Below, one piece after another: positions 1-64,000 of a stretch of DNA of 64,000 nucleotides. The notes beneath the pieces were generated by a model that saw only the letters and a program-made list of their open reading frames with translations, ran no database searches and was not told where the DNA came from. Within the stretch, counting starts at the first letter, position 1; every line of letters starts with the position of its first letter. Made by a program: the position numbers and the translations under genes. The DNA is taken from contig JBHLQH010000009.1 in NCBI GenBank assembly GCA_048884965.1, positions 1 through 64,000 on the forward strand. The letters are read 5' to 3'. The stretch comes from Candidatus Thorarchaeota archaeon. Lineage in GTDB: Archaea; Asgardarchaeota; Thorarchaeia; Thorarchaeales; Thorarchaeaceae.

Positions 1-18
1 ATCTCGGCCGGTCCACCA
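1..18 (+). repeat. tRNA-Ala 3' end (copy 1; could be the end of the intact tRNA gene, truncated by window)
   Basis: ATCTCGGCCGGTCCACCA = T-stem 3' strand, acceptor 3' strand CCGGTCC (U70 of the Ala G3:U70 pair), A73 and CCA. Confidence 0.85.
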
Positions 19-636
19 CTACTTCTCAAACACCAGACAGTAAAAGTGATTGTACCCAAATAGCTCAAAGCATGATTCATCCTCTTCCTGCCAACAAATG
101 ATGATCTCCTTCTCAAATCTAAGGACTTCTGAGAGCGATCGAGCCATATCCCATGCCAAGAGAGTCAGAGGTTGCTCGTCATTGGCTCCTAGATTGTATA
201 CTCCCACGATTGCTTTTCCTCCTGGTTTTAGGAGTACACCAATCATCCTGAATATCCTTTGAAGTTCCTCGAGATAGTCTTGGTAGGTTCCATCCTCCTT
301 GAATGCTGAAAGAGGATTTTTTGTTTCATCGCTATACATGAAGGTTGGAGAGGTGTACACGAAATCCAACTGAGGAATTTGATACTCGTTTAGTCTTCGT
401 GAGTCCCCATGAATGATATTATCCTTCATTTTAAGATGTGAATGCGCAACGTTGTATCGCTCCTCGTCAATCTCAATGCCAAACGGTATCCGTCCTAGTT
501 TCTCTGCAATAAAGAGAGTCGACCCGAAACCTGCGAATGGGTCAAAGACAGTATCACCTGGTTTTGTGAAGTTTTCAATGAAGTGCTCAACAAATGCTAA
601 CTCACTTTTCTTGGACAATAGAATATAACTCTTCAA
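19..636 (-). CDS. DNA N4-C/N6-A methyltransferase (N6_N4_Mtase-like)
   Basis: TKPGDTVFDPFAGFGST (SAM-binding motif I), GIEID, DFVYTSPTF (SPPY-like motif IV). Start moved to TTG at 636 because the track start at 717 lies inside the tRNA repeat. Confidence 0.8.
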   Translation of the reverse strand: MKSYILLSKKSELAFVEHFIENFTKPGDTVFDPFAGFGSTLFIAEKLGRIPFGIEIDEERYNVAHSHLKMKDNIIHGDSRRLNEYQIPQLDFVYTSPTFMYSDETKNPLSAFKEDGTYQDYLEELQRIFRMIGVLLKPGGKAIVGVYNLGANDEQPLTLLAWDMARSLSEVLRFEKEIIICWQEEDESCFELFGYNHFYCLVFEK

Positions 637-691
637 ACAATCCCAGCCTCTACACCTTGAAGCCGCACTACGAAATAAATTATCTGTATGC

Positions 692-735
692 TGGCAGGGA
701 GGAGGTCCCGAGTTCACATCTCGGCCGGTCCATCA
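692..735 (+). repeat. tRNA-Ala(GGC) 3' half, intron-less form (copy 2)
   Basis: TGGCAgGGAGGAGGTCCCGAGTTCACATCTCGGCCGGTCCAtCA. Confidence 0.9.
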
Positions 736-817
736 TCTTTTCCAATGTTGGTTTGAGATGGCTTGCGCCAAAGTCGCTTCTTTTAACAAACAATCGACCC
801 GAGAACAGCGATGTATA

Positions 818-1837
818 ATGACCCTGTCTCAGAGGACTCCACTCGTTCTGGGTTTGATAGCAATTCTAACTATAGGTCTAACTTTATCATTCGTATTTCT
901 CTCAATCCCTCCGACTGACAATAATCCTACGCATACAGAAATACGGATTGACCTGATTGGAGCGATCGATACCGGCGGCGCAGGTTTACGAGTTCATGTA
1001 GAAGGAAATCTTGCTTTTGTTATTGATACTGGAACAGAGGGTACCTATGGTCTGATCATTGTCAACATTGCCGATCCCATGCAACCTACAATTGTAGGCA
1101 CTTACCATGCTGGTGGACTCCCCTTTGCAATAGACTCTGAAGGTGATATCGTGTATATCGCAGACCAAATTGAAGGTCTTATAATTCTCAATATATCTGA
1201 TGTGGCAAATCCAACTCCCATACCCGGATTTACCGGAAGTAGATCCTATGACATAGAATTAATTGATGATTTGCTGTATCTCGCTGATGATGAGGAAGGT
1301 CTGGTTATATTGAATGCCAGTAATCCGAGTGCACCAGAATTCATTTCGAACTATGGTCAAAGATGCATCCATTTGGCAATTGAGGGTGATATTGCATATT
1401 CGACAATTCAGGGACTATCACTAATCGACATTAGTGACTCAATGCACCCATCACTCCTTTCCAACAGAGAGGACGGTACAGGATTTTGGGATCCATCTGT
1501 ATCTAACGGTATTCTCTACCTTGCAAATCACAATGGAGGTGTGGGCGAGCTCCAAGTGTATGATGTATCAGATCCTTACAATATTGAGAAGATATCAGAA
1601 TTCGACTCAGAAGGAAATTTCCAGTCTTTCGATGTACAAGGCTCCGTATTATACGCAGTAGATTTCGAAATTGGACTGTATCTTCTAGATATACGCAATC
1701 CTTCCTCTCCCTCTGAAATCGCGCTTTTCGATGGTGGTGGCAGACCTTGGGATGTAAAGGTATGTGGAGAGTATATCTATCTAGTTGGCTCCGAAGGTTT
1801 GCAAATCCTTCAGATAACAGAAGTAGCTATCTTTTGA
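818..1837 (+). CDS. Membrane-anchored LVIVD-repeat (beta-propeller) protein
   Basis: N-terminal hydrophobic helix, then repeated 'YxAD..GLxIxNISDxxNP' units. Likely start MTLSQR at 818 (track start 758). Confidence 0.85.
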   Translation: MTLSQRTPLVLGLIAILTIGLTLSFVFLSIPPTDNNPTHTEIRIDLIGAIDTGGAGLRVHVEGNLAFVIDTGTEGTYGLIIVNIADPMQPTIVGTYHAGGLPFAIDSEGDIVYIADQIEGLIILNISDVANPTPIPGFTGSRSYDIELIDDLLYLADDEEGLVILNASNPSAPEFISNYGQRCIHLAIEGDIAYSTIQGLSLIDISDSMHPSLLSNREDGTGFWDPSVSNGILYLANHNGGVGELQVYDVSDPYNIEKISEFDSEGNFQSFDVQGSVLYAVDFEIGLYLLDIRNPSSPSEIALFDGGGRPWDVKVCGEYIYLVGSEGLQILQITEVAIF

Positions 1838-1944
1838 AAGAGATGATTCTGGGGTTGACATCTTCTTCACAGGGATTATTGGTGTCATAGCAACCGCTTT
1901 TGAATCTTGAAATTGCATATTCTAGATTATTCCGATCATTGAAT

Positions 1945-1986
1945 GCATGGAGGAGGTCCCGAGTTCACATCTCGGCCGGTCCACCA
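1945..1986 (+). repeat. tRNA-Ala(GGC) 3' half, intron-less form (copy 3)
   Basis: GCATGGAGGAGGTCCCGAGTTCACATCTCGGCCGGTCCACCA followed by TTTCTTCCTC. Confidence 0.95.
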
Positions 1987-2068
1987 TTTCTTCCTCTGTT
2001 TCTCCTCGACTTATACTGTTATTAGGAAGAAGATACTGTAGTTCTGATGAAAGTTCGGGGGATAGGAT

Positions 2069-2365
2069 GTGTCCGAAGGTAAATCATTAACAATAGATGT
2101 TCCGAGTCCAAGTCAGAAACGGCAGGTCCAATTGGATTTGCTTGATGTTGGCTTTAGAGTTTCTTGGAGTACTGGCGGTAGACCCTTCCAGCAAGCATTT
2201 CGTGTTGATTTACAGATGGGTTGGATTACGCGAATTCCGACCAAAGATGCTGAAACGAAAGAGAAGCGGCGGGATGATGTTGGGATTCCGATTTGGCTTT
2301 ATAGATACATTTTGGGACATGATTTAGAGGATCTCCAGAAGGCAATACGGAAGCAAGGTAAATAG
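2069..2365 (+). CDS. Hypothetical protein (98 aa)
   Basis: ORF fills the interval between repeat copies 3 and 4; GGGGGA upstream of the GTG; no recognisable motif. Confidence 0.5.
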   Translation: MSEGKSLTIDVPSPSQKRQVQLDLLDVGFRVSWSTGGRPFQQAFRVDLQMGWITRIPTKDAETKEKRRDDVGIPIWLYRYILGHDLEDLQKAIRKQGK

Positions 2366-2372
2366 ATCGTTT

Positions 2373-2451
2373 CTTCCTTGGCACTTGCGACACACTTCGG
2401 GTGCATCCAAAGTGGAGGAGGTCTTGAGTTCGAGTTTCAGCCGGTCCATCA
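2373..2451 (+). repeat. tRNA-Ala(GGC) anticodon arm plus 3' half WITH a 37/38 intron (copy 4)
   Basis: CTTCC-TTGGCA-[CTTGCGACACACTTCGGGTGCATCCAAAG]-T-GGAGG-AGGTC...CCGGTCCATCA. TTGG (32-35) can pair with intron CCAA between two 3-nt bulges, giving a BHB motif. Confidence 0.85.
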
Positions 2452-2589
2452 TTCATTCTTTTCTTCATAAATTCGAATTGATTATGATTAAAGATACCTT
2501 TCTGAAAACAGAGAATAACAGCTGAAAAAGTTAGTCTATTATATATTTCAAGTCAATGTTATCCTAATCATCGTAAGGAGTGGTAATTA

Positions 2590-3759
2590 GTGGTCGAAGG
2601 AATTCGAAAGCAAATTTTGGCATTAATGATTGTTCTTGGAATTTTCCTTGGGATCATTGTTGTCGGAACATCTTCATACATCATGTTTAATGAAATCGAG
2701 GGAAATCCAATTTCAAATACTATATTCAAAGACCTTTCTAAATTTGGGACGATGCCAATAATTGACATGTCTGGTATGGCTTCAAACAATGAATCCTATT
2801 TCATCGATTCAAACCTTTGGAATATGCCTCTCATTTCATCATCACAAGCAAGAGAAGCAGCATATGAATTTCTGCAAAGCATTTTTAATGAGAATCAGCT
2901 TGAATCGGTTTCTGTTCAATGGCAACATTTGGTTGGAGATAATCCAACTTGGGTCATTGCCATTGAAGGATACTATATTGTCACCCTGCTATTCGTCAGT
3001 GCCATTACAGGAGAATTGATTGGATGGAATCTCTCTTCCCTTTCCCTTGACCCACCCGAATCTTATTATGAAAATGGCTCCTATATCTCAGCAAGTGTTG
3101 CTGAGGAATGTGTTTTTGATTTCTTGGCACTGCATAACTACTCAATCCCAGATGGTGCGCGATATTTGGGAGTGAATGAATATCCCTCTGATTTGAATAA
3201 TTACTACGCAATATTCCGCCATTATGAAGGTCAGTTTCCGGTTGGGCTTTATCCCCATGATTCCTCTATCAATCCAGATTACTCAAGTGAAGGTATTATT
3301 CTTCGAATAGACAAGAGGACAGGATTTATCACTCAATTTGGATATCGCTGGACGAAGATTGACCCTCCACCACCAATAGGAATCCTTCCTGAATGGGAAG
3401 CGGGGCGGATAGCTGGAGCGTTCTACGAACCTGAAAACATATCCCTCATAGATGCACAGATTCTCATTGCTCCAGTTCTAGGATTAGAGTCATCTGATGG
3501 ATCACCACAAATTCACCTAATATGGCATCTCGCAATCAATAGAGATTCGCGGTTGGTCTATGTGTATATTGATGCATATACGGGAGAAGTACTAGACGAG
3601 CAAAGAACCAATGGTAATGCACCTGCAATAATCAATACAAATGATTCACCTACTCTTTTTCCTGTAGTTATTACAAGTCTCTCGATTGGGGTAACAGTAG
3701 CTGTATCGTCAAGTTATATGATTCGTAAGAGATATCTGTTTGATTCTGGCGAAGTATAA
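2590..3759 (+). CDS. Membrane-anchored extracellular protein with YcdB/PepSY-like domains
   Basis: N- and C-terminal TM helices; repeated 'VSAITGE', 'IDKRTG', 'YIDAYTGEVL' motifs. Confidence 0.65.
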   Translation: MVEGIRKQILALMIVLGIFLGIIVVGTSSYIMFNEIEGNPISNTIFKDLSKFGTMPIIDMSGMASNNESYFIDSNLWNMPLISSSQAREAAYEFLQSIFNENQLESVSVQWQHLVGDNPTWVIAIEGYYIVTLLFVSAITGELIGWNLSSLSLDPPESYYENGSYISASVAEECVFDFLALHNYSIPDGARYLGVNEYPSDLNNYYAIFRHYEGQFPVGLYPHDSSINPDYSSEGIILRIDKRTGFITQFGYRWTKIDPPPPIGILPEWEAGRIAGAFYEPENISLIDAQILIAPVLGLESSDGSPQIHLIWHLAINRDSRLVYVYIDAYTGEVLDEQRTNGNAPAIINTNDSPTLFPVVITSLSIGVTVAVSSSYMIRKRYLFDSGEV

Positions 3760-4249
3760 TCCCAGATACTATGAATATTTAGTGGAGCTAGGACAAAGCA
3801 TGGCAGATCAAGAGGATTCAAAGAACGACATTGAGCTAGATTTAGCAGGCCGGACTCTACGAGTATACTGGTACATGCTACAAAATAAGGAACCTCTGGG
3901 TCGTCTCGAAATCCAAAGAGGAACAAAACTATCAAGCGCCAGTCTTGCAGAGTATCATCTGAGAAAACTCATTGGAATGGGTCTTGTAGAGAAGAATATC
4001 TATGGTGAATATGTAATTAGTAGGACTGTACAAGTTGGAGTAATGCGTTTCTATATGATTTTTAGGAGTAATATGATACCTCGTTTTCTTCTGTATATCT
4101 CATTCTATATATCTATACTAATTGCTCTTCTGGTATTCTTCAACAATATACCCCAATCAATTATGTTTCTTATTGTTACGATTCTTGCCTTTGGAATCAT
4201 TTCATCTCTCATCGAAAGTGTAATTTTATGGAAAACATCTCCTACCTAA
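3740..4249 (+). CDS. Winged-HTH transcriptional regulator with two C-terminal TM helices
   Basis: GRTLRVYWYML...LSSASLAEYHLRKLIGMGLVEK wHTH, then two hydrophobic segments; start may be ATG 3800. Confidence 0.75.
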   Translation: MILAKYNPRYYEYLVELGQSMADQEDSKNDIELDLAGRTLRVYWYMLQNKEPLGRLEIQRGTKLSSASLAEYHLRKLIGMGLVEKNIYGEYVISRTVQVGVMRFYMIFRSNMIPRFLLYISFYISILIALLVFFNNIPQSIMFLIVTILAFGIISSLIESVILWKTSPT

Positions 4250-4363
4250 TTTACTTCTATCATCCTAAAATTGATTGAATCTAATTTGCAGATCCAATGA
4301 ATGAAAAAATCTTATTAGATAGTTCATCTGTTACAAAGCCACCTCGTGGTGGAGGGATGAACT

Positions 4364-6151
4364 GTGATTAGAAATAGAGCTAGGAAACGAAACTATGCGC
4401 AGAATGCCATTCTGATAGTATTATTGTTTGTCACTTCTACAATGATGTATGTAGGATTTGCATCATCTTATAGTACCTTATTGCATCATGATGAAGGCAA
4501 CGATGAATTGAACGAATATGCTGCGTCTATTGCCAAAGTTGTTATGGACTCCACAGAAAATCTCAGATTGGAGGATGTTTATGATACGACTGATCCGCAG
4601 ACTAGTAGCACTGTAAGATGTATGTCTTGGACTCTAACAGGTGCGGATTTGATAGAACTTCGCATTGATTTGGAAACTGGTTTACTCGTTAGCTATATCG
4701 ATACAACAAATCATCCAGACACTCTATACTATATCTCTGAAATATCAGATCAGAATGCATTAGAAAGAGCATACACTTTCTTTGAAACTCTCTCACAATT
4801 GTGTCTGTTCTCTTGGCCGCAAAACTGTGAATATGCTGGTGTACTGAGTCTTGAGTCTTACTGGACTTTTGTATGGCATCATATTATTGATGGAATTAAG
4901 GTAGTTGATGATTCACTTAGAATCAGAATAGACCCTTACACAGGCAATGTGCGGTACCTTCAGATACAATGGAGCAACTACGATTCAATTTCATCAATGT
5001 ATGTAAATCCAGATGTGACTTCTAATGTCGTGTCTGAAATCATCAGTACAAACGATGTCATAATTGAACAATCAGGTCCATTCTTATTCAAGAATGAGGA
5101 CACGCGACAATACGATTTGAGTTGGAATTTCGATGTTAAAGTTGACTCACAGCTGATTGCTTCAACTTATGTGAGTACAAGCACTGGTTCATTTCTGTCT
5201 ATTGACACAACAAATAGCTACTACGGTGAATTCGTATTAGCACAGGGTCGTTCTGGTCTTACAGGTACTGGTTCTTTGGACCCAGCTCATACCGCAGCTC
5301 TAGATTGTGCTGGATATCGTCTTGAGAGCGATAACTATCACAAGGATACTTGGGATAACACAGTTATGCTCTCAGAGATGGTGAGCTATTTAGATAATGC
5401 AAATATCATCATTTTTGAAGGACATGGGTATGGAGGTTCTGGCGTTGGGTCATGGATGACCATTTATGGATATGATTTCGGGGGGGAAGACGTACCAGAA
5501 GATATGTCCCAGGCTGAGATTTTCTATACCGCTTCATGCGAAGGAGGATGGACAACTCAATATCCGCAGTATGAAAACAAATTCATTGCAAATATGGCTC
5601 TTAATGCTGGTGTAAAGGCTTACCATGGTTTTTTGGGTTCGCCAAAAACCGAGCCAGAAAGTGACTACTGTAAATATTTTTGGGCTGCAGCAGCAAATGG
5701 TAAGACTTTTGCAACTTGTCAGGAGTATGCCGGAAGCTATGTTAGCAACGTAACACTTGGTAATGTACCCTCAGCATTATATGGCGCCAGAAGTAACTCA
5801 CTTTCAAAGGTAGATGTAAGCTACAACCAAATCCTAGGATATGTTCATGTAAATGACCATCTGTCTTTTGACAATGAGCCTTGCTGGCAAGTTGATTCCG
5901 ATCAACTCAGATTTTATTCCTATGAACTTGCATATTACAGCATTTATGTTGATCCCGAACGCAGCGACTTTGATGTTGCCTTTAAGGTCTACAACAAATA
6001 CTATCAACTGATCGCAACTGTAAATTCTCATGGATCTGGTGGTACTGAATCATATTGTTTCTCAGGCGGCTCAGGATTCTATTATATCAAAATCTATATC
6101 GCATCTTCATACGGCGGAATATATGACCTAGATGTGTTCGTTTCTTCCTAA
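4364..6151 (+). CDS. Secreted protein: PepSY-like N-terminus, clan CD (caspase/gingipain-fold) domain, C-terminal PPC-like domain
   Basis: Signal/TM at N-terminus; IDLETG and IDPYTG motifs; IIIFEGHG...FYTASC His/Cys dyad pattern; DFDVAFKVY...GGTE...GFYYIKI PPC-like end. Confidence 0.6.
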   Translation: MIRNRARKRNYAQNAILIVLLFVTSTMMYVGFASSYSTLLHHDEGNDELNEYAASIAKVVMDSTENLRLEDVYDTTDPQTSSTVRCMSWTLTGADLIELRIDLETGLLVSYIDTTNHPDTLYYISEISDQNALERAYTFFETLSQLCLFSWPQNCEYAGVLSLESYWTFVWHHIIDGIKVVDDSLRIRIDPYTGNVRYLQIQWSNYDSISSMYVNPDVTSNVVSEIISTNDVIIEQSGPFLFKNEDTRQYDLSWNFDVKVDSQLIASTYVSTSTGSFLSIDTTNSYYGEFVLAQGRSGLTGTGSLDPAHTAALDCAGYRLESDNYHKDTWDNTVMLSEMVSYLDNANIIIFEGHGYGGSGVGSWMTIYGYDFGGEDVPEDMSQAEIFYTASCEGGWTTQYPQYENKFIANMALNAGVKAYHGFLGSPKTEPESDYCKYFWAAAANGKTFATCQEYAGSYVSNVTLGNVPSALYGARSNSLSKVDVSYNQILGYVHVNDHLSFDNEPCWQVDSDQLRFYSYELAYYSIYVDPERSDFDVAFKVYNKYYQLIATVNSHGSGGTESYCFSGGSGFYYIKIYIASSYGGIYDLDVFVSS

Positions 6152-6161
6152 ACATGCAGAA

Positions 6162-6187
6162 GGATGGTGAATTTTCGTTCACCATCC
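6162..6187 (+). terminator. Hairpin downstream of 4364..6151
   Basis: GGATGGTGAA-TTTTCG-TTCACCATCC, perfect 10-bp stem 10 nt after the stop. Confidence 0.6.
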
Positions 6188-6239
6188 CTCCCAATCCAAT
6201 TCAGCACTCCATTTAGATACCTAATAGGAAACTAGTGAA

Positions 6240-7007
6240 ATGAAATCAACCATGATTCCCAAAGGCTTACAAGAACTTGGCATTCTCTCGCTTCTCAATG
6301 AACTTGAATATAATAGCAAATCTGTGTATCTTACAGGTTCTTGGGCACGAGGGACTAATACTTCTCTGAGCGACATTGACCTTGATATCTTGGCATGCGA
6401 AGATATACCAAAGGAAATCATTCTAGGAACAATCACACCCTATCAATCCAATAAAATTGTTATTGATGCGAAGATTTTCACACCTATCGAGTTTACTCAG
6501 CTCCAGAAGGGGCCCTCACATTTCTTTTTTTGGACTCGCTTCCAAGATGGACTTCATATTAGTGGAGATTCTCTCTCTCTGAAACATGATTATGAACAAA
6601 CTCGCCGCTTCATCGAGGTTAGCATGGATAGAATGAACGAAGCAATTTCACTTGTTCATTCTGGTAGATATCTGGCAACGGTGCTATTCCTAATGTATGA
6701 GTCTTTATGTGGGTCTTACTTTTTGGAATCCTACCTCTTAAATGGTAAGAGGATTCAATACATAAAAGAGGAGTATTTGAGAAATCACTGTGGGAATCTT
6801 TTCTCTCTTTGTCGACAAAACTACTATACGCATGTAAGAGCACAGTTCCAAGATTCTCTCGATTGGCCAATAAGAATCCGTTTTCGCAGTGATCTGAAAA
6901 TGAAGAAGGATGCTTTTCAAACACTTAAGGATGTAATATATCAGGTCGACAATCATGTCATGAATGTCTATAATAGTGCCCTCAGGAAGATTGATAGTAT
7001 TGTATAG
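6240..7007 (+). CDS. Pol-beta-type nucleotidyltransferase (MNT) domain protein with helical, possibly HEPN-like, C-terminus
   Basis: VYLTGSWARG...SDIDL signature. Confidence 0.7.
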   Translation: MKSTMIPKGLQELGILSLLNELEYNSKSVYLTGSWARGTNTSLSDIDLDILACEDIPKEIILGTITPYQSNKIVIDAKIFTPIEFTQLQKGPSHFFFWTRFQDGLHISGDSLSLKHDYEQTRRFIEVSMDRMNEAISLVHSGRYLATVLFLMYESLCGSYFLESYLLNGKRIQYIKEEYLRNHCGNLFSLCRQNYYTHVRAQFQDSLDWPIRIRFRSDLKMKKDAFQTLKDVIYQVDNHVMNVYNSALRKIDSIV

Positions 7008-7022
7008 TTTCATATGTTAGAA

Positions 7023-7087
7023 TCGACGCACTTCGCGTGCGACCAAAGTGGAGGAGGTCCCGAGTTCACATCTCGGCCGGTCCACCA
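7023..7087 (+). repeat. tRNA-Ala 3' half with 3' part of the intron (copy 5)
   Basis: TCGACGCACTTCGCGTGCGACCAAAG|TGGAGGAGGTCCCGAGTTCACATCTCGGCCGGTCCACCA; intron hairpin CGCAC/GTGCG is homologous to copy 4. Confidence 0.92.
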
Positions 7088-7105
7088 CTTCTTCATAAAG
7101 ATTCT

Positions 7106-8074
7106 TTACTTTGGAATCAATTGTTTCTCTTTTAGTTTCAGATAAGCTGCCCGACAGGACTCCACATCATGAGAAAAGAGATACTGGGCAAATTCAAGAT
7201 AGTCGAAGCCCTCGACTTCTTCGATGAATCCCGCCTTTTGCATCCCATATTGAGAAAGCCCCCACATCGCTGTGAAAAGCATCAACATGAATTTCATTCC
7301 TGAGAGCCTTATCCACGAGTCATTACTGACTTCAGTGAAGTAGCATTGCAGCATGAATTCCTCTAATTCAGGTGGAATGGGACCAATACTATCGTGAGTA
7401 TATACGAGTGTCGCCAGGTCGTAGTAGATGTCTCCCATTCCTGCGAACTCCCAATCAATTATCGTGATTTTATGCTGTTCATCTGAGTATAGATAGTTCA
7501 CGGCAACGAGGTCATTATGGCAGAACCGTAGCCAATCCGATTGATCCTTTCTTTGATCCTCTTCTATCTCTCTCATCGTATCCAATAGAGCTTCGAAATC
7601 ATAAGGTAAAGGGATATCATATTCCTTCGCGGTTCGAGTATAGGCTTCGACACGATTGAAGGGTGAGAACCTACCTTCAATAGCTGGGAGAGAATGCAAT
7701 TGCTTGACTGTCTGTGTCAATAGGCGTATGTTCTCCGGCCTTCGATACTCATCATGCGTCCAATGGCGTCCATCTATCCAACGAGTTACAAGATGCCCTT
7801 CTGGTTTACTGAAATAGATTACCTCTGGTCCAATCCCTACACTGGAAGCTACTTGTAATGCCTCATATTCGAAATCACGATTGATACCAAGTTTCTCAGC
7901 ATTCTCTCTACTGATTCGCAAAACATATTGATTCTTACCTGCTGTTATCTGATAATTCGCATTAGTAAGACCATCGATTTTTTCCACAATTAGTTCTTTG
8001 ACACCCTTCAATGCTGGTATCCTATCAGTAATTGATTGTATCTCGGGATTCATTCTTCCTTTCAGATATCCCAA
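7106..8074 (-). CDS. Choline/ethanolamine kinase-like phosphotransferase (APH superfamily)
   Basis: GLTNANY, YVLRI, FCHNDL..N (Brenner motif), IIDWEFAGMGD...DLA; start may be ATG 8053. Confidence 0.9.
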   Translation of the reverse strand: MGYLKGRMNPEIQSITDRIPALKGVKELIVEKIDGLTNANYQITAGKNQYVLRISRENAEKLGINRDFEYEALQVASSVGIGPEVIYFSKPEGHLVTRWIDGRHWTHDEYRRPENIRLLTQTVKQLHSLPAIEGRFSPFNRVEAYTRTAKEYDIPLPYDFEALLDTMREIEEDQRKDQSDWLRFCHNDLVAVNYLYSDEQHKITIIDWEFAGMGDIYYDLATLVYTHDSIGPIPPELEEFMLQCYFTEVSNDSWIRLSGMKFMLMLFTAMWGLSQYGMQKAGFIEEVEGFDYLEFAQYLFSHDVESCRAAYLKLKEKQLIPK

Positions 8075-8117
8075 AATCGGTGGTTTTAAAGCTGTGTTTC
8101 AACGTCAAATCACATTC

Positions 8118-8159
8118 GTATGGAGGAGGTCCCTAGTTCACATCTCAGCCGGTCCACCA
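8118..8159 (+). repeat. tRNA-Ala 3' half, intron-less form (copy 6)
   Basis: GtATGGAGGAGGTCCCtAGTTCACATCTCaGCCGGTCCACCA then TTATTCTTCTC. Confidence 0.9.
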
Positions 8160-8259
8160 TTATTCTTCTCATCCGTAGGTCTAACTACAGCATGGTCTAG
8201 GGATCAGACTTCGAAATTCGACTGGAAGATTTAACTACCACGTTTCTAAGAACTAATCG

Positions 8260-9153
8260 ATGATTGAAATCAAGCAAATTGGAGAGCCTAAGGTTCTTGA
8301 CGATAATTCCAATGAAGCAAACTCATACACCTTTCATGCCAGTATGTCCACAATGAGAGCGCGATTCAGCAACTCCTATGAGGGTTACCATGGGAATCCT
8401 GTCTGGGACTTGACAGTCTATGCAGATAGGCTGATTGAGCGGAACATTGAGCCTCTTTGGGAAGGTCTTGAGGAACATGCACAGTGCTTTCAACTTCCGA
8501 TGAACTATATTCCATTTGGACATGATGGAGGCACTTTCTGCTATAATCTTCTTGAAAGTGGGACCCACATCTTTGATTTCGTTGAAGATACACGGACTAC
8601 GTCGGAGGTCCGAGGAATCTGGTCTATCCTATGCGCACCAGAGTCTCCTATGATATTGATAGGAGGTACCAGTAAAGCCACACGTCAAAAGGGCGTCTAC
8701 ATCATTGACTACTCAGGAAAAGTAGTTCGCAGAATCGAGGTCCTAGATGATACGCCTGATGCCTACCTTTCCTGGCTGATGTACAAACCTACAATTCTAT
8801 CTATCAACAAGAAATCCAGTGCACATAAGACATGGTTATCTGAGATAGATATTGAAACTGATGAGATTCTTCAGAAAAGAGCGATTGATCCCCAAGATAT
8901 CCTTCCTTATGATGATCTCTCATATTCACAGTATCAAGAAAAAAGTGGCGCTCTTAGGACTGAAACTGGCTATGCACTTGATGGATTACTCAGGAATAAA
9001 TGGTATGATTACAGGTATAATTATGGTCGCAAGACACTCCGGTTGAAAATATACCACCCACCTATTGAGTACCTTCTATCAGCGGACCGTCCTGAAACCA
9101 GCAACGTTCAAGGAATCCTATACGAATATACCTTCAAGATAGAGTTCCTCTAA
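8260..9153 (+). CDS. Hypothetical protein (297 aa)
   Basis: Long ORF filling the interval between copies 6 and 7; no motif recognised. Confidence 0.6.
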   Translation: MIEIKQIGEPKVLDDNSNEANSYTFHASMSTMRARFSNSYEGYHGNPVWDLTVYADRLIERNIEPLWEGLEEHAQCFQLPMNYIPFGHDGGTFCYNLLESGTHIFDFVEDTRTTSEVRGIWSILCAPESPMILIGGTSKATRQKGVYIIDYSGKVVRRIEVLDDTPDAYLSWLMYKPTILSINKKSSAHKTWLSEIDIETDEILQKRAIDPQDILPYDDLSYSQYQEKSGALRTETGYALDGLLRNKWYDYRYNYGRKTLRLKIYHPPIEYLLSADRPETSNVQGILYEYTFKIEFL

Positions 9154-9231
9154 TGCAGGAACACGACCTTGGATTGTGATCGTCCCACGGAAACAATCAG
9201 ATATATCTATAGCAATAATCCTGAGTCTGTG

Positions 9232-9257
9232 GGAGGTCCCGAGTTCACATCTCGGCC
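9232..9257 (+). repeat. Truncated tRNA-Ala fragment (variable loop and T-arm only; copy 7)
   Basis: GGAGGTCCCGAGTTCACATCTCGGCC, exact 26-nt match to the other copies. Confidence 0.85.
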
Positions 9258-9389
9258 AAATCTCTCTTGCACATCAATGGCGAAGATGTGGTGGTATATA
9301 TTCACTGGAATCTATCTAATAATTCTCTCAATCTTCATGCTCGTTGGAATTACATATACGTGATTAAATGATGTGTCTATGAGCATGAA

Positions 9390-11435
9390 TCAATCGGTAA
9401 CAGCTTTCTGCTTGATCTGCCTGTAGTAAGCAAATCCAAGGTAGATTCCTATTGCTGTCCCGATACATATAGCCACGTCTAAAGATGGACCTAGACTAGT
9501 AGTAGAAACCACTACAAGAACAGAGTCACTGGCTTCATTCCAGCAAGTATCACGAATCACAATAGTAAAGATGTAGATTCCTGGTATGAGTCCGGTTAGA
9601 TTTATCGTAATCCTACTTTCATTCCAGATACCGGATTGCACAACAAAACCGTTGCAGAGGATCGTGTAATTTAGAGGATGAGCATCATTAGCATTCCATT
9701 CTATAACTTGGTCTAACTCGTTCAGACTGCAGTAAATGTTCTCAGGAGTATCTATTGTTGGTAGAACTGTATCTGCTTTCATCGGGAAATGATCGATACC
9801 ATCACCATGTCCATCAGTTACGTAATATCCCACACCAGAATAATCTCCCCAGTAGTTACCTAGAGAACCGTTGTCCCACCAATTCATGCCCTCAATATTT
9901 ACAGCAGACGAAAAGAGATCATCTACAGCATTTGATCTGATATTCCAAGCTATCGTGTTGTTGTAAACAAGATTGTAGTCACTATCATGATCGAGCTTGA
10001 TTCCCCAATTGTGATTGTTTGTGATGAGATTGCTGAAGATTGTGTTATTGCTGGATTCGCTAAATGTGATACCGTAGCCATAAGTTTCGTTTCCAATCAC
10101 CTTGTTATTATAGATTAAGATAGAATTAGAGGAAAGACAATACAAACCAACATTATTTCCCATAAATTCAGAATTCATAAATATCAAATACTCAGAATAC
10201 GTGATACGTACGGCCATGTAATTCCATCTAAAGGATGCGTCCTGAATCAAACAATCGACTGAATGTTCAATGCATAAAGCTTCCTCTGCATCTGTGATAT
10301 GGATATCTGTAAGAGTTCCTCTGGAAGTACCTACAATATACAGAGGATATCTACCTCCTGAAATTGAGATGTTCTCTAGTTCTATATCATCCGCCCATAG
10401 TAAGTATATACCTCTCCATGATATATTGTTCATGGTGAGATTCCTGATACTTAGTTTCGAAACTTCTTGACATTTCACTCCATTAGTGCACATCTCGAAG
10501 TATGTATCATGTATTTGGATATCCTCTGACTGATAGATGTCGATTGCAGAGTCAGTTCTGATAAAAACACCACTTGAGAGAACAATCTCGGAACAGTTGA
10601 ACAACAGAATGTACCCATAGTCATTCATATTCACGGCTTTCGACTTTTGTTCAATGAACACTCCAAGTGGTTTCCCATTGACTGTAGTATTAGTGAGTGT
10701 ATGATTGAAATCCTCTTTCCTAGATCCTACTATTTCGATGCTGTCATTGACAAAAGCATTGTTACTTATCACTGCATTTTCAGAGGTAATCATATAGCAA
10801 CCAAATTCATTATCACGAATTACACAGCATTGTATTGTAATATTATCACATGTGTTGATGAAAATTCCGTTGCGATTTTCAAATAATGTAGCATTTTCGA
10901 TTCTTGTTTCATCAGAAGAATGGAGAAATATTCCATATGAGTTGTTGTGAATTTTGCAATTCATGATGGTAGTCTTGTCTTGCAACACATCTATTGCTCG
11001 TAATGAATGTCCATACAATTCTGTATTGTTAATAACCGAATTTGGAGAATTGCGGAGATATACCCCAGTGGAACTGGATATCAATAGGCATCCATTGATT
11101 ACAAAATGCAAACTCACAGATTCGATGGATATACAACACGATTCATCCTCAATTCGATAATTACTGATGTAGAAAGGATTGCTAGCCGATCCATTTCCTA
11201 ACCACCCTTCATTACCAGCTTGTTCAACGATATCTGTGTCTGATGTAATTACAATTGCGTCATGCAGGATTTGACTCGAAATAAAGGATTCAGTTACAAT
11301 AGAGTTATCGATGTTATCATGAGTTGATTGAAACGGATCAAATTCAACCAAAGGTGTAATAGAAAATAGGACTATTAGCAATATAATTACTGTAGGGATC
11401 CAACAATTCCCTCCTCCATTGATATTCAAATCCAC
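9390..11435 (-). CDS. NosD/CASH right-handed beta-helix surface protein with C-terminal Ig-like domain and TM anchor
   Basis: GNGSASNPFYI, many 'N..GI.L..S.N..I.NN' coils, GNYWGDYSG...D.FP, C-terminal TM plus basic tail. Confidence 0.85.
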   Translation of the reverse strand: MDLNINGGGNCWIPTVIILLIVLFSITPLVEFDPFQSTHDNIDNSIVTESFISSQILHDAIVITSDTDIVEQAGNEGWLGNGSASNPFYISNYRIEDESCCISIESVSLHFVINGCLLISSSTGVYLRNSPNSVINNTELYGHSLRAIDVLQDKTTIMNCKIHNNSYGIFLHSSDETRIENATLFENRNGIFINTCDNITIQCCVIRDNEFGCYMITSENAVISNNAFVNDSIEIVGSRKEDFNHTLTNTTVNGKPLGVFIEQKSKAVNMNDYGYILLFNCSEIVLSSGVFIRTDSAIDIYQSEDIQIHDTYFEMCTNGVKCQEVSKLSIRNLTMNNISWRGIYLLWADDIELENISISGGRYPLYIVGTSRGTLTDIHITDAEEALCIEHSVDCLIQDASFRWNYMAVRITYSEYLIFMNSEFMGNNVGLYCLSSNSILIYNNKVIGNETYGYGITFSESSNNTIFSNLITNNHNWGIKLDHDSDYNLVYNNTIAWNIRSNAVDDLFSSAVNIEGMNWWDNGSLGNYWGDYSGVGYYVTDGHGDGIDHFPMKADTVLPTIDTPENIYCSLNELDQVIEWNANDAHPLNYTILCNGFVVQSGIWNESRITINLTGLIPGIYIFTIVIRDTCWNEASDSVLVVVSTTSLGPSLDVAICIGTAIGIYLGFAYYRQIKQKAVTD

Positions 11436-11514
11436 TCTCTCCGAAATTCGTTTACTTTGAAAGTTCTTAAATTTATACTACAGTAGTTGAACATGGACAC
11501 ATGCTAATTTCATT

Positions 11515-11554
11515 TCCTTGGCATGGAGGAAGTCCCGAGTTCAAATCTCAGCCG
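11515..11554 (+). repeat. tRNA-Ala(GGC) anticodon arm and T-arm, intron-less form, decayed 3' end (copy 8)
   Basis: TTCC-TTGGCAT-GGAGG-AaGTC-CCGAG-TTCAAAT-CTCaG-CCG; the 7-nt anticodon loop with GGC identifies Ala. Confidence 0.88.
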
Positions 11555-11567
11555 ATTCAGATCCATC

Positions 11568-12095
11568 TCATGTTTCTATCCTATTGCCTATCGAATAATA
11601 ATTGAAATCTCCGCCGATCGCCCATATCATAGGTTGGACTTTTCTCAAGTCCATTTTTCCATCCAGTAGCACATCTTGATCAGCATATGATGCCACCACC
11701 TCTCCAATTATACCATCATTAGGGTCATAGTCTAATATCTCTGTGACTCTGCACTCCATATTCAATGGGCAATCCGATATCATTGGAGCCGTATCTAATT
11801 CACCATAGAAGACCTCGAAGAGCGAAGACTTGTCGTAGTCCCTACCAGATTTGCTTCCACAGATATTCACCTTCTCCAACATGTCCTTAGAGGGGATATT
11901 CACACTGAAGGTCATATTCTCATGGATGCCAATCCTTGTGTACCGTTTCTTGTACAGGCTAAAGAATATGTGTTTTCCAAAGTTGAATGGAGAAATATAG
12001 CCAATCACTAGAAAATTCGGTCGGTTATCGACCATAGAGCCTACCAAGGCCACTGGAAGAGGATTCAACAGATTGCCTCTTACTACTTCCTTCAA
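11568..12095 (-). CDS. Flavin reductase family protein (flavoredoxin-like)
   Basis: P.PVALVGS, FSVNIP, CGSKSGR..DK, APMI.DCP.NMEC.V. Confidence 0.9.
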   Translation of the reverse strand: MKEVVRGNLLNPLPVALVGSMVDNRPNFLVIGYISPFNFGKHIFFSLYKKRYTRIGIHENMTFSVNIPSKDMLEKVNICGSKSGRDYDKSSLFEVFYGELDTAPMISDCPLNMECRVTEILDYDPNDGIIGEVVASYADQDVLLDGKMDLRKVQPMIWAIGGDFNYYSIGNRIET

Positions 12096-12124
12096 AGTCA
12101 GTCCTCCATCACAATCCTATCATC

Positions 12125-12727
12125 CTATCCCCTCAAAGGAATGCCATATGCCTCCGAAAACGCAATTTGATGCAATGCATTTGTTGAACGAGGCGTTGGC
12201 TCACCATTCGGTATCCCTAATGTGACTAATGCAACGATATCTACATTGTCAGGTATCCGAAGTGCTGCTTTTACAACGCCAACATCATCCGTGTTTCTAG
12301 AATCAAGCATTGCGACCCAGCAAGATCCATATCCTAGGGCAGTTGCAGCTAGGACAAGATGCTCTGTAGCGATCATAGTGTCTTGTACATGCCACATTGA
12401 CGGATTATTTGGACAACAAGAAGATTCTCTATTTGCTAATGCCATGACTACTGCCTTTGCTTTGGCTATGAATCCCTGCCTTCCTGCAACAAGAGAGAGT
12501 AGCTTGATAGTTTCTGGTTCCTTTACAATCAGATACTGCCAAGGTTGAGTGTTGTTTGTGGACGGCGCAAGACGAGCCGCTTCAATCATCTTCATTATGT
12601 CTGCATCGGGAATATCGATATTCTTGTATTCCCTTATACTCCTTCGATTTCTCACAACCTGAAAGAAATCGGATTCATTACTATCTGCAATCTCAGAGGA
12701 TTTCTGCATCATATCACCATCAAACAT
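12125..12727 (-). CDS. Nitroreductase family protein
   Basis: RRSIREY, EAARLAPS.NN.QPW, LAATALGYGSCW. Confidence 0.92.
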   Translation of the reverse strand: MFDGDMMQKSSEIADSNESDFFQVVRNRRSIREYKNIDIPDADIMKMIEAARLAPSTNNTQPWQYLIVKEPETIKLLSLVAGRQGFIAKAKAVVMALANRESSCCPNNPSMWHVQDTMIATEHLVLAATALGYGSCWVAMLDSRNTDDVGVVKAALRIPDNVDIVALVTLGIPNGEPTPRSTNALHQIAFSEAYGIPLRG

Positions 12728-12802
12728 CCATATCTATTATCGGATGCCCAATATATCTGACGTCCAATATATAAACATGATAATCTAAGCAAGAAATCAC
12801 TT

Positions 12803-12850
12803 CATGGAGAAGTATGGGAGTCCAAATTTCAAGTCCGGATCAGGCGACCA
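12803..12850 (+). repeat. Decayed tRNA-Ala fragment fused to the 3' tip of a different tRNA (C1:G72/A73, Tyr-like)
   Basis: CATGGAGaAG.....GAGTcCAAATtTC resembles the Ala repeat. 12828-12850 TTCAAGT-CCGGA-TCAGGCG-A-CCA has exact tRNA 7+5+7+1+3 spacing. Confidence 0.5.
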
Positions 12851-12920
12851 CTACTTTGTTCTTCCACTAATCGTAGGCTCTCTAATTCATAACCAAATCT
12901 ACATTGAGCGAATTTCATTC

Positions 12921-13448
12921 TCACCCTTCGCGATAGACTCTCATAACCTCGAGGACTCTGTTACCCTCTTTTGTGGAGCATTTGTTGCATGTTGGTCGTT
13001 CAGCTGAAATAAGATGGTATCCAACGTGTGCGGTTCTATTTGATGTTTGATTCGTGGATACTACTAGCTCGCATGAAGTAAGGTACAATTCTTCCTCATG
13101 CGTTCTCTCCCAAATTCTGGCAACATGTATTTGCTTTCCAGTACTTGTGACATATAGCTTTCTTGGAGGGAATTTTCTACGAACGAATATACCTCCAACA
13201 ATTACTGAGATTGCAAGTAAAAGCAAGTAAGGAAGGATGTGGAGATCATATCGATAGGGAGGGGTCCATGTGTAGTACTGAATATTCCAATAGCCGGGTG
13301 ACAGCAAGAAGACAAACAGTAGGATTATCCCCAGATACACCAAGGATGTACCGAATGCACGATTCCATTCATCATCCATTTGCTTTACCCTCAACCTATC
13401 ATACCCGCGAAAGCATTTCATGCTTTCTACGCGTCTGCGTGCGCTCAA
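12921..13448 (-). CDS. Hypothetical membrane protein (2 TM)
   Basis: Two hydrophobic segments; HV..., C, CNKC residues in the C-terminal part; start uncertain. Confidence 0.55.
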   Translation of the reverse strand: MSARRRVESMKCFRGYDRLRVKQMDDEWNRAFGTSLVYLGIILLFVFLLSPGYWNIQYYTWTPPYRYDLHILPYLLLLAISVIVGGIFVRRKFPPRKLYVTSTGKQIHVARIWERTHEEELYLTSCELVVSTNQTSNRTAHVGYHLISAERPTCNKCSTKEGNRVLEVMRVYREG

Positions 13449-13619
13449 AAGCTGGGGTATGCTATACGCATTAGGAAAAGGAGATCGACTAAGTCTTCCA
13501 TTCTGAGTTCAGAGATATCATTTGAAATACTGGGAGTACGCCAATGCAGGTTTGGATGGAATAAAGGGGGTTTCTATCAAAGAAATCTCAAGTGTCCACC
13601 TTAGTTCATCATCTGACGA

Positions 13620-14282
13620 CTAGGGATAGCACAATTCCCAATCTGAATGATATGAATGGACTAGACTCATCAACTCAAGATATGCATCCTCTGAGAAGAA
13701 TGGTCTAGGGCAAGTTGCTTCTCCATCGTAGACTGCGAAGTGTATATGTGCCCCGCCTCCTATAGCAAGAAAATGACCGATCGTGTCCCCCTTGGCTACC
13801 CAATCACCTACCTCGATTTCAAGCATTTCTATTTGTCGGTCTGCATCTGTTGAGTTCGTAGTCCATGGTTCAAAGACATACCCGATCTGAATTGACTCAT
13901 TGAATCTGATCGAAACATGAATCATGTATATATTCTCAGTTGGACCTGTATCAGTCCAATGAATCTCCTCCACAAGTCCCGGTGCAGCGGCTATCACTTC
14001 AGAGTCATTCACAAATGCAAAATCGAGCCCGTTATGAGTAGCCCCCCAAGGACAGTTTGTACTCTCGCTATATCCGCCATTCCAATTTAGGATGTCAGAT
14101 TGGTTCGTGTAGATGATGCCCATGTAGTTCAGGTTAGCAGAATCATAACGCCCTTCGTTGTCAAATGTATTCTCTCCATTTGGCGGATCTGGATTAATCG
14201 GAACGCCTCCAAATTGGATATACAAAACAACCCCAATGCAAATTATGACCAGTAATATGATACAGCTAGTTCTTCTTCGCAT
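13620..14282 (-). CDS. Membrane-anchored M23-family peptidase-like protein
   Basis: N-terminal TM; HNGLD, VIAAAPGLV, VGDWVAKGDTIG, AHIHF. Confidence 0.8.
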   Translation of the reverse strand: MRRRTSCIILLVIICIGVVLYIQFGGVPINPDPPNGENTFDNEGRYDSANLNYMGIIYTNQSDILNWNGGYSESTNCPWGATHNGLDFAFVNDSEVIAAAPGLVEEIHWTDTGPTENIYMIHVSIRFNESIQIGYVFEPWTTNSTDADRQIEMLEIEVGDWVAKGDTIGHFLAIGGGAHIHFAVYDGEATCPRPFFSEDAYLELMSLVHSYHSDWELCYP

Positions 14283-14329
14283 AATTCTCTGCTATAGAGA
14301 AATGAATTCAAAAGGTTGTTCATTATCCC

Positions 14330-14434
14330 TCATGATACCAAACCGGTAAACAGAGGACAGTAGATGTGGTCGTAGCCATACATATCCGGGCCATCCCCTT
14401 GTCCCTTGTCGAATCCATGCCAACAAATGGGAAT
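14330..14434 (-). pseudogene. C-terminal relic of a DNA methyltransferase paralogous to 19..636
   Basis: Minus-strand frame IPICWHGFDKGQGDGPDMYGYDHIYCPLF versus the MTase end IIICWQEEDESCFELFGYNHFYCLVF; in-frame stop two codons upstream (14438-14440). Confidence 0.7.
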
Positions 14435-14503
14435 CCATCATCTCACCATCCTGTTGTAGATGGACTCTCCTAGTAATTGAATGGCACGAAAACATGATGG
14501 ACG

Positions 14504-14543
14504 GAAAAGAAAAGACACAGTCAGTGAGTTCCAGACTGTGTCT
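14504..14543 (-). terminator. Hairpin plus T-tract after 14564..15979
   Basis: AGACACAGTC...GACTGTGTCT stem; TTTCTTTTC follows on the minus strand. Confidence 0.65.
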
Positions 14544-14563
14544 ATTATCGGTTGATAGGGTCT

Positions 14564-15979
14564 CTATCCAAAGAATGTGTAGGAGCACTGATTGACGATC
14601 TTCGGATTCTGCACATATGTGCCGCTTGTTGGCATCAGAGCCTTTGCAGCATAGAATGCATCGACTGCATTGTACCCATTCTTCACATAATTCCAGAAGT
14701 AGTTGGCAAATACCTCCTCTCCTGGGAGCGCACCAACTGCCCACGAGTTATGTTCCTCATCGGATGAAGACATCGCGAGATAGCCGCCACCTGCCATGTC
14801 ATCTGCAAAGTCACCAGAGTGACAGGAGGAGATGAGCATGCCGACCTTTGTGCTATCTAGCTGATCACAATAGGACCTGAAAGTGTTCGAATAGACAATG
14901 CTTGATGAGGGTGCGAAGGCTGTGTATGAATGGTAACCATCGTTGTTCCCGTGTCCAAAGAGATAGAAGAAGACGATATCATCAGCGTCCTCATACGCAG
15001 CTACCTGCGAGAAGTCGCTGTAGAAGTTACTTGTATCCCTGAACTCGAAGAACTTTGTGTATCCTTCATTCTGTAGATATCCCTTGTACTCATTGATTAC
15101 GGTCTGTGTGCCAGCATCGCTTGCCCAGAAGAAGACTGCAATCTTCTCAGCCTCTCCGCCGCCACCACCGCCATAGGTCAATGTGACCGTGAGGCTGTAC
15201 GAACCGGAGCCGCTATATGAACGGACCATGATATACCATGTGCCTGCGCCTGGAGTGTTGAAGGTGACCTCCTCTCCACCACTGGTATAACCCCGCCAGT
15301 CATAGGTTGAGGTTGTAGGCTCTGCACCACGCCTTCCATAGAGGTCAAAGTCAGCTGAGCCACAGGTGAGTACAGAGTACATGCTTTCGCAGTCTGCATC
15401 CACTTCGATTGTCCACATCTCTGTTGCTCCAGTTGCTGAAAGGGAGCTGGTCACAGTGACACCGCTCTCAAGCTCGTTGTCGCCGCCACCTCCACCGCCG
15501 CCACCGATATACTCGATTTGATCGATTGCAAAGCCCCACTTCGTAATCGAATAATCTGTATCAAGACGAACCTTGATGGATTCTCCATAGCTCCAAGATG
15601 ACCACCCTCCAGATGAGTAGAGACCGGTGAGACTATGGAGTCTGGTATTTGCATAGTCGTAGACATAGACATAGTCATATCTGGACTCCACATCGATTTT
15701 TGTAAAGTGGACTCTGATCTGTGTCGCTCCAGCCTCGGTTATAGTCCAGGTATAGTCGAAATTGTTTGCATAGGGATGAGATGATTCCAACACATACGTT
15801 TCGACGTCTAGCGGATTGAGTGCAAATGACTGCCTTTCCACGCCTCGCACATTACTATCCTGCTGTAATTTCATTTGCTCCATTGGGATTACAAATGGTT
15901 TTGCATTGGCAAACATGGGTATTGCTGCAAAAACAAATACAAACAGAAAGAACAACGATAGAACTTTCGTTTTCTTCAT
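14564..15979 (-). CDS. Secreted CUB, PPC and caspase-fold (clan CD) peptidase-like protein
   Basis: Signal peptide MKKTKVL; ESSHPY.NN..TWTI...IRVHF..DYVYVY...TD.S...GF (CUB); DFDLY.R.GA.PT...YD (PPC); FFYLFGHG...ISSCHSG dyad; poly-Gly linkers. Confidence 0.75.
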   Translation of the reverse strand: MKKTKVLSLFFLFVFVFAAIPMFANAKPFVIPMEQMKLQQDSNVRGVERQSFALNPLDVETYVLESSHPYANNFDYTWTITEAGATQIRVHFTKIDVESRYDYVYVYDYANTRLHSLTGLYSSGGWSSWSYGESIKVRLDTDYSITKWGFAIDQIEYIGGGGGGGGDNELESGVTVTSSLSATGATEMWTIEVDADCESMYSVLTCGSADFDLYGRRGAEPTTSTYDWRGYTSGGEEVTFNTPGAGTWYIMVRSYSGSGSYSLTVTLTYGGGGGGEAEKIAVFFWASDAGTQTVINEYKGYLQNEGYTKFFEFRDTSNFYSDFSQVAAYEDADDIVFFYLFGHGNNDGYHSYTAFAPSSSIVYSNTFRSYCDQLDSTKVGMLISSCHSGDFADDMAGGGYLAMSSSDEEHNSWAVGALPGEEVFANYFWNYVKNGYNAVDAFYAAKALMPTSGTYVQNPKIVNQCSYTFFG

Positions 15980-16124
15980 ATATTTACACCACGCGAATGG
16001 TTTCGAACCCTCGAAACCATAATGCAGAATTTCCAAGCTTGTTTATATATCTTACTTGTTAAAAATGCATTATGTAACTGGATAGACTGAAACATGCACG
16101 CTTAGTAACTAGAACAAGTGCATC

Positions 16125-17858
16125 TCAAAGTCGGTGAGCTTTCTTCCAGTGGTTGATAATCTCAGTTACTGTGCTGTCTTCGATCTTTCCATGAGGAGAG
16201 AGTCGTTCAAGTAGCCGGTATGGTGGTTTCAATGTATCAACACTATATCCTTCCTGTATCTTGAATTGCATTCGCAGATGGAAGGACTCTTCTCCCATAC
16301 GGACTAGCTCTTCCTCTGTTCGCTCTTCTCCCAGCGCTTTGAGTGTACTCAATACGATGTCCGGAGTGAATACGGGTCTCGCAAACAGACATAGTACAAG
16401 GGAGTTCAGTACTGATCGCCAGGTGTCCTCCTCTGCGAGCATAGTCCCTATCGCCTCATTGGTCAAGGACTTGGACAATGACTTCTGATCGATGCTGTAG
16501 CCAGCATTATCCAAATGACTGTGACGTATCCCTACCATGTGTCCTACTATGTTCGCCGGACCGGTATGATATCCCGAGGCTTCGTTCCCTTCAAAGTGAA
16601 CCGCGTACTCACCCCCTCCGTATTTCTCTGAAAGAGTCTTCACACCTTGTCCAGCAATCTCATAGAATTCATTTGAAGGATTGGTGATATTGTCAAGTAG
16701 GCTAAGATATACACCTACATCTCCCCATCTGGGTGCAAGGCCAGCAAGATCATCCTTGTTAACAAGACCCTTGTTATAGGCTTCAGTGATCCACCCAAGC
16801 ACAACTCCTGCGCTCATAGCGTCAAACCCTCTTAGGTCTGCTCTCTCTATAAGTTGAAGCACTCCTTCAGTGGTGCCGACACCAAGGTTAGATCCAAGAG
16901 CGAAGATCAGCTCATAGTCATATGGGACATAGATAGTGCCATAGTCCCGATGCTTGGTGTCGAATTGGATGCGCAGTTCTGCAATATGGATACAGCCAAT
17001 CGGACAGGGAACACAAGCGCTTTTCCCAACAAGCAGCTCATCAGCAAAGCGTTCTCCTGATATCTCTTCAGCCCCTTCAAAGTTGAACGAACTGAAATTG
17101 CGGGTGGGAAGAGCCTGCATCTCGTTGAGTGGCAAGACATTCACTGATGTCCCAATGATATCATATTTGTCCATCCTGCCAGTACGCAGCACCAGGTCAT
17201 GTATCTTCTTGTACTCGTTTCGGTACTCCTTCACTGAAGGAACCTTCTGATGTTGGGTACCTGTTATTACGATGCCTTTGAGCATCTTGGCTCCCATAAC
17301 ACATCCAAGGCCAAGCCGTCCAAAGTGTCGCACAGTATCAGCAACGACCATCGCGTAACGTACCTGATTCTCTCCTGCAACTCCTATTCGAAGTATCGAG
17401 CGTCTTCCCTCTCCTGGAGCCTTCTCCTTTAGGATGCGTCCTGTGGCTCTCGTGGACAATCCCCACAATGCATGTGCATTCCGAAACTCAACAGTATCAT
17501 CTTGGATTAGCAAGTAGTGGGGCTTGTCCAGTTTTCCTGTGATCATGATGGCATCATGACCTGCTAGTCGCATTGCCATGCTCAATTTGCCACCTGCATA
17601 GCTTTCCCCAAGATTTCCTGTCAAAGGGGATTTGAAGAGGGCAACAGTCTTGGCACAACAGGGATAGAAAACATTGAGAGGACCAATTGCAAAAATGATA
17701 GGAGCATCAACGTAGGGTGTATTGGGAGGGCAATTGTCAATGAGGAGCTTTGAAGCAACCCCGACACCACCAAGGTACCTTTCGAAGAGGTCTTGTCGGT
17801 CAACAATCTTAGAGGTCTGAGCTGAAAGATCGATGTGGAGGAGTTGTCCCTGTTTCAT
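16125..17858 (-). CDS. aor: Aldehyde:ferredoxin oxidoreductase family (W/Mo-pterin)
   Basis: YLGGVG.A, KSPLTG..GES.AGG, IGVAGEN.V.YA, GRLGLG.VMGAK.LK, C..CPIGC. Confidence 0.9.
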   Translation of the reverse strand: MKQGQLLHIDLSAQTSKIVDRQDLFERYLGGVGVASKLLIDNCPPNTPYVDAPIIFAIGPLNVFYPCCAKTVALFKSPLTGNLGESYAGGKLSMAMRLAGHDAIMITGKLDKPHYLLIQDDTVEFRNAHALWGLSTRATGRILKEKAPGEGRRSILRIGVAGENQVRYAMVVADTVRHFGRLGLGCVMGAKMLKGIVITGTQHQKVPSVKEYRNEYKKIHDLVLRTGRMDKYDIIGTSVNVLPLNEMQALPTRNFSSFNFEGAEEISGERFADELLVGKSACVPCPIGCIHIAELRIQFDTKHRDYGTIYVPYDYELIFALGSNLGVGTTEGVLQLIERADLRGFDAMSAGVVLGWITEAYNKGLVNKDDLAGLAPRWGDVGVYLSLLDNITNPSNEFYEIAGQGVKTLSEKYGGGEYAVHFEGNEASGYHTGPANIVGHMVGIRHSHLDNAGYSIDQKSLSKSLTNEAIGTMLAEEDTWRSVLNSLVLCLFARPVFTPDIVLSTLKALGEERTEEELVRMGEESFHLRMQFKIQEGYSVDTLKPPYRLLERLSPHGKIEDSTVTEIINHWKKAHRL

Positions 17859-18274
17859 TCCTTCACCTCCTCCTTGATAAGAATATCATGAGGACACCAG
17901 TCGACGCACTCGCCGCAGTGAATACAGACCACTGCTTTCTTTCGTAATGGGTCTATGAAGATGGCAGTTAGAGGGCACGCCTGAACACAATCCCCACAGC
18001 CCGTACACTTGACCTGATTGATAATTATGCCGCCACCCGCCTTCTGTTTAATCGCATTATATTGACAAGCTTCTAGGCAGACAGGCTCCTTGCACGCCCT
18101 ACACATGATGACAACATAATTCCCGCCAGAACCTCCTGCAGTCGGAGGCGGTGTGGACTTGATTCGAAGGGCTGCATGGCCGAGATCGACATGTCCTGTT
18201 CGCCTACTACAAGCAAACACGCACGAAAAACATGAGATACAACGTTCCACATTCTCAGGTCTGACTATGAACAA
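17855..18274 (-). CDS. 4Fe-4S dicluster electron-transfer subunit of AOR
   Basis: CISCFSCVFAC, CRAC..PVC..AC, CTGCGDCVQACP, CIHCGECVDWCP; TTG start after GAGGGG (track start 18352). Confidence 0.88.
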   Translation of the reverse strand: MFIVRPENVERCISCFSCVFACSRRTGHVDLGHAALRIKSTPPPTAGGSGGNYVVIMCRACKEPVCLEACQYNAIKQKAGGGIIINQVKCTGCGDCVQACPLTAIFIDPLRKKAVVCIHCGECVDWCPHDILIKEEVKE

Positions 18275-18492
18275 GATACTACCCCTCTTTCTGTACGACT
18301 CACGCTGACCTATCAAACTTGTGTTGGTAGGATTCAAATGGCTCAAGTACACGCATATTTCTAAGAACCTAGATCATGATACCTGATTCTGGCATGGTAT
18401 GAAAGTTAAAAATCAGAGACAATTCTTTATATTCTTTCCATACCGAATGTAATACACGCTCGAGAGAGTGATCGTGAAGAAGGGGAAATTCA

Positions 18493-21400
18493 ATGCGAAA
18501 TAGAGTGATGGCTAAGGCCATTCTCCTACTATTAGTACTTGGATTGTCTGCGCTTTTTAGCAGTCTACCAGCAGTGAATGCTGGTTCTATTCCAAGTGAA
18601 GCCGGGACCATCGTCCCTCAGATGGACCAAAACACCCTCCCTAAGAGCGAGTATCTTGCTCCTGATAATCCTGAGGTTCAGGTCCCCGAAATACAGAACG
18701 AAGTTATGTCGCCTGCTGAGATCAAGGCGGAACTTGACAAGCTCTATTCTAGAGATACGGATCAGACCTTGCAGTATGCAAAGAGGTCGATTGGAACAGT
18801 ATTCTCAGAAGAAACAAGTAGCACTGACCAGATGATTGTAAGGTTCAATTCGTTTGAGGACAGAGATGCTTTTGTAGAAACACTTCCTTCTGGAGTGCTA
18901 TATACATGTCTTGCAACTTTGCCATATGTCATTATTTCAAAGACGAGTCAGGTCTATCATATGCTTACACAAACCACAGGCATCACCCGAATCATGGATG
19001 ACAGACTCCTATCCGCACCCGAGTATCAGGCCTATGATGTTGACAATAAGGAGTACGACCTATCCATGTACAATAGCGAGGGTCGTATCGGTTCATGGGA
19101 TATGCACTCCCTTGGTTACACTGGGAAAGGAGTAAAGGTGGCTGTGCTCGATACTGGTATCGATTCGGCCCATCCCGATTTGATGTACACGAGTGATGGA
19201 CATGTCAAGGTTATTGCTGAGCAATCATTCATAGATGTAAACTTTGATGGCATTCCCGATGAGGGGCCCGAGGACATAATTGGTCATGGAACCCATGTCG
19301 CTGGAACAGTTGCAGGTAATGGATATCAAATCGGCGTGGCTCCTGATGCACTGCTCATGAATGCGAAGGTTTGCTCATCAATTGGATGTGCAACCAGCTG
19401 GATGATTGAGGCTGTCGAATGGGCAATTCTCAATGACGCTGATATCATAACGATGAGTATAGGTGGATCAACATTCTGGGGTCTTGATGCCCTAGATGAT
19501 ATCCTCGATTATGCATGGCAACAAGGCATCGTAGTCACCATTGCAGCTGGCAATGATGGCCCTGCCGCATCATCTGTTCAGAGCCCCGGCACTGGTCCAC
19601 GCGTAATCACTGTCGCGTCCTCAGATGGTTATGATCTAATCACTGCCTTCTCAGGTCGAGGCCCAAGCGCGTTTGGTCACTACGATCCAGATATCGCTGC
19701 TCCCGGCGACTACATCTTCTCAACATTGCCTGGAGCAGCCTATGGTATCTATGGTGGGACATCTATGGCGACTCCGCATGTTGCTGGTGCAGCTGCACTA
19801 CTACTCGAAGCTCATCCCCGAGCTAATCCTGATATGGTCAAGGCAAACCTGATGTGGAATGCTAAGGATGTCGGACTTCCAACAACTGTACAGGGAGCTG
19901 GGTTGGTTGACCTTGTTGAAACTAACGAGAATTGGAACAAGTATCTTGCTATCCTTTTCCCGACATTCAATGAGTACGATGTCCTCTACTTGTCTCCTGG
20001 CGAGACATTCACTGGCTATTTCTCCTATGTCAATAGCCGACAAGACCCAATCGCACCCTGGTTCAAGCTGGACAAGAGTGATGCATTCGAAATCACAATC
20101 GACCGTGCAACGATGACTTGCGATATGTGGAAAGAGTTCTTTGGTGATAGAAGCAGCTTCGGTCAGCAATTCATACCATTCACTGTGACTGCGCCTTCTA
20201 ATGCACTACCTGGAGATCAGTTCTCTAGAGAGATCACGGCCTACTATTGGAAAGGAACATCCTATGGCGGCTCTGTGCATCCCCTGAGGACGAAGATGAC
20301 CCTTACTATTGAAATGGTCCAACCTGAGGATGATGCCTATACTGGTACTGATGCTAGTGATACTTTTCCAGGTGCCACCGAGGTACCATTCGGTAACTAT
20401 TCTGGATACATGTCAGACATTGACTACTACAAGGTCTGGCTTGAAGCAGATGAAACCTATACCTTCATTCTTGATGGTCTTCTTGGTTATAGCGACTACG
20501 ACCTAGCTGTGTACGGCGAATCAGGTGAGATTCTGAACTACGGATACACCGGTGGTGGTGAAGTAGTGACGATTACCACAGAAACAGAGGGATACTATAT
20601 CCTCCGAGTAGATCCTTGGTCATTGCTCATAGATCCTTGGGCAAACATGGATACGACTGGACCATATAACCTCTGGATGCTTGTAGGTGGAGAAACCGGT
20701 GGAGGTGGAAGTGGAGGAAATGGCACCTTAGTAGAGTATGTCAGTTCTGATATCTTTGGAACGGACTTTGATGGAGATTCAATCTATGACTATCTAGTAG
20801 TAAGTGTAACCCTCGATGTCAGTTCGCCAGGCCTTCTTGACATCTATGCTTTCCTTGCTCTGGATAAGAGTCCAGAATGGAACAAGTGGCTCTATGGAGT
20901 AGCATTTGCTGAGAACTTAGAGATCACAGCCACAGGTATCCAAGAGGTATATCTGTTCCTTGAGGGAACCAATGTCGCAGATCAGAACTTTGTAGGTTCT
21001 CATGTGCTTCTAGAGCTGTTCATTGGTGATCCGTCGACTTTCACAATTCTACTGGACCTACTGAATGTGTACACGTCGCCTGTTTTGGATTCTGCAGACT
21101 TTGGCCAGTACCATATGCAATACAGTACCTATTCAGTAGAGCCTTTTGATGAGGATGCTGATGGGACTGCAGACTGGCTTGCAGTGGATGTCACAGTAGA
21201 TATCGGTGAAACCTTTGATTACTGGATGACTTACTTCACCTGCACATTGTATCACCCTGCTGGATACTTCTTCTGGAATGCATATGATCCAATTCTGGAC
21301 CTATCTGTACCCGGACTGCAAACAATGCGTTTCCTGTTCGACCCTGCCACCTTTGTCACTGGGCAAACTGGCACACTTGATTTGGAGATCGTTATTGTAT

Positions 21401-24162
21401 ACTCTTGGGACCATCCATTGAATTTCATGACACTTCATAATGGGATGATCCCCTACATTCTAGCAGTTGGTGAAGTATTTACTGTTGACTTGGCCGACTT
21501 CACCTCTGGTGGTGGTGTAAGCGAGATAACTGACATTCTGGATTATGGGTTGGATGTTGATGGTGACACACGATTTGACTACTTGGCCTTCGACGTTTCC
21601 ATTCATGTGGAATCTGCAGGATACTTCGCACTTTCCTTACAGCCTTGGCTCTGGTCGATTCCCGATCAAGAGGTCGTCTTCGCATATGATGGAAGCTCAT
21701 TGGCACCACAATGGTACGAGCCAGGTGACTATACAATCACCCTCCTGCTGAGTGGTGAGGTCATCAATGGTGCTGGAAATGATGGACCATTCCTAGTCCT
21801 GTATTTCTGGCTAGACTTGTACGAGATGGGATACTATGGTCTTGATTTTGTAGGTACTCCTGACTTTGTACAGAACTATGAAACTGAACCCTATGTATCA
21901 TCAGACTTCGATACATCTGGAGCGAAGTTCATTGGTATCTCAGCCGTCAACTATGTTGACCTGAATGCTGATGGAAGTGATGAGAGTATCGAGCTTGTTC
22001 TGGAGTTTGAGGTAGGCTATCCATGTGAATTCGATATCATGCTTGAGATGTATAGCTACCCCATCGATGCAATCTTCTACATGCCCTCGTATGTCTATAC
22101 CATTATCGAAACACCAGGAATACAAACAGTATCTGTGATTTTGGATGGTCAGGACTTCTACCAGCAGCAATATCAAGGAAAGATGGAAATCTGGGTAATC
22201 GATGTCTGGAGCATTGACAACGCGACCTTTACCTTTACAAATGCGTTCTTCAGCTACCAGAATGGACTATTCGATGTTGACTACACTCTTCTACCTGGAG
22301 CGGCTCCTGCAGCTTCGATCTATGGATTCTATGACTATGGCTTGGATATAAATGGAAATGGATTCTATGACTATCTGGTTGTCAATTTCCTGATTGAGGT
22401 TCAGAACCCACGAGACTTCTTGATCTATATGGATGTCTGGGGTGACGCTTCGACAGGGTACTGGAGTCTTGTTGGATTCTACTCTGCATACTTCACCGCT
22501 ACAGAGCAGGGTCTAATGTCCATCGAATTGTACATTCCATCAGAAGACATTCTCAATAATGTCTATGATGAGTACACGAACTTCGAACTCTGGGTCACTC
22601 TTGTCGATGCTACGATATGGTATCAACTTGACTTCTTAGGGCCTGTCTACACAGACTGGTACTATATCCCAGATTTCGAACCTGCTCTAGGGTGGATCGA
22701 GTCTGTATTCGATTATGCCGAGGACACTAATGGAAACGGTCTATTCGAGAATCTTGTTGTCAGTGTCACTCTGAACATCCATGAACCAAGGGATCTGTTC
22801 CTTGACATGGAGTTCTTCGGTGGTGCCTCAACAGGCTATTCAGTCCATATAGGCAGTTTCTATGACTTCCTCTCCTTCCCTGATCCTGGTTTGCTGATAG
22901 TGGAGCTACGAGTTCCATCTACGAGCATTCTCAATAGCATATCTGATGCAGAAACTGACTTTCTGATGTATCTCTCCTTGCAGGATGCAATGTATGGCGA
23001 AGAACTGGACTTCTTCCCACCAGTTTTCACCAACTGGTACGATATGTCTAACTTCGAGCCTGCTTCTGTTGGCATAGTGGGTATCTATGACTACCCCGAA
23101 GATACGAATGGGAATGGTCTTTTTGAGAACCTTGTTGTTGGAGTTACGTTAGATATCCAACGGCTAGATGATTTCATTATCATCATTGATGTCTGGGGAG
23201 ATGCATCTATGGAATACTATAGTTTGGTTGGGACATTCGATGCATACTTCACTCCATCTGATATTGGATCGTTCTCTCTAGAATTGTACATACCCTCTGG
23301 TTCTATCCTGAACAATGTACTAGATCCGGCAACAGACTTTCAAGTCAATGTGCAGGTGTGGGATGCTCATACCTATGCAGTTCTTGATCGAGATGGGCCA
23401 TTCTATACCGGTTGGTATGATATGTCTGATTTCGAGCCTGCATCTAGTATCTACGGCGTATTTGACTACGGTTTGGATGCTAATGGTAATGGTCTCTATG
23501 ATGCGCTGATGATTGAGGTTCTGGTTGAGCTAGTATATACTGGAGAGTTCATTGTCGACCTAGCAGTCTGGGGTGATGCCTCAACTGGTTACACGTCAGA
23601 TGTGGGGTCCTATTCCGTCTATTTCAGTATAGACACTCCAGGTATCTATTCAGTTCCCATACAGATACCATCCATAGATATCCTGAATAGCATAATGGAT
23701 GAATCAACAGACTTCGAGCTATACATCTGGCTGGTTGATGCTGATACATACACTGTCATCGATCACGACTATGCAATCTACACAAATTGGTACGCCATCT
23801 CTGACTTTGAGGTTGCTTGGCAATACAGTACCTACTACTACACCTATGATGCAGATGGAGACACTTGCGATGATACTATCGATGTCGGACTTGATTTCGC
23901 GTTCTACAACCTGAGCGGAGTAGATGTTGAAATCTATCTTGATGCATGGTATTGGGATAATGTCACAGCTAACTATACCTACATCGAAACACTGGTTCAA
24001 TCGTTCTCTGTAACAGAGAATCCCAGTTTCTTCTCGATAGTGTTCACATGGCCTGCACCTATGGATGGTGACTTTGCATTCGTGTTGAGCATCTATATCG
24101 ATGGTGAGCTGTTCACGTACGAATTCATCTATTGGTACGGAGCTTGCGAATACATACCCTAG
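18493..24162 (+). CDS. Giant secreted S8 subtilase with PPC domain and 9 C-terminal Ca-binding repeat domains
   Basis: Signal peptide; VAVLDTG, GHGTHVAG, AAGN, GTSMATPHVAG catalytic motifs; repeats beginning D.D/N.D/NG. Confidence 0.92.
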   Translation: MRNRVMAKAILLLLVLGLSALFSSLPAVNAGSIPSEAGTIVPQMDQNTLPKSEYLAPDNPEVQVPEIQNEVMSPAEIKAELDKLYSRDTDQTLQYAKRSIGTVFSEETSSTDQMIVRFNSFEDRDAFVETLPSGVLYTCLATLPYVIISKTSQVYHMLTQTTGITRIMDDRLLSAPEYQAYDVDNKEYDLSMYNSEGRIGSWDMHSLGYTGKGVKVAVLDTGIDSAHPDLMYTSDGHVKVIAEQSFIDVNFDGIPDEGPEDIIGHGTHVAGTVAGNGYQIGVAPDALLMNAKVCSSIGCATSWMIEAVEWAILNDADIITMSIGGSTFWGLDALDDILDYAWQQGIVVTIAAGNDGPAASSVQSPGTGPRVITVASSDGYDLITAFSGRGPSAFGHYDPDIAAPGDYIFSTLPGAAYGIYGGTSMATPHVAGAAALLLEAHPRANPDMVKANLMWNAKDVGLPTTVQGAGLVDLVETNENWNKYLAILFPTFNEYDVLYLSPGETFTGYFSYVNSRQDPIAPWFKLDKSDAFEITIDRATMTCDMWKEFFGDRSSFGQQFIPFTVTAPSNALPGDQFSREITAYYWKGTSYGGSVHPLRTKMTLTIEMVQPEDDAYTGTDASDTFPGATEVPFGNYSGYMSDIDYYKVWLEADETYTFILDGLLGYSDYDLAVYGESGEILNYGYTGGGEVVTITTETEGYYILRVDPWSLLIDPWANMDTTGPYNLWMLVGGETGGGGSGGNGTLVEYVSSDIFGTDFDGDSIYDYLVVSVTLDVSSPGLLDIYAFLALDKSPEWNKWLYGVAFAENLEITATGIQEVYLFLEGTNVADQNFVGSHVLLELFIGDPSTFTILLDLLNVYTSPVLDSADFGQYHMQYSTYSVEPFDEDADGTADWLAVDVTVDIGETFDYWMTYFTCTLYHPAGYFFWNAYDPILDLSVPGLQTMRFLFDPATFVTGQTGTLDLEIVIVYSWDHPLNFMTLHNGMIPYILAVGEVFTVDLADFTSGGGVSEITDILDYGLDVDGDTRFDYLAFDVSIHVESAGYFALSLQPWLWSIPDQEVVFAYDGSSLAPQWYEPGDYTITLLLSGEVINGAGNDGPFLVLYFWLDLYEMGYYGLDFVGTPDFVQNYETEPYVSSDFDTSGAKFIGISAVNYVDLNADGSDESIELVLEFEVGYPCEFDIMLEMYSYPIDAIFYMPSYVYTIIETPGIQTVSVILDGQDFYQQQYQGKMEIWVIDVWSIDNATFTFTNAFFSYQNGLFDVDYTLLPGAAPAASIYGFYDYGLDINGNGFYDYLVVNFLIEVQNPRDFLIYMDVWGDASTGYWSLVGFYSAYFTATEQGLMSIELYIPSEDILNNVYDEYTNFELWVTLVDATIWYQLDFLGPVYTDWYYIPDFEPALGWIESVFDYAEDTNGNGLFENLVVSVTLNIHEPRDLFLDMEFFGGASTGYSVHIGSFYDFLSFPDPGLLIVELRVPSTSILNSISDAETDFLMYLSLQDAMYGEELDFFPPVFTNWYDMSNFEPASVGIVGIYDYPEDTNGNGLFENLVVGVTLDIQRLDDFIIIIDVWGDASMEYYSLVGTFDAYFTPSDIGSFSLELYIPSGSILNNVLDPATDFQVNVQVWDAHTYAVLDRDGPFYTGWYDMSDFEPASSIYGVFDYGLDANGNGLYDALMIEVLVELVYTGEFIVDLAVWGDASTGYTSDVGSYSVYFSIDTPGIYSVPIQIPSIDILNSIMDESTDFELYIWLVDADTYTVIDHDYAIYTNWYAISDFEVAWQYSTYYYTYDADGDTCDDTIDVGLDFAFYNLSGVDVEIYLDAWYWDNVTANYTYIETLVQSFSVTENPSFFSIVFTWPAPMDGDFAFVLSIYIDGELFTYEFIYWYGACEYIP

Positions 24163-24191
24163 TCGATTCTCATATCTCGTACATCCGCCTA

Positions 24192-24229
24192 AGGGACAGG
24201 TCCAGATGGCCTGTCCCTGTTTTCTTTTT
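24192..24229 (+). terminator. Hairpin plus T-tract after the subtilase
   Basis: AGGGACAGG...CCTGTCCCT-GTTTTCTTTTT. Confidence 0.75.
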
Positions 24230-24448
24230 CAGCTCAAAGATTCTCTCTTCTCTTGATGTGCCATGGAATTCAAGAGATAATCCACGCTCTTTCCAGTCAG
24301 TCAGGTATTGCTTTCACCCATAACAATAGTTAACGATTTCTAGATAGATGTTCTTTCAATCGATGTATTATCTATAATTAAATTTCGAATGATAACGCTT
24401 CAAAAAGACTTAACTTAGGTTTGTACCGAACTACTCAGGCTGATATAC

Positions 24449-25366
24449 ATGCAATATACCGTGATGGATAGTGTTGTGAAGTCGGTCTATCTCTTTCATA
24501 GGGATGGCAATCCTCTATTACAGGTGCCTCTCGACGAAGCTGACAAGATCAAGCCCCAGTCCATCAAAGGTCTCTTTGAACGATTATTCAGCGCTATCGA
24601 TGAAATCTTTACCGAATTAGGGCACCCTGAGATTCGATCTGTCGCAGTAAATGAAGGACTATTGGTATATAAGGTTCAAGATCCATTCCTTTTTGCAGTG
24701 TATACAAACAAACCCAAATCTGAGGAGTTCGCAAAGCAACTTGTAGAGCAGATCGAATACGAGTTTGAACGGGTCTACAATGATTTGCCTCGAATTGGTG
24801 ATTCATCGGTCTATGAGGGGCATTTCAATCCCTTTGAATCAAAAATCAGAGAGATATACGAAACCTTGGTGAACCTCAGAAAGGAATATCCAAAGCTCTT
24901 GGCATACCTCCCCTCATTCGTGCCTCTCTTTCGTCTGAATGAGGTCCTTAATCTGGGATTAGATATCATCGCTGGATATCCTCATGATACAATCAAGCTT
25001 GTTCGTCAACTCAATTTGTTCTTCTCCGATGATCAAGGTCTCGAGGATGTCATCGCCAGGACTATTGGGCGCTATTCAGGACATCAGATAGCCAAGAACC
25101 ACTTTGAACCCTCAATGGTCATCAATCAAGAGAATGTTCTTGATTTACTGAATGAGATCTCTGTTACAAAGCTTGATGAAACAAACGAGGTCTTTGATGT
25201 TGTCCTCTGTCCTGTTTGCAGAGAGAAGACATCAGAGAAACCCATGTGTCATTTCTTTAGCGGTTTCATAGAAGGTGCACTCGATAATCCTAGTATCTCT
25301 GTGGAGGAGATTTCCTGCAAGGCTACTGGCGAGAGAAGCTGTAAATTCAGATTACTCATCTCGTGA
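24449..25366 (+). CDS. Longin-like N-domain fused to V4R (Bet3-related fold) domain
   Basis: SVYLFHRDGNPLL...LFSAI...IRSV.V..G.LVY....FLFAVY longin pattern; CPVC...MCHFFSGFIEG...VEEISC...G...CKF V4R. Confidence 0.75.
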   Translation: MQYTVMDSVVKSVYLFHRDGNPLLQVPLDEADKIKPQSIKGLFERLFSAIDEIFTELGHPEIRSVAVNEGLLVYKVQDPFLFAVYTNKPKSEEFAKQLVEQIEYEFERVYNDLPRIGDSSVYEGHFNPFESKIREIYETLVNLRKEYPKLLAYLPSFVPLFRLNEVLNLGLDIIAGYPHDTIKLVRQLNLFFSDDQGLEDVIARTIGRYSGHQIAKNHFEPSMVINQENVLDLLNEISVTKLDETNEVFDVVLCPVCREKTSEKPMCHFFSGFIEGALDNPSISVEEISCKATGERSCKFRLLIS

Positions 25367-25446
25367 AACGTCATCCTATCCTAGTGGATATCAATTCCTT
25401 CGACTCAGGAAGACTTAACTTCTAGAAGTCTGAAGTAAAATTCCGG

Positions 25447-25785
25447 GTGATTTCCATTCAAACTAATCTGATTGACCCCGAAGATGTATTTCTCATCAGC
25501 GTCGAGGCATTAATCGTAGTTGGACTTCTAGTCGCAGTCATATTCGCATATATCATTCAGAGGCAGCATGCCAAGATTACAAGTGGATGGAACTTCATCT
25601 TCTTTGGTCTTATCTTCCTACTGCTTCATTCGATATTTGACACCCTTGATACATTACAGCTTGATGATTTTGTCATAGATATCCTCCAGCTTCTTGATGG
25701 GTCGACATTCGTTCTGGGTCTACTTATGTTCGCCTTTGGAATATACAAGATCGCCGAGTATGGCGCGAAGAGATGGGGGTTGTAA
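25447..25785 (+). CDS. Small membrane protein (3 TM)
   Basis: Three hydrophobic helices with intramembrane D..D (SIFDTLD). Confidence 0.7.
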   Translation: MISIQTNLIDPEDVFLISVEALIVVGLLVAVIFAYIIQRQHAKITSGWNFIFFGLIFLLLHSIFDTLDTLQLDDFVIDILQLLDGSTFVLGLLMFAFGIYKIAEYGAKRWGL

Positions 25786-25788
25786 AAG

Positions 25789-26163
25789 ATGCAAGAACTA
25801 CAAATCGATTTTCACCCACCTGATGATATCCTAAGCCTGACCAAAGCATTCTTGGATGCTGGAGCGGCAGTCGTCTTTGTCATTGTCCTGCTTGTGGTCA
25901 TCTATGCCAGAAAGCGATATCCCATTATGGAACGAAATCGAACTTTCCTACCACTTCTGCTCTTCTCGATATTCGGTGTGATTTCGACAACCATGGACGC
26001 CATTGATGAGTGGTATTGGTTCAGTCCCAGTGCCTTCTATGATACAATTTGGAAACCCACGAGGCTTTTGCTCTTTGTCATTGGCATCTTCATACTTGTC
26101 ATAGCTTTCCATCAGTTCTATGGTTTCTCAGAGCGCCTCTTCGGAGAAGAAGTTGATGGATGA
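25789..26163 (+). CDS. Small membrane protein (3 TM), probable paralogue of the upstream gene
   Basis: Three hydrophobic helices, TMDAID, C-terminal Y.F..R..G similar to the neighbour. Confidence 0.7.
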   Translation: MQELQIDFHPPDDILSLTKAFLDAGAAVVFVIVLLVVIYARKRYPIMERNRTFLPLLLFSIFGVISTTMDAIDEWYWFSPSAFYDTIWKPTRLLLFVIGIFILVIAFHQFYGFSERLFGEEVDG

Positions 26164-27058
26164 TATAATCAAGACTGTGTACATCCTTCACCTAGATGGA
26201 ACTCCAGTACTTAGAGTGGATATGGACCTCGGAGAAGATGTAGATAATCTAGATGGCTTCCTCGGACTATTTGGCGGATTCTCTAGTGCTATCAATACAT
26301 TAGTGAAGGAACTCGGTCACAAAGAGATAAAATCGATAACCGTTTCTGATGGCGTGCTTGTCTACAGCTCTAGAGACCCTCTTCTATTCGTGGTTCATTC
26401 TGTCAATCCGAAATATGAACAGCTTTCAAAACTACTAGTCAAACAGATTGAACACGAATTCTTGACAGATTTCGACGATGTGCTGAATGATGAGAACATC
26501 TTTGTTATGTGCGACCTCTTCAAGCCTTTCAAATCAAACATAATCCAGATCCATGAGAATCTGATGAAGCTATATTCTGAGTATCCTGAACTCCTTGATT
26601 TCATGTCGACATTCATCCCCCTCTCAAAGCTCTATGAGGTCCTCAACATGGGCTTGGATCTGATTAGAGGATATCCGACAGATACGATCAGACTAGTTCG
26701 ACAATTGGAGAACTATTTCTCAAAGGATGATTATCTGAAAGATGTGGCATTGACGCTAGGCAGGTACTCTGGCCACATGATAGCAAAGGAACGATATCAT
26801 GGTGAGATCGTCATCGACCATGATAAGGTCCTCAAATTACTGAACGAGATATCTATCGTAAAATTCGACACATCTAAGGAATGCTTTGATTTCCAACTAT
26901 GTCCCATCTGCCGTGAGAAGAAGTCCGAGAAGCCAATGTGCGAGTTCTTCAGTGGTTTTATCGAAGGGGCCTTGGATAATCCGAGCATCTCGGTCCTAGA
27001 GACCACCTGTAAGGCACGTGGCGATAGGTCCTGCAGTTTCAAGATTATCCGTTCCTGA
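26156..27058 (+). CDS. Longin-like plus V4R fusion, paralogue of 24449..25366
   Basis: Shared blocks FSAI..ELGH.EI.S, EVLN.GLD.I.GYP.DTI.LVRQL, GRYSGH.IAK, CP.CREK.SEKPMC.FFSGFIEGALDNPSISV; ATG 26156. Confidence 0.78.
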   Translation: MDDIIKTVYILHLDGTPVLRVDMDLGEDVDNLDGFLGLFGGFSSAINTLVKELGHKEIKSITVSDGVLVYSSRDPLLFVVHSVNPKYEQLSKLLVKQIEHEFLTDFDDVLNDENIFVMCDLFKPFKSNIIQIHENLMKLYSEYPELLDFMSTFIPLSKLYEVLNMGLDLIRGYPTDTIRLVRQLENYFSKDDYLKDVALTLGRYSGHMIAKERYHGEIVIDHDKVLKLLNEISIVKFDTSKECFDFQLCPICREKKSEKPMCEFFSGFIEGALDNPSISVLETTCKARGDRSCSFKIIRS

Positions 27059-27060
27059 TA

Positions 27061-28230
27061 CTATTCGGAGAGAATGATATCCCCAGTGTCAATTGCCAGC
27101 TTTTCGAATCTTTTTCTCTGAGAACCATAAATGAGAACCACATCTGAGAATACACAGGGCAACGGTTCATCTATCAGGAAATTAGATCCATTCATTAACT
27201 GGTAGTGAAGATGAGAGTAGGTAGTAGCGGCTCCTGAGAAGCCAACTTTCCCAATTACCTGGCCTTTCTTGACAGTATCCCCTGCAGTAACTGTAACGCT
27301 GTCCTGCATGAGGTGGAAGAGATGGCTGAATTCTTCTTCATTATGCTGAATGACCACATAATTACCTGCGATCTCTTGAATACTATCTTCACGAATGGCA
27401 TTGTCCATATCGAATTGCGAGTCATAGAGATCATCAAGACTATCGACACATTTCACAACTCTCCCATCCGCAGGCGCATAGACCTCGCATCCATCGGTGT
27501 AGAATTTCCTTGCATCATTGAAATGAAAATCATAGTTTTCAGCATACTCATCAGTATCCATCCTGCGAGTGTTTCCATCACTACCTAACACGGTAAAATC
27601 AAGGGCGTATCGACTGAAGTTGGACCTGAATTTGTTCTCAGTGATTTTTCTGACAAGTGACATTGCGAACCGTCGATGATGCGAATAGAAATCATGTCCA
27701 TCAAGAATGGTGATCAATCCTTTAATTGGCAAGGACAGTGATACACGCTGAATATACCTCTTTGGCTTGACCATGATATTTCCGTAGTAGTACTCCTTCC
27801 TACTCTCAGGATTGATGAGCGTGAACATGTATCTGAGGTAGCTAAGTGGTGTTTTTTCTGAGAACCGATGGAATGGATTGAAGATGTCAAGGGTTTCTGT
27901 TCCTTCCAACTCGAATTTTCCAAGGGTATGGATGCCTGGCGTTCCAACACCATTATGATTGAGGTGTTGAAATGTGACCAATCTCCCATTGTCGTCATAG
28001 ATCGCTGCTTTGATGAAGCGGATGACGAGCTTCTCCTCTGTCAAGTTTCGCAGTATAAAATCAAAGTTAAGATTGAGAGAATCACGACCGTCCTCAAGAT
28101 AGACCGTTTCAGGTTCGATGCAAATATCTACTACTCTTTCTGAGGACACATGATCCGAGAGGAACCCTTTCAGCAAAGCTGTATCTGAATCGCTATTCAT
28201 ACTCCATTCAATCCCATTCGTTTGGTCCAA
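27061..28230 (-). CDS. M23-family peptidase domain protein
   Basis: YALDF, VYAPADG.V, GNYVVIQH, HL, VKKGQVIG.VG.SG, HLHYQ; no signal peptide. Confidence 0.82.
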   Translation of the reverse strand: MDQTNGIEWSMNSDSDTALLKGFLSDHVSSERVVDICIEPETVYLEDGRDSLNLNFDFILRNLTEEKLVIRFIKAAIYDDNGRLVTFQHLNHNGVGTPGIHTLGKFELEGTETLDIFNPFHRFSEKTPLSYLRYMFTLINPESRKEYYYGNIMVKPKRYIQRVSLSLPIKGLITILDGHDFYSHHRRFAMSLVRKITENKFRSNFSRYALDFTVLGSDGNTRRMDTDEYAENYDFHFNDARKFYTDGCEVYAPADGRVVKCVDSLDDLYDSQFDMDNAIREDSIQEIAGNYVVIQHNEEEFSHLFHLMQDSVTVTAGDTVKKGQVIGKVGFSGAATTYSHLHYQLMNGSNFLIDEPLPCVFSDVVLIYGSQRKRFEKLAIDTGDIILSE

Positions 28231-28380
28231 TCAATTCCTAATGACTGTTACTTCGTTTTCCTCATTTACCAATCCCTAATCTCTTTCTGGAGGGTAGCAA
28301 TGAGCGACCCCATCTTGTGACTTTGATTTATAATGTCAGAAAGACAGTCTATCGTGGTTCAATCAATGAGGCGAAGTAAG

Positions 28381-29268
28381 ATGAGATTCGGTGCAGTAGT
28401 GTTGCAGGACATGCCATTTCAGAAACTTGCTCAGCTATGGCAAAGATTCGATGAGTTGGGTTTCGATTCTACTTGGATCGCAGATCATTTTGTGAATTAT
28501 GCGCATCCTGATTCCCCATGGTTGGAAGGCTGGACGACACTTGCTGCATTGGCTTCTAATACAATGAACATCCGTGTTGGAACACTGGTCACTTCGATTC
28601 TCCTTAGAAATCCTGCAGTCCTTGCTCGTCAGGCCATGACTGTAGATATCATCACTGGAGGTCGCTTAGAGCTTGGGATCGGATCTGGTGCGCCGGGTTC
28701 CATTGATCCCTCATACAAGATGATAGGTAGCGAGAACTGGACAACAAAGGAACGTGTTGCGCGTCTAAGAGAGCAAGTAGAGATTCTAGATAAGATGCTC
28801 TGCAATGAGGTCACAAGCTATTCTGGCAAATACTATAGAGTTGAGGAAGCGATAATGCGTCCGGGCTGTATACAAAAGCCGCGACCGCCCTTGACAATTG
28901 CCGCTCATGTAAAGGAATCCCTAAGGATTGTTGCAGAATATGCTGATTCATGGAGTTCCTTTGGTGGTGACTTTGGCGCTCCAACAGATATTGTCGTCAA
29001 GAAGACAATGGAACGTATTGACTATCTCGATCGAGAATGTGAGAGGATTGGACGTGATCCCGCTTCGATTGTTCGTTCTCTTCTCATCTTCGGGCAAGAA
29101 GCCAACTTTGCATTCGCATCTGAAGACCTTTTCATGGAGATTGTTGAGAGATACAAAGCCATTGGAATAAATGAACTGGTATTCTTCTATCCTTTCTTTG
29201 CACCTGATCAAATCCCGATGTTTGAGACGATTGCAAGAGAAGTCATTCCTACACTTAGAAGCACCTAG
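28381..29268 (+). CDS. LLM-class (luciferase-like; possibly F420-dependent) oxidoreductase
   Basis: GFDS.WIADHF, EGWTTLAALA..T..IRVGTLVT...RNPAVLA, GGRLELGIG.G, QKPRPP. Confidence 0.9.
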   Translation: MRFGAVVLQDMPFQKLAQLWQRFDELGFDSTWIADHFVNYAHPDSPWLEGWTTLAALASNTMNIRVGTLVTSILLRNPAVLARQAMTVDIITGGRLELGIGSGAPGSIDPSYKMIGSENWTTKERVARLREQVEILDKMLCNEVTSYSGKYYRVEEAIMRPGCIQKPRPPLTIAAHVKESLRIVAEYADSWSSFGGDFGAPTDIVVKKTMERIDYLDRECERIGRDPASIVRSLLIFGQEANFAFASEDLFMEIVERYKAIGINELVFFYPFFAPDQIPMFETIAREVIPTLRST

Positions 29269-29270
29269 GC

Positions 29271-29999
29271 CTATCCGTAGATATCTCCAGAATCAAGTAG
29301 CTTGGAAAAAGCCTCCCTGTTTCGCTCTGGTGTGCAATTCAAGGCGCATCCAAAGTTGGGGCAGCTGCTGCATCCCCAATGCCGAAGGGTAGTAAGGAAT
29401 GCTACCATAACAAGTCCATATCCCACGAGCCAATCCAATCTATCCCATAGATACAGCAACGGGAATAGAAAGCTCCATCCAATTCCCCATATCAGAAACA
29501 CAGCACGCCCAGCAGTACTGACGGGTGTCGGACTGTATTTGAAAATCTTGGGACTGCCCCAGTTGGCAAGACAATAGAACTTGTTCTCATTACCATGTTC
29601 CTTTCCTGAATGGTCATAGCATGGACAGTGTCGACAGAGGACATACCATTCAACACCTCCAAAGAAGATCATCGCGATAATGAAATGGACTGGAATCATA
29701 ATGACTGATTCAGATAGGATGAATGAGCCCAGTCCAAGGACTGCCCCGATATCGACTGACCATCCAAAGTAGATAATACTTGATCCTGCTAATCCTACGT
29801 ATGCGAGGATCATCACTGCAAACGAGATTGTCGCGAACCATCTTGCATCATTGCTGCTATATCTAGCATGAATTCCACAGTATACTGCTTGTTTCTGTTC
29901 GGTGTCTGAGCCTTCTGTCCCCACTTTGATCACTAATCCGACTTGTGTCGTATGCCAATAGCCAATAAGAGGAATATAAGACGTTTCGAGGAAAATCAC
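29271..29999 (-). CDS. Multi-TM membrane protein with Cys clusters
   Basis: About 4 TM segments; CRHCPCY and CSSCPNFGCALN motifs; start uncertain. Confidence 0.65.
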   Translation of the reverse strand: MIFLETSYIPLIGYWHTTQVGLVIKVGTEGSDTEQKQAVYCGIHARYSSNDARWFATISFAVMILAYVGLAGSSIIYFGWSVDIGAVLGLGSFILSESVIMIPVHFIIAMIFFGGVEWYVLCRHCPCYDHSGKEHGNENKFYCLANWGSPKIFKYSPTPVSTAGRAVFLIWGIGWSFLFPLLYLWDRLDWLVGYGLVMVAFLTTLRHWGCSSCPNFGCALNCTPERNREAFSKLLDSGDIYG

Positions 30000-30110
30000 G
30001 TACTATACCGATAACTCCGTACAGCTTCACCAATTAAGAAAGAACCCAAAATTCATAACCCCGAATTCTTCTACCGAAATGCACGTTCAAACATATCAGC
30101 TGACAGACGG

Positions 30111-31394
30111 ATGTTACGTAATATGGAACGGAAGATCATCGCATCATTGATTGGATTTGTGGTAGTGACAGCCATAGTCCTTGGTGCTGCTTCCCTCTAC
30201 TTCAACTACAGTGTTAATTCGACTATCGAATTCTATGTCCTAGGTGACTCTCAAGGCTATCAGGGAGCCCTTGCAACGATTGTTGAGGACGCGAATGAAA
30301 ACCATCCCGCATTCGTGATGCATTGTGGTGACCTTACACCTTTCGGACAAGAAACCCAGTTTCAAGAGGTACTCGAAACTATCGAACCTCTGTCTGTACC
30401 ATTCTATTCCACGCTTGGCAACCATGACATACGACAGAATGGACGAATGGTCTATGAGGAGCTCTTCGGTTCAGCTAATTATTCCTTTGATTTCGGACCT
30501 GTTCATGTTACAGTCTTTGACTCATCAACAGGAGATGTTGATTCAAATCAGTTGCACTGGTTAGAAAATGATCTCCGTGGATCCGACGCAGAGTGGAAAT
30601 TCGTCTTCACCCATATGCCACTCTATGATCCTAGAGAAGGTGAGGATCATAGTCTCTTGAACACAACGACCTCAGAATATCTCATGACCCTTTTCTCTGA
30701 AACTGGTATCGATACCGTATTTTCTGGCCACATTCATATGTTCAATACGACATATTCTGGAAGAGTAAGGTATGTAGTAACAGGTGGGGCCGGAGCAAGT
30801 CTTGCAGTATCAGAGCCGCAAGGAGGCTTCTATCATTATATCCGTGCAAGTATAACCTATGCTGGCGTTGATATCGAACCTGTACACTTGAGCAGACCTT
30901 CCATCGACCGAGAACATGTCCTGCTAAAAGGGAATGACGAGCCTGTCACATTGAGCCTGAACGATATCATGGCTTTGGATACGATTCAAGGATTCTCCTC
31001 GTTCCAGAACCAGTTTGCCAATTGGGGCGGTCAAGGGGACTATCAAGGAGTCAAGCTCAGCACGCTTCTATCTCTGGTGGGAGGTATCACAGAATCACAG
31101 ACATTGAAGGTCATATCCTCTGATGGCTTTGAGCAGCTATTCTGCTATTACAATGTGTACCCTAATGCGAGTTGGTATTCCTTGCAAGGTGATATGGTGC
31201 TTGCATTTGAGTATAATGGAACACTGGTGCCAGATTGGTCCGACGGAATGAGATTGGTCATGATCCCTGAGGATGGGACGTATAGTCTCGATGATTGCCT
31301 AGCTACATCTGCTCCCGGTCAAGGAGGTAATGTGTACTCATCTGCTGGAGCTCGCTGGGTTCGATATGTATCAATTGTTGAGGTGGTAGGATAG
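30111..31394 (+). CDS. Membrane-anchored calcineurin-like metallophosphoesterase fused to a molybdopterin-oxidoreductase-like domain
   Basis: GDSQ, GDLT, GNHD, HMP, GHIH motifs; C-terminal YQGVKL...SSDG...MVLA..NG...RLV...WVRYV. Confidence 0.82.
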   Translation: MLRNMERKIIASLIGFVVVTAIVLGAASLYFNYSVNSTIEFYVLGDSQGYQGALATIVEDANENHPAFVMHCGDLTPFGQETQFQEVLETIEPLSVPFYSTLGNHDIRQNGRMVYEELFGSANYSFDFGPVHVTVFDSSTGDVDSNQLHWLENDLRGSDAEWKFVFTHMPLYDPREGEDHSLLNTTTSEYLMTLFSETGIDTVFSGHIHMFNTTYSGRVRYVVTGGAGASLAVSEPQGGFYHYIRASITYAGVDIEPVHLSRPSIDREHVLLKGNDEPVTLSLNDIMALDTIQGFSSFQNQFANWGGQGDYQGVKLSTLLSLVGGITESQTLKVISSDGFEQLFCYYNVYPNASWYSLQGDMVLAFEYNGTLVPDWSDGMRLVMIPEDGTYSLDDCLATSAPGQGGNVYSSAGARWVRYVSIVEVVG

Positions 31395-32464
31395 TGAGTA
31401 GAACTGCTGATTCGCTTGATACACGTGGAATAGTCACTGTAGCAATACTGGCGTCCTTAGGGGGGTCTCTAAGTACCTTTGTCGGCTACCTAGGGAATCT
31501 GATCAATCTAAGTCTAGGCGTGCCATTTGGAGCGGGTCAGTTTCTTGCAGGGCTACATGTTTTCTGGCTAGTTCTCATGAGAGTCTTAGTTCCACGTCGC
31601 GGAATTGGTTCATTCGGAGGTCTCTTGAAAGGCATTATTGAGCTCTTCACTGGAAGCACCCATGGGATTGTCATTGTATTTGTTTCATGTCTTCAGGGTA
31701 TTTTGGTCGATGTTGCAGCAGAGATTGGAGGTGAATATAGCTCCACCAGCAGTGGAGTACGCGGCATCTGGTGGGTTGGAGCAGGTATTTCAGCTGCTTC
31801 TAATATCCTGGTCCTTCAGCTCTTCTACTTTGCAGGTGTCGATATCCTATATTTGCTATTGATTTCGATGCTTGCATTTTGCTCTGGAGCCATCTTCGCA
31901 GGATACTTTGCTTGGGAAACACTGGAATTTCTGAATGATTCTGGTGCTGTCAACCATTCGTTCTCTAGTATACGCGCTCCTATCGTATCAAGAACTCCAA
32001 AGTCACTCTTGAAACGTAACATCCCTGCTGTCATCATCATCCTCTTCATCTCAATGGGTTCGATATTCTATTTCTCACTCGGATCTAATCTCCTTGCTGA
32101 CCCCAATACATGTGATGTGACAGGTCTTGTTGACAATCCGTATAGATACAAGCCGTCCGACTTTACGGAATATTCGATTACCATTGAGGCTGAACTCAAT
32201 GGTGCATATACTCACATTCCATTGACAAACTATACAGGTGTTCCTTTGAGCATCATTCTATCTGCTGCTAATCCCCGTCTTGATGCAACGGGCCTAAGGG
32301 TGACTGCCAGAGATGGATATGTCATGATATTCTCTGACTTGGAGGACGTGATGGCTGATTCTGAACTGATACTCTCTCAGAATGGGGGCGGACTTTGGAT
32401 CATTGCAGGGAATTATGATGGATCCTATTGGGTCCAGAAAGTATCCACACTAGAACTCTATTAG
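31394..32464 (+). CDS. ECF transporter S component (YkoE-like) fused to an extracellular molybdopterin-oxidoreductase-like domain
   Basis: About 6-7 TMs with GLH.FW, G..ELF.GS.HG, QG..VD; C-terminal YTGVPL...ARDGY...WVQKV. Confidence 0.7.
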   Translation: MSRTADSLDTRGIVTVAILASLGGSLSTFVGYLGNLINLSLGVPFGAGQFLAGLHVFWLVLMRVLVPRRGIGSFGGLLKGIIELFTGSTHGIVIVFVSCLQGILVDVAAEIGGEYSSTSSGVRGIWWVGAGISAASNILVLQLFYFAGVDILYLLLISMLAFCSGAIFAGYFAWETLEFLNDSGAVNHSFSSIRAPIVSRTPKSLLKRNIPAVIIILFISMGSIFYFSLGSNLLADPNTCDVTGLVDNPYRYKPSDFTEYSITIEAELNGAYTHIPLTNYTGVPLSIILSAANPRLDATGLRVTARDGYVMIFSDLEDVMADSELILSQNGGGLWIIAGNYDGSYWVQKVSTLELY

Positions 32465-32473
32465 GCGAGGAAT

Positions 32474-33931
32474 ATGCTAGAAATCAAGAATCTTGCTCTA
32501 TCGTATGATGAGAAGAATAGGATCCTTGATGGAATAGATTTCACACTTCACCCTCAGGAAATTGTCATAGTTGGAGGGAAAACTGGTTCAGGGAAGTCCA
32601 CTCTGGCACGATGCATCTCCGGATTCATTCAGCCTGAAACTGTCCATTCACTATCTGGGTCAATATGTGTAGATGGGGAGGACATTCTCACTGCTGACAT
32701 ATCAAGAATTGCCAGGAATATTGCTCTTGTTCAACAAGATGTAGAGAGTCAGATTTGTACATTGAATGTAGTCGATGAAGTTGCATTCGGTCCCGAGAAT
32801 TTTCAGATAGATTCCTCTGAGATTGAGTCATTGATCACAAGTTCACTTCAGTCTGTAGATGCTCATCATCTTCGGAATCGTTCAACCTATGCCCTATCCG
32901 GAGGGGAAAAACAAAGAGTAGTGATTGCGTCAATGCTTGCAGGCAGGCCTGATTATCTGGTCTTGGATGAACCAACCTCGAGTTTGGACCCTAAGGGAGT
33001 ACAACAATTGAAGGCACTCTTGTTGCGTCTACGAGATGAGGGTATGGGAATACTGTGCATTGAACATAGCATCACTCAAATGGCATCCATTGCTGATAGG
33101 TTACTAAAGCTACAGACGGGAAAGCTCACAGCAACCCCTCCTTCTGAGATTCAGGCACCTCTCATTGCATATCTGCGACCACACTCTTCTACATCATTTG
33201 AGCCGCTTCTAAGAGCCAACGGGATTAGCTACTCATATGGTAGAAAAAGGGCAGTGGATAACGTAACCCTTGAGTTCTCCAGAGGTGAGATTGTTGCCCT
33301 TATGGGTGATAATGGATCAGGGAAGAGCACCCTGCTTGCTTTACTCTCAGGACTTCTCTCTCCCGACGGGGGAACTATCTTCTTACAAGGGACCTTGATT
33401 AACGAAATGAGCAGGGTCCATATCGCTCGGAGTATGGGGGTCGTATTCCAGAATCCCAATCATCAGATATTCGAGCGTACCGTTTGGCGTGATCAGATAC
33501 TAGGGGTGAGCCTTCTCGAATTGGATCCTGATGAATACCTAGAAGGTGCACGAAGACTCCTGATTGAATCTGGACTTGGTGACAGACTTGAGCAAAATCC
33601 GTTTTCATTAAGCTATGGACAGAAACGACGACTAAATATCACCTCTACCTGCTTTCATTCTCCCGATCTTCTTCTACTTGATGAGCCGTTCATTGGTCAA
33701 GATTCTGAAGGGATTGAGTTCATCGCACAACAACTGCTCAAAGCCCAAGAGGTCGGAGGTACTACTATAATCTCAACACATGACCCATGGTTCGTTTCTC
33801 GATACTGTACACGGCTTATCTTCTTGAAAGAGGGATCCATTCTAGTTGATGGTCCCCCACGTGTTATTCAATCGTGGCTAAGAGAAAATGGGGAGCCGCT
33901 ATATGCAACATCAGGAGTTGGTCTGGAATGA
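32474..33931 (+). CDS. ECF transporter dual ATPase (EcfA-A' fusion)
   Basis: Two ABC domains: GKTGSGKST/LSGGEKQR/LDEP and GDNGSGKST/LSYGQKRR/LDEP. Confidence 0.92.
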   Translation: MLEIKNLALSYDEKNRILDGIDFTLHPQEIVIVGGKTGSGKSTLARCISGFIQPETVHSLSGSICVDGEDILTADISRIARNIALVQQDVESQICTLNVVDEVAFGPENFQIDSSEIESLITSSLQSVDAHHLRNRSTYALSGGEKQRVVIASMLAGRPDYLVLDEPTSSLDPKGVQQLKALLLRLRDEGMGILCIEHSITQMASIADRLLKLQTGKLTATPPSEIQAPLIAYLRPHSSTSFEPLLRANGISYSYGRKRAVDNVTLEFSRGEIVALMGDNGSGKSTLLALLSGLLSPDGGTIFLQGTLINEMSRVHIARSMGVVFQNPNHQIFERTVWRDQILGVSLLELDPDEYLEGARRLLIESGLGDRLEQNPFSLSYGQKRRLNITSTCFHSPDLLLLDEPFIGQDSEGIEFIAQQLLKAQEVGGTTIISTHDPWFVSRYCTRLIFLKEGSILVDGPPRVIQSWLRENGEPLYATSGVGLE

Positions 33932-34740
33932 GTTCTGCTATGAACTATACAGAATCCGATTCATTCCTCCATAGATTGAATCCCTTGCTGAAGTTCCTAT
34001 CCCTCCTAATCACTAGCATCAGCATTCTGATAAACCCAAATCTGCTACTTGGTATATTTCTGCTTGGTACAGTCTTACTACTCTTCGTCGCTGCAAAAGA
34101 ACATCCTCAACTCTCTAGGAGAAGGATACGCTTTCTCGTCATCTTCTCCATACTCCTATTCGTCCTTCAGGTACTGATAACAACGAATGGCACAATCCTC
34201 TTCTTCCTCCTTCCTAGCATTGAAGGCAGCTTGCCCCTATTCCCAATCACTACTTTTGGCATTGAGAGAGGTTTGATAATATCGACACGTTTTCTACTCA
34301 TTGTATTCTCAAGCATGCTTTTCGTAGCAGTGACTGATCCTACTCTCCTAGCATACTCTCTAGCAAGAGTAAGAATACCCTATCGCTACGCCTATACCTT
34401 AGTTATTGCACTTCGATTCCTCCCTCTTTTTGATATGGAGAACCAAGTCGTAAGAATGGCTCAAAGGTCTAGGGGGCTCTCCACTAATGTTCGGAGTCTA
34501 CGGAGTATAATGAGAACAGTTAGATTCACATTCTTCCCTCTACTTGTTTCTGCGCTCTCTCGGGTGGACGAATTATCTATCTCTATGGATGGCAGAGGAT
34601 TTGGATCATCAGACCAGCGGAACTACTACCGACAGGCACACTGGAGGTGGATTGATAGCCTTCTCTTGGTTCTGATGCTATCATTCCTGCTTTTCAGCAT
34701 CCTCTCAGCGATTGGGGCTATACCCTTCTTCTCACTTTGA
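33928..34740 (+). CDS. ecfT: ECF transporter T component (CbiQ/EcfT)
   Basis: S.LHRLNP..K, ALRFLP, AQRSRG, SMDGRGF. Confidence 0.9.
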   Translation: MSSAMNYTESDSFLHRLNPLLKFLSLLITSISILINPNLLLGIFLLGTVLLLFVAAKEHPQLSRRRIRFLVIFSILLFVLQVLITTNGTILFFLLPSIEGSLPLFPITTFGIERGLIISTRFLLIVFSSMLFVAVTDPTLLAYSLARVRIPYRYAYTLVIALRFLPLFDMENQVVRMAQRSRGLSTNVRSLRSIMRTVRFTFFPLLVSALSRVDELSISMDGRGFGSSDQRNYYRQAHWRWIDSLLLVLMLSFLLFSILSAIGAIPFFSL

Positions 34741-34802
34741 TCTCTATCGTAATCCCAAGACTTTTATCTCGCATCGATAGGCACAGTAAAACATAACGGG
34801 AA

Positions 34803-36278
34803 GTGAAAACGATGAGTACTGGAGGAAACAAGCAACTCTATGCTATCTTGATGGTCGTGGTCATAGTCGCAGCTGGCTCTCTTGCTGCAATCGCGCTATT
34901 GCAGAATCCCGGTTCTGGTAATCCTATCCTAGATATCACAGGATCTGATGATACTACTCATACCCTAACGATGAATGAGCTCCTTTCTCTCACGCCAATC
35001 GAGAGACTCGGATCATACGAGAACTCGTACAATAACACGAGAGGGTTGGGTACATACATTGGAGCAAGGGTTTCTGACATAGTCGCATTGGTAGGTGGTA
35101 TGGATGCCAATGACATCGTTGTAATCAATGCCTCAGATGGCTATTCTCAAACTTTCACCTATGAGAATGTCTATCCAAGTCTAGCACAATATGGAATCCA
35201 AGGCGACATGGTCATAGCCTATTCTTTCAATGGAACCACTATCCCTGACTATGAGGAAGGACCTAGAGTCATGTTCCTACCAGAGGACGGATTCTTCTCA
35301 AATGCAGATGCCTCTGCTGTCATTGACCCTGAGTTCTCCGCTGGGGCCGCAGGACCAAAACTAGTTAGTAATGTCGCAGAGATATCTGTAATGAATAGGC
35401 CCCAACCAGAGGCTGATATCCTTACCATAAAGAGTGGATCTACAACTCTTGGTTATACTCTAAGTGAGATAATGGATTTGCCATCAGAAACTGGACTGGG
35501 AGGCTACAAGAAATCCTCGGGGACTATTGTTGGACCTTTTGAGTATACTGGCGTTTCTGTCGAGTACCTTCTCAATCAGACTGGAATTCTGCCCGTTGAA
35601 TATACCATTGAGGTGATTTCAGATGACGGATATACAACGTACTACAATAGAACTCAAGTTGATGAAGGGGTCTTTGAAGCGTATGATGAGTCAGGGAATC
35701 CGATTGGTCCCCAGGAGTTCACTTTGATCCTTGCCTATGCTGAAGGTGGTAGCCCTCTTCCTGAAGGAGGACCTCTTCGCATCGCGACTCTAAGTGAGGA
35801 CAGCTATCTCTCTGATGGCCACTGGTGGGCCAAATTAGTTGTAAACATCACCCTAATAGATGAAGTTGAGCCTTGGCTATTATCTCTAAGCGGTGTGCAG
35901 GACTGGGAGATGCCCCATGACACCTACTATGCTCTTGCGTCGTGTTCCCACCATCGAACTGAAGTGACATTTGACAGCACTACTTATGCGGGAGTCCCGT
36001 TATGGACCATTGTTTCGTCTATGGATGGTGGTGAGGATGCCCATTATACCTTTAACGTATCCCTCGCAGTTGCTGGATACAATGTGTCGATAATGGATGA
36101 CATCGGCACATCGGTGAACTTAACATCCGTCCAGCTCGCTGGGAATGCGAGTATCGTTATTGCAGGATGGGCAAACGGAACGCTCCTCGAAGGCGGTGAT
36201 TGGCCGCTAATGCTTGTCACCTCTGAGGGGACGATGCTTGGAAATGTGATTCGTATAGAGATGTGGGGCTTTGACTAA
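34803..36278 (+). CDS. Membrane-anchored protein with three tandem molybdopterin-oxidoreductase-like domains
   Basis: N-terminal TM; three repeats of Y.G..V/L...(A/S/D)DG(Y)...M/IIA...NG/G...GP.V/R. Confidence 0.72.
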   Translation: MKTMSTGGNKQLYAILMVVVIVAAGSLAAIALLQNPGSGNPILDITGSDDTTHTLTMNELLSLTPIERLGSYENSYNNTRGLGTYIGARVSDIVALVGGMDANDIVVINASDGYSQTFTYENVYPSLAQYGIQGDMVIAYSFNGTTIPDYEEGPRVMFLPEDGFFSNADASAVIDPEFSAGAAGPKLVSNVAEISVMNRPQPEADILTIKSGSTTLGYTLSEIMDLPSETGLGGYKKSSGTIVGPFEYTGVSVEYLLNQTGILPVEYTIEVISDDGYTTYYNRTQVDEGVFEAYDESGNPIGPQEFTLILAYAEGGSPLPEGGPLRIATLSEDSYLSDGHWWAKLVVNITLIDEVEPWLLSLSGVQDWEMPHDTYYALASCSHHRTEVTFDSTTYAGVPLWTIVSSMDGGEDAHYTFNVSLAVAGYNVSIMDDIGTSVNLTSVQLAGNASIVIAGWANGTLLEGGDWPLMLVTSEGTMLGNVIRIEMWGFD

Positions 36279-36314
36279 CGAATTCATGAAAGTAAGAAAA
36301 GAAGTAGAATGAAT

Positions 36315-36338
36315 CTGTGCCCTGTATTTGGGGCACAG
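36315..36338. terminator. Hairpin between convergent genes
   Basis: CTGTGCCC-N8-GGGCACAG; pyrimidine-rich tract follows on the minus strand. Confidence 0.55.
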
Positions 36339-36349
36339 TCTATACTAGA

Positions 36350-36538
36350 TTATCCTCGAACTCGGACGCCATGGACTTTCTTGTGTGCCCATGCAAATTG
36401 ACGGAGTCTGCTTGAAACCCCAAATCCACATGCAGCGCATCTCTTGTGTCTCACATGATAGGATCTTCTGCCACAACGTCTACATCGAATGTGATGTGGA
36501 TTGTTCTTCTTACCTTTTGAGGGGGTACCTTTTCCCAT
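36350..36538 (-). CDS. rpl37e: Ribosomal protein eL37
   Basis: MGKGTPS.GK...[13 protein letters not shown]...CAACGFG. Confidence 0.97.
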
Positions 36539-36552
36539 CGGGTCTTACTCCT

Positions 36553-36870
36553 TTATTTCTTGGCCGTCTTGGGGGGAGGGCTCACAATAACCACATTGTC
36601 CCCACGCACAATCACGGTCTGAATTGATTCGACCGTTTCCTGCTCAGTTTCAGGGTCAATTGCAATCTCTTCAGCATCCTCGAGAATGAGATTCAGGTGT
36701 TGATCGTATCCTCGTAGTTTTCCTTTTAGCTTTCTCCGACCCTTGAGTTCGACAAGAACCTGTGAGCTAAGGGATTTCTGAAGGAGTTCCATAGGTCTAC
36801 CTGCGTTCAACAAATTCACCAAAGAATCTCGTTCGAGGGCTTGACGACCCACGACGTTGGCGCTAGTCAC
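36553..36870 (-). CDS. Sm-like (Lsm/SmAP1) protein
   Basis: V.VELKG...GKL.GYDQHLNL.L.DAEE...VRGDNVV; conserved rpl37e linkage; true start probably near 36819. Confidence 0.93.
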   Translation of the reverse strand: MTSANVVGRQALERDSLVNLLNAGRPMELLQKSLSSQVLVELKGRRKLKGKLRGYDQHLNLILEDAEEIAIDPETEQETVESIQTVIVRGDNVVIVSPPPKTAKK

Positions 36871-36970
36871 TTGGCTGGACTTAAAAAGATGACGATGGCT
36901 CCCAAATGTATCATATCAGATCACGAATCTTTCGGTGCCTTCAAAAGGGTCCATGGCTAATGACTATTTG

Positions 36971-37474
36971 ATGCCAAAGATTGAGAAGATCAAGAAAAGA
37001 CATCTACTGAAGCGAAAGCAACAGAAAGCAGAGCTTGAGAAGATTGAGAATGCATTGGGCACTACAGTCAATATCGATGATAAGACCCAGCTAGAAACGG
37101 GAGTCTTAGATGATGGTACTCATGTTCTCTTATATCAGAATGAGATTTTATTCTTCGAGAAGGAGGGTAGGCTCTTTCCCACCTTACATGCTTTGCTAAA
37201 GGATATGATCAGAGTTCCAAGGATCGCAGTGGATATGGGTGCGATTCGATTCGTAGTCAACGGTGCAGACATCATGCGACCTGGTGTAATTACGATTGAG
37301 GACACTGTCCGGAAAGATGGTGTTGTTGCAATCGTTGATGAACGACATGGGAAGCCGCTGGCTGTTGGAATCTCGACGATGGATGCAGAAGAGATGCGTG
37401 CATGCACAAAGGGAAAGGTCGTTCTCTCGGCCCACTATGTTAATGATCATCTGTGGGACTTCACAAAGGGCTAG
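36971..37474 (+). CDS. PUA-domain RNA-binding protein (Tma20/MCT-1-like, DUF1947)
   Basis: PTL...VDMGAIRFVVNGADIMRPG...H.KPLAVG...KGK...HYVND.LW. Confidence 0.9.
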   Translation: MPKIEKIKKRHLLKRKQQKAELEKIENALGTTVNIDDKTQLETGVLDDGTHVLLYQNEILFFEKEGRLFPTLHALLKDMIRVPRIAVDMGAIRFVVNGADIMRPGVITIEDTVRKDGVVAIVDERHGKPLAVGISTMDAEEMRACTKGKVVLSAHYVNDHLWDFTKG

Positions 37475-40173
37475 TCCTCATCATCATCCCTTTCTATCTT
37501 CGCCCGTACGTGAGCGAGGGCCGCTTTGTATATTTCCTTGGCATGAGTGATCCCGAGCCCAGAGTTCTTGGCAAACCTGTCCCTGGCGAGTGACTTCTTC
37601 TCAGGGTCTATATCTTTTCTTAGAATATCTGAGATGGACTTGTATCCAGTCGTAAACAGCTTTCTTGCATCGTCCTTTGAGATTGGCTCTGGATAGCCAA
37701 GTTCATTCTCTATTGCCAACTCTAGGATGTCGCTTGCTCCCAAATCTGCCTTCACACCATATTTGAGCTGCGCACTAAAGATCTCCATTCTGCTGGAGAT
37801 TCTGCGTTTATTGAGGAGTCCAAAGTAGGTACTGAGCTTCATCGCGACCTCGCCACAAATGGAGATTAGCGAGTCGAGGTCTCCCTCCTCAATTTCTACA
37901 GTTCCGATGTTCTCGTTGTTGATGACCATATCCCTTCCCTCCTCGTTGGCAATGGATAGCACCTCCGGCATTTGCATCTCACTGATCCAAATCTCTAAGG
38001 CTGTACCTTTAACTCGCATCCTTCCCAGGGTCAGAGCATCGTACCAGCTATCCGGAACCTCGAGTCCTGCCGCGCTAAGTTCGATGCTTGTGGGGTAGGA
38101 GGTCCTTGGCCTAACCATTTGTGCCATGTCGAAGGACAGTGCAATTTCGACTAGTTCTTGATCGGTCACATCTTGAGTCAATGCATCTAGCTTGTCTTTT
38201 ATCTCAAGATATCTGATAATGCCAAGTCCTGACTTGCCTGCAGCAGCGGTATCCTTTGATAGTTTGTAGGCATTTCCTTCTTTATTGAAGGAATCCTTCT
38301 GAATCATCCAGGCAAAGAGAGTATTGTACATCTTCTTGATATCGTCGATATAGTTCTCATAACGAATCGCTCGGAAACTTTCAGACACCTGCTGCAATAC
38401 TGCCTTCTCGAGTTCTGGTAGTGTGAACTTCTTTCCCTTAAGCATCTCGCGAATCATAAGATCTGCTAGGATTGATGGATAGATAGCTCCAGGTCTAATA
38501 GGTTCAAGAGGCTTGTGAAGAAGGGTTTCCTCTAGTTCTTGTACAGTCTGAAAAACTCTTGAAGGATACTCAAAGACAAGATACACAGAACCTCCATGTT
38601 TTGCTAGATGGTACTCTCCGATTCTCCCAGCAATCTGTAAGTATCTGGAACGCACAGACAAGAACCCCATAGCACGATCGAAGAGAATCGTTACACAATC
38701 GAAAGGAAAGCTAATACCAGCAGTTATTCCCGTTGTAGATACTACCGATTTGATTTCACCTGACTTGATCTTCTCTTCCAGCCTCCTACGCACTCCTGAA
38801 CTCAATCCTGCATGATGGAATGCAATACCATTTTTCAGGAATTCGTATAACTCTCCGGCTACAGGTAGTGTTCTATCTTGTCCAACTATGTAGTCCGCGA
38901 GTGAGGGATCCACTTTCCTTGGCCAGTGCCGCGAGAGCACACCAGCGAAAAATACCGCCTGATATCTGGATGATACAACGATTAGGATGGCCTTCTTCTC
39001 AAGGTCACCAAGATGCTCGATAACTGATTCGAGGACATATTCCTTCTGGAGTATGACTTTTTGTGTACCATCACTACTTGCTACTTGTATTCCATCAGCT
39101 TCCTTTGTGACAATATACTCGTCTGGATTGAGTCTGACGCTTGGTCTGAAAATCTTAGCATTCAACCATTTGGCTACGGATTCAGTGTCACCAAATCTTG
39201 ATGAGAGGGTGATGACTTGTGACCTCGATTTCAATAGCGTTACGAGCATGTCAAGTTTGGCACTTCTATCTGTTCCCAGATTACTCGCACTTGCATCCTT
39301 GATAGGAGAATCAAGCTCAGTGAGCTCATCAATTATTGCAAGCTTTACTCTCGATGTCCATTTCTCGCCCTGAAGGACATCTGAGAAGACGGCTTCATAC
39401 ACTCCCACTACGAGATCTGCCTCTTCCAACTCATTTACTGTCACCTGTTGACTACCATCATGGCGTACGACAGAATATCCAAGGTCTCTCAATAGTTCGC
39501 CATACTCATTGATGATTTGTGTATTGAGTGAGAGATATGGGCTGAGATACAAGCATTTCATGCCTTTTTGGAGATTCATTAGGACCGCAACCATTGCTAG
39601 AAATGTCTTCCCCGATCCTGGTGGCATCTGGATGATGATGTTCTCCTCAATGTTTCCTATCTCATTCAGGAACTTATCTTGAGTGGGTAGTAGTCTGATG
39701 TAATTCTTGTGTCGTAATAATAGCTTGGCGGTCTTGAAGAGGTCGGTATCTCTTGAAGAAGGACCTATCATTCCATCCATTGCGGATAGTGCTAGTCTTC
39801 CTTCGTGAGTAATCATGAAGGTTCGTTGTTTTTTCCCCTTGCTTCCCAATGCCTGAACATACCCTGCTTTCACGAGCTTATTCATGCTCTCATACAAGGT
39901 CCCTCCTGCAGAGAACTTCTGTCGCACTCTGTCAAACTTGACCTTCTCTGCAGATCTCTCTCCTTTTGGCACCGGTTTGGGTCTTTCATGTCCCATAGTA
40001 GATAGAATACCATCTACGATCTCATCCCATCCCATCTCCGGGATAATATCTCCAGATGCAGGACTTAGAATTTGGAGAATCTCAATGGCATAGCGATTGC
40101 CCAACGACCGAAGATTCTTCCTCAAATCATCAAGCTCATTTTCCTCAATCCTAATCGCAGGCATTACTTCCAC
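37471..40173 (-). CDS. Ski2/Hel308-like SF2 helicase with N-terminal wHTH
   Basis: PPGSGKT, IIDELT, TLSS, GIAFHHAGL, QIAGRIG; N-terminal ArsR-like wHTH. Confidence 0.8.
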   Translation of the reverse strand: MEVMPAIRIEENELDDLRKNLRSLGNRYAIEILQILSPASGDIIPEMGWDEIVDGILSTMGHERPKPVPKGERSAEKVKFDRVRQKFSAGGTLYESMNKLVKAGYVQALGSKGKKQRTFMITHEGRLALSAMDGMIGPSSRDTDLFKTAKLLLRHKNYIRLLPTQDKFLNEIGNIEENIIIQMPPGSGKTFLAMVAVLMNLQKGMKCLYLSPYLSLNTQIINEYGELLRDLGYSVVRHDGSQQVTVNELEEADLVVGVYEAVFSDVLQGEKWTSRVKLAIIDELTELDSPIKDASASNLGTDRSAKLDMLVTLLKSRSQVITLSSRFGDTESVAKWLNAKIFRPSVRLNPDEYIVTKEADGIQVASSDGTQKVILQKEYVLESVIEHLGDLEKKAILIVVSSRYQAVFFAGVLSRHWPRKVDPSLADYIVGQDRTLPVAGELYEFLKNGIAFHHAGLSSGVRRRLEEKIKSGEIKSVVSTTGITAGISFPFDCVTILFDRAMGFLSVRSRYLQIAGRIGEYHLAKHGGSVYLVFEYPSRVFQTVQELEETLLHKPLEPIRPGAIYPSILADLMIREMLKGKKFTLPELEKAVLQQVSESFRAIRYENYIDDIKKMYNTLFAWMIQKDSFNKEGNAYKLSKDTAAAGKSGLGIIRYLEIKDKLDALTQDVTDQELVEIALSFDMAQMVRPRTSYPTSIELSAAGLEVPDSWYDALTLGRMRVKGTALEIWISEMQMPEVLSIANEEGRDMVINNENIGTVEIEEGDLDSLISICGEVAMKLSTYFGLLNKRRISSRMEIFSAQLKYGVKADLGASDILELAIENELGYPEPISKDDARKLFTTGYKSISDILRKDIDPEKKSLARDRFAKNSGLGITHAKEIYKAALAHVRAKIERDDDED

Positions 40174-40281
40174 TCACAGATACCGAGTAATCCAAGGTAA
40201 AATCTGTTTCGAGAGCCTAATAGATAATACTCGCTCTTTTCTTTGCATTTGATTCAACTAGAAACGAAGAGGTGAATCCAT

Positions 40282-40677
40282 GTGAGATTCCTGTTCAGAC
40301 GCAAAGGCGAAGAAAACGAATCGGATGGAACTGATAGATCGACACATTCTGGTCTGGGAATATTCTCTCCTCTGACCGAACCTGTACAACCTGATCCCCT
40401 GCATGAATGCAGACGACTTGCAGAGTTGAACGAGATATTCATTCGATCAAAGAGCCTAATGTCCTTGGATGATGTACCCTTCATTGTAGATCAAATCCGA
40501 AATGGCAACATCGTACTTCTGGATATTAAACGCCTTAATGATGGACGTGAGCAGACACACTTGGAGCTCAAGCGAATAATAGAGAGGATTCGAGGTGAAA
40601 CCCGTAGCTATAGAGCTGATATCGCCTTAGTGAACGATTCCACAGTCATTGTGGCTCCATCATTTGTTCGTTTCTGA
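40282..40677 (+). CDS. sepF: SepF-like cell division protein
   Basis: DDV..I.D.IRNGNIVLLDI...ELKRIIERI...DIA.V....VIVAP. Confidence 0.75.
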   Translation: MRFLFRRKGEENESDGTDRSTHSGLGIFSPLTEPVQPDPLHECRRLAELNEIFIRSKSLMSLDDVPFIVDQIRNGNIVLLDIKRLNDGREQTHLELKRIIERIRGETRSYRADIALVNDSTVIVAPSFVRF

Positions 40678-40682
40678 TGGAT

Positions 40683-42608
40683 TTATCGCAGCTTCGTTGT
40701 TTCAGTCACTGATAATGCCTTTGTATCGATATTCAAAGACTTATGAATCGTGGATGCAAGATTGATACACTTAGAGGCTTCGCCATGACAGGTCAAGATT
40801 TTCTCTGGGACTGGGTTGACTCTCTTCACGAAGTTGAGGATTTGCTTTCTATCTGAGTGACCTGAAAAGCCCTCTACAGTCTCAACCTGAAGATTGACTT
40901 GTACGACCTGAACTTTCCCTTCACGATTTCTCATTTGTGCCTCTTTCCATCCCTTCTGGATCCTTCGACCAAGAGTACCCTCTCCTTGGTATGATACGAA
41001 GCAAACAGTGTTCTTCTCATCATGTGCCAGTAGTCTGAAGTACTCAACACTAGGTCCTCCTGCAAGCATGCCTGAGGTTGCCATGATGATACACGGCTCT
41101 CCTTCGATGATCTGTTCTCGCTGATCGGGATTATCAACTTGAACGAAGATCTCATTCAAGAAGGGATTGACGCCCTGATGGAAAATCATCTCGCGTATCT
41201 TCTTACTAAGGGCTTCTGGATGAGTTGTATGAATCGCAGTGGCCTGAGCAATCATCCCTTCAAGATAGACAGGTATCTTGGGAATCCTACCCTTGGTGAC
41301 TAGGTCTTCAATGACCAGCATGATCTCCTGCGCTCTTCCGACAGCCAACACAGGAATCAAGACTTTTCCACCACGATCGATTGTTCTCTTGATGATGGTC
41401 GCGAACCGTTTCTCTACTTCCTGTCGTGGGGCCATCTTATCTGTTGGATGCCCATAGGTACTCTCAATTATCAGGGTTTCAAGTCTGGGGAATGTAAAGG
41501 TCGCAGGTTCAAGTAAGCGAGTTCTGCCAAACTTGAAATCACCAGTATATGCCAAGTTGTACTGTCCATCCCCTATGTGCAGATGGATGATTGCTGAGCC
41601 AAGGATATGCCCTGCGTTATGCAATGTGAGTCGAACATCCGGTGCGATATCTGTTACCTCTCCGTAGTTCAGTGGTATCGTATGGATGATAGCCTCCTTG
41701 ACATCACGATCCCTGTAGGGTCTGAGTTTTCCTTCTCTCTCTGCAACATCCAGATAGTCCAGCTGTAATAGCGTTGAGAGATTCAGGGTCGGGGCAGTCA
41801 TATAGACAGGTCCTCGATATCCATACTTGAAAAGGAAGGGTACCATTCCACAGTGGTCGAGGTGTGCATGGGAAATGATGACAGCGTCAAGTTCCTCAAT
41901 ATTGAACTCTGGCATATCTAACCTCGGGAATGCCTTACTTGGAGTCCCAACGTTCACTCCACAGTCTATGAGAATACTTGTTTCAGGGGTCTGTAGGAAC
42001 ATCGACTGACGTCCGACCTCTTTGAAACCTCCAAAGGCTGTCATTCGTATCCACCCATTGTCACTGATGGACTGTCGGTGGATCCTTCTTCCAATATCTC
42101 TGAATGCCTTGTTTCTCCTGGCCGCTTCTGATTGAATGATGTATCTAATCTGCTTGATGAGTTTGCTCTCTATAGGTGGAGTTCTCATCACATTCGGTCG
42201 CCAGAATGTCTGACGAGTGATCTCCCTGAGTGTGGTCCCACTTCGACCAATCACAAGCCCCGGTTTTTGAGCTTCGATGATGACCTCTCCTCTAGAGTCA
42301 TCAAAATCAATACTGCTAATTTCGGCTTCTTCAGGAACTAACTCTCTAACAGTTTTCTCAGCTTCCTCGTGAGGAAGCCTGACCTCTGGGGAAGACCTGA
42401 CAACGATTCTCTTTCTCATCTTTCGAGCTAATGCCTTTATCTTATCCCCATCATCGAGGAGAATCTTGGGGGCTTTCGAGTAGATGGCAATCTCTGGTCC
42501 TTCATATTCGACTGAGCTAATTGCAGCAGATCTAGGTAAGGCTGCTTTGACAGCCTCACGTATATCGATGTTCTCATTGTTATCATTGTTAGAAGCCATT
42601 ATTGTCAC
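40683..42608 (-). CDS. fttA: KH-MBL-beta-CASP ribonuclease aCPSF1 / transcription termination factor FttA
   Basis: EYEGPEIAIY, KPGLVIG, GG..EVGR, SHAHLDH, AGHILGS, FSGHSD. Confidence 0.95.
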   Translation of the reverse strand: MTIMASNNDNNENIDIREAVKAALPRSAAISSVEYEGPEIAIYSKAPKILLDDGDKIKALARKMRKRIVVRSSPEVRLPHEEAEKTVRELVPEEAEISSIDFDDSRGEVIIEAQKPGLVIGRSGTTLREITRQTFWRPNVMRTPPIESKLIKQIRYIIQSEAARRNKAFRDIGRRIHRQSISDNGWIRMTAFGGFKEVGRQSMFLQTPETSILIDCGVNVGTPSKAFPRLDMPEFNIEELDAVIISHAHLDHCGMVPFLFKYGYRGPVYMTAPTLNLSTLLQLDYLDVAEREGKLRPYRDRDVKEAIIHTIPLNYGEVTDIAPDVRLTLHNAGHILGSAIIHLHIGDGQYNLAYTGDFKFGRTRLLEPATFTFPRLETLIIESTYGHPTDKMAPRQEVEKRFATIIKRTIDRGGKVLIPVLAVGRAQEIMLVIEDLVTKGRIPKIPVYLEGMIAQATAIHTTHPEALSKKIREMIFHQGVNPFLNEIFVQVDNPDQREQIIEGEPCIIMATSGMLAGGPSVEYFRLLAHDEKNTVCFVSYQGEGTLGRRIQKGWKEAQMRNREGKVQVVQVNLQVETVEGFSGHSDRKQILNFVKRVNPVPEKILTCHGEASKCINLASTIHKSLNIDTKALSVTETTKLR

Positions 42609-42713
42609 TTCTCATTTTGAGTCTAAAACTACTACAGCTGGCTCCTTCTGTCACTCGAACCAAACTTGGCTCAAGCTCACTACTACCTGATATTCAAAAT
42701 GATGCGAATAGAA

Positions 42714-43352
42714 TCATTCGCCCTTCCATATCTTTAGGATTGTTTCCTTGTCCACTTCTTCGTAGCCATTCTTGTCAATTATACTAACGAGAATTGAGTT
42801 ACCTGAGGCAGCATCTCGCTCAATTGCTGCAGCGACAGCGCGAACAGCAAGCTCGATCGCCTTTTTCTTTGGCAGATCGTCCTTGTACTCGGCTTCTAAG
42901 ACACCGAGTGCAATTGGTGAGCCTGACCCAGTTGAAGTGAACTTATCGGGTAGTACGGATCCGATGTAGTCAGTGTAGAACACTTGTGGACCCTCGTCAT
43001 CAAAGCCTCCCACGAGACATTGTAGCATATAGCCACCTCGTGCTTGGAACATTATGTTGCTAAGCAAACGTGTTAGTGCTTTCACCCTGATTGGTCTGTT
43101 TCGCTGAATCTCAAAGAGTTTTGATTCTGCTCTCAAGAGATCCATGATGTTCTGTGCATCTGCTACAGAACCTGCGATTGTAGCACCAATTCTGTCGGTG
43201 ATTTTGTAGATTTTCTGGGCTGTTTTGTTCGCAATCAAGAAACCCATTGTGGCTCTCTGATCGCTAGCTAGCACTACACAGTCCTTTGCAATCATGCCGA
43301 CTGTTGTTGTACCTGTTTTAAGTTCATGTTCGGATTGCATTGGATGTTCCAT
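42714..43352 (-). CDS. psmB: Proteasome beta subunit
   Basis: LKTG|TTTVG propeptide cleavage site, AGSVADAQ, TGSGS, RD.ASG. Confidence 0.96.
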   Translation of the reverse strand: MEHPMQSEHELKTGTTTVGMIAKDCVVLASDQRATMGFLIANKTAQKIYKITDRIGATIAGSVADAQNIMDLLRAESKLFEIQRNRPIRVKALTRLLSNIMFQARGGYMLQCLVGGFDDEGPQVFYTDYIGSVLPDKFTSTGSGSPIALGVLEAEYKDDLPKKKAIELAVRAVAAAIERDAASGNSILVSIIDKNGYEEVDKETILKIWKGE

Positions 43353-43478
43353 TTCGAGTAACTCCCTTTAAAGAGATTGAGTCTCGGAGAACTAGTGACG
43401 GTAGTCGTGTTTTGATGAGTTGATTTAAAGGTTTCCACGTGGAACAAAATGCTCCACGTGAAATCTTGAACTACATTA

Positions 43479-44357
43479 TTAGGTTTGATTCTCTTTTGGA
43501 GGCTCAGGACGTTGCCAAGTAGTTACTAACTTGACCTCACTCGCCTTTTCAACAACCTTGAGAGCGTCAGAAGCAATACCTATCTCTGCATATTGGATAT
43601 TCTCTATGTACCTTGACTCCTTCGGAAGCTCTATTGTAATCGTCTTTCCACTAATGGAAACACTATACTCATCCTTTGGCATCGCAGGGATTCGTCTTCT
43701 AACAACAGCAAGTAGCTTCTCAATCGGGTCCGAGATGATCTCCTTGATGGCGATATCGAACACCAGAGTCTTACCTGCTAGAGGATTGTTGAAGTCCACA
43801 CGGACTGTGCGTCCTAGGCTTGCTGTTATAACACCTCTCTCTCTACCGAATGTGATCTCCTCGCCTTTGTATCCACGTGCACCTTGCTTCTGCAACTTGG
43901 CGAGAGGAATCTTCTTGATCAGATTGGGGTCTCTGGGACCTGCACCCTTCTCGGGAGGAACTTCGATGGTCTTCGAGTCTCCAACCTTCAAACCTATCAT
44001 CTCCTCTTCAAGAGCAGCTAAGAGCCAATTCCATCCGATAGCGACGAGCATAGGTTCGAACGTTCCCTTGTCTGTAGGCAAGTCGTTTGCTTTCGCGACT
44101 TCTTCCAGAGTTGTATCGAAAACCTTGCCATCATCCTTGGTCTTGCCGGTGTAATCGATGTAGACAAGACTCTGCTCACCAACGACATTTTCTGCCTTTG
44201 CCTTCTTTGCGGCGGTCGTTTTCGTTTCACCATCAGACCCAGCCTTAGCCTTCTTTGCAGGTGCTTTCTTTGCAGGGGTCTTCTTCTCAGCAGTCGTTTT
44301 CGGTTTCTTCTCTGTGGTCTTTTTCTTGGCCTTCTCGGCTGAATCCTTGCTGGACAT
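43479..44357 (-). CDS. Long-type archaeal FKBP peptidyl-prolyl isomerase (SlyD-like) with Lys/Ala-rich N-extension
   Basis: IDYTG...GKVFDTT, PPEK..G.RD, VDFN.PLAGKTL.F. Confidence 0.92.
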   Translation of the reverse strand: MSSKDSAEKAKKKTTEKKPKTTAEKKTPAKKAPAKKAKAGSDGETKTTAAKKAKAENVVGEQSLVYIDYTGKTKDDGKVFDTTLEEVAKANDLPTDKGTFEPMLVAIGWNWLLAALEEEMIGLKVGDSKTIEVPPEKGAGPRDPNLIKKIPLAKLQKQGARGYKGEEITFGRERGVITASLGRTVRVDFNNPLAGKTLVFDIAIKEIISDPIEKLLAVVRRRIPAMPKDEYSVSISGKTITIELPKESRYIENIQYAEIGIASDALKVVEKASEVKLVTTWQRPEPPKENQT

Positions 44358-44434
44358 GTCTAATTCCCTCTAAGGGTTCACAATCGTACTTTGCGGCCCT
44401 GCTCAGAGATGTTATAAAACGCTTTCCTTAGGTC

Positions 44435-45028
44435 CTATTTTCCTTCTAACACGCCCTTGAGAACCACTAGTTTCTCAAAGAAGAGAGATTCTTCTGCAAC
44501 AATCTCAGATCTAAGCCCATTCTCTTCCATCGTTTCTCTTAGGAACTCGATGTTCGATAGATTCGAAGCGACGAGGTAAACCCTTCCATGAGGTATCATG
44601 TGCCTTACGCATTGATCCAAGAAACTCTTGGATACCTCTACTCCTTGTATCCCACCAACTAGAGCAGGGTCCATTGAAGTTGCTTCATCATCAGCTGGCA
44701 AATAGGGCGGATTGAATGCGATTAGGGAGAATTTTGCAGATGGTGATACGGCTTGAAATAAGTCCGATTGAGCGACACTTGCTTTGAAGAAGTTGTTGTG
44801 TTTCAGAAGATTCTGATAGGTATTGACAACCGCATTGTATTGGATATCCAGAGCGACAATCCTTCTGACCGAATCGAGAAGATTCAGGGATATGTACCCA
44901 GAGCCACAACCCATGTCAAGCAAGGTATCAGCAGGGTATGCATCGATTGCGTCTTGGAGGATATATGTGTCCTCTCCTGGAGGATACACACCTTGAAGCA
45001 CATCTACGGGTCGACCGACTCCTCTCAT
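44435..45028 (-). CDS. HemK/Mtq2-like (release-factor Gln) methyltransferase
   Basis: VYPP.EDT, LDMGCGSG, FNPPYLP, GG..G. Confidence 0.88.
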   Translation of the reverse strand: MRGVGRPVDVLQGVYPPGEDTYILQDAIDAYPADTLLDMGCGSGYISLNLLDSVRRIVALDIQYNAVVNTYQNLLKHNNFFKASVAQSDLFQAVSPSAKFSLIAFNPPYLPADDEATSMDPALVGGIQGVEVSKSFLDQCVRHMIPHGRVYLVASNLSNIEFLRETMEENGLRSEIVAEESLFFEKLVVLKGVLEGK

Positions 45029-45032
45029 CCCA

Positions 45033-45899
45033 TCATCCCCTCGGATCTGGTAGTATTCCCTCTTCGACCAACCCGAGAATCACGTCTGAGAGATATACCA
45101 AGTCTGACAGATGCAGTGATCGTAGACGAGTAGTCAGATCAATGCCACTTTCTAGTCGTTCTACTAACAGATCTAACTGAGATGGACATTTCAGGAGATT
45201 GAACCAGATTCCAAGTGCCTTCTTTAGTTGCTTGTTTGGGTATGAATAGATACCATGAACAACCCAAAAGAACACTTCCGCATTCTTGGCAAATACTCCC
45301 TCTCCTCTCTTTCGAATAGCAAGCACAGAAGAATCCACCTTGGGTCTAGGATAGAAGTGTTCTGCTTTGACATCCAGAACATGCTCGGCGGTTCCCAAGT
45401 ACTGGAAGTCTATTGATAACCTCGAGTACCCTGAGGAACCCGGATTTGCCAGAAGCCTGTCTGCGAATTCCTTCTGATACATGAGAATCGCAACCTCAAA
45501 GGAAGCCTCGTTCAGAAGTCGAAAGGTTATCTCTGATGCCACGCTGTACGGTAGATTTGCCACTATCTTAGTTACTGCTGGCAAGTCGGTAGTCAGAGCA
45601 TCATCATGAATCAGCGTCACGTTGGGTAGCTCGCTTAAGCGGTCTGATAGCACGTGTACAAGACTCTCCTCAATCTCTATCACATACAAATGATTCACTT
45701 CTTTGGCGAGAAGTTGTGATAGTATTCCCAAACCCCCACCTATCTCCAGTACGATGTCCTCTGGTACTAGATTGGCGGCATTGACAATATTCTGAGTAAC
45801 ACTCAAAGATGTGAGAAAACTCTGTCCTCTATCCTTGCTTGGTTTGATTGAATACTTTCTTAGTAACGATTGTACTTCGGACTCGTGCAGGAATCTCAC
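45033..45899 (-). CDS. ksgA: 16S rRNA adenine dimethyltransferase KsgA/Dim1
   Basis: GQSFL, VLEIGGG.G, VANLPYS, MYQKEFA.RL, YSRLS, F.P.PKVDS; GTG start 45899. Confidence 0.93.
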   Translation of the reverse strand: MRFLHESEVQSLLRKYSIKPSKDRGQSFLTSLSVTQNIVNAANLVPEDIVLEIGGGLGILSQLLAKEVNHLYVIEIEESLVHVLSDRLSELPNVTLIHDDALTTDLPAVTKIVANLPYSVASEITFRLLNEASFEVAILMYQKEFADRLLANPGSSGYSRLSIDFQYLGTAEHVLDVKAEHFYPRPKVDSSVLAIRKRGEGVFAKNAEVFFWVVHGIYSYPNKQLKKALGIWFNLLKCPSQLDLLVERLESGIDLTTRLRSLHLSDLVYLSDVILGLVEEGILPDPRG

Positions 45900-45912
45900 C
45901 CTAGTGGATCTT

Positions 45913-46518
45913 CTATCTTCTAGGAGGCCGTTCTCGTTCTTCCTCATCTCTCTTTGGCGGCCTAACGAATAACCAACGCTTGACATCCTCTTGGAGTTCG
46001 TCGATAATCCGCGCTGTCAACACTTTCTTTGGATGCTGAAGTTTGGTTCTTGCAGCAATATCATCAAAGCTCTTGAACGGTTCTCGCTTCCTTTCTTCAA
46101 GGATTGCCCACATCAATGTTTGGCCTATTCCGGGAAGCAGCTGCAATGAGTGCATCCTGGTGGTCAGAGGTTTGGCTTCATTGAAGAATTGAACGAACTT
46201 ATGTTCGAACTTGGTAACAATAATCTCTACAATCAGTGGCAGTTCCTCAGCACTCTCAGGTGCCAAGTCCTCAAAGAATATACGTCGTTTCACATGATCT
46301 ATCTTACCACGGGCATTCCTGGTAATTGGCACTCGTTCTTGGGGGTGTAGGGTCACACCTCTCATCGGCGTAAGCTCGAGCAGCGTGAAGAATGATTCAC
46401 CAATTGCTTGTACTACTGTTTCGCCTCGTGGTCGATTGTCACGTAGAAATACCTTCGGTGGAATGACTGCTAGGATGTATGCGTGCGTCTCGAATGCTCT
46501 GTTTTGAGAATCTTCCAT
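45913..46518 (-). CDS. DUF655 family RNA-binding protein
   Basis: QAIGE.FFTLLE, FFN.A.PLT.RMH.L.LLPGIG, F.SF.DI; canonical rpo4-DUF655-ksgA context. Confidence 0.92.
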   Translation of the reverse strand: MEDSQNRAFETHAYILAVIPPKVFLRDNRPRGETVVQAIGESFFTLLELTPMRGVTLHPQERVPITRNARGKIDHVKRRIFFEDLAPESAEELPLIVEIIVTKFEHKFVQFFNEAKPLTTRMHSLQLLPGIGQTLMWAILEERKREPFKSFDDIAARTKLQHPKKVLTARIIDELQEDVKRWLFVRPPKRDEEERERPPRR

Positions 46519-46637
46519 TCATTTTCGCTCCTAGTTGTATCAGACCACATCAAGCATCAATAGTCATGCTAGAGATAAAAGTCAATCGGGAGGCGCATTT
46601 AGCTAGCGCCATTGGAATTTCTACGAGTTTTCAGGTA

Positions 46638-46973
46638 TCACGACCGTTTGCTTGCAATCATCTCAGTGATTTCAGTCAACTGCTCCTCAGTTAGGTCTGT
46701 TGACTTAGCATCAAGAACTGTCTTTAGCTCTTCCACATTCACTGGTGCAATATTTACTACTTGAACAGCTTGAAATCTTGTCAAGTCATAGCCCTTCATC
46801 AATCGATCAACAAGCTTGGTCGATTCAGCGGGTGGCATTCTAGAGAATGTAGATGCATGTTCAAGAGTGATAGATTGCTGAAATGAAAGCTCGCCTTCCT
46901 TTCCTCGTTTGGTGAGTAGTTTCTTCACTTGTGGGAGTGGTACTTCTTCCTCACTTACGATTTCCTTCGGCAT
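46638..46973 (-). CDS. rpo4: RNA polymerase subunit Rpo4 (RpoF)
   Basis: EL.F.Q..TLEH...F, AVQVVNI.P...EEL; located after rpl21e. Confidence 0.9.
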   Translation of the reverse strand: MPKEIVSEEEVPLPQVKKLLTKRGKEGELSFQQSITLEHASTFSRMPPAESTKLVDRLMKGYDLTRFQAVQVVNIAPVNVEELKTVLDAKSTDLTEEQLTEITEMIASKRS

Positions 46974-46981
46974 TTTCCCCC

Positions 46982-47278
46982 TCATCCTTTGACTGGTCGA
47001 AGATGCTCAGGTCTAATGATAAGGGATTTTATTGCCTTTCCAAGACTGACATCTACAAGTAGGGCTCGACCTCGTCGACCTGAAACGACTCCAGTTCTGC
47101 CATGATATCGCTTGTGGGGCATTCCTTTGTGAACGGCTGAATCTATGACAATATTGACACGATCGCCTTCTTCATAGTCGATAAGGACCGCGCTCAATGA
47201 ATTAAGACCCTTATTCCTAATTCTTTTTGACATCAAGTTGCGAGTTCGTGCACGGAATCCATGACTATTCTTGACCAT
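46982..47278 (-). CDS. rpl21e: Ribosomal protein eL21
   Basis: SHGFR..TR, GDRV.I.ID..VHKGMPH.RYHGRTG, RPEHL. Confidence 0.97.
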   Translation of the reverse strand: MVKNSHGFRARTRNLMSKRIRNKGLNSLSAVLIDYEEGDRVNIVIDSAVHKGMPHKRYHGRTGVVSGRRGRALLVDVSLGKAIKSLIIRPEHLRPVKG

Positions 47279-47388
47279 AACGCATCATCTTTTCGATTTG
47301 ATACCTCTGCTAAGAGAATAAGGTATACTCTATACGAGAGGCTCAGCATTTCCTCTTGGGTGGCAACTTAAAGATTATGGTGTGTTAG

Positions 47389-48741
47389 TTAAGTGTGTAC
47401 CGCCATAACATTCAGTTGTGTACACATGCATTGAGTGCCTAGAACTTGCGTCAGGGAGGGCGAGGTTCTCCCTTCGTCTCCTGATATCAGCTCCTTGATA
47501 TAGGTCCCTCCTTGAACTTTGAAGTACCCCTCTAGGGTATGCGATTCTGTCTTGGACAGACGAATATCAATCACTTGCTTCTTTCTGATCAAGTCGCTTC
47601 TTCTATGCGACACCCGATTCGGGGTTCGTTGGTCCAGTATCGCACCCTTTAGCTCTTGCATCGCTTTCTCTAGTGCATTAGCGTCTACCTCTTCTTCTGT
47701 ATGAATCAATGCTTCATACTCCTTGACGCTTTCTGACGCGCTGATTTTCAATACTTGGAGCTTGTTCCTATTGGTAATCTCAAGAGACTCGATCTCTACC
47801 TTTCCAGCTGCTGAGCTATTAATCATCTCTGTCAGAATATCTAGATCGGGATGCCGGAGTCGGGGTTCTGAAATCTCCACAACGAACGGACGACCTGACC
47901 CAAGCATAAGTACGTCGATATCCTCCCTTCCAGCAGCATGAAATTTGAACTTGGTCCCTTTCAGTGCTTCTTGAATCGGAACCGCAATGTATTCAGATAC
48001 AGAATCTTGATAGTTCCTACCCGTCCCATCGCACTCTGCACAGCCCTTCCCTCTGCATTTTCTACAATCCCATCGGCTCTGAGGAATGCCTCGCATAAGC
48101 TTTCTATATCTGCCATAGATAAAGATGGGATTGATTCTGATATCCACAGTATCCTCTCGCATACTATAGAATGTGACCACATCTGGTTTCTCAAAATCAA
48201 CTGATTTTCCTAGAATGTCAGCTAGTGTCTTGCCTAGCATTCGATTGAACTCAGACTTGAGAAGCTCAGCATCTGTAAGTCCGATTTTCCCTCGTATCTC
48301 ATCATTCAATTCTGCAAGCTCTTCAACTGGTGTGGATCCAACTAGAAATGAATCATAGTCTAGTGATTCCAACAACTTCACAACTCTCTCAGCAATGGAT
48401 GGGATTCGCTCAAAGACGCTCACACCAGCAATGGTGCAAAGATGACAATCCTCTCGCATCTCAACTCGTTGTCCATATTTCTCGCACAATGATACTGCTG
48501 GCTGGAACATCCCATTTTCAGCGAGAATCTTTAGCAGCTCTAATCCTTCAGTCGTATTCCCTGATTTGTAAATACTATCAGCAAACATGGAGAGGGTAAG
48601 TTTCAATGATTGGCCTCTTGCTTCGTTTGAAGATTCAGTACTTAGCCAGGCGAATTGGCGACCAAGACACCTATCGCATATTGGGACGAGCTCTAGGATA
48701 CTTGCTGCCTGTCTTATCAAATCTGGACCCGAGTCTTCCAT
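47389..48741 (-). CDS. pus10: tRNA pseudouridine(54/55) synthase Pus10
   Basis: C.RCLGR, GRYRKL.RGIPQ, FHAAGREDIDV.MLG.GRPF, QRTP.RV.HRR, GGTYIKEL. Confidence 0.95.
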   Translation of the reverse strand: MEDSGPDLIRQAASILELVPICDRCLGRQFAWLSTESSNEARGQSLKLTLSMFADSIYKSGNTTEGLELLKILAENGMFQPAVSLCEKYGQRVEMREDCHLCTIAGVSVFERIPSIAERVVKLLESLDYDSFLVGSTPVEELAELNDEIRGKIGLTDAELLKSEFNRMLGKTLADILGKSVDFEKPDVVTFYSMREDTVDIRINPIFIYGRYRKLMRGIPQSRWDCRKCRGKGCAECDGTGRNYQDSVSEYIAVPIQEALKGTKFKFHAAGREDIDVLMLGSGRPFVVEISEPRLRHPDLDILTEMINSSAAGKVEIESLEITNRNKLQVLKISASESVKEYEALIHTEEEVDANALEKAMQELKGAILDQRTPNRVSHRRSDLIRKKQVIDIRLSKTESHTLEGYFKVQGGTYIKELISGDEGRTSPSLTQVLGTQCMCTQLNVMAVHT

Positions 48742-48802
48742 TTACTTACACCATTATCGCTTCTGTCGAATGACGATTCATAAAGATGTAGCTATATGCT
48801 AT

Positions 48803-49999
48803 CTAGAAGGGGTAAAGGTAACGGATGGTCCGAAGTCCGAGAAGCAGCATCTTGGGATTCTGCAGCAAACGAGAAATAACCTTCCTCTGCATATCCATAT
48901 CCCCTTCGCGCCTTACTATCTCAAGCAATCCATATCTATTGGCCCCTTCTACGACTGTATCGATTCCCTTGTCAGAGAGTGAAGTGAGCATCTTCTGTGC
49001 GATGAACATTGCTTGTAGTTCTCGATAAAGCACAGATTTCCATTTATGATCGAACTTGTTCAGCTCGACTGTACCGTTTTCTGTGAGAAGGACCTTTGAG
49101 ATATAGGCTCCTGCTATCTGAGCCATTGCCCCTCCAACGACGATTCCCCCGCCTGTTGTAGATTTTACGATCCCTGCCGCATCCCCCAGACTAACAGCAC
49201 CTTTATGCGCCGTCCTTGTCATTGGAAGGCCAACTAGTACGACCCCTCCAAATCCCCTCTCTATCTGCATTCCCCCCAGACGATCTGCCATGACCTCATG
49301 TTTTCGCATGCATCTTTCAAGTCGCAATTTCGCATGGTCTTTTGACGCAATTCCTACCCGCGCTCGACCACCACCAAGGGGAATGAGCCAAGCGAAAAAT
49401 CCCTTTGAGATTTGACGACCATAGAACATCTCTACATAGTCTACAGGTATATCAACTCCAGAGACTTCGTATTGGTATGCAGGGTATTTGTGACTTCTTG
49501 GGACACGGGACAACCCAAGTCTTTTGGCAATATGTCCTCGTGAGCCCTCCGCATTGATTACGACTCTCGAGCGCTCGGTCACAGAGCGACCATGGCTATC
49601 GCAGTGAACGATATACTCCCCTCTCTCATAGAACACATCTCTCACTGGGCACTCGGTTCTGATTTCAGCTCCTGAACTCTGTGCCTCTCTTGCTAGCCAC
49701 TTGTCGAACTCATGCCTGTTTACGACCAAAGCCTCTCTTTTCCCTCGTTCAATCGTCAGGGTGTGATTGGAAGGTGAGAATATTCTTGCTCCTGTGATGT
49801 TATTCTGAATCACTTCTTTTGGCGTCTTTAGTCCAAGCCTGCTCAACCCTGAGCTACTGATAAGACCAGCACAATGATCAGGATACCCGATATCTCTATG
49901 CTCCTCAAGAATGAGGACCTGGTGCCCATCTCTTGCTATTCTCTGAGCAGCTATGAGGCCTGACGGACCGCCTCCAATTATGATTACATCATAGCTCAC
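48803..49999 (-). CDS. Geranylgeranyl reductase family FAD-dependent oxidoreductase
   Basis: DVIIIGGGPSG, CAG, F.WLIP, GDAAG.V...TGGGI. Confidence 0.88.
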   Translation of the reverse strand: MSYDVIIIGGGPSGLIAAQRIARDGHQVLILEEHRDIGYPDHCAGLISSSGLSRLGLKTPKEVIQNNITGARIFSPSNHTLTIERGKREALVVNRHEFDKWLAREAQSSGAEIRTECPVRDVFYERGEYIVHCDSHGRSVTERSRVVINAEGSRGHIAKRLGLSRVPRSHKYPAYQYEVSGVDIPVDYVEMFYGRQISKGFFAWLIPLGGGRARVGIASKDHAKLRLERCMRKHEVMADRLGGMQIERGFGGVVLVGLPMTRTAHKGAVSLGDAAGIVKSTTGGGIVVGGAMAQIAGAYISKVLLTENGTVELNKFDHKWKSVLYRELQAMFIAQKMLTSLSDKGIDTVVEGANRYGLLEIVRREGDMDMQRKVISRLLQNPKMLLLGLRTIRYLYPF

Positions 50000-50083
50000 T
50001 TAGGACACCTGTGAAATAGCTGTATGCTATCCTTTTTATCATTCTCCAAACAGCTTCGATGCAGAAATCAGGCGGCAAATATC

Positions 50084-50452
50084 GTGAGTGGCAGACAATT
50101 TTCATACAAGCAAGTTATCGCTGTAAGGACAGACCTAGGCATGAGTAAAGGGAAGATGGCTGTTCAGGTAGCTCATGGCGCTGTCGGTGCAGCTGAACGC
50201 GCAAGGGTGAGTAGTCAAGATATTTGGCGGTCTTGGTTGAGAGAAGGGCAAAAGAAGGTCGCAGTCAAAGTTCAATCAGAAGAAGAACTCCTCCAACTAA
50301 TGCGAGAGGCAATCGCTCACAGATTACCATACTCTCTTATTCGTGACGCTGGAATGACTGAACTACCTCCTGGAACTATGACCGTTATTGGCATTGGACC
50401 TGCAAAGTCTGATGATGTGGATAAAGTAACTGCAAACCTCAAGCTCCTATAA
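50084..50452 (+). CDS. pth2: Peptidyl-tRNA hydrolase Pth2
   Basis: KQVI.VRTDL.MSKGK.A.QVAH, GQKKV, DAG.TE.PPGT.T..GIGP, LKLL; GTG 50084. Confidence 0.95.
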   Translation: MSGRQFSYKQVIAVRTDLGMSKGKMAVQVAHGAVGAAERARVSSQDIWRSWLREGQKKVAVKVQSEEELLQLMREAIAHRLPYSLIRDAGMTELPPGTMTVIGIGPAKSDDVDKVTANLKLL

Positions 50453-50463
50453 GAGGGATTCAT

Positions 50464-51816
50464 GTGAATAAACCTCATCCATTAGAACTCTCTATCGGTA
50501 TGGAGAATTACAGCACCTCCTTTCGAGGAGTGGGAGGCAATCTGAAATCGCGATATGAGGATTTCATTGTAGAGGAGATTGACTCAGACCACCAAGTTGC
50601 CATGGCCAGTATCCCATTCGACGCTCCCTGTGTTGTTCCAGATCCACTGGAAATCCGCGGAGTGGAGAAGAAAGCAAGGAACATCCATTTCACCATGCAA
50701 AAAATGGGTATTGCTACTTTAGATGCAGCAAGTCTGTTGGCAGCCTCCTTGAAGATTTCGCGCCATATGGTGACCTATGCAGGTCTCAAGGATAAACGAG
50801 CATTGACAGCGCAAAGAATGGCAATCCCAAAGTTTGCAATAGACAAATTGAAAGAGCTCAGTTTGCATCGCATTTGGATCAGGGACCTTTCATACTCTAG
50901 GCGCTCCATCAACATTGGCGATCTCTGGGGCAACAAATTCTCGATCTTACTAAGGGATATGGATGTATCCTGTGAAGAAGCACTTGAGAATATTGCTGGC
51001 ATTCAAAACACTTCCATGATGAACTACTTTGGTATTCAGAGGTTTGGTGTTTCAAGACCCTTCACGCATTTGGTTGGCAGAGCTATCATCAAGAGAGAGT
51101 ATGAAGAAGCTATTGATTTGATTCTTACAGAATCAAGCAGATATGAGCCCCAACAGGTCGCTGAGATTCGCAGACGTATCAAGGATGAGGGGATTTCTGA
51201 GCGCTTGATCGAGGAACTCCCTCAAGATTTGAGGTATGAGAAACTGGTTGCTCGGAGTCTGCTTAAACATCCCGATGACTATCAACTGGCTTTCTCAAGA
51301 ATCACCCCTCGTATCCAGACCCTTTTCATACATGCCTACCAGTCCTATTTGTTCAATCGTACACTCAGTTTGAGGTTTCAGCAAGGTATGTCTCTATCTG
51401 AGCCAATGCCTGGTGATTTCCTTATTCGTCTCGATCAAGCACATACTGGACGGGATGATTGGATGTACGTGACGGAACGGAATCAAGAATCTCTTCTCGA
51501 GAAAGTCAAGTCGGGCGAATACGGTCTTGCAGGTACTATAGTAGGGTACGCATCCAAGATGCCTAACGCACCTCAATCTGATCTGATTCGTCGTGTCCTA
51601 AAAAGTGAAGGAGTATCTCTTTCCAGTTTTAGGAATGCTGATAATCAGCATCTGGATTCTCCTGGAGGTCTTCATCTGCTGGCGATAGAAATCCCTGACA
51701 TTGAGGGGTCTTGCACTTCTGAAGGATTGAGGGTTGAATTCAAGCTTAGAAAGGGATCATATGCTACGGTAGTACTTCGAGAATTGATGAAGAATAGCCC
51801 CTTGAATAGATCTTGA
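50464..51816 (+). CDS. truD: tRNA pseudouridine(13) synthase TruD
   Basis: EDFIVEE, YAGLKDKRA.T.Q, GDL.GN.F, NYFG.QRFG, HAYQSYLFN, GSYAT..LRE. Confidence 0.95.
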   Translation: MNKPHPLELSIGMENYSTSFRGVGGNLKSRYEDFIVEEIDSDHQVAMASIPFDAPCVVPDPLEIRGVEKKARNIHFTMQKMGIATLDAASLLAASLKISRHMVTYAGLKDKRALTAQRMAIPKFAIDKLKELSLHRIWIRDLSYSRRSINIGDLWGNKFSILLRDMDVSCEEALENIAGIQNTSMMNYFGIQRFGVSRPFTHLVGRAIIKREYEEAIDLILTESSRYEPQQVAEIRRRIKDEGISERLIEELPQDLRYEKLVARSLLKHPDDYQLAFSRITPRIQTLFIHAYQSYLFNRTLSLRFQQGMSLSEPMPGDFLIRLDQAHTGRDDWMYVTERNQESLLEKVKSGEYGLAGTIVGYASKMPNAPQSDLIRRVLKSEGVSLSSFRNADNQHLDSPGGLHLLAIEIPDIEGSCTSEGLRVEFKLRKGSYATVVLRELMKNSPLNRS

Positions 51817-51817
51817 G

Positions 51818-52399
51818 CTACCGTGTTCGTGTTGAGAATTCCCTAAGCCTCTCACCAAACATATCAGCTTCGGATTCCTCATCCTTCTCAATTCGTTCAT
51901 CTTGATACTGAAATATAACCGATTCGCCGGTCACAGCAGTCGTTATAGCTCGTAGTTCCTGGTTTGAATATTTGATTCTCTGCCTATCCTCAGGATTCAG
52001 CATGACGATGTTCTCTTTGATTCCATTTGGCAGATACAGACTATTCACTCCCACTTCAATAGCTGGCTGAATCAGTTCCCTAACGATGGTTCTCAGCTTT
52101 GCTGGTCCTTCAACAATCAATGTCTTTCCATAGGTTTCATCAATAGCTTCCATGATAGGCTCATGCTCAAGCAAGATATCCTTGTTCTTCTTCTTGACAA
52201 CAATGATTAGAAGATCTTTGGTCCTTATTGCCCGTAGAAGATTCAATTCATCGAGATCCGGATAATCTTTTGCCGCCTCAAGAAGCCACTTACTGAACTC
52301 AACATCAAAAGATGTGATCTCTCCATTATCAAGGCGATCCTGGCAATTAGGACATAACATATCTGATTCAATGTCAAAAACACATACAGGGAGTCGCAT
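51818..52399 (-). CDS. NusA-like KH/Zn-finger protein (archaeal)
   Basis: P.C.FD..S..LCP.CQ.....GEI; commonly found beside truD/pth2. Confidence 0.7.
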   Translation of the reverse strand: MRLPVCVFDIESDMLCPNCQDRLDNGEITSFDVEFSKWLLEAAKDYPDLDELNLLRAIRTKDLLIIVVKKKNKDILLEHEPIMEAIDETYGKTLIVEGPAKLRTIVRELIQPAIEVGVNSLYLPNGIKENIVMLNPEDRQRIKYSNQELRAITTAVTGESVIFQYQDERIEKDEESEADMFGERLREFSTRTR

Positions 52400-52472
52400 C
52401 TAATATTCCTCGTCGAACTTGAAATTTATGATATCCAAGCTCGGGAGGAGCTTCTTATGAGACTTCCGAACA

Positions 52473-52784
52473 TTACCTTGTTAGTACTATATCAATGGTT
52501 GAAACGTTCAGGTCACTGCCCTTGTCAGTTTGAACAGTGGTGGTTCCAATTTGAATATCTTTGACTTTGACATCATCAAGAAATCGATGACGTGTTATCT
52601 CAGCAACATCAACGGCTCTACTGATCAGTCTCCCTCTTGCTCGAATTAGGACTTCTGTTGACCCTTTGTTGAAGAGCGTCACACATGCTAGAACGTAGCT
52701 CATGACGTTTTTAGAACCAACCAGTATCGTAGAATCTCCGCGGTTGTCGCCATCATTGTTTATCTCTTGTCTATCCTCCGCCAC
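52473..52784 (-). CDS. albA: DNA/RNA-binding protein Alba
   Basis: VG.K.VM.YV.A, ARGR.IS.AVDVAE, VS.I.I.L. Confidence 0.95.
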
Positions 52785-52867
52785 ACAATGTCTCTCCAGT
52801 TGCTGTGGTAGTTCAGCGCATGAAGTACTATCGGTAGCAATAGATATAGATTTCGATTCCTTGGTTG

Positions 52868-52928
52868 GTACTCATCCTTGAGTACAGCACTTGTTCAAGC
52901 TAACTTGAACACCGAATGCCCTCATTCG
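52868..52928. promoter_or_regulatory. Three consecutive tetraloop hairpins / inverted repeats in the alba / beta-CASP divergent intergenic region
   Basis: GTACTCA-TCCT-TGAGTAC; TGTTCAAG-CTAA-CTTGAACA; CGAATG-CCCT-CATTCG. Confidence 0.45.
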
Positions 52929-52978
52929 CAAGCTTTTTCATCAATAGACGTTGGTCGAGGACTGGAAGTTACAAATAG

Positions 52979-54247
52979 ATGGCACAACTAACCTGTCTGG
53001 GTTCCTGTCGTGAGATTGGCAAGTCCGCCTTTCATCTCGAAGAAAAGAACGAAAGCATGCTTATCGATTATGGAACCAAATTCACAAATCCCCCGACATT
53101 TCCTGATATGCTCCCCACAGACAATCTTCAGGGTGTAGCAATCACACACGCTCATTTGGATCATTCGGGAGGCATTCCACGCATATTAGCCGCAGATGAT
53201 AACATCTCTCTCTTTTGCACCCCAGCTACAAGAGATCTCTGTATTCCCCTTATTCGTGATATGTACAAGATCTCAGGTGGTAGGATGCCATTCACAAGAA
53301 ACGATATCGCCAGAATTAGAAAGCAATGTCAACCGACTGCATATGAGGAAACCGTACCTCTAGGCAGGAAGTTCGAAATGACCCTCTTCAATGCAGGGCA
53401 TATTCCAGGAAGCTCTATGGTATCTATCCGCTATAATGGAAAGAGAATTCTATTCACTGGGGACTTCAATGCAATCGAATCTCGCCTTAATAGTGGGGCT
53501 AGGATCAACCTTCCCAAACACGACATAGTCGTAAGTGAGAGCACCTATGCTCGTCGTCTAAATCCTGATCGTGAAGAGATTGAAGAGGCACTGGTTCAGA
53601 CAGTTCTTGAAACAGTAGAGCGGGGTGGAATCGCTCTTATTCCAGCATTCGCTGTTGGGCGTAGTCAAGAAGTGATGTGCATATTAGAAGAACATGGCAT
53701 ACCTTCAAAGTATCCTATCTATGTGGACGGAATGGCTCGTAAGGTAAATGAAGTTGTTGTCAAGCATCCCAAATACATTAGTTCTCCTCAAGCATTCGAA
53801 CGGGCAGTACAACGCGCAAAAATCGTCTATGACCGGAGGGATCGCGATAACGCAATGAAGCGACCTGGTATCATAATTTCTCCTGCTGGAATGTTAAAAG
53901 GTGGCGCATCACACCATTATTTCAAGATGGTCCACGGAGATAAGAAGAACAGCATAATCTTGGTCAGCTTCCAGATTCCTGGTACTCCTGGGGCTGAGTT
54001 GCTTTCAAAGAAGCAAGTATCTGTAGGCCCTGTAGAATATAACGTGAAAGCAGATGTTCGGTATCACCACCTTAGCAGTCACTCCGACGCGAAAGGGCTC
54101 ATGCAGATGCTTCAAAGCATTCCTGGAGACCCCGAGTTCTATTTGGTACATGGAGAAAGCGAATCCTGTGATGCGTTAGCGGCGAAGTTGGAGAAGAAGG
54201 GGCGAAAAGTGACCATTCCAGAAACAAATCAGTCTTTTGAGGTATGA
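52979..54247 (+). CDS. MBL-fold beta-CASP ribonuclease (aCPSF2-like)
   Basis: EIGKS, THAHLDHSG, AGHIPGS, TGDF, ESTY, PAFAVGRSQE, SSHSD, VHGE. Confidence 0.9.
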   Translation: MAQLTCLGSCREIGKSAFHLEEKNESMLIDYGTKFTNPPTFPDMLPTDNLQGVAITHAHLDHSGGIPRILAADDNISLFCTPATRDLCIPLIRDMYKISGGRMPFTRNDIARIRKQCQPTAYEETVPLGRKFEMTLFNAGHIPGSSMVSIRYNGKRILFTGDFNAIESRLNSGARINLPKHDIVVSESTYARRLNPDREEIEEALVQTVLETVERGGIALIPAFAVGRSQEVMCILEEHGIPSKYPIYVDGMARKVNEVVVKHPKYISSPQAFERAVQRAKIVYDRRDRDNAMKRPGIIISPAGMLKGGASHHYFKMVHGDKKNSIILVSFQIPGTPGAELLSKKQVSVGPVEYNVKADVRYHHLSSHSDAKGLMQMLQSIPGDPEFYLVHGESESCDALAAKLEKKGRKVTIPETNQSFEV

Positions 54248-54262
54248 CCCGGCTTACCGAAT

Positions 54263-54466
54263 CTAAAGTTCAGGCCTATCCTCAGAAGGACCTCGATCTA
54301 CTCTGCGCATCCTTAGAATATTGAATGCTATAACCCCCAAGAAGATAGCCACTCTAAATATGATATCAATAGGAATGAAGAAGATAACTAATACTAGAAG
54401 AATTCCTATTGTCGCATGTGTCAAGAGGTTTTTCCAATCAGTCAGATAGTTTCTTAGAGATTCCAA
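54263..54466 (-). CDS. Small membrane protein (2 TM)
   Basis: YL.DWKNLLTH..IG plus two hydrophobic helices. Confidence 0.6.
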   Translation of the reverse strand: MESLRNYLTDWKNLLTHATIGILLVLVIFFIPIDIIFRVAIFLGVIAFNILRMRRVDRGPSEDRPEL

Positions 54467-54566
54467 AACTTGTATGATACACTCACCGCTAAGTCACGGA
54501 ATGAGTTGATGCTTTCCTGTTGTCTTTCAACTACAAAAATCAGATACTATTGAAAGTCTGAGGCTA

Positions 54567-54785
54567 CTATTCCTCTTCTTCAGCCTTTGGTCTAGCCTCG
54601 ACGACGTTGCATTTAATTCTTGATCGAATCTCTTCTGCTTTCTGGGGCTCTAAGATAATCGTGTAGAGGTACTTGGCAGTACGTAGTTTGTATTTGACGT
54701 GATCTGAACCTCTCTTGATACGACATTCAACAGCGTCTTCAGTCATTTCAAGGAACTTTTCTACATCATAGATTTGTTTTGGCAT
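54567..54785 (-). CDS. rpl38e: Ribosomal protein eL38
   Basis: MPKQI.DVEKFL...A....IKR....VK.K.RT.KYLYT; ATG 54785 downstream of tRNA-Val. Confidence 0.9.
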   Translation of the reverse strand: MPKQIYDVEKFLEMTEDAVECRIKRGSDHVKYKLRTAKYLYTIILEPQKAEEIRSRIKCNVVEARPKAEEEE

Positions 54786-54815
54786 TTTTCTAGCCCCGTT
54801 CTGTTTGATTTGGGA

Positions 54816-54891
54816 TGGTGGGCCGAGAGGGAATCGAACCCCCGATCCCCGCCGTGTGAAGGCGATGTCATAACCACTAGACCACCGGCCC
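54816..54891 (-). tRNA. tRNA-Val(CAC), CCA encoded
   Basis: GGGCCGG-TG-GTCTAGTGGTTATGAC-A-TCGCC-TTCACAC-GGCGG-GGATC-GGGGG-TTCGATT-CCCTC-TCGGCCC-A-CCA cloverleaf. Confidence 0.95.
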
Positions 54892-54910
54892 ACACGTATG
54901 AGTCAGGAAA

Positions 54911-55066
54911 TTACTTCTTCCTTCGCTTTGGCCTGAGATCCTTGTTCTTACACTTCCTGCACTTCTTGGCACCAAGTGGGTTTGTTGCTCCACATGTGCG
55001 GCATACCGACTTGTATAGCAAATAGTGCTGTGCGAGTCTTCGTTTCTCAATGTCGGAAACTGGCAT
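54911..55066 (-). CDS. rpl40e: Ribosomal protein eL40 (not in ORF track, 51 aa)
   Basis: [51 protein letters not shown] translated by hand. Confidence 0.93.
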
Positions 55067-55163
55067 TATTAGGACCTCATTTGTTTGAAATAGTGGACAA
55101 TATGTAGTCCGCTCTCAGGCCAACCGCAAGACTATGAATATAAACCTGTTCCTCTGGTAACAG

Positions 55164-55197
55164 AAAAAGGAAGCTTGCTGAGGGAATTCCCTCAGCA
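55164..55197 (-). terminator. Palindromic hairpin plus T-tract after sucD
   Basis: TGCTGAGGG-AATT-CCCTCAGCA, then CTTCCTTTTT on the minus strand. Confidence 0.65.
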
Positions 55198-55213
55198 TGA
55201 CTTGAGTAGTGCA

Positions 55214-56083
55214 CTAAAGCAATTCTTTGAGGATTCTTGCAACGTCACTAGGTTTCTCGGCTACTTGGATTCCAGCAGCGTTCATTGCCTTGATTTTAGC
55301 ATCTGCAGTGCCAGTGCTGCCGCTGATTATCGCGCCTGCATGACCCATTCTCTTTCCTGGAGGTGCAGTTCTGCCTGCTATAAAACCTACCACTGGCAGG
55401 TCATAGTGTTTCTGCACATAGGCTGCCGCTCGCTCTTCAGCATCTCCACCTATTTCTCCGACCAACACTAGCGCTTTGGTATCCTTATCTGCCTTGAATA
55501 GTTCAACCGCCTCGATGGTGGTCAGACCCACACATGGGTCGCCTCCTAGTCCAATCGCTGTGGAAATGCCAACTCCTGCATTTGTCATTCCAGCAGCTAT
55601 CTCATACGTAAGAGTCCCGCTCCTCGACATCAGGCCGACATCACCATCGGAGAATACATGACCTGGCATGATGCCTAGCTTTTGCTTGGCACCTGGAGTG
55701 ATGATTCCCGGAGTGTTTGGACCAATGATAGAAATCCCTTTGCCCTTCGCGGCATGGATGATCATCATCTCATCCTGCACTGGGACATGCTCAGTAATCA
55801 GTACGACAGGATTCAAGTCATTGGCAATGGCCTCTAATGCTGCATCACCTGCGAAGGGTGCTGGTACGAAAATTACGGAGGCAGTAGCATCTTCAGCTTC
55901 CTTTGCCTCTCTTACACTATCATAGACAGGGATTCCATGTACTTCTTCGCCCTTCTTACCTGGCGAGGTTCCAGCAACGATCCTAGTCCCATACTCTAGC
56001 ATGGCTTGGGAATGAAAAGTGCCTTGGGAACCAGTAATCCCTTGAATTACTACTCGTGTGTTCTTGTCTACCAATACTGCCAT
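55214..56083 (-). CDS. sucD: Succinyl-CoA synthetase alpha subunit
   Basis: QGITG.QG.FH, GPNTPG, SRSGTLTYE, G.GGD, GEIGG, MGHAGA. Confidence 0.95.
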   Translation of the reverse strand: MAVLVDKNTRVVIQGITGSQGTFHSQAMLEYGTRIVAGTSPGKKGEEVHGIPVYDSVREAKEAEDATASVIFVPAPFAGDAALEAIANDLNPVVLITEHVPVQDEMMIIHAAKGKGISIIGPNTPGIITPGAKQKLGIMPGHVFSDGDVGLMSRSGTLTYEIAAGMTNAGVGISTAIGLGGDPCVGLTTIEAVELFKADKDTKALVLVGEIGGDAEERAAAYVQKHYDLPVVGFIAGRTAPPGKRMGHAGAIISGSTGTADAKIKAMNAAGIQVAEKPSDVARILKELL

Positions 56084-57229
56084 CTATTTCGCCTCCTTAA
56101 CGAGTTCTACCACCTTTGAAGCAGCTTCTTCCATCGTCTTGAGGAATGGTATTCCCGCCGTGCTCAAGATTTCCTGTCCTTGTTTTTCATTCGTTCCGAC
56201 CATTCTAATTACAAGTGGAACGTCAATTCCTTCATCGTCACGAACTGCTACGATGCCTGCTGCAACATCATCACATCTTGTGATTCCTCCCATGATGTTG
56301 ACCAAAATTGCCTTCACCTTATCGTATTGCAATGCAATCTTGATGCCCTTTTCGACTCTTTCCTTGTCAGAACCTCCTCCAAGGTCCAAAAATGTGCTTG
56401 CTTTCCCTCCGTATAATGAAACAGCATCAAGAGTTGCCATTGTCAATCCTGCCCCGTTACAGATGCAGGCTATATCACCATCTAGCTCAACATATGCCAT
56501 GCCTTCCTCTGTAGCTACTCTTTCTCGCTCATTCATCTCAGCTGGCTCTCGCTGTATTCGTTCAATGATGTCTTTGTGTCGATAGAGTGCGTTATCATCA
56601 ATATTGAGTCTGGCATCTGCTGCTAAGAATCTGCCATCCTTTGTTAGGATTAGGGGATTGATCTCTGACAGCTCCACATCGTACTTGTCCACTATTTGCC
56701 AAAGCTTTTGGAAGAAACTAGCAAGCCTATTGATATCCTTCCCCCTAAAACCCATCTTGATTGCCATATCTCGGGCTTCATATGCTTGGAAGCCTAGGAA
56801 TGGATCGACGTGATACTTGATTATCAACTCCGGGCTTTCTTCTGCAAGCTCCTCAATTGACATTCCACCAGCGGCACTACCGATCATTACATACTTCCTT
56901 TCGTTTCGATCGACGGTTATTCCAGCGTATATCTCCTGATGGATGTCAAGCTTCTCCTCTATCAATACTGACTCAACAGGCAGATTGTTGATTCTCATTG
57001 CTAGGATTTCTTTGGCATGGTTCGCAGCTTCCTCTGGAGTGTCTGCGAATTTAACGCCTCCTGCTTTCCCCCTCTTTCCAGAGAGTACCTGAGCTTTGAC
57101 AACTACAGGCTTTCCGACTTCAGCTGCTCGTTGTTTCGCCTCTTCGGGAGTTCTGGCAACTCCTCCAGGAGGTGTTGGCATGCCAAAGGCACGGAAGATT
57201 TCTTTCGCTTCGTGCTCGAATAGCTTCAT
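56084..57229 (-). CDS. sucC: Succinyl-CoA synthetase beta subunit
   Basis: MKLFEHEAK, KAQV..G.RGKAGG, EINPL, NGAGLTMAT.D, FLDLGGG, GGITRCD, GTN. Confidence 0.95.
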   Translation of the reverse strand: MKLFEHEAKEIFRAFGMPTPPGGVARTPEEAKQRAAEVGKPVVVKAQVLSGKRGKAGGVKFADTPEEAANHAKEILAMRINNLPVESVLIEEKLDIHQEIYAGITVDRNERKYVMIGSAAGGMSIEELAEESPELIIKYHVDPFLGFQAYEARDMAIKMGFRGKDINRLASFFQKLWQIVDKYDVELSEINPLILTKDGRFLAADARLNIDDNALYRHKDIIERIQREPAEMNERERVATEEGMAYVELDGDIACICNGAGLTMATLDAVSLYGGKASTFLDLGGGSDKERVEKGIKIALQYDKVKAILVNIMGGITRCDDVAAGIVAVRDDEGIDVPLVIRMVGTNEKQGQEILSTAGIPFLKTMEEAASKVVELVKEAK

Positions 57230-57309
57230 GGGTTCATACCTTCTATCAGGGGGAATTGGCGACTTGACCCCCAGCACGAACCCGCATCCATCCTTTGATA
57301 GTAAAAAGG

Positions 57310-59514
57310 TTAACTGAATGCATCAAGTATCTTCTTCAAGTGAGTATCCATTGCCTTGGCTTGTTCTTTCAGAGTCTTTTGCTTTTCATCAATCAGTCCC
57401 AATAGAATCGAGTTGAAGTATTGCAGGTCTTCAAGGCAGTTTTCCATCGTTCCTGGAGTATCCTTGTCGCAGAATTCTATAGGTTTCCCATCACTCTCTC
57501 TCACTATCTTCAGAATTCGTTCCCATTCGTTTCTAGGCACTAGAGAATGTGCTTCTGCAAGCTCGAGCAATATCCTACTAAGATCCACTTTTGCCGTAGA
57601 TAGGACCTTCATGACTCTCTTGGCATCTTTCACAGGTATTCCAAGAAGGGTCACATTCTTCCCTAGTTCTGTACAGTCTATTCTCTTCTCAACTCTATAG
57701 ATAAGTCCAGTTTTCTCAAGCTCATCAAGGATTTCCAAACCCGCTAGCGATTTACGAATAACTGAAAGTGCATACTGTGCGATCTCTTTCTTCTCTGATG
57801 CGTACTGCATGAACTTGACTAGGTGTTTACACAACCGATGCCGTCGAATTCCCTGATACTTCCAAGATTCACAAGTACATGATAATCCTTCATCGTCTCG
57901 AAGTATCACGTGGTGCCAGAGGTCTCGGCTCTCGCTGTGGATAAGACCTTCTATTTTCCTTGGAGTGACTGATACTAGTTTCACGCTTGAGTTTGGAATC
58001 TCATTCGCTCTAGTAATTGTTGATCTCACTGCTCTTTGACTAATATGAGACCTAATCGATTTTGCTTCGTCTGATAGTGTAGATTCTTTCCCTTCTCTTA
58101 CATTTGTTGAAACTGCCCAGTATGTTCTGTTTACCACGGCGAATGGATCGTCAGTGCCATCCTTGGATGCACATAACTCACCCATTACAAGGTCCTGAAT
58201 ATTTTCCGGATCATCCATATTGCTGTCGACTTCACTAAGTAGAGGTACGATGCTACCATCTGTATTCGTGTGGAAGTACTTTGATATGACTCGCTTTCTC
58301 TCTGCATCATTATCTACAACGACTATCCCGAAGGCTCTATTATCAAATCCTCGCCTTCCTGAAGAATATAGGACATCAGATAGCTGCCATTCAGAAATTA
58401 GTGTGAACTCTCCTTGCTCCTTCTGTTCACCGATCTCTTGCATGTAGACTCCTATGACGAACACAGTATATGCCTTCAGACCACTGGCAACAGCGAAACC
58501 GGTAGGCATAACAAGAACAGGAAGTAGTCTGCTTTCCCACGCATTTGAAATTATCCTTCTTTGTTCACGTGATAATCCCTCGTGGAGGAATCCAACTCCT
58601 TTTCTAAGATTTTTGGCTATCTTCTTGGAGATATCACATGCTGGATAGTGCTTCAGCACATCACTGGCAAGTTCACGAAGTTCCTCTAGATGCCCGAGGG
58701 ATAGCTTCAGGTCCAGTTTATCAGTTCCAGCCCTACCCTCGACTAGAATCGACGAAAGTTCTTCAGCGGCGCTTGCGCCAGCGCTTAGTAATAAGACTTG
58801 ACCTTTCTTTGTCATAGTGAATTCTGTTAGTTCGGTGAGGGATTCATACACATTGTCGAATGATTTGACACTGAAGATTCTCTGGATATCCGCCTTCATA
58901 TCTTCAATAATATCCGATTGTAGCCAGAGTTGTAATGCATCAATATCTGCAACAGGTGGACATACTGAGATGAACTGAATATCTTCGCTTGCTCCTTTAA
59001 TCGTAACAATTGATTTCTCCAATAGCACTCCGATGTTTGGTTGACCTATTAGATCAAGCCTATCTATGAGGACCGACTGTACATCTCTCAACAAGTCAGG
59101 CTGGGTTCGCAACGCTATACTGAAAGATCTGTAGGTTGCAACAACGACTCTACCCATCCTTCCAATAGGACTCAACGCAGCTCGACGTCTTGCTATGATG
59201 GTGGTTTCTATTCCTAGACGTGTGCATCTTTGACTTACTGAGTGGAATCGTTTCTCAGCATGATGCGGATTGGGGCAAAGGATAATCACTCTCGCCCGAA
59301 AATCTGATGATACATGATTCAGCAAAGCAATCTCTGCTATTTCATATGCTTCGTCATAGTCATGTGTTTGGAGAATTTGACTCCTCCCTCTGATGATTCC
59401 TCCTACTACCGCCTGTTTCTGGAACTCCGTAAGCTGAGCAATCCCTTGTCTTCGAAGCACTTCAAGTAGACGAGGTGATGTTTGAACAAGTTCGAGTTCC
59501 CTTAATGTACTCAA
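57310..59514 (-). CDS. Degenerate Ski2/Hel308-like helicase with inserted SWIM Zn finger
   Basis: L...GI..LT.FQ Q-motif, GVGFLHEGL, GRRGFD; Walker A and B degenerate; CTCESW...CKH SWIM. Confidence 0.72.
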   Translation of the reverse strand: MSTLRELELVQTSPRLLEVLRRQGIAQLTEFQKQAVVGGIIRGRSQILQTHDYDEAYEIAEIALLNHVSSDFRARVIILCPNPHHAEKRFHSVSQRCTRLGIETTIIARRRAALSPIGRMGRVVVATYRSFSIALRTQPDLLRDVQSVLIDRLDLIGQPNIGVLLEKSIVTIKGASEDIQFISVCPPVADIDALQLWLQSDIIEDMKADIQRIFSVKSFDNVYESLTELTEFTMTKKGQVLLLSAGASAAEELSSILVEGRAGTDKLDLKLSLGHLEELRELASDVLKHYPACDISKKIAKNLRKGVGFLHEGLSREQRRIISNAWESRLLPVLVMPTGFAVASGLKAYTVFVIGVYMQEIGEQKEQGEFTLISEWQLSDVLYSSGRRGFDNRAFGIVVVDNDAERKRVISKYFHTNTDGSIVPLLSEVDSNMDDPENIQDLVMGELCASKDGTDDPFAVVNRTYWAVSTNVREGKESTLSDEAKSIRSHISQRAVRSTITRANEIPNSSVKLVSVTPRKIEGLIHSESRDLWHHVILRDDEGLSCTCESWKYQGIRRHRLCKHLVKFMQYASEKKEIAQYALSVIRKSLAGLEILDELEKTGLIYRVEKRIDCTELGKNVTLLGIPVKDAKRVMKVLSTAKVDLSRILLELAEAHSLVPRNEWERILKIVRESDGKPIEFCDKDTPGTMENCLEDLQYFNSILLGLIDEKQKTLKEQAKAMDTHLKKILDAFS

Positions 59515-59748
59515 CGCGGCGTATCTCCTGCTGTAAAATGCGCAATTCTCTCTTTTAGTGTCTTGTATTTCTTAGCTATCTACAAATAATCGATATTATG
59601 GAGTATTTATAGTAATTTGTCACGAAAAATGGTAACGTTTGCGAATCCTGTGCTATCAGTTACTCCTACCCCTGTTATTCGCACATAACATAAGAGTAAT
59701 TATTGTTTAAAATCGCAATTTGTACCATCCTATGACCAAGACAGGCAC

Positions 59749-60519
59749 ATGAATCCTGTCTATCGAGGCTTGGAAGTAATGGCTTTCGTAGCAACTAAAG
59801 ATACTAGTTTCAGTGTAATCCTGAAGGAAGGGTTCAAGATCAAACCCAATTCAATATTCATTTGCGGTTTTCATGGGCTTGGTGAGGTCGGGTTCCTGAG
59901 TACTGCGCACCTAACTCGCACTCTTGATGCAGAACGGGTTGGATTCATAAAAAGCGACATGCTGCCCCTCTTCGTTTCCATGGAGAATGAAAAACTCGTT
60001 CTCCCGTTTGAGCTCTATTCATACGAGGAGAAGAACATGATTTTCTTTGTCCCACGCTTTCAGCCTCATCAGAGTGAGCAATGGGGCTTTATTGAGAAAC
60101 TTGCAGAATGGATTGTAGAACAGAAGTTTGGAGAAGTACTGCTTCTTGGAGGTCTTGATGCCAGCTTCAAAGAAGATGAGGCGGATATGCGATGCGTTCC
60201 CACAACTATCTATCATGAGAAGCTTGAGAAGTGGTCAGTTCCTCTTCTAGAAGAAGGTCTCTTCGTTGCAGGTCCGCTTGCTCTATTATTGGCAGAGCTT
60301 GAGATGAAAAACGCTCCCGGTATCGGCCTTCTTACGTATGCTACTCGAGGACGACCTGACCCTCGTTCAGCAGCGACAATGCTTGAGAAAATCAATGAGG
60401 TCTATGGAGTCAGTGCTAATGTTGACCAGTTGATTGAAGAGAGCAAAGAAATCGAGCGTCTTGAGAAGATGCGGAAATCGATCGAGGCTGATTCAGATCC
60501 CTCGCAGATGTATCTCTAG
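59749..60519 (+). CDS. PAC2-family proteasome assembly chaperone
   Basis: GF.GLG.VG, LLGGL, .GPLA.LL, PDPRSAA, L.EE...IE, C-terminal MYL HbYX-like tail. Confidence 0.85.
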   Translation: MNPVYRGLEVMAFVATKDTSFSVILKEGFKIKPNSIFICGFHGLGEVGFLSTAHLTRTLDAERVGFIKSDMLPLFVSMENEKLVLPFELYSYEEKNMIFFVPRFQPHQSEQWGFIEKLAEWIVEQKFGEVLLLGGLDASFKEDEADMRCVPTTIYHEKLEKWSVPLLEEGLFVAGPLALLLAELEMKNAPGIGLLTYATRGRPDPRSAATMLEKINEVYGVSANVDQLIEESKEIERLEKMRKSIEADSDPSQMYL

Positions 60520-60538
60520 AACAAAATGGTAGTGGTAG

Positions 60539-61081
60539 TCATCCTAGTCTTCGGAGGTACCATCCGATATCGACAAGGTTCTTGGCTACCAGCTTCTCTT
60601 TTCCTAGTTTCTCTAGCAACCGTCCATCTACCGATAGGACTGCCAAACCAAGGACGTGACCTTGCTGATCTTTTACAATCACCCGTTTACCACGTTCAAG
60701 AGTAGCACTCAAGCTAGCAACGCCTTCCTTGAGGATACTTCTTCCATAAGTGAATGCTTCAGCACTCTTCTTATTGACCACGATGATATTCTCTGTCAAT
60801 GTTGACAGCTTCTCAAGGATGGGGAGGCTTAGACGTAATCTGTCCTTAATCATATCCCCTAACCAGATTCCCAGATAGCGCACCTCAAAATCATTGAAGT
60901 CTTCATCAACCATGGACATCCAATCATTAGGTACCAGATACATCGACTTCGTATCGCCATGTTCAATCACAGCTGGAGCTAGGTTGCCAAGTATCTTGTT
61001 TGTTATTCCTTCTCCAAAATCCGAGTCCATCTGCTTCATGACTGATTCCCATAAGACCGGGTCGATAAATTCTGGCTTCAT
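60539..61081 (-). CDS. NIP7-like PUA-domain ribosome biogenesis protein
   Basis: G.WLG, F.YGR.I, LG.A, N..DIGWYLR. Confidence 0.78.
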   Translation of the reverse strand: MKPEFIDPVLWESVMKQMDSDFGEGITNKILGNLAPAVIEHGDTKSMYLVPNDWMSMVDEDFNDFEVRYLGIWLGDMIKDRLRLSLPILEKLSTLTENIIVVNKKSAEAFTYGRSILKEGVASLSATLERGKRVIVKDQQGHVLGLAVLSVDGRLLEKLGKEKLVAKNLVDIGWYLRRLG

Positions 61082-61127
61082 TGCTGATTACAGTTCCCTT
61101 GCATCGCTTATTAGATGTGTCATCCAA

Positions 61128-62771
61128 CTATGCTTCCATTGTGGAGAGTCTGGTTTTACCTATGAACAAGAATGTCGAGCCAATAAAAAGGATAGGAAGA
61201 ATGGCAGCGATTGACCCAAGGATTACATTATCGAGGAATATCTCCGAATTGAACTCGTAAAGGAAACCAACTAGGATTCCAATCATGGAAACAACTATTG
61301 TGGCAATGGTATTGATATGGAACGCGGAGCTCTTTGTATCTTCATAGGCTGGATTCATACAAGTGATTCCAATACTGACAAATATCGTACAACAGAGCAC
61401 AAGATATGCATGTACTAGCATGATTATTGCATTTAGTGGAGCAAGTAGAAAGACTACTGAGAGAATGAGGACAGGAATCAGTGTCATCGGGATCGCGAAA
61501 AGAAATGAATCAATGATTCTCGCCATCAAGAATTTAGAGGTCCCTCTGGGGACACTTTTAATGACCCAGAGGTGATCCTTTGACTCTAGGAAGCCAATAC
61601 CTCCAAAGGTCACTCCTCCGATCAGACCAAGGAACATACTGATAAAGAATGTCATAAAAACCACGAGATATACTGAATCTTGAAAACTCCCAAGTCCCGA
61701 ATAGCTGATCATCAAGGGGACAATGATTGAAAGCAGAGTCGCATAGACTACTTTTGATGTATTTTGTGCCTTCCTACTAAAGTCTTTCATCATCAACACA
61801 ATGATGACTCCTTGCGGCCCAGGAACAACTCGTCTGAGTATACGTAAGAACAGATTCTCCTTTCCTACGGTTGTTATCGTTTCTGTACGAGCACCAGCTT
61901 CCAGACTGAATATTCTATCTGGAGTTATGAATCCAAGAACTAGTACTATAAGTGCAAACAGACCTACTAATGCAAGATCTATCTCGATACCTAGACCGAG
62001 TATTTCTTCAAATACTGCTATCACTGCAGATGGCAAATTCACTCCATTATTATAGATTGTAATCCATGTGATGAGGTCCGCTGCCCACGTGGATGGCAGT
62101 ATGAGAAAGACATTGAGTCCAAGCAATTCCGCGAAGGACTCTGCAAAGTATATCAGACCATAGAGTGGCACCAAGAACACAAGGACGATTATCAGTCCCA
62201 TTCCTTTTGCTATATCATTCCCTCTGGCAGAAGTCCCAAGTCTTGCTTGGATTGCGGTGCTAATTACCGTTGAAAGGAGAAGGGTGGCTATGACAAAAAT
62301 CCCGATGATTAGGTAGGTAAACACCTGTCCAAGGATCGACACTTCATAGAAAATAATGAAGGGCGATACTAAGAGTGGTGCCATGAATATGACCAGAATG
62401 CCATACTGTGGAATCTTTGCCATGAACATACCAAATAGCATGTCCCGAGTACTCACATTGTTGCTCAACATGATTTCCCATTGACCAATCTTCACCTCTT
62501 GTAGAGAATAGGTAATTGGATAGATGAGCACCATCATCCACAAGATGAGAATGACAGAGCGCATCAACCCTGGATATGCTGCCTGTAAAACAAGCTGGAC
62601 CTGTTCGGAGAACAAATCCAAAAAGCCTTGCATTATCGCAGGAGCAACGAAGAATGCCCATACAAGTCCTATTAGAATTAGCGCGAGCATTACCTGTGGT
62701 CTTCTATTCCTAAAGCGGGAGGTTGCAACGCGAAATTCTGCTTTTGCAATGGTGGCCCATGCCTTTGGCAC
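61128..62771 (-). CDS. ABC-2-type exporter permease
   Basis: About 12 TM helices in two halves; coupled to the ABC ATPase. Confidence 0.75.
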   Translation of the reverse strand: MPKAWATIAKAEFRVATSRFRNRRPQVMLALILIGLVWAFFVAPAIMQGFLDLFSEQVQLVLQAAYPGLMRSVILILWMMVLIYPITYSLQEVKIGQWEIMLSNNVSTRDMLFGMFMAKIPQYGILVIFMAPLLVSPFIIFYEVSILGQVFTYLIIGIFVIATLLLSTVISTAIQARLGTSARGNDIAKGMGLIIVLVFLVPLYGLIYFAESFAELLGLNVFLILPSTWAADLITWITIYNNGVNLPSAVIAVFEEILGLGIEIDLALVGLFALIVLVLGFITPDRIFSLEAGARTETITTVGKENLFLRILRRVVPGPQGVIIVLMMKDFSRKAQNTSKVVYATLLSIIVPLMISYSGLGSFQDSVYLVVFMTFFISMFLGLIGGVTFGGIGFLESKDHLWVIKSVPRGTSKFLMARIIDSFLFAIPMTLIPVLILSVVFLLAPLNAIIMLVHAYLVLCCTIFVSIGITCMNPAYEDTKSSAFHINTIATIVVSMIGILVGFLYEFNSEIFLDNVILGSIAAILPILFIGSTFLFIGKTRLSTMEA

Positions 62772-63547
62772 TATTCGTTCCTCCAGCTCAAGAGAGTGCT
62801 TCTATCAACCTCTCCGCCAACAAGCTTTAGGTATGCAGCTTCCAAATCTTTGGTCTGAGTCTTTTCGATTATCTCCTGAGGTGTATCCAGTACGATTAGC
62901 TTTCCCTCATTCAGAATACCAATGGTTTCGCATACATCCTCGGCAAAATCTATCATGTGAGTACAGATGAAGAATGTAGTATCCATCTCCTCTGTCATGG
63001 CTAGAATGAGTTCCTTTACAAGAGCACTAGCAGCTGGATCAAGGCGCGATGTGGGTTCATCAAGGAAGACCAGTTGCGGCTCATGGACAAATGTTGATGC
63101 TACAAGGACTTTTTGTTTCATTCCAGAGCTATAGCTCTCCAACAGATCATTCTGCCGACCTTCTAGTCCTAGGATTCCAAGGAGTCGGTCAATACGTGTG
63201 TAGAGTTGTGGTCCGCTTAGGTCATTTAGTGCTCCAATGAATTCCATGAATTCAACAGCTGAGAGCTTTGAATAGAGGCCAGGAGCCTCAGGAAGTAATC
63301 CTGTTGCTGCTTTGATCTCATTTCTCTGAGTATGAATATCATATCCGCAAACCGTGGCATTTCCAAATGTTGGCTTCAAGAGCCCTGTCAAGATACGAAC
63401 AGTCGTAGTCTTTCCTGCTCCATTTGGACCCAGGAATCCAAAGGTTGTCCCTTTCTTGACCTGAAGCGTAAGCGAATCGAGGGCTTTGATTTGACCAAAG
63501 CTCTTGCTTAATTGAATCGTATTGATTATTGAACCATTCTCACTCAA
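62771..63547 (-). CDS. ABC transporter ATP-binding protein
   Basis: GPNGAGKTT, YSSGMKQK, FLDEPT, TH. Confidence 0.93.
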   Translation of the reverse strand: MSENGSIINTIQLSKSFGQIKALDSLTLQVKKGTTFGFLGPNGAGKTTTVRILTGLLKPTFGNATVCGYDIHTQRNEIKAATGLLPEAPGLYSKLSAVEFMEFIGALNDLSGPQLYTRIDRLLGILGLEGRQNDLLESYSSGMKQKVLVASTFVHEPQLVFLDEPTSRLDPAASALVKELILAMTEEMDTTFFICTHMIDFAEDVCETIGILNEGKLIVLDTPQEIIEKTQTKDLEAAYLKLVGGEVDRSTLLSWRNE

Positions 63548-63604
63548 AAGATTGCACCCTGTTCAAAAAAAGAATGACACACAGGTTACTAATATGGCTG
63601 CTGT

Positions 63605-64000
63605 TCAACTCATCTTTTCCATCTTACAAATGAAGAACCCTTCGGTTCCGTGCAGGTGGGGCAGAAATCGCCGAGAATGCTTCAACGAATCATCGAGTTG
63701 CACACCATATGGTGTTGAATAGCCTGGACTACCAAAATCGATGTCTATCGGGATCACTCGTACCTCTGGATATCTACGTAGGATATTGTCAACTACATAT
63801 TCATTTTCCTCAGGAGCAATGGAACAGGTCGAGTAAACCATTTGTCCTCCTGCACTAAGTTTCCGTATCGCTGCATCAAGAAGGTCATCTTCTCTGGTCG
63901 CACAGTATTGGATGTCCGCCATGGTCTTGCTTGTCTTTCTACTTGGATCTAGAGGTATGAGGCCCTCTCCTGAACAAGGTGCATCTAGTAGCATCTTTGT
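63605..64000 (-). CDS. RsmB/NOP2/NSUN RNA m5C methyltransferase (5'-truncated by window)
   Basis: LLDAPCSGEG, VYSTCS..PEENE, R..PH...TEGFFI. Confidence 0.92.
   Translation of the reverse strand, partial: TKMLLDAPCSGEGLIPLDPSRKTSKTMADIQYCATREDDLLDAAIRKLSAGGQMVYSTCSIAPEENEYVVDNILRRYPEVRVIPIDIDFGSPGYSTPYGVQLDDSLKHSRRFLPHLHGTEGFFICKMEKMS

Follow-up and report, generated by a model that had tools for sequence, protein, structure and literature searches.

Partial tRNA-Ala(GGC) copies divide a stack of small accessory-gene units in Thorarchaeia

Introduction

Integrons, including sedentary chromosomal arrays and integrase-less attC clusters (CALINs), hold long arrays of mostly single-gene cassettes with one site each, and their attC sites are imperfect palindromes unrelated to the platform. 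Cis-mobilizable elements (CIMEs), which occur with ICEs in streptococci, are att-flanked modules without recombination genes that lie one after another at the 3′ end of a tRNA or other gene; an integrase supplied in trans can mobilise them. Within a tRNA gene, the anticodon loop and the T-loop are the two classical integration sublocations. The tycheposons of Prochlorococcus integrate 3′ of a specific tRNA, where newer elements push older ones outward, building islands of niche and defence cargo in which partial tRNA copies separate the elements (Hackl et al., bioRxiv 10.1101/2020.12.28.424599). Archaeal plasmids and viruses with SSV-type or pNOB8-type integrases also re-use one site in tandem (PMC6563490); their att identity spans ~20–70 bp of the tRNA 3′ part, and the integrase-encoding elements measure ~5–40 kb (PMC6563490; PMC7253208; PMC8371274).

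Here we describe small accessory-gene units stacked over 14 kb behind a tRNA-Ala(GGC) gene at positions 1–14434 of a 64,000-nucleotide stretch of a Thorarchaeia (Asgard) genome (the window; genome G000). We see about an even chance that the stack grew by accretion at an att site formed by the tRNA 3′ part and served by a tyrosine-type enzyme supplied in trans. A search of the literature found no published description of such arrays.

Anatomy of the array

The window contains seven clear copies of the tRNA-Ala(GGC) 3′ half, all in one orientation (Table 1). All seven were matched on the plus strand by an nhmmer profile of the 38-nt segment GGAGG...CCA (E values 1e-8 to 1e-14), and their starts as tabulated include the anticodon-loop or intron part. 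Genome-wide, the repeat is restricted to this array and to true tRNA-Ala genes. An earlier note, made from the window alone, had counted at least eight copies; the first of these, at position 1, is no fragment but the 3′ end of the intact tRNA gene. The note had also read two decayed traces, at 12803 and about 13583. The former falls below statistical detection alone and is supported by its positional orthology to a clear fragment bordering the flavin-reductase unit of G003 (4151–4188). The latter is not significant, and no fragment is detectable at 14300–14434.

The intact tRNA-Ala(GGC) gene, which the earlier note expected left of the window, lies at the array's proximal end on contig C91 (4806–4942), whose final 77 nt are identical to window 1–77. 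The part outside the 18 nt listed in Table 1 spans C91:4806–4924 and contains two introns, one in the D-loop and one at 37/38. ARAGORN missed this two-intron gene; after in silico removal of the introns, its commonest call was tRNA-Ala(ggc), and the gene can be aligned with the intronless orthologues of G005, G024, and G014.

Each unit carries between one and four accessory genes, none of them a recombinase, and has a partial tRNA copy at its tRNA-distal end. Units measure 0.4–4.6 kb, hold genes in both orientations, and are tightly packed, as first described. The methyltransferase (MTase) stop codon (19–21) immediately follows the CCA, and the kinase stop lies 18 nt past a CCA. The cargo genes appear intact. 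None of the ten units exceeds the genome mean GC content of 0.441; past ~14.4 kb, GC rises to 0.45–0.48. The four-gene unit 3 holds no internal fragment, even by an nhmmer --max search. Because an independent NCBI assembly and Logan contigs from three runs show the identical unit order, the array is no assembly artefact; its structure is uniform in the four assemblies that sample the G000 population. These data support the picture of a low-GC accessory island divided up by att-type partial copies of the tRNA.

Table 1. Features of the tRNA-Ala(GGC) array, in window coordinates
Feature	Position	Strand	Description	nhmmer match
tRNA-Ala(GGC) 3′ end	1–18	+	T-loop end, T-stem 3′ strand, acceptor 3′ strand, CCA	
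Unit 0	19–691	−	Small N6_N4-type DNA methyltransferase, convergent with tRNA; PF01555 1.5e-16; PADLOC MTase_II	
Fragment 1	692–735	+	Intron-less, anticodon loop (CTGGCAG) to CCA; C at T-loop position 57 (C57)	698–735
Unit 1	736–1944	+	LVIVD-repeat beta-propeller protein (758–1837); PF08309 1.7e-25	
Fragment 2	1945–1986	+	GCAT + 38 nt; C57	1949–1986
Unit 2	1987–2372	+	98-aa protein (2069–2365), family-less; no Pfam match	
Fragment 3	2373–2451	+	Intron type: anticodon stem 5′ strand, loop, 37/38 intron, 3′ half; T-arm decayed	2414–2451
Unit 3	2452–7023	+	PepSY protein (2590–3759), weak-HTH protein (3740–4249), 595-aa protein (4364–6151), nucleotidyltransferase (6240–7007)	
Fragment 4	7024–7087	+	Begins within intron sequence, then full 3′ half; C57	7050–7087
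Unit 4	7088–8117	−	APH/choline-kinase-type phosphotransferase (7106–8074); PF01636 8e-23	
Fragment 5	8118–8159	+	Two mismatches; C57	8122–8159
Unit 5	8160–9228	+	297-aa protein (8260–9153), in no known family	
Fragment 6	9229–9257	+	Truncated, without acceptor 3′ strand; C57	9232–9257
Unit 6	9258–11514	−	681-aa right-handed beta-helix/NosD-like protein (9390–11435); PF13229 1.8e-44	
Fragment 7	11515–11560	+	Intron-less, from anticodon stem (TTTCCTTGGCAT); A57; 3′ end decayed	11525–11560
Unit 7	11561–12802	−	Flavin reductase (11568–12095), nitroreductase (12125–12727)	
Fragment 8	12803–12850	+	Heavily decayed	
Unit 8	12851–13582	−	175-aa protein (12921–13448); no Pfam match	
Possible last fragment trace	13583–13603	+	Doubtful, by-eye reading	
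Unit 9	13604–14434	−	M23-peptidase-like protein (13620–14282); PF01551; distal end of low-GC island	

Comparison with described systems

The array resembles integrons in its long run of mostly single-gene units, one terminal recombination site per unit, shuffling between arrays, and accessory or defence content. In contrast to an integron, it has no intI (PF00589 is absent from G000, the array contigs, and the genes upstream on C91), and attI and attC are replaced by the tRNA gene as primary site and its partial copies as bounding repeats. Nor are there co-oriented promoterless cassettes behind a Pc: the MTase, kinase, beta-helix, and reductase genes lie on the minus strand and the LVIVD, PepSY, and 297-aa genes on the plus strand, so each gene must bring its own promoter. 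The earlier likening to integron cassettes therefore holds as an analogy of behaviour only.

With tycheposons the array shares docking on the tRNA 3′ side, partial tRNA copies between neighbours, and accessory or defence cargo. However, a tycheposon encodes its own recombinase, tyrosine or large serine type, in most cases alongside a replication module, and fragmented integrases persist in the islands, whereas no Thorarchaeia unit has a recombinase and most are single-gene units of 0.4–2 kb. Neither the hallmark integrase nor primase/helicase replication modules were found in the array cargo of G000 or G024. Like CIMEs, the units are att-flanked tandem modules without recombination or transfer genes, every one being cargo-only; CIMEs differ in being few per site, larger, and visibly derived from ICEs of the same species, while no helper element was identified for the Thorarchaeia arrays.

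Archaeal tRNA-integrating elements match the array at its borders, in identity blocks over the tRNA 3′ part, direct repeats, and site re-use: an intact tRNA is accompanied by seven or eight direct partial 3′ copies. Their own integrase is missing from the array, as are the int(N)/int(C) halves that SSV-type elements leave at their borders; six-frame family searches of the whole genome returned no integrase-like sequence.

Recurrence across Thorarchaeia

At least 13 Thorarchaeia genomes, spread over five genera, have the same architecture behind tRNA-Ala(GGC) (G000, G002, G003, G005, G009, G024, G033, G020, G104, G076, G107, G093, and G088), as do metagenome contigs. Fifteen arrays hold ~85 fragments, the one opposite-strand match being another tRNA gene. 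Arrays reach 8–16 copies, and units are mostly 0.4–2 kb with a single gene. Six genomes have an empty site, a tRNA without an array (G018, G014, G019, G010, G021, and G025). Fragments fall into two sharp length classes, ~38–48 nt (genera g1, g4, and g15) and ~22–25 nt (g3 and g6), which correspond to anticodon-loop-to-CCA and T-loop-to-CCA att sublocations.

Comparison between arrays, a check proposed in the earlier note, supports units that behave as modules, recurring in different arrays beside different neighbours, and places the breakpoints at fragment ends. G009 and G024 have a single unit in common, 94% identical in nucleotides with edges exactly at fragment ends. The 98-aa unit with its intron-type right fragment is also found among other neighbours in G009:C9 and metagenome contig L109, and in G002 a homologue of the PepSY gene makes up a unit by itself. 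In L124, a close relative, the MTase unit (89.6% nucleotide identity over window 19–738) runs straight into the M23 unit; all nine units of window 739–13610 are absent, the breakpoints are fragment ends, and a different unit occupies the tRNA side of the MTase unit. Recombination at internal copies is therefore needed in addition to that at the intact tRNA. The M23 gene of L124 comes straight after a decayed fragment, comparable to the doubtful trace at 13583, and M23 homologues also mark the distal array ends of G020 and G024 (77–79% aa). Homologues of the MTase abut the CCA of a tRNA-Ala fragment likewise in other genera, three genera in all.

Part of the array is old. Unit 7 in its entirety is 69% identical in nucleotides to G003 2916–4061, unit 5 has a homologous unit in G003 (56% aa) whose right fragment is intron-type, and unit 8 has a weak homologue in a G002 unit. 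Units common within the genus are collinear and 53–69% identical, which indicates that the array is partly inherited vertically rather than recently captured.

Source of the recombination activity

The partial tRNA copy of a unit serves as its att site. In the reading we prefer, this copy would recombine with the same segment of the tRNA, or with an older partial copy, and insert the unit; insertion would rebuild the intact tRNA and leave the partial copy as the distal border. Repetition would stack units, and recombination between any two copies would lose or exchange those in between, so that accessory and defence-type genes form a variable island. Each identity block begins at the anticodon loop or T-loop and extends to the CCA, which makes a tyrosine site-specific recombinase the most likely chemistry. 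Since the enzyme is encoded neither in the array nor detectably in the genome, we infer that it acts in trans, for example from the integrases of transient plasmids or viruses.

No recombinase for the array was identified. Main ORFs of at least ~100 aa in window 19–17858 include no recombinase, transposase, or phage family, as the earlier note had stated. Its suggestion of an upstream recombinase is refuted for G000, where neither the 4.8 kb of C91 upstream of the tRNA encodes an integrase nor the whole MAG (95.7% complete) a match to PF00589, PF16795, or PF00239. The relatives' arrays lack the same three families, and PF00589 is absent from G000, G003, G005, G076, G104, G093, G033, and every array contig. 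Integrases occur in only 24 of the 61 sampled family genomes, and none of 30 family integrase loci adjoins a tRNA-Ala fragment. Scans of viral contigs found no attP-bearing free element, and those of viral, genome, and metagenome sequences no helper element with a tRNA-Ala att site. A test for a T-loop crossover from the T-stem half phase of neighbouring fragments gave no signal.

The missing integrases bear on a very unlikely alternative, that each fragment marks a past integrase-bearing plasmid or provirus of 5–20 kb whose integrase and backbone were deleted, the units being immobile remnants. Tandem re-use of tRNA sites with decay to partial tRNAs and fragmented integrases is documented for archaeal elements and Prochlorococcus islands (PMC6563490; 10.1101/2020.12.28.424599), and fragment quality in G000 falls roughly with distance from the tRNA. 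Yet no integrase, whole or fragmentary, turned up in any of the ~85 units of the 15 arrays, even in those nearest the tRNA, presumably the most recent; the units are trimmed to whole genes instead of pseudogene debris, and identical small units recur in different arrays beside different neighbours.

That several array-bearing genomes, G000 among them, lack every recombinase family searched would suit homologous recombination alone, an unlikely but more serious candidate. Host machinery would use the 22–48-nt identities and the tRNA as portable homology; circles formed between direct repeats would re-integrate Campbell-style, and double crossovers after DNA uptake would swap units. Breakpoints at or inside the repeats are expected from this too. 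So is homogenisation among copies, which fits the C57 shared by five G000 fragments and missing from the tRNA, and gene conversion is suggested by orthologous fragments that match their own genome's tRNA (CCGAG/CTCGG in G000 versus GCGTG/CACGC in G003). Against it, 22 nt is short for efficient homologous recombination, and both the first linkage of a new cargo gene to a tRNA fragment and the two sharp left-edge classes at classical integrase sublocations are left unexplained. In favour of the preferred reading, the arrays hold att types foreign to the resident tRNA: intron-less and intron-bearing copies stand side by side in one array, the G000 tRNA has a 37/38 intron yet five fragments lack it, the G024 tRNA gene is intron-less yet its array includes intron-type fragments, and T-stem variants inside an array differ from the resident tRNA.

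A dedicated host system, in which an unrecognised recombinase would insert single-gene cassettes, each with its own promoter, at conserved-gene 3′ ends as a functional integron analogue built on another principle, is distinctly unlikely. It could account for arrays that are family-wide and present even in genomes without any known recombinase, and for short direct repeats of gene 3′ ends around small inserts elsewhere in G000, such as that of actin (C3:192137/192931). It sits poorly with the empty sites in six family genomes, no candidate enzyme emerged, and nothing conserved adjoins the arrays. A broader formulation is possible, though tentative: a Thorarchaeia gene-cassette system of self-expressed one-gene modules docked at conserved-gene 3′ ends, with partial copies of the docking gene as recombination sites, driven by an unrecognised recombinase or, with no dedicated integrase, by host recombination. 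If true, the archaeal lineage nearest to eukaryotes would have an integron analogue that arose independently. Upstream of the tRNA, C91 encodes a HEAT-like protein, NosD, PEMT, and others, and the family-wide neighbour of the arrays is an rpl37e-LSM-PUA-helicase block.

Partial tRNA-Ala(GGC) copies behind an intact gene

A repeat search, together with an nhmmer profile built on the 38 nt GGAGG...CCA, revealed seven clear copies of the tRNA-Ala(GGC) 3' half, all in the same orientation and with E values of 1e-8 to 1e-14, confirming that co-oriented copies partition the region as the earlier note had described. The copies consist of the variable loop AGGTC, the T-arm CCGAG-TTCACAT-CTCGG and the acceptor strand CCGGTCC with U70, A73 and CCA; (T)TGGCAT, from the anticodon loop, lies 5' of several. 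ARAGORN calls no tRNA on the array. The supposed copy at window position 1 is not a fragment. The window is the start of contig C9, and a second contig of the same genome (G000), C91 (5,001 nt), ends in 77 nt identical to window 1-77 and holds a complete tRNA-Ala(GGC) gene at C91:4806-4942, continuing into window 1-18, so this copy is the intact gene's own 3' end. The gene carries introns in the D-loop (~29 nt) and at 37/38 (~29 nt), and ARAGORN misses it even with intron search. The array begins directly behind it.

Looking left of the window, as had been proposed, thus recovered the intact gene but no recombinase; the upstream genes on C91 encode a HEAT-like protein, a NosD protein, a PEMT/ICMT methyltransferase and a small orphan. 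Of the two decayed traces reported beyond the clear copies, that at 12803 is not significant alone and coincides in position with a clear fragment of the orthologous unit in the related genome G003, while that at 13583 is doubtful. A profile scan of the whole 4.09-Mb metagenome-assembled genome (MAG) places the repeat in the array and nowhere else, besides real tRNA-Ala genes and weak T-arm matches in other tRNAs, so it is clustered at the tRNA locus rather than scattered.

The assembly break falls exactly after a T-loop position polymorphic for A and C, and C9 thus starts with ATCTCGG. The break suggests a second assembly-graph path, a fragment with C at position 57 (C57) followed by the methyltransferase (MTase) unit, which would mean a subpopulation with another unit in front; a relative's contig, L124, has such an arrangement. 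Intron number in the relatives' tRNA-Ala(GGC) is zero, one or more, and G076 and G104 have an apparent extra T-arm insert (L116 ~1340-1395; L110 ~100-157). Three complete tRNA-Ala(TGC) genes stand in tandem at ~850-nt spacing in G088 (L112, G088:C146, 2357-4087), a duplication of whole genes, not of fragments.

Cargo and limits of the island

The cargo genes, assigned to families by Pfam, look whole and fill their units. Trimming is as tight as claimed earlier: the MTase stop codon directly follows CCA and the kinase stop lies 18 nt beyond CCA. No recombinase, transposase or virus family was found by Pfam among the G000 cargo, in line with the earlier note.

Fragments and cargo of the G000 array (window positions)
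Feature	Position	Orientation	Assignment
Clear copy 1	698-735	co-oriented	nhmmer
Clear copy 2	1949-1986	co-oriented	nhmmer
Clear copy 3	2414-2451	co-oriented	nhmmer
Clear copy 4	7050-7087	co-oriented	nhmmer
Clear copy 5	8122-8159	co-oriented	nhmmer
Clear copy 6	9232-9257	co-oriented	nhmmer
Clear copy 7	11525-11560	co-oriented	nhmmer
Small N6_N4 DNA methyltransferase (MTase)	19-717	minus	Pfam
LVIVD propeller protein			Pfam
98-aa orphan protein
PepSY protein, weak-HTH protein, 595-aa protein, nucleotidyltransferase (four-gene unit)
APH/choline-type kinase			Pfam
297-aa orphan protein
NosD-like beta-helix protein			Pfam
Flavin reductase + nitroreductase (one unit)
175-aa orphan protein
M23-like peptidase (distal cargo gene)	13620-~14285

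The ten units have GC contents of 0.37-0.44, none of them above the genome mean (0.441), and the value rises to 0.45-0.48 past 14.4 kb, which supports the right-hand island limit placed at 14434. A 1,889-aa subtilase gene (Peptidase_S8, window 18493-24162) lies between the island and conserved V4R genes. In G014 the sequence downstream of the tRNA corresponds to window 24590-27058, so older insertions that lack recognisable att copies may lie between 14.4 and 24.4 kb.

The array of G024 (L042, G024:C140 20001-40000, at 790-15287) is rich in defence-type cargo, with a HerA-like ATPase and its 904-aa partner abutting the tRNA, an HNH/type IV restriction-like protein, a PDC-S02 PD-(D/E)XK nuclease, a Schlafen/AlbA_2 protein and an AbiV-like HEPN protein.

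Recurrence of the array in related genomes

A tRNA-Ala(GGC) gene with partial copies behind it, all in one orientation and spaced by 0.4-5 kb, likewise occurs in the genus of G000, g1 (G002, 6 copies in 6 kb; G003, 4; G005, 1), in genera g4 (G024, up to 15 copies; G009; G033), g15 (G020), g3 (G104, 9 copies; G076, 7; G107) and g6 (G093, G088), and on several metagenome contigs, for a total of ~85 fragments in 15 arrays. Just one match lies on the opposite strand, and it is another tRNA gene. G018 represents the empty state, with the tRNA 170 nt from an rpl37e-LSM-PUA-helicase block; this block adjoins the tRNA in G014 and G019, lies ~2 kb from it in G024, and occupies window 36350-40173 in G000. 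No array was found within 20 kb of the tRNA in G010, G021 and G025.

Compared with G020:C19 (L067 12328-13843), the whole G000 segment of tRNA, array and M23 gene lies inverted against the PEMT/ICMT methyltransferase gene (window 13620-14282 and C91:3515-4174). A second inversion distinguishes G000 from G014, G019 and G024, here between the tRNA-bearing segment and the rpl37e-LSM block. Both inversions have their endpoints where the array ends.

Search for a recombinase and for free elements

Six-frame searches of G000 (MAG completeness 95.7%) gave no match to PF00589 (Phage_integrase), PF16795 (archaeal Phage_integr_3) or PF00239 (Resolvase). PF00589 matches are present in only 24 of the 61 sampled family genomes, which argues that tyrosine recombinases here are sporadic and MGE-like, not core Xer; G009, G024 and G077 are examples of family genomes with tyrosine integrases. 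No array contig has a PF00589 match; the whole genomes of G003, G005, G076, G104, G093 and G033 have none, and no tRNA-Ala fragment was detected near any of the 30 PF00589 loci scanned in the family. The family-wide neighbour block (rpl37e, LSM, PUA, helicase, SepF) and the genes upstream on C91 encode housekeeping or surface proteins. Two scans of viral contigs with strict and degenerate att patterns returned no free att-bearing element, and scans of genome and metagenome contigs returned only true tRNA-Ala genes and arrays already found. A dedicated system whose recombinase escapes recognition seems quite unlikely to us.

Two other candidate engines were considered. The MTase was rejected and is taken as cargo, since it occurs in only 26 of the 86 family genomes and is missing from the other g1 arrays. 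IS200/IS605- or Helitron-like hairpin-end elements, considered by analogy, were set aside; direct duplication of the 3' part of the target would be better accommodated by Campbell-type integration, and the cargo showed no HUH genes.

Units are modular and exchanged at the fragments

Three arrays (G000, G009:C9 and the metagenome contig L109) contain a unit of 0.43-0.5 kb made up of the 98-aa gene and its intron-type right fragment; its neighbours differ each time, and identities are 72-75% (nt) and 73-82% (aa). Outside arrays (L107, L108) the gene stands together with a 71-aa gene. The two g4 genomes G009 and G024 have a single unit in common, 94% identical in nucleotide sequence, the homology running from just after one fragment's end to the next fragment's CCA; all else differs. 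The MTase family is nearly confined to Thorarchaeota and patchy there. Of the 13 copies in its closest clade, 8 lie, like the G000 copy, convergent to a tRNA-Ala fragment that is 0-4 nt from the stop codon, even though the arrays concerned carry short T-loop fragments.

The nearest relative found (GCA_016840885.1, contig JAEORL010000332; L124) has the order fragment, unknown 232-aa unit, fragment, MTase unit and, directly, the M23 gene. Its MTase unit is 89.6% identical (nt) to window 19-738, including a decayed C57-type fragment, and its M23 gene is 72% identical (aa) to that of G000. Nine units of G000 (window 739-13610, 12.9 kb), set between two fragments, have no counterpart in L124, which for its part has one extra unit on the tRNA side; the breakpoints lie a few to ~20 nt from fragment ends. 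Cassette content and order thus differ between relatives, and the difference requires recombination, by deletion or insertion, at internal copies as well as any at the tRNA. That ordinary integrase-bearing elements decayed in place appears very improbable, since no integrase remnant was found in ~85 units and units recur in different arrays.

Parts of the array are old and inherited. Units common to G000 and G002 (PepSY gene) or G003 (297-aa and flavin-reductase units) are diverged, with 53-56% aa and 66-69% nt identity, yet collinear. For the homologous 297-aa units, G000 and G003 differ in the type of right-hand fragment, which argues for turnover at the repeats too. Four assemblies of the G000 population are structurally identical, and the runs SRR30758811-13 yield identical contigs.

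The 71-aa gene that follows the 98-aa gene is conserved at L107 2385-2991 and L108 489-1039; the array version is the first gene only, and the pair possibly forms a two-gene module. At L107 the 98-aa gene adjoins a REase-ARP protein.

Two att lengths and foreign fragment types

The fragments fall into two classes. In g1, g4 and g15, most copies begin in the anticodon stem-loop or within the 37/38 intron and, at 38-48 nt or more, extend to CCA. Nearly all of those in g3 and g6 cover only the stretch between T-loop and CCA (22-25 nt), and their left edge is sharp. Both lengths match the classical sublocation classes of tRNA-targeting tyrosine integrases reportedly set out by Williams in 2002.

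Although the G000 gene has a 37/38 intron, five of its fragments show a spliced-type loop (GCAT|GGAGG) and two, at 2373 and 7024, contain part of the intron; G024, whose gene has no intron, has intron-type fragments in its array that are almost the same in sequence as the G000 intron. Arrays are also internally mixed in their T-stem variants. Different fragment alleles therefore coexist in one array, indicating that the att parts came from donors with other tRNA-Ala alleles, of other lineages. A retro-origin of the intron-less fragments is unnecessary and was rejected, because G005, G024 and G014 have intron-less tRNA-Ala(GGC) genes. Five or six G000 fragments have C at T-loop position 57, where the intact gene has A; either related donors carried the variant or the copies homogenise each other. 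Crossover mapping, by pairing each fragment's 5' T-stem half with the 3' half of its tRNA-proximal neighbour, looked suggestive in G002 and was dropped after the totals for 57 fragments (155 in phase, 154 proximal, 151 distal) gave no signal.

The anatomy is what many rounds of Campbell-type insertion at a tRNA att site, plus recombination among the copies they leave, would produce. A unit would enter as a small circle, an integrase would act in trans, and repeated insertion would stack units whose copies then recombine with each other. Homologous recombination alone agrees with the absence of any enzyme found and with the signs of homogenisation; it leaves the first linkage of cargo to fragment and the sharp fragment edges unexplained, and we regard it as unlikely. 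Site-specific chemistry of the tyrosine-recombinase type, supplied in trans, is the reading we favour, because the fragments fall into two sharply defined sublocation classes and identities of 22-25 nt are very short; its chances seem roughly balanced.

Relation to known systems

The proposal of integron-like capture at a tRNA is partly supported: att-type copies and modular units stand, and no integrase was found. The array fails every defining feature of an integron and resembles one in behaviour; it is best described as probable tRNA-site accretion without an integrase in cis, served by an enzyme that we infer. CIME accretion in streptococci and integrase-less attC clusters both involve integrase-less cassettes, an idea they share with the array. 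The closest described system is the tycheposon tRNA island of Prochlorococcus, in which older elements are pushed outward by new ones and partial tRNAs and broken integrases occur throughout; unlike the units here, tycheposons encode their own recombinase and replication genes (bioRxiv 10.1101/2020.12.28.424599). In the archaeal literature, tRNA sites undergo tandem re-use by integrase-bearing elements of 9-23 kb or more (PMC6563490 among sources), not stacking of one-gene units as here. We found no published description of such arrays; keyword searches in two Asgard mobile-element papers met none.

Asgard archaea have large genomes rich in acquired genes, and the routes of acquisition are poorly known. 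If the reading as accretion is true, a family-wide site where single accessory or defence genes pile up, are swapped at short tRNA-derived repeats and need no integrase in cis would offer a concrete, testable mechanism for Asgard gene flux, and cassette-type capture, so far tied to bacterial integrons, would reach archaea with a different kind of recombination site. The arrays mark the place of strain-variable defence genes in uncultured Thorarchaeia, and the att classes provide defined substrates for finding the responsible enzyme.

A scan of the other G000 tRNAs (24 nt, at most 4 mismatches, 20 kb on either side) gave only cross-matches between neighbouring tRNA genes. Other direct repeats of 35-118 nt, 0.6-9 kb apart, occur in G000 at C3:192137-192236 and 192931-193031, C83:735/2845/3498, C17:1/2182/10998 and C2:103361/104849, and in one of these cases the 3' end of an actin-like gene is present twice, on either side of a small insert. 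Such repeats may reflect the same kind of docking at other genes.

Follow-up and report, generated by a model that had tools for sequence, protein, structure and literature searches.

The tRNA-Ala(GGC) gene of a Candidatus Thorarchaeota archaeon appears, on balance, to be an insertion hotspot, with an array that grows away from the tRNA, is then reshuffled, and retains coarse age information only. The window analyzed here comprises the first 64,000 nt of contig JBHLQH010000009.1 (assembly GCA_048884965.1, 4.09 Mb, 95.7% complete; this genome is called G000). Approximately ten gene cassettes (9-10 units) lie downstream of the tRNA, with old copies of the tRNA end between them. The anatomy of the array, a gradient of copy identity, variable proximal and conserved distal cassettes, and recurring cassettes whose copy junctions are conserved were observed directly; we infer that DNA enters next to the tRNA. 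These results connect a candidate enzyme with an Asgard cassette array that contains no integrase.

Host tRNA Gene and Its Partial Copies

The original prediction placed the array beside a tRNA gene within the window. The host gene, tRNA-Ala(GGC), actually lies outside it, on the preceding contig (G000:C91:4806-4942), and positions 1..18 (+ strand) contain its last 18 nt, from the T-loop to CCA; C91 and the window were joined via a unique 77-nt overlap. The gene contains two introns, one of 29 nt at 37/38 and one of ~31 nt in the D-loop, and its last exon is 38 nt long. The genome has a second tRNA-Ala(GGC) gene at C4:160883-160957. It was missed by ARAGORN without intron mode and also by Rfam at E 0.1. 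No conserved recombinase was found upstream of the tRNA.

All nine partial last-exon copies, which lie on the + strand, were present where they had been predicted; seven of them were placed by blastn with the full tRNA and nhmmer with a profile of the copies. Apart from real tRNA genes, these searches detected no further copies elsewhere in the 4.09-Mb assembly. Gapped alignment scores were discarded because random windows reached 27.7/38, and copy identity is given below as ungapped matches to the 38-nt exon. In the short copies, the sequence runs from an intron-less anticodon-loop remnant to CCA. The first two (698..735, 36/38, and 1948..1986, 37/38) are intron-less and carry the T-loop change A58C; the former ends in TCA and not, as predicted, in CCA. 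The third copy (2364..2451, detected as 2364/2375-2451, 31/38) is long and comprises exon 2, intron, and exon 3. Its intron allele belongs to a type found in other genera (3-4 differences to these versus 6 to the host) and its T-arm contains unique transitions, so this copy is best described as foreign-type and decayed; reading it as a plain foreign tRNA piece was rejected on account of the transitions. A second long copy (7024..7087) retains part of a host-type intron, matches exon 3 at 37/38 positions, and carries A58C, as do the copies at 8121..8159 (35/38, two T-stem changes) and 9229..9257 (28/38, truncated, acceptor end missing). The copy at 11514..11559 (31/38, located by the searches at 11524-11559) has an intron-less anticodon-loop remnant, A58, and a scrambled 3' end, and G003 and G045 share its junction with the following gene. 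The copy at 12803..12850 is heavily decayed and contains indels (22/38, background P = 0.0009); its positional orthologue in the same-genus genome G003 is well kept. The last is a trace at 13583..13600, which reached significance neither by profile nor in the ungapped count (16/38, P = 0.44). Across the genome, just four sites contain its motif (AAATCTC, 4-5 nt, GTCCACC): three tRNA-Ala genes and the trace, which adjoins the M23 gene exactly like a good copy in G020.

Cassettes and Their Distribution among Relatives

The cassettes are mostly neat single genes of 0.4-2.3 kb. Cassette 0 (19..717, - strand) encodes a DNA methyltransferase whose stop codon adjoins the CCA end of the tRNA; cassette 1 (758..1837, +) encodes an LVIVD beta-propeller protein, and cassette 2 (2069..2365, +) is a 98-aa ORF (o2069). 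Cassette 3 (2590..7007, +) has the lowest GC and holds five genes (PepSY-like, HTH, 595-aa protein, and nucleotidyltransferase among them); its PepSY gene forms a single-gene cassette in G002. Cassette 4 (7106..8074, -) encodes an APH/choline-kinase-like phosphotransferase, cassette 5 (8260..9153, +) a 297-aa protein (o8260), and cassette 6 (9390..11435, -) a NosD/beta-helix protein. They are followed by a flavin reductase and a nitroreductase (11568..12727, -), widespread in the family and present in 3/6 congeners at 70-77%, by a small membrane-protein cassette (12921..13448, -) whose family is also found in the G002 and G005 arrays, and by a segment (13620..16036, -) with an M23 peptidase, a 150-aa ORF, a PPC/CUB protein, and a weak methyltransferase relic at ~14349-14435. 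An aldehyde:ferredoxin oxidoreductase (16125..17858, -; 78% to G003, 67% to G005) forms the conserved right flank.

Presence was scored in six same-genus genomes, all of which are incomplete metagenome assemblies. A 16-kb DNA search across the family, which scored three candidates per genome, was excluded from these calls. Left of ~11.5 kb, cassettes were found in 0-1 of the six, with identities of at most 54%: the methyltransferase (for which no close homologue was detected), o2069, the 595-aa protein, and APH in none, LVIVD in one (51%), and o8260 in one (54%, in the G003 array). On the right, the nitroreductase was detected in three (71-77%), comparable to the flanking oxidoreductase, and M23 also in three (one at 75%, three copies at 53%). 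The expectation that right-hand cassettes would be shared more widely was thus borne out, with 3/6 congeners at core-like identity versus 0-1/6 on the left. Between-genome variability is greatest at the tRNA-proximal end, and order is conserved with G003 from o8260 through the last copy.

Several tightly copy-bounded cassettes are also found in other genomes (methyltransferase, M23, o2069, PepSY, o8260, and the 12921 family), and cassette families appear in different orders among relatives. In G005, the LVIVD and 12921-family genes stand at other ranks, and the methyltransferase, first in G000, is located in G056 between the nitroreductase and M23. The commonest recurrent family in relatives encodes a small 4-helix membrane protein, and it was therefore rejected as a mobility enzyme.

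Five copies share A58C, and the T-stem is of the host type in all G000 copies but one, while the arrays of relatives are mixed. The codon usage of every cassette gene lies inside the range of the genome and shows no gradient along the array, although right-hand cassettes had been predicted to be nearer to genome usage. The shared A58C, the mostly host-type T-stems, and the codon range of the cassette genes would suit an old, essentially static array in which recombination or gene conversion homogenizes the copies near the tRNA and each other while far ones drift, so that identity reflects distance rather than age; the derived A58C in particular resembles homogenization among copies. The tRNA itself retains A58, so it did not serve as donor in the conversion. 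In congeners, proximal cassettes are absent or of low identity, one of them (o2069) is 80% identical to an ORF in another genus (G009), and the first cassette behind the tRNA differs in each same-genus genome seen. A static array is accordingly improbable.

Copy Identity and Distance from the tRNA

When identity was plotted against position, similarity to the tRNA dropped with distance, as predicted. Spearman's rho was -0.62 (p = 0.14) for the seven profile-significant copies, -0.75 (p = 0.03) for eight, and -0.82 (p = 0.006) for nine, the 13583 trace included. DNA entry beside the tRNA is therefore probable, since copies are more worn the farther they lie from it. The larger arrays of relatives showed no such gradient (G024, 19 copies, rho 0.26; G002, rho 0.04; G003, no trend). 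In these genomes, copies differ because tRNA alleles with compensatory pairs were imported, and not through decay, and much of the difference between copies and tRNA is likewise imported allelic difference. At matching positions, the T-stems of G000 and G003 copies differ and are each internally compensated, and copies at orthologous positions have been overwritten.

The original prediction compared the array to a chronological record of the CRISPR or integron type. In its strict form, all cassettes would have entered at the tRNA, none would have moved, and copy decay would serve as a clock, as for CRISPR spacers. The G000 trend, monotonic except for one copy, fits this idea, but the missing trend in G024, G002, and G003, the well-kept G003 orthologue of the most decayed G000 copy, the compensated T-stems at the same positions, and the changed ranks in G005 and G056 already contradict it, and we consider it highly improbable. 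The record also failed on flat codon usage and on A58C. Of the proposal that the newest cassettes enter at the left, a coarse polarity survives (genome-specific cassettes on the left, core-like shared ones on the right, and the endonuclease of relatives at the full tRNA, described below); strict order does not, given the lack of a gradient in relatives' arrays and the recurrence of cassettes in other orders. Stack position can thus be read as history only coarsely.

Search for an Integrase and a Candidate Enzyme

Same-orientation partial tRNA copies are a hallmark of integration by tyrosine integrases, and integrase attachment most commonly shows an identity block from anticodon loop to CCA (Islander statistics, PMC4383910). 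The array might therefore have been left by classical tyrosine-integrase elements entering the 3' part of the tRNA, with integrases acting in trans or since deleted and with cargo and attR-type tRNA fragments remaining, by accretion as in Islander tandems, as cis-mobilizable elements left by integrative conjugative elements, or as tycheposon remnants. Metagenome-assembled genomes often miss mobile elements, which would help this explanation. However, PF00589, PF16795, and PF00239 had no match in the array, on C91, or in the entire G000 assembly. A tyrosine recombinase was present in only 29/86 family genomes, none lay beside the tRNA-Ala array in the relatives checked for both, and none of those in relatives adjoined tRNAs. 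A metagenome scan for the exon yielded 120 loci, mostly single-copy and of unchecked origin, in which tblastn with four of the relatives' tyrosine recombinases found no match, and none of the viral contigs scanned carried the site. The neat single-gene cassettes also differ from decayed 10-40-kb elements. Taken together, an origin from such elements is rather unlikely.

The only mobility-type gene in the loci of relatives is LAGLIDADG homing-endonuclease-like. It always adjoins the full tRNA and never a partial copy: at 10/10 loci examined, the CCA end of a full-length tRNA-Ala(GGC) is followed immediately by the stop codon of this gene, at a distance of ~0-15 nt where measured. Abutment alone is not special, because other minus-strand cassette genes also adjoin the preceding CCA end. 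An AF2 model of the family (pLDDT 71.8, pTM 0.75) matched I-DmoI, I-Tsp061I, and PI-SceI at probability 1.0 in Foldseek, and both acidic motif residues are invariant. Distant members adjoin tRNA-Asn-like ends, including a remnant on G000 contig C94. The protein of G024 carries a long fused N-terminus and is coupled with a HerA/TraG-like ATPase, leaving room for a toxin-type reading. Introns were rejected as an immunity device since the endonuclease-adjacent tRNAs have none, one, or both. This LAGLIDADG-fold family is the best candidate for the enzyme, a role suggested by its place beside the full tRNA-Ala.

Proposed Mechanism

In the explanation we favor, foreign cassettes, mostly single genes, would be inserted repeatedly at the start of the last exon of the tRNA. 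A LAGLIDADG homing endonuclease would cut, and the tRNA and one of the copies downstream would serve as homology arms in double-strand-break repair. Each insertion would bring a new tRNA end and leave the older one downstream, so that the locus would grow away from the tRNA with its far end oldest on average. Recombination between copies would also cause cassettes to be lost, copied, and exchanged, and the copies would stem from different tRNA alleles and become overwritten; for these reasons, position would indicate age only coarsely. The G000 array no longer contains the LAGLIDADG gene.

Several observations count against this explanation. A58C in five copies is hard to fit if each was once a working gene end, and the identity gradient is lacking in relatives' arrays. 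No endonuclease gene or remnant was found in the G000 array; some relatives have the endonuclease beside the tRNA without an array (G012 and G094), and others have arrays without the endonuclease (G002, G003, and G005). Finally, G000 contains 3.3 kb past the last shared copy that is missing from G003 and G005, which implies either a distal insertion or two deletions.

A bolder extension can be offered tentatively, although we hold it to be less probable than the hotspot itself. The array may be an integrase-free directional stack in which the endonuclease cuts tRNA-Ala(GGC), repair from a donor array carries cargo cassettes along, one or several at a time, the tRNA gene serves as leader, and copies that have lost the cleavage site (perhaps those with A58C) are immune; this may be a general gene-capture system of Thorarchaeota at tRNA and protein-gene ends. 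If the endonuclease model is true, it would explain the collection of accessory genes at fixed sites and the abundance of tRNA fragments in these archaea, and possibly the strong variation in intron content of these tRNA genes.

Comparison with Known Systems

CRISPR arrays grow by a Cas1-type integrase at the leader end; no Cas1 was detected in the G000 assembly, and order is not conserved among relatives. The array resembles integrons in its small, mostly single-gene cassettes, a recurring recombination-site-like repeat, a shared pool, and expected entry at one end. It differs in having no IntI and no attC hairpin sites, in its mixed gene orientation, and in its repeat, which is a tRNA exon. 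As in Islander tandem islands, an intact tRNA stands at one end with same-orientation 3' fragments at the unit ends, and the identity block runs from the anticodon/T loop to the tRNA 3' end. Islander accepts a tandem only if every island has its own integrase, and tandems of at least three make up 4 of 3919 islands (PMC4383910); here, 9-10 units have no integrase.

In the mobile endonuclease ORFs (mORFs) described from fungal mitochondria (atp6 of Allomyces; atp6, atp9, cox2, and nad3 of Glomus), a LAGLIDADG gene arrives with a foreign 3' end of the host gene, and the native end remains downstream as a relic (PMC3630166). Displaced ends likewise lie downstream here, nine in total, and at 10 related loci, though not in G000, the LAGLIDADG-fold gene is directly behind the working end. 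In a mORF, the working end is foreign and the relic native; here, the 2364-2451 copy has the intron allele of another genus and relatives' copies show several compensated T-stem alleles, while most G000 copies are host-type apart from A58C. A mORF leaves one relic without cargo cassettes in a protein gene, whereas a stack of tRNA ends is found here.

The tRNA-flanked islands of Prochlorococcus are built by tycheposons, with new elements entering at the tRNA and older ones pushed inward (Hackl et al., 10.1101/2020.12.28.424599). Tycheposons carry tyrosine/serine recombinases and replication modules, none of which was seen here; our units are mostly single cargo genes, relatives reach 19 copies in 35 kb, and the host, an Asgard archaeon, has a tRNA with introns. 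In both cases, the units are split by partial tRNA copies, variability is greatest next to the tRNA, and tRNA-Ala(GGC) is among the targets. The idea of a directional island has thus already been published for the Prochlorococcus tRNA islands (10.1101/2020.12.28.424599).

Host tRNA gene

The genome under study (G000), assembled from a metagenome and of Thorarchaeota type, totals 4.09 Mb, with 95.7% completeness and 7.2% contamination; the window covers the initial 64 kb of its contig C9. Window positions 1-77 were identical to the last 77 nt of contig C91, the sole partner for that overlap. The host tRNA gene was located at C91:4806-4942 (137 nt), where ARAGORN matched it in intron mode only. 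After removal of a 29-nt intron (37/38) and approximately 31 nt of the D-loop, it was called as a tRNA-Ala(GGC) of 76-77 nt; it carries G3:U70, and its tip occupies window positions 1-18. A second, intron-less tRNA-Ala(GGC) gene is present on contig C4. The assembly break fell exactly within the tRNA T-loop despite the unique 77-nt overlap, which may be attributed to strain variation at the proximal junction.

Comparison of tRNA-Ala(GGC) loci (L018:15270-15460, L050:1965-2150, L083:3275-3460, L013, L022, and L095) showed that the intron content of the orthologous genes varied by genome: none (G024), D-loop only, 37/38 only, or both. A conserved TATA-like box, CTCCACAATTCTTTTAACC, was present upstream of the gene in most of the loci shown. 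The intact tRNA on G001:C166 is followed, 1.8 kb downstream, by an inverted copy of its 5' part and upstream flank (L022:4752-4843), which suggests that the hotspot has undergone inversion or duplication.

Partial tRNA copies and their gradient

Alignment of the tRNA to the genome and a copy-profile scan showed that partial copies in G000 were confined to C9, at positions 698, 1948, 2375, 7024, 8121, 9232, and 11524, whereas the remaining matches were real tRNAs. The short copies correspond to the intron-less 38-nt last exon, and several are preceded by a spliced anticodon-loop remnant, best seen at 11514. Two copies are longer and extend into intron sequence: that at 7024, whose intron is the host allele, and that at 2364-2451, which extends back as far as the D-stem. 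The copy at 12803 (22/38 matches, P = 0.0009) is orthologous to a good copy in G003. A trace at 13583 was not recovered by the profile tests; its two-part motif occurs elsewhere in G000 only in three tRNA-Ala genes, and it adjoins the M23 peptidase gene (from 13620), as does a good copy in G020.

From left to right, the exon matches were 36, 37, 31, 37, 35, 28, 31, 22, and 16. Plotted against position, copy identity fell rightwards, with rho values of -0.62 (7 copies), -0.75 (8), and -0.82 (9). The gradient is real in the G000 array, and on the basis of these positions, matches, and correlations the original prediction had described the copies correctly, except that copy 698 ends in TCA rather than CCA.

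Cassette sharing among congeners

The prediction that right-hand cassettes would be more widely shared was borne out by whole-genome protein searches in six same-genus genomes, although with genome completeness of 60-93% the absences carry less weight. The methyltransferase, the 98-aa ORF (o2069; 80% in another genus), the 595-aa protein, and APH were found in 0/6 congeners, and LVIVD (51%), PepSY (51%), and the 297-aa protein o8260 (8260..9153; 54%) in one each. In contrast, the nitroreductase (77, 77, and 71%; with the flavin reductase at 11568..12727) and M23 (75% in G001; 53% in G004, with two copies, and G002) were each found in three. The flanking oxidoreductase showed 78% identity to G003 and 67% to G005, and the gene order from o8260 rightwards was common to G000 and G003. 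Because proximal cassettes are rare and distal ones shared, and because the first cassette behind the tRNA differed in every congener seen, the locus is variable close to the tRNA and conserved from approximately 11.5 kb onwards. The gradient reflects a coarse age polarity, with the far end old and vertically inherited.

Evidence against a chronological record

Codon usage, expected to approach that of the genome rightwards, showed no trend (rho -0.25), and all 17 genes lay within the genome range (z -1.8 to +1.25, synonymous codons). GC was low throughout 1-14 kb, with no trend inside the array. No identity gradient was detected in the relatives' arrays compared (G024, G002, and G003). The G024:C140 array, with 19 copies over 35 kb, gave a rho of 0.26, near-perfect copies lying far out and decayed copies near the start; rho was 0.04 in G002 and negative in G003.

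The relatives' copies had differing T-stems with base pairing kept in each, indicating that copies derive from different working tRNA alleles and that mismatch to the resident tRNA does not equal decay. The worst G000 copy has a well-kept orthologue in G003. In the copy before the flavin reductase gene, the T-stems of G000 and G003 differed and were both compensated, indicating that copies get overwritten. A58 of tRNA is almost universally conserved; since A58C in the T-loop was common to five G000 copies, and absent from the tRNA and from the relatives' copies printed, these five were hardly successive working ends. They are related by descent, through conversion between copies or insertion into them.

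Cassette families also recurred in other arrays at other ranks. The methyltransferase, first in G000, is located in G056 between nitroreductase and M23; LVIVD is directly left of the nitroreductase in G005; and the 12921 family (small membrane-protein cassette) occurs twice in G002 and twice in G005. Beyond the last shared copy, G000 has 3.3 kb missing from G003 and G005. Of the predicted leader-proximal entry and chronological record, the coarse age polarity and variable zone at the tRNA therefore stand, but with gradient-less arrays in relatives, overwritten copies, and reordered cassettes, the array does not amount to a CRISPR-style chronological record.

Cassette genes and recombinases

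Mostly single genes, on both strands, lie between the copies, in the order methyltransferase, LVIVD propeller protein, 98-aa ORF, five-gene block, APH-type kinase, unknown protein, NosD beta-helix protein, flavin reductase and nitroreductase, small membrane protein, and M23 peptidase with its neighbours. Twenty-nine codons at window 14349-14435 (-) matched the C-terminal end of the methyltransferase from the first cassette at 38% identity (E 0.001, small search); the G056 homologue is intact. The commonest single-gene cassette in the relatives' arrays (L020:5032-5460, L023:226-648, L156:3597-4100, L017:996-1475, L050:5273-5869, and L145:9038-9613) encodes a small protein (approximately 140 aa) predicted to span the membrane with four helices, without a Pfam match and absent from the window.

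Neither the cassettes nor C91 nor the G000 assembly as a whole yielded a tyrosine recombinase, a serine recombinase, or Cas1, and a tyrosine recombinase never lay beside an array in the relatives checked for both. Because PF00589 occurred in only 29/86 family genomes, a XerA-type recombinase is seemingly not universal in the family, or is too divergent to detect.

A LAGLIDADG-fold family behind tRNA-Ala

Clustering of all array ORFs revealed a family, present in 53/86 genomes at up to 8 copies, without a Pfam or PDB sequence match. The AlphaFold model (pLDDT 71.8, pTM 0.75) matched LAGLIDADG homing endonucleases in Foldseek with probability 1.0 (target-normalised TM 0.51-0.57 for I-DmoI), and two LAGLIDADG-like motifs with acidic residues were invariant in the family. 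The family genes and tRNA-Ala(GGC) are convergent, the stop codon following the tRNA CCA end immediately (at approximately 0-15 nt where measured). This arrangement was seen at ten loci (G001, G012, G024, G094, G009, G046, G050, and three metagenome contigs), and in 10/10 the neighbour was a full-length tRNA-Ala(GGC), never a partial copy. Family loci include L022:3006-4136 (G001:C166), L018:12573-15284 (G024:C140), L013:99-1496, L157, L158, L159, L163, L050:432-1970, and L083:1871-3280. Distant members adjoin tRNA-Asn-like ends, with intact ones in G068, G075, and G003; at G000:C94:476-879, outside the window, a 68-codon remnant of this LAGLIDADG-like family lies directly behind the 3' end of an intron-bearing tRNA-Asn.

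Because intact LAGLIDADG-fold genes occupy the tRNA-proximal position only, entry at the tRNA is independently supported; array building by the family is not thereby proven. The G000 array contains no such gene, G012 and G094 have the gene and no array, and in G024 it is coupled to a HerA/TraG-like ATPase. There (L018:10014-15284; G024:C140:30014-35284), the gene for an 852-aa HerA/TraG-like P-loop ATPase stops exactly at the start of a 904-aa LAGLIDADG-tipped protein, which suggests a coupled pair.

Comparison with known systems

Islander-type tandems require one integrase per unit and seldom exceed two units (PMC4383910), and the present locus lacks the defining feature of both these tandems and integrons. 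It behaves like the directional growth model already stated for Prochlorococcus tRNA islands (10.1101/2020.12.28.424599). In fungal mitochondria, LAGLIDADG mORFs replace the 3' end of a gene and leave the native end downstream (PMC3630166), a mechanism that the present locus may share.

Follow-up and report, generated by a model that had tools for sequence, protein, structure and literature searches.

Intron-containing and intron-less fragments of one tRNA-Ala(GGC) gene stand side by side in a cassette array of a Thorarchaeota (Asgard) archaeon, and we think it probable that these scars are cassette-borne att relics of donor tRNA-Ala(GGC) alleles, each preserving the intron state of its donor. 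The coexistence of both forms, as given in a preliminary description of this DNA, was borne out by copies 4 and 5 (with intron) versus copies 8, 2, 3 and, weakly, 6 (without), and its suggestion that donor alleles differ in intron status agrees with the intact genes of 20 genomes of the same family, of which 11 have the intron and 9 lack it.

The tRNA-Ala(GGC) cassette array

The window, by which we mean the whole 64,000-nt stretch analysed (assembly G000), contains eight plus strand copies of the 3' part of tRNA-Ala(GGC), beginning with the end of the intact gene and continuing with seven 3' fragments that alternate with cassettes, as follows.

1-18, plus strand: copy 1, 3' end of the intact tRNA-Ala(GGC) gene, assigned from a 77-nt contig overlap and gene anatomy
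19-690, minus strand: cassette A, DNA methyltransferase gene (N6_N4_Mtase, Pfam)
691-735, plus strand: copy 2, spliced-type scar, CTGGCA directly joined to GGGAGG of the 3' exon
736-1944, plus strand: cassette B, LVIVD-repeat beta-propeller protein gene, homologue in the G005 array
1945-1986, plus strand: copy 3, spliced-type scar, GCA then TGGAGG
1987-2372, plus strand: cassette C, 98-aa ORF at 2069-2365, without Pfam family
2373-2451, plus strand: copy 4, intron-type scar, E 1.6e-16 to the pre-tRNA
2452-7023, plus strand: cassette D, four genes (PepSY protein, with a homologue in the G002 array; weak wHTH; 595-aa protein; nucleotidyltransferase)
7024-7087, plus strand: copy 5, intron-type scar, last 25 intron nt and 3' exon
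7088-8117, minus strand: cassette E, APH/choline-kinase-type phosphotransferase gene
8118-8159, plus strand: copy 6, weak spliced-type scar, GTA then TGGAGG (one mismatch)
8160-9228, plus strand: cassette F, 297-aa ORF without Pfam family, homologue in the G003 array
9232-9257, plus strand: copy 7, truncated scar that begins within the exon and has no acceptor end, uninformative on the junction
9258-11512, minus strand: cassette G, 681-aa beta-helix/NosD protein gene
11513-11559, plus strand: copy 8, spliced-type scar, whole intron-less anticodon arm, decayed 3' end
13572-13600, plus strand: decayed scar end and trailer, left of the M23-peptidase cassette
13620-14282, minus strand: M23-peptidase cassette, which also adjoins scars in the G020 and G024 arrays

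The intron-less junction is most extensive in copy 8, in which TTTCC TTGGCA is joined directly to TGGAGG with nine contiguous matches upstream; this copy, together with the two reductase genes downstream of it, has its syntenic counterpart in the G003 array, at the last scar there. Homology in copy 3 begins at the anticodon-loop GCA, copy 2 has one junction mismatch (G at nt 38), and copy 6 has a decayed T stem. In copy 4, the 5' strand and loop of the anticodon arm (stem CTTCC, loop TTGGCA; 2373-2383) are followed by a 29-nt intron variant (2384-2412), which sits between TTGGCA and TGGAGG, and by a 39-nt 3' exon (2413-2451) with a T arm decayed by transitions. The stop codon of the cassette C ORF overlaps a D-stem-like AGATCG at 2364-2369, just ahead of this copy. 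Copy 5 and the resident gene share 98% identity across 64 nt (E 1.1e-25), and the 3' exon of copy 5 differs from that gene solely by a C at nt 58 of the T-loop. Five G000 scars, including copies 2, 3, 5 and 6, have C at this position, a near-universal A that the resident gene retains. Pfam assigned only cargo functions to the cassette ORFs.

The resident gene carries the intron found in two scars

The window opens within the intact gene, of which window 1-18 is the last 18 nt. The remaining part lies at L001:4806-4942 on contig C91, and the end of this contig overlaps window 1-77 exactly (77 nt). Genes for a methyltransferase-like membrane protein, a NosD-like protein and unknowns lie upstream of the tRNA. 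The resident gene has two introns, one of ~30 nt in the D-loop and one of 29 nt at 37/38, and L001:4806-4942 reads as tRNA-Ala(GGC) when both are removed. The 37/38 insert of the resident gene is identical to that of copy 5 across all 25 nt kept there and matches that of copy 4 at 23/29 nt. Since the resident gene has the same intron, the insert of copies 4 and 5 is, on sequence comparison, a real intron at 37/38. The canonical 37/38 position of a 29-nt insert, as previously proposed for copy 4, is thus found in the resident gene as well, and the similarity to a genuine tRNA-Ala intron extends to the intact gene of G020, which has an intron of the same family.

The minimum-energy fold of the resident anticodon arm with its intron consists of a stem, a 4-bp TTGG:CCAA helix, a 3-nt 3' bulge and a 4-nt 5' bulge, a predicted relaxed form of the BHB. 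A BHB-type fold like that of the resident gene is also predicted in six relatives. For copy 4 a BHB can be drawn, but the predicted minimum-energy fold differs.

Intron states differ among relatives and among scars

We observed intron polymorphism both in intact genes and in arrays. The genomes without the 37/38 intron include G005, a member of the same genus, and G014, whose intron-less allele has an identical 3' exon. Arrays with both scar types recur in six genomes (G000, G002, G003, G005, G009 and G024), irrespective of the intron state of the resident gene. Junction matches in the scars exceed chance: 33 scars in the arrays of G000 and its relatives keep nt 38-40, and directly upstream of these nucleotides 15/33 have at least 4/6 matches to TTGGCA and 10/33 have at least 5/6 matches to CCAAAR (random-hexamer rates, 4% and 0.9%, respectively).

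The copy 4 intron family, besides its occurrence in the intact G020 gene, is found in scars of G003, G009 and G024, and the copy 4 intron agrees with copies from other genera at 18-20 of 23 variable nt, compared to 17 for G000's own gene. Unrelated intron families occur among the scars of one array. Among resident genes, one intron family is found on two different 5' halves (G000 and G020), and within one genus the same 5' half carries unrelated intron families in different genomes.

Cassettes are reshuffled and one crossover maps to the T-loop

Cassettes, mostly of a single gene, are reordered between relatives. The G009 and G024 arrays have cassettes in common (80-93% nt identity), in a different order, and comparison of the scar to the right of one of these, X1, located the exchange: identity between the two genomes persists through the first three T-loop bases, past which the scar matches the version that accompanies the right-hand neighbour, its trailer included. 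This clean mapping is of one junction, with a short scar, in a genus other than that of G000. The switch lies ~18 nt 3' of the intron site, and since it falls within the T-loop, the intron or spliced junction, all of it 5' of the T-loop, belongs to the left cassette. Scar repeat lengths are very unequal (20 to ~90 nt), and many scars consist of just the last ~20 nt, from the T-loop on; the obligatory core must therefore lie 3' of the intron site. The pairing of T-stem strands did not favour a T-loop crossover, as strands within one scar paired at 4.34/5, compared to 4.11 when rejoined as the presumed attP and 3.71 for random combinations.

Cassette C ties scar type to cassette. It was found in only 2/87 genomes (G000 and, as a homologue, G009:C9), and in both the next scar has the same start, the same D-stem remnant and the same intron family, although the resident gene of G009 lacks the intron family of this scar.

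Profile searches of the G000 assembly with PF00589, PF16795 and PF00239 found no tyrosine or serine recombinase, and PF00589 likewise matched nothing on the array-bearing contigs of five relatives. We also found no IntI next to the anchor.

Origin of the two scar types

In the explanation that we prefer, the tRNA-Ala(GGC) gene would be the anchor of the array, and small units, mostly of one gene, would be inserted successively by site-specific recombination, with strand exchange in or just after the T-loop. Each repeat would be a hybrid, whose 5' part (the T-stem 5' strand, variable loop and anticodon-stem 3' strand, to which long repeats add the anticodon loop with or without intron) moves with the left cassette, and whose last ~20 nt and pyrimidine-rich trailer move with the right cassette. 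The 5' parts, unneeded for rebuilding the gene, would be decaying relics of the allele that was once the source of the cassette's attachment site. If lineages differ in the 37/38 intron and cassettes move between them, both relic types would come to be adjacent, and the resident gene would retain its own intron through each insertion. We infer a common crossover for all cassettes, an origin of long relics in whole donor genes, and a hypothetical recombinase that acts in trans.

The crossover bears on the earlier proposal that integration toggles the intron of the host tRNA. Since the mapped exchange is 3' of the intron, normal insertion leaves the resident intron untouched; thus, ordinary integration should not toggle it, and the proposal in its original form finds no support. 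In the broader account in which toggling would occur, each scar would once have been the 3' portion of the resident gene, severed from it by a crossover at the 5' limit of the scar, in the anticodon loop or the intron; every incoming element would bring a replacement 3' part, intron-bearing or intron-less, and the array would be a time series of resident states that flipped between the two. Repeats of tRNA fragments are ordinarily read in this way (abstract of PMC4383910; PMC8371274), and Sugahara et al. (PMC3293823) proposed intron gain via an intron-bearing attP. It also draws support from the many spliced-type scars that start within the anticodon loop, a classic crossover site, from the mixing of canonical-intron families with different 5' halves among resident genes, and from G006, in which a 5' half ends exactly at nt 37, 18 nt ahead of a complete second gene. 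Moreover, the intron family of the intron-type scars in G002 and in G000 is that of the host gene itself, as would also be expected of displaced host fragments or of gene conversion. We nevertheless consider this account rather unlikely, given the mapped switch in the T-loop and the many scars that hold the last ~20 nt alone. It demands many crossover points, some at arbitrary sites in a non-conserved intron, and five successive working genes with C58, which is easily explained if that position was never part of a working gene. The resident intron is that of copy 5 although two spliced-type scars stand between them, so two losses followed by a gain of the identical form would be required, and the cassette C scar recurs in G009, whose resident gene lacks such an intron. 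What the data hint at is a weaker form, an occasional exchange of an intron-plus-3' module, because resident genes show canonical-intron families in free combination with different 5' halves.

Explanations that do without donor alleles fare worse. Scars might all have begun as one type and changed in place, as introns were lost or spread by precise deletion or by gene conversion within the array; the C58 shared by five G000 scars and absent from the arrays of relatives suggests some homogenisation of this kind, and copy 5 matches the resident gene at 45/46 nt. We regard this as improbable, as precise 29-nt deletions at exon borders would be needed repeatedly in six genomes, unrelated intron families occur within one array's scars, and scar type tracks cassette C across genera. 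It is very improbable that repeats of several populations were mis-joined: the MAG is in 99 contigs with 7% contamination and a contig breaks exactly in the repeat, but arrays of the same kind, with cassettes in common, are found on long contigs in at least eight further genomes, and the 130-kb window contig has ordinary archaeal genes beyond the array. Least credible of all, to the point of near exclusion, is the suggestion of the preliminary description that intron-less scars were reverse-transcribed from spliced tRNA and built into cassette boundaries. The sole point for it is that the junction of copies 8, 2 and 3 is the spliced sequence; intron-less genomic alleles, which had been named beforehand as its refutation, are common in relatives with the same exon sequence (9/20, e.g. 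G014), an RVT_1 search of the assembly found no reverse transcriptase, and a processed template is not required because the spliced-type scars all stop short of the intron site in the D-loop.

Relation to known systems

Sublocation classes of tRNA-gene-targeting integrative elements were reportedly set out by Williams in 2002, and archaeal integrons are said to have been reported in 2022. Like integrons, the array has one-gene cassettes that each end in a recombination site, a shuffled order and insertion at a fixed anchor; unlike them, it has no detected IntI, its site is a tRNA 3' fragment rather than an attC hairpin, and its cassettes lie in both orientations.

Islands built by tyrosine integrases through tandem accretion (for archaeal cases, see the review PMC8371274) likewise have an intact tRNA gene at one end and units bounded by direct repeats of its 3' part, and likewise grow by reuse of one site; as in those islands, the exchange here would be at a symmetric tRNA loop, the T-loop. 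In contrast, the units described here are 0.4-4.6 kb and hold mostly single cargo genes, no integrase was found in the assembly, and the repeats extend far 5' of the crossover, intron included. Tycheposons and their satellites in Prochlorococcus (bioRxiv 10.1101/2020.12.28.424599) also include cargo-only units, partial tRNA repeats and variable islands behind tRNA genes, but they are bacterial, without tRNA introns, and have a recombinase-bearing family that mobilises the satellites, whereas we identified no matching autonomous element for the array.

Sugahara et al. 2012 (PMC3293823) presented an intron-containing attP as a vector of a tRNA intron, that of Caldiarchaeum tRNA-Thr. Their model resembles ours in that a tRNA intron travels on a mobile attachment sequence, fragments lie beside the resident gene, and close lineages differ in intron state. 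In their model, however, the intron enters the resident gene, whereas here the crossover mapped 3' of the intron, which remains in the scar; moreover, both intron states occur here side by side in one array, and do so across several genera. In Thaumarchaeota, Krupovic et al. 2019 (PMC6563490), in the portion cited here, counted intron-containing tRNA genes as integration targets in 10/39 cases; those elements are integrase-bearing and inserted singly or in pairs, and that portion describes no coexisting att relics with and without intron.

Implications for tRNA intron turnover

We offer only tentatively, as a doubtful possibility, that long scars are a reservoir by way of which the resident tRNA-Ala(GGC) gene can gain, lose or swap its canonical intron. 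If that gene recombined with a long scar within the conserved anticodon arm, part of the array would collapse and the gene would take on the scar's intron state. If so, mobile cassettes would be vectors of tRNA intron turnover in Thorarchaeota, which would explain both the one intron family on two 5' halves and the unrelated families on one 5' half.

The array is relevant, too, to the long-standing view that introns protect tRNA genes from integrating elements, as the two-intron gene described here is the busiest insertion site of its neighbourhood. With a T-loop crossover the intron is no barrier to such integration: it would give no protection against this system, because the exchange point is beyond its reach. 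The relics may further be used as barcodes, in that intron family and 5' limit would identify the origin of a cassette's attachment site, and as such they point to cassette traffic between genera with differing resident intron states. These side-by-side records of intron-plus and intron-minus alleles may thus allow the gain and loss of archaeal tRNA introns, and a possible contribution of mobile DNA to them, to be tested on Asgard population data.

Both intron states in one array of tRNA-Ala(GGC) relics

The window covers the opening 64 kb of contig C9 in a 4.09-Mb assembly of 99 contigs (genome G000). By repeat finding and direct reading, we found the 3' part of one tRNA eight times in positions 1-11559, always on the + strand, with neighbouring copies spaced 0.4-4.6 kb apart. 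Decayed tRNA-like remnants lie beyond copy 8, and thus the array reaches at least 14.3 kb:

1-18, + strand, copy 1, end of the intact resident gene
691-735, + strand, copy 2
1945-1986, + strand, copy 3
2373-2451, + strand, copy 4
7024-7087, + strand, copy 5
8118-8159, + strand, copy 6
9232-9257, + strand, copy 7
11513-11559, + strand, copy 8
12805-12865, decayed tRNA-like remnant
13572-13600, decayed tRNA-like remnant

The stretches between copies hold ordinary cargo: a DNA methyltransferase, an LVIVD propeller, a 98-aa ORF, a four-gene unit including PepSY and nucleotidyltransferase proteins, a kinase, a 297-aa ORF and a NosD-like beta-helix protein. No recombinase was found among these genes with Pfam.

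Copies 2-8, which we call scars, differ at the canonical 37/38 intron position. In copy 4, a 29-nt insert lies between the anticodon stem and loop and the exon, and agrees with the resident intron at 23 of 29 positions. Copy 5 retains the final 25 intron nucleotides, identical to those of the resident gene, followed by the exon with one difference. Copy 8 keeps a whole, intron-less anticodon arm, and the sequence immediately 5' of the exon is CTGGCA in copy 2, GCA in copy 3 and GTA in copy 6. When this array was pooled with those of relatives, 33 scars retained nt 38-40; directly upstream of these, at least four of six positions matched TTGGCA in 15 scars (4% of random hexamers), and at least five of six matched CCAAAR in 10 (0.9% of random hexamers). 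Thus, the preliminary description was correct that intron-type and spliced-type scars coexist in one array, as was its numbering of the copies.

The resident gene carries two introns

ARAGORN called no tRNA-Ala within the window. A 5-kb contig, C91, ends in 77 nt that match window 1-77 exactly, and the intact gene therefore occupies 4806-4942 of the C91 locus (L001) and continues into window 1-18. Its 5' piece of 21 nt is followed by an insert of ~30 nt in the D-loop, then by 18 nt that lead up to TTGGCA, a second insert of 29 nt at nt 37/38, and finally a 3' exon of 39 nt with CCA at its end. With both inserts taken out, ARAGORN called tRNA-Ala(GGC); its call on the unspliced gene, a tRNA-Thr with one long intron, was overturned by this removal and by hand reading, and an Rfam search of C91 did not pick up the two-intron gene. 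The full precursor folds as a cloverleaf with two intron hairpins (z = -3.3), and the minimum-energy fold of the anticodon arm with its intron is a relaxed bulge-helix-bulge. The D-loop insert is a second, non-canonical intron (~30 nt; L001:4826-4856, on C91 just left of the window), which is kept in the relatives G001, G002 and G004 with 67-77% identity and a constant loop; the D-arm variant of G005, G006, G010, G020 and G024 is without it.

The 37/38 intron is polymorphic in the family

We scored intron presence in relatives by a precursor search of 41 genomes followed by reading of the loci; all genomes compared are metagenome-assembled. The 37/38 intron of intact tRNA-Ala(GGC) genes proved polymorphic inside the family:

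Present: G000, G001, G002, G003, G004, G006, G012, G017, G018, G019, G020
Absent: G005 (same genus as G000), G007, G009, G010, G014, G016, G021, G022, G024

The 3' exon of G014, which has no canonical intron, is identical to that of G000. With 11 intact genes bearing the intron and 9 without it, the proposal that cassettes came from donors whose tRNA-Ala alleles differ in intron status is supported. A step templated by spliced RNA or cDNA, which the same description had raised and had itself considered superfluous should intron-less alleles be common in relatives, is unnecessary, and no reverse transcriptase (RVT_1) match was found anywhere in the G000 assembly.

The same kind of array stands behind tRNA-Ala(GGC) in at least eight genomes. 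Intron-type and spliced-type scars lie side by side in those of G000, G002, G003, G005, G009 and G024, irrespective of the resident intron. An M23-peptidase cassette (window 13620-14282) is found again in the arrays of G020 and G024, in all three genomes with a conserved scar end and pyrimidine-rich trailer on its left side; its right-hand scars in G000 are decayed beyond junction typing. In G024, the large unit that comes first after the tRNA gene (L033:10014-15287) is 93% identical to a matching 3.5-kb block in G009 (contig C21). These units encode a HerA/TraG-like ATPase of 852 aa and a protein of 904 aa without a Pfam family; Pfam detected no recombinase in them.

Intron sequences sort into families. 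The intact gene of G020, a genome of another genus, has the family of the G000 gene and of copies 4 and 5, which occurs too in scars of G001, G003, G009 and G024; other families are carried by the intact genes of the same-genus genomes G001, G002, G003, G004 and G006. The copy 4 intron matches copies from other genera at 18-20 of 23 variable positions, versus 17 of 23 for the intron of its own resident gene. We also noted that copy 4 (window 2431-2445) and a G024 scar from a different genus (contig C140, array position 22421) have the same three T-arm substitutions (TTCGAGT TTCAG), beside non-homologous cassettes; independent decay is an unlikely source of these common substitutions.

Scar junctions and the position of the crossover

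We considered whether a scar junction is a property of the cassette to its left or a displaced piece of a former resident gene. The G009 (contig C21) and G024 arrays have four cassettes in common (80-93% nucleotide identity) in a different order. To the right of one of these, X1, the scars of the two genomes are identical through the first three T-loop bases and diverge thereafter; beyond that point, each genome matches, trailer included, the scar that stands before its own right-hand neighbour in the other genome. This switch points to an exchange in or just after the T-loop, and the many scars that begin at the T-loop and keep just the final ~20 nt fit such a position. The placement comes mainly from this one clean junction. 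At 94% identity, contig C9 of G009 and G024 have a block in common that runs precisely to the CCA of the scar on its right and, in G009, has no left scar; it is compatible with this model but gives no position for the crossover.

Copy 4 likewise points to ownership by the left cassette. Among 87 genomes searched, only G009 has a homologue of its left-hand cassette C, and the scar after that homologue has the same start point, D-stem remnant and intron family as copy 4; the G009 resident gene is without this intron. The T-loop of the resident gene is TTCAAAT, with the near-universal A at nt 58; in five scars (window 714-720, 1965-1971, 7066-7072, 8138-8144 and 9245-9251) it reads TTCACAT, with C at this position, which argues against scars being the ends of former working genes, as does the identity of the resident intron to that of copy 5 despite the spliced-type copies 2 and 3 between them. 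The TTCACAT variant was not seen in relatives' arrays, which suggests that it spread inside the G000 array or is a mark separating scars from the working gene. Global T-stem pairing, compared within scars and between rejoined neighbours, was neutral between the two alternatives. For copy 5 there is no second context, since homologues of the adjacent nucleotidyltransferase were distant (at most 32% identity in 87 genomes searched); metagenome scans gave no close relatives of this protein or of the cassette C protein.

On the best reading, a putative recombinase supplied in trans would have inserted the cassettes site-specifically at the T-loop. In the 95.7%-complete G000 assembly, searches for tyrosine and serine recombinases gave no hit (no match to Phage_integrase, archaeal Phage_integr_3 or Resolvase), nor was a XerA-type recombinase picked up there. 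Likewise, the array contigs of five relatives had no tyrosine recombinase, and four of these five genomes encode one elsewhere. Long 5' relics may, as one option, be whole donor genes that decayed from the 5' side. Homogenisation inside the array (C58) probably contributes, as does a local origin of certain attachment sites (copy 5; G002 scars with the host intron family). When viral contigs were scanned, the tRNA 3' end matched only a jumbo-phage tRNA-Ala(TGC), which has no bearing on the array.

If exchange takes place in the T-loop, the suggested toggling of the resident intron by integration is unexpected, and the intron would be unable to block such insertions.

Outside the window, G000 has two dense tRNA clusters, 19 tRNAs in 2.4 kb (C4:160883-163299) and four tRNA-Leu with one tRNA-Phe in 0.43 kb (C9:108216-108648), whose genes are mostly intron-less, unlike most dispersed G000 tRNA genes; they may derive from a mobile element, a virus or contamination.

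Apparent intron exchange among resident genes

Genomes of the same genus have identical 5' exons and D-loop introns that are 67-77% alike, while their canonical introns come from unrelated families; conversely, G000 and G020 have a single canonical intron family on two different 5' halves. From these sequence comparisons, the intron together with the 3' part appears to be a module swapped among resident genes over longer time scales, and recombination between a resident gene and a long scar might be the route.

Two loci in relatives appear rearranged. On contig C624 of G006 (L043, minus strand, ~1075-1400), a promoter and 5' half with the D-loop intron end exactly at nt 37, and 18 nt farther on is a complete tRNA-Ala(GGC) with the other type of D-arm and a canonical intron, an arrangement suggestive of a replaced resident gene and in line with exchange of the module. 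Contig C166 of G001 (L036, minus strand, 61-131 and 4700-4850) has an inverted conserved tRNA promoter with a chimeric 5' fragment and an inverted intron-type scar, with an intact gene on the same contig, which suggests inversions between tRNA copies.

Relation to known systems

It is established that tRNA genes serve as integration sites, with three sublocations and with tandem accretion (PMC8371274), and an intron-bearing attP has been proposed as an intron vector for Caldiarchaeum (PMC3293823). Elements that integrate into intron-containing tRNA genes are documented as well (PMC6563490), and cargo-only units with partial tRNAs as their bounds are reported from Prochlorococcus (bioRxiv 10.1101/2020.12.28.424599). 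What is new here is the presence of both intron states together in the attachment relics of one array, the recurrence of such mixed arrays across genera, and the placement of the scar junction on the cassette side of the crossover.

Follow-up and report, generated by a model that had tools for sequence, protein, structure and literature searches.

Four forward-strand genes lie side by side in the 64,000-nucleotide Thorarchaeota window, the whole stretch of DNA that was analysed (Table 1). The outer two, A and B, encode longin-V4R fusion proteins and enclose two genes for small membrane proteins, TM1 and TM2; all four open reading frames were present where the first-pass annotation had placed them. 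For gene B, the longest open reading frame starts at 26120 and would yield 312 aa. The tight coupling described earlier for the last three genes was confirmed, with a 3-nt gap between the TM1 stop and the TM2 start, followed by an 8-nt overlap between the TM2 stop and the B start. Exact copies of the 11-mer AGACTTAACTT occur twice in the window, before A and before TM1, and could represent a shared promoter or regulatory element. When one mismatch was allowed, 25 of 100 shuffles gave two window-wide matches, a count that is not above chance.

Table 1. Positions of the genes and sequence features of the longin-V4R locus in the window.
Feature	Position	Strand	Remarks
11-mer AGACTTAACTT, upstream of gene A	24406..24416	+	Identical copy at 25411-25421, upstream of TM1
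Gene A, extra longin-V4R paralogue, 305 aa	24449..25366	+	Alternative start 24464
Gene A domains	Longin, residues ~5-150; V4R, residues ~174-305		
Five invariant Cys in the V4R domain of gene A	25208..25342	+	C254-P-x-C257, C267, C290, C298; predicted Zn site
TM1, 3-TM protein, 112 aa	25447..25785	+	
TM2, 3-TM paralogue of TM1, 124 aa	25789..26163	+	
Gene B, conserved longin-V4R fusion, 300 aa	26156..27058	+	Start backed by homologues

Proteins A and B share 52% identity over 302 residues (E 5e-112). This result, together with the folds and the Pfam matches, agrees with their earlier description as paralogues of ~300 aa that carry a longin N-domain and a Cys-bearing V4R C-domain. In the AF2 model of A (pLDDT 82.5), the N-domain has the longin order beta-beta-alpha-beta-beta-beta-alpha(-alpha) with no N-terminal helix, its elements being E12-17, E22-27, H36-56, E63-67, E70-77, E80-86, H89-110, and H129-146. 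Comparison with solved structures (VIA) superposed this domain on VAMP7 with Z 12.5 (121 aligned residues, 2.4 Å), and further matches were Sec22b (Z 12.1), synbindin (11.8), SRX (11.0), and sedlin (10.9). Foldseek returned a probability of 1.00 for Sec22b and for sigma/zeta subunits. The longin assignment thus holds at Z 10.9-12.5 against solved longin domains. At the sequence level, the Pfam longin models gave sub-threshold matches only (Fuz_longin_1 and Longin at E 0.0016, each in one of 31 members; L066 at E 0.035). A Roadblock/LC7 (MglB-type) N-domain would have the order alpha-beta-beta-alpha-beta-beta-beta with an N-terminal helix, which the model lacks; among Roadblock-like structures VIA lists the EGO subunit Gse1p alone (Z 8.5), and Foldseek places Ragulator/LAMTOR at ranks 37-50, below the longin matches. 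Sequence searches of the PDB with a single fusion protein found no match at E <= 10, and a profile of the fusion recovered only MJ1460 (E 0.12) and the Thor-TRAPPC3 chain 7yh2 (E 1.1).

The helix motif LFGGFSSAI of the fusion family reads LFERLFSAI in gene A. In the tree, A-type sequences form a clade (SH-aLRT 98) that falls within the Thorarchaeota clade, from which gene A is judged to be a duplication inside Thorarchaeota. The conserved unit is therefore one of three genes, not four.

The C-terminal end of both proteins matches Pfam V4R (PF02830) above the gathering cut-off of 31 bits, with 48.1 bits for A and 42.0 bits for B. All 31 fusion members match PF02830 at E <= 0.01 (best E 8.9e-15). 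The TRAPP/Bet3 family (PF04051) gave no match to A or B at E <= 1 and none at E <= 0.01 among the 31 members, and a genome-wide search with the same family disclosed two true Bet3 genes on contig C15, apart from this locus. Structural comparison of the C-domain (VIA) ranked PoxR (Z 13.8), DmpR (12.6), Thor-TRAPPC3 (12.0), Bet3 (11.7), and MJ1460 (11.4) in an order whose differences are within noise, and Foldseek ranked Thor-TRAPPC3 first (E 2.9e-4). On sequence evidence the V4R domain of the fusion is of the ordinary PF02830 type and not a Bet3 orthologue, while the model suggests that it is structurally as close to PoxR and DmpR as to Bet3. The proposal that one chain joins both TRAPP building blocks consequently stands for the folds, longin and V4R/Bet3-superfamily, but not for the family, which is PF02830 in 31 of 31 members and never PF04051. 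The narrower idea of a Bet3-type C-domain was abandoned, since the domain groups with ordinary V4R proteins by sequence and the true PF04051 genes lie on another contig.

Five Cys residues of the V4R domain are invariant in alignments of 29 and of 31 sequences, and the CxxC pair, C267, and C298 of A align with Cys residues of Thor-TRAPPC3 chain 7yh2. In a related Thor-TRAPPC3 chain, 7yh3, Zn is held by four Cys and internal cavities are present, and PoxR has both a Zn-Cys4 site and a ligand pocket (PMC10933270). The Cys site of the fusion is predicted to bind zinc as well.

TM1 and TM2 each contain three hydrophobic segments with an acidic motif after the second one. In TM1, the invariant residues are E20, within helix 1, and D65-x-x-D68-T69, at the outward end of helix 2. 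Conserved in TM2 are an R-Y-P cytoplasmic loop, M69-D-A-x-D73-E74-W-x-W77-F, in which D73 and E74 are invariant, W88-K89, and the C-tail F-S-x-R116-L-F-G119-E-E. BLASTP detected no similarity between the two proteins, though comparison of their profiles (hhalign) gave a probability of 96-97% (E 2e-10) and the HMMs cross-match distant members at E 3e-12 to 4e-8, in agreement with the claimed paralogy; by profile similarity they are distant paralogues. Across the two families, loop 1 carries 3.4-4.2 Lys+Arg per sequence versus 0.3-1.2 in the N-end, and loop 2 carries 4.1-5.9 Asp+Glu, from which an N-terminus outside and a C-terminus inside are predicted. The intramembrane D..D noted in the first reading requires correction on this point: the three hydrophobic segments and the acidic motifs are present, but the positive-inside rule places the motifs in the extracytoplasmic loop and where helix 2 terminates on the outer side. 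The acidic residue that does lie inside a helix is the invariant E20 of TM1. Searches of Pfam and NCBIfam with TM1 and TM2 returned no family, only noise, and the ESM Atlas matches of TM1 were uninformative, comprising unnamed clusters and generic three-helix membrane modules (diguanylate cyclases, DUF835). TM1 and TM2 appear to form a new Asgard-specific membrane protein family.

These two sets of conserved residues could together point to a redox or metal function, in which the five V4R Cys would form a metal site or redox switch comparable to that of the archaeal regulator MsvR and the outward acidic cluster of the membrane proteins (E20, DxxDT, DxxDE) binds or conducts a cation. The invariance of the Cys residues, including CPxC, agrees with such a role, as do the best NCBIfam match, to the MsvR V4R region (E 2.7e-4, well short of the cut-off), weak Pfam matches to Methanogen output domain 1, and the presence of at least six conserved acidic residues per TM1-TM2 pair. 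However, the equivalent Cys bind structural Zn in solved relatives (PMC10933270), the module lacks any output domain for DNA binding or enzymatic activity, and the neighbouring genes display no consistent metal or redox theme. A transporter reading of the membrane proteins was rejected because no transporter-family signal rose above noise. We judge a redox or metal module unlikely.

The triad of TM1, TM2, and longin-V4R fusion was found in 48 of 400 Asgard genomes, representing 24 of 85 genera and 11 families, which include Hodarchaeales-labelled genomes and both cultured Lokiarchaeia. These are Ca. Lokiarchaeum ossiferum (NEF87_000078-80) and Promethearchaeum syntrophicum MK-D1 (WP_147662013.1). 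TM2 is present in all 30 genomes with a full-length fusion, and each of the 18 further TM2-bearing genomes has a longin-V4R gene within ~1.2 kb. In all 48 the three genes are adjacent, in one of three orders (TM1-TM2-fusion, fusion-TM1-TM2, or convergent). Starts and stops overlap by 4-8 nt, and the flanking genes differ between genomes. Orthologues of B lie downstream of TM1-TM2 in Thor, Hod, Heimdall, and Loki genomes. In a search of 1.84 billion proteins, the TM2 profile recovered just 25 representatives. A TM1-like gene accompanies TM2 at every locus examined, and the fusion does so too wherever the contig reaches far enough. What had been proposed as a four-gene cluster is hence conserved in its linkage to the membrane pair, and its unit is three genes. 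In the Borrarchaeum-like lineage, 4 of 6 contigs have the fusion but no TM pair beside it, so the two can be encoded apart. Readings as a toxin-antitoxin system, defence system, or mobile element were rejected because no such domains were found and the flanks vary between genomes. The papers searched describe neither the membrane partners nor the operon, and they do not mention WP_147662013 or NEF87_000078-80. The locus carries an Asgard-specific three-gene module of two related membrane proteins and a longin-V4R fusion, here with an extra duplicate.

To the suggestion that the membrane pair recruits the fusion, this obligatory linkage adds genetic evidence, and docking gave a weaker indication. 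An ESMFold2 model of TM1, TM2, and B scored 0.46 (runs 0.46, 0.09, and 0.48) relative to 0.11 for the best of three controls, with a contact agreement of at least 68% and a partner pLDDT of at least 74. Of 80 solved complexes, 58 attain the pass mark, as do 2 of 110 mismatched pairs, and passing scores of 0.60 or lower comprise only 7 of the 80 solved complexes and both passing mismatches; the docking of B on the pair is accordingly a weak pass, with a failure in one of the three runs. A point against the complex is that the TM pair exposes little surface to the cytoplasm. A search for RNA evidence brought up no run that contains the locus.

Alternatively, the genes could be co-inherited neighbours with no physical complex, the small reading frames then encoding unrelated membrane proteins whose genes sit in one operon with that of a soluble V4R sensor. 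The weak docking score, with its failed run, and the Borrarchaeum-like contigs that carry the fusion alone would fit this explanation. Co-localisation in 48 of 48 genomes from 11 families and in three gene orders, the overlapping starts and stops, and the rarity of the TM2 family with its constant companions argue against it, and we consider it very unlikely.

We put the chances at about even that the locus specifies an Asgard-specific membrane-associated complex in which a longin-V4R protein docks on a TM1/TM2 unit, with V4R sensing and the longin domain serving output or assembly. Most likely, TM1 and TM2 would pair into a six-helix unit whose conserved acidic and aromatic clusters face outward, with nothing but the short basic R-Y-P loops and the conserved C-tails on the cytoplasmic side. 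B, and in the Thor lineage also the diverged paralogue A, would dock on this cytoplasmic face. The V4R domain would be the sensing part, stabilised by a Cys4-type zinc site, and by analogy with PoxR, DmpR, Bet3, and H-NOX it may enclose a hydrophobic small molecule or lipid. The longin domain would then act as an output or assembly platform that dimerises, B with B or A with B where A exists, and engages a partner, plausibly a small GTPase.

The closest known protein is a Heimdallarchaeota fusion of longin and TRAPPC3, MBD3190748.1, for which one AF2 model was published (Tran, Akil, Senju & Robinson 2024, Commun Biol 7:273, PMC10933270). It has the same N-terminal longin and C-terminal V4R/TRAPPC3 fold as the fusion of the window and comes from the same phylum. 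Heimdall, Hod, and Gerd members of the longin-V4R family were found, and MBD3190748.1 is probably orthologous to this family; the membrane partners, the operon, the Asgard-wide spread, and the Thor duplication are not part of that paper. The stand-alone Thor-TRAPPC3 (7yh2, 7yh3) and Bet3/TRAPPC3 (2cfh, 2j3w; PF04051) share their fold with the fusion C-domain over 128-129 residues at the Z values above, and the Zn-site Cys positions of Thor-TRAPPC3 align with those of the fusion. In contrast, these proteins are ~155 aa long, with no attached longin domain and no known TM partners, and the 31 fusion members lack their PF04051 signal. The V4R sensors PoxR (5fru), DmpR (6iy8), MJ1460 (2oso), and MsvR belong to the same Pfam family as the fusion. 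They are cytosolic transcription factors with AAA+/HTH or HTH outputs, whereas the fusion has a longin partner domain and a genetic tie to a membrane pair.

Among eukaryotic assemblies, the TRAPP core (Bet5/Trs23 and Bet3), Ragulator-Rag, Mon1-Ccz1, and SRX-SRbeta follow a common logic of a longin-fold platform at a membrane, which is an analogy and does not imply membership. The N-domain of the fusion matches synbindin, sedlin, Mon1/Ccz1, SRX, and sigma/zeta adaptor subunits at Z 8-12. The eukaryotic platforms use lipidation or lipid binding as their anchor, and the candidate anchor here is a dedicated 3-TM pair. Counting against a membrane complex, Asgard TRAPPC3 and roadblock proteins expressed in HeLa cells were not at membranes; the fusion and its TM partners were not included in that experiment (PMC10933270). 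We regard the module as a candidate membrane-anchored sensing or GTPase-platform complex rather than an established TRAPP.

A closer relationship to TRAPP or Ragulator was considered, in which the TM pair anchors a longin-V4R dimer, the longin face binds a Rab/Arf/Rag-like GTPase as a GEF, GAP, or tether, and V4R plays the structural or lipid-binding part of Bet3. The occurrence of longin and Bet3-superfamily folds in one chain, with synbindin/TRAPPC4 (Z 11.8), sedlin (10.9), and Mon1-Ccz1 among the N-domain matches, is compatible with this idea, and the 36 Ras-superfamily genes in this genome are possible clients. Two lineages place a GTPase beside the module: the Borrarchaeum-like fusion is convergent with an operon of a small GTPase and a 183-aa protein (L063, L087, L068-L071), and in a different family, genome G125 encodes a 316-aa Ras-domain protein (PF00071, E 5e-49) immediately upstream and in the same direction. 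However, the contigs of the Borrarchaeum-like lineage are close kin (70-94% identity) and therefore count as about one observation, while G124, of the same family as G125, has an epimerase at that position and its GTPase 3 kb off. Since Asgard genomes are GTPase-rich, GTPase neighbours in 2 of 11 lineages are near chance. The window, its contig, and the Thor, Hod, Heimdall, and Loki loci examined all lack a GTPase near the module. The 183-aa Borrarchaeum partner is a suspected longin/roadblock protein, but it falls in no Pfam family, profile comparison does not link it to the fusion, and its AF2 model is poor (pLDDT 56.6, N-half < 50). The N-extension of the G125 GTPase likewise displays no similarity to the fusion profile. 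No longer fused forms of the fusion (535-2000 aa), and among them none with a GTPase, were found, which is weak evidence. Adding the failure of V4R to match Pfam TRAPP and the true Bet3 homologues elsewhere in the genome, we hold such a platform to be improbable, and its fullest form, a surviving proto-TRAPP in which a TM1/TM2 receptor positions a dual-fold dimer that activates or tethers a Rab/Arf-like GTPase at the membrane, to be quite improbable.

The eukaryotic TRAPP core is built from longin and Bet3/V4R folds, and platforms of the longin or roadblock type arrange small GTPases on membranes. How these platforms first came to be membrane-attached is a standing question of eukaryogenesis. 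The locus presents both folds in one chain that is genetically locked to a previously undescribed membrane pair in at least 11 Asgard families. Even if the module performs ordinary ligand sensing, a new membrane family, a V4R sensor with a longin output, and the correction of the Bet3-orthologue idea stand. With the module occurring in two cultured strains, MK-D1 and L. ossiferum, the proto-TRAPP reading is open to direct testing and, if it were true, the A/B duplication in Thorarchaeota would replay the homodimer-to-heterodimer step of eukaryotic TRAPP and Ragulator.

An ORF map of the window revealed four genes on the forward strand in the order A, TM1, TM2, B, where A and B are related longin-V4R fusions and TM1 and TM2 small membrane proteins. 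Alignment of A with B gave 52% identity over the full length (E 5e-112), in agreement with the first-pass annotation, which had described two ~300-aa paralogues enclosing two 3-TM genes. The tight coupling it proposed for the last three genes was also evident: 3 nt separate TM1 from TM2, and 8 nt are shared by the end of TM2 and the start of B; A lies 80 nt upstream of TM1.

The neighbouring genes are unrelated: an S8 subtilase (1889 aa), an M23 peptidase, a luciferase-like oxidoreductase and an aldehyde:ferredoxin oxidoreductase (AFOR). The subtilase ORF has a start resembling a signal peptide and an S8 domain at residues 211-469, followed by ~1400 residues of repeated Asp/Tyr-rich modules without a Pfam family. 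An AFOR gene lies 6.6 kb upstream of the module and another adjoins the module in Candidatus Lokiarchaeum ossiferum; Asgard genomes carry many AFOR genes, so this proximity is probably coincidental. The 11-mer AGACTTAACTT occurs ~25-35 nt 5' of the A and TM1 starts, its only two copies in the 64-kb window, and may be an archaeal promoter/operator element shared by the two genes or a leftover of the duplication.

Coordinates of the module genes and of other features discussed (window positions unless a locus or contig is named)
Feature	Position	Strand	Remarks
A	24449-25366	+	305 aa
TM1	25447-25785	+	112 aa
TM2	25789-26163	+	124 aa
B	start 26156 (homologue-supported)	+	300 aa; longest ORF from 26120
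11-mer AGACTTAACTT	24406-24416; 25411-25421
S8 subtilase ORF	18493-24162	+
AFOR gene, window	16125-17858	-
AFOR gene, L. ossiferum	L080:3151-4476	-
PF04051 (TRAPP/Bet3) gene 1, locus L072	contig C15 of the window's genome (G000):46717-47142	-	stand-alone
PF04051 (TRAPP/Bet3) gene 2, locus L073	contig C15 of the window's genome (G000):49569-49943	-	stand-alone
Borrarchaeum-like GTPase + 183-aa operon	L063:1034-2120; L087:3045-4089; L068:5465-6549	-; -; +	also L069, L070, L071
Ras-domain protein, Asgard genome G125	L089:2993-3943 (contig C166)	-	316 aa; PF00071, E 5e-49

Public homologues of A and B carry a Thorarchaeota label. Of two profile searches, each run on 400 genomes from the phylum, the first recovered full-length fusions from 30 genomes belonging to four families, with the order TM1-TM2-fusion at every such locus with sufficient contig. 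These genomes are labelled Thorarchaeota, Hodarchaeota, Heimdallarchaeum endolithica and aukensis, or are other MAGs with a Heimdall/Gerd label. With a TM2 profile the total rose to 48 genomes, which fall in 11 families and 24 of 85 genera. All 18 added genomes have a V4R gene within ~1.2 kb, and each of the ten added loci fetched encodes TM1, TM2 and a 254-299 aa protein matching the longin and V4R halves of the B profile, with a shorter linker at nine. Exact-sequence matches identified genes of two cultured organisms, NEF87_000078, 79 and 80 of L. ossiferum and WP_147662013.1 of Promethearchaeum syntrophicum MK-D1; the names given in public annotation are 'V4R domain-containing protein', '4-vinyl reductase' or 'hypothetical protein'. 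Three gene orders were observed: TM1-TM2-fusion, fusion-TM1-TM2, and fusion convergent with TM1-TM2. A rival explanation is mere co-inheritance of the genes; adjacency persisting through rearrangement is a much stronger pointer to a functional unit than one inherited operon. What is conserved of the proposed four-gene cluster is TM1, TM2 and one fusion, not the mirror-like layout.

Other Thorarchaeota genomes hold only one fusion gene; the two small genes precede it with overlaps of the ATGA type, and the neighbourhoods otherwise differ. In a maximum-likelihood tree, A-type proteins form a single clade (SH-aLRT 98) inside the Thorarchaeota clade (100), outside which fall a second Heimdall group and Hodarchaeota with Heimdallarchaeum. 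A thus arose by duplication within this lineage, and the four-gene symmetry was overstated. A has diverged in the most conserved longin helix of the family (LFERLFSAI in place of LFGGFSSAI). An A-B heterodimer would be plausible on the model of dimeric longin and TRAPPC3 proteins.

The confident, alignment-based AF2 model of A (pLDDT 82.5, pTM 0.80) disclosed two domains, both as initially described. The first follows the longin order, beta-beta-alpha-beta-beta-beta-alpha without an N-terminal helix, and in an exhaustive structural search residues 5-150 matched VAMP7 (Z 12.5), Sec22b (12.1), synbindin/TRAPPC4 (11.8), SRX (11.0), sedlin (10.9), sigma/zeta adaptor subunits and Mon1-Ccz1. Foldseek gave the same assignment, and roadblock proteins ranked lower in these searches. 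At the C-end, both A and B passed Pfam V4R (PF02830), and A residues 174-305 match the V4R/Bet3/H-NOX fold. Five Cys (CPxC, then C, C, C) are invariant in 31/31 aligned members and align by HMMER with Cys of the Thor-TRAPPC3 chain 7yh2; in the related chain 7yh3, which contains internal cavities, four Cys bind zinc (PMC10933270). One rival reading of the module is a redox or metal device.

The Bet3-type affinity first suggested for the V4R domain did not hold by sequence. Thor-TRAPPC3 (7yh2, Z 12.0) and Bet3 (2cfh, 11.7) share its fold, but V4R matches 31/31 family members and Pfam TRAPP (PF04051) 0/31; the bacterial phenol sensors PoxR (13.8) and DmpR (12.6) and MJ1460 (11.4) also match. By sequence, then, the domain is not a Bet3, and in the modelled structure Bet3 is no nearer than the phenol sensors. 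Two true PF04051 genes, ~2.4 kb apart with 158- and 171-aa frames, occur on a different contig of the window's genome and are probably counterparts of the crystallised Thor-TRAPPC3; their contig also bears three Ras-superfamily genes. The TRAPP framing is partly right as regards folds but overstated family membership: 'both TRAPP core folds in one chain' is apt, 'both TRAPP subunits' is not.

The most interesting of the rivals would be a GTPase platform, either a true proto-TRAPP or one like Ragulator, and we consider it rather improbable. The window's contig carries none of its genome's 36 Ras-superfamily matches, and the module loci examined in Thor, Hod, Heimdall and Loki genomes held no small GTPase. 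Two variants are GTPase-adjacent. In Borrarchaeum-like genomes, where the TM pair is beside the fusion on some contigs and missing on others, the fusion converges on a conserved operon of two overlapping genes, one for a small Arf/Roc/Ras-like GTPase and one for a 183-aa protein, which may be a new GTPase-regulator pair. The 183-aa protein matched no Pfam family; its N-half is beta-rich at low confidence, its C-end confidently helical with a GLGPKR motif. In G125, of a different family, a Ras-domain protein with an N-extension of ~145 aa is directly upstream of fusion-TM1-TM2 on the same strand; the relative of G125, G124, has an epimerase in that place. Because Asgard genomes are rich in GTPases, this adjacency is a lead, not a statistical association.

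TM1 and TM2 form a new membrane family without Pfam or NCBIfam matches, and the TM2 profile found only 25 representatives in 1.84 billion proteins. BLASTP detected no similarity between them; their family profiles align end to end (probability 96-97%, E 2e-10), and in distant members each HMM matches the opposite family (E 3e-12 to 4e-8), so that by profile comparison they are old paralogues. Invariant residues are E20 (helix 1) and D65-x-x-D68-T69 in TM1, and P45 within a basic R-Y-P loop, M69, D73-E74, W77, W88-K89 and the tail R116...G119 in TM2. Each has three hydrophobic segments, as first described, but charge counts in both families predict a cytoplasmic loop 1, with the N-end and acidic loop 2 outside; the D..D motifs are therefore placed at the outer membrane boundary, not buried. 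Only the R-Y-P loops and short conserved C-tails would face the cytoplasm. Three TM2 homologues (P0038-P0040), resembling Heimdall/Gerd-group copies, carry an extremely acidic, low-complexity C-terminal tail of 70-120 residues, predicted to be cytoplasmic.

Recruitment of the fusion by the membrane pair was modelled in one ESMFold2 job with alignment input for TM1, TM2 and B. The complex scored 0.46 (runs 0.46, 0.09, 0.48) against 0.11 for the best control; the pass mark is reached by 58/80 solved complexes and 2/110 mismatches, and passing scores at or below 0.60 by only 7/80 solved complexes and both passing mismatches. At least 68% of contacts agree between runs, with partner pLDDT at least 74. 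Model support is weak; because gene linkage gives a strong prior, we take it as mild support for docking, not proof.

The best-supported reading is a complex anchored in the membrane, for sensing or assembly. V4R-type domains elsewhere enclose phenols, palmitate or haem. A TM1/TM2 heterodimer would face outward with an acidic and aromatic surface, a V4R domain stabilised by zinc would lie on its cytoplasmic side, and the longin domain would serve as a platform for dimerisation and output.

Tran et al. 2024, who solved the Thor-TRAPPC3 structure, modelled by AF2 the longin + TRAPPC3 architecture of one Heimdall protein, MBD3190748.1, and took it to signal functional interaction (PMC10933270). 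In the papers searched we found no mention of the operon or its distribution, of the membrane partners, or of the genes in MK-D1 and L. ossiferum. As far as can be told, the occurrence of the triad in 11 families and in three gene orders, its presence in cultured strains, the PF04051 counter-test within the same genome and the two GTPase-adjacent variants are new. The module is real and strongly conserved, it combines known folds with a new membrane family, and its function is testable.
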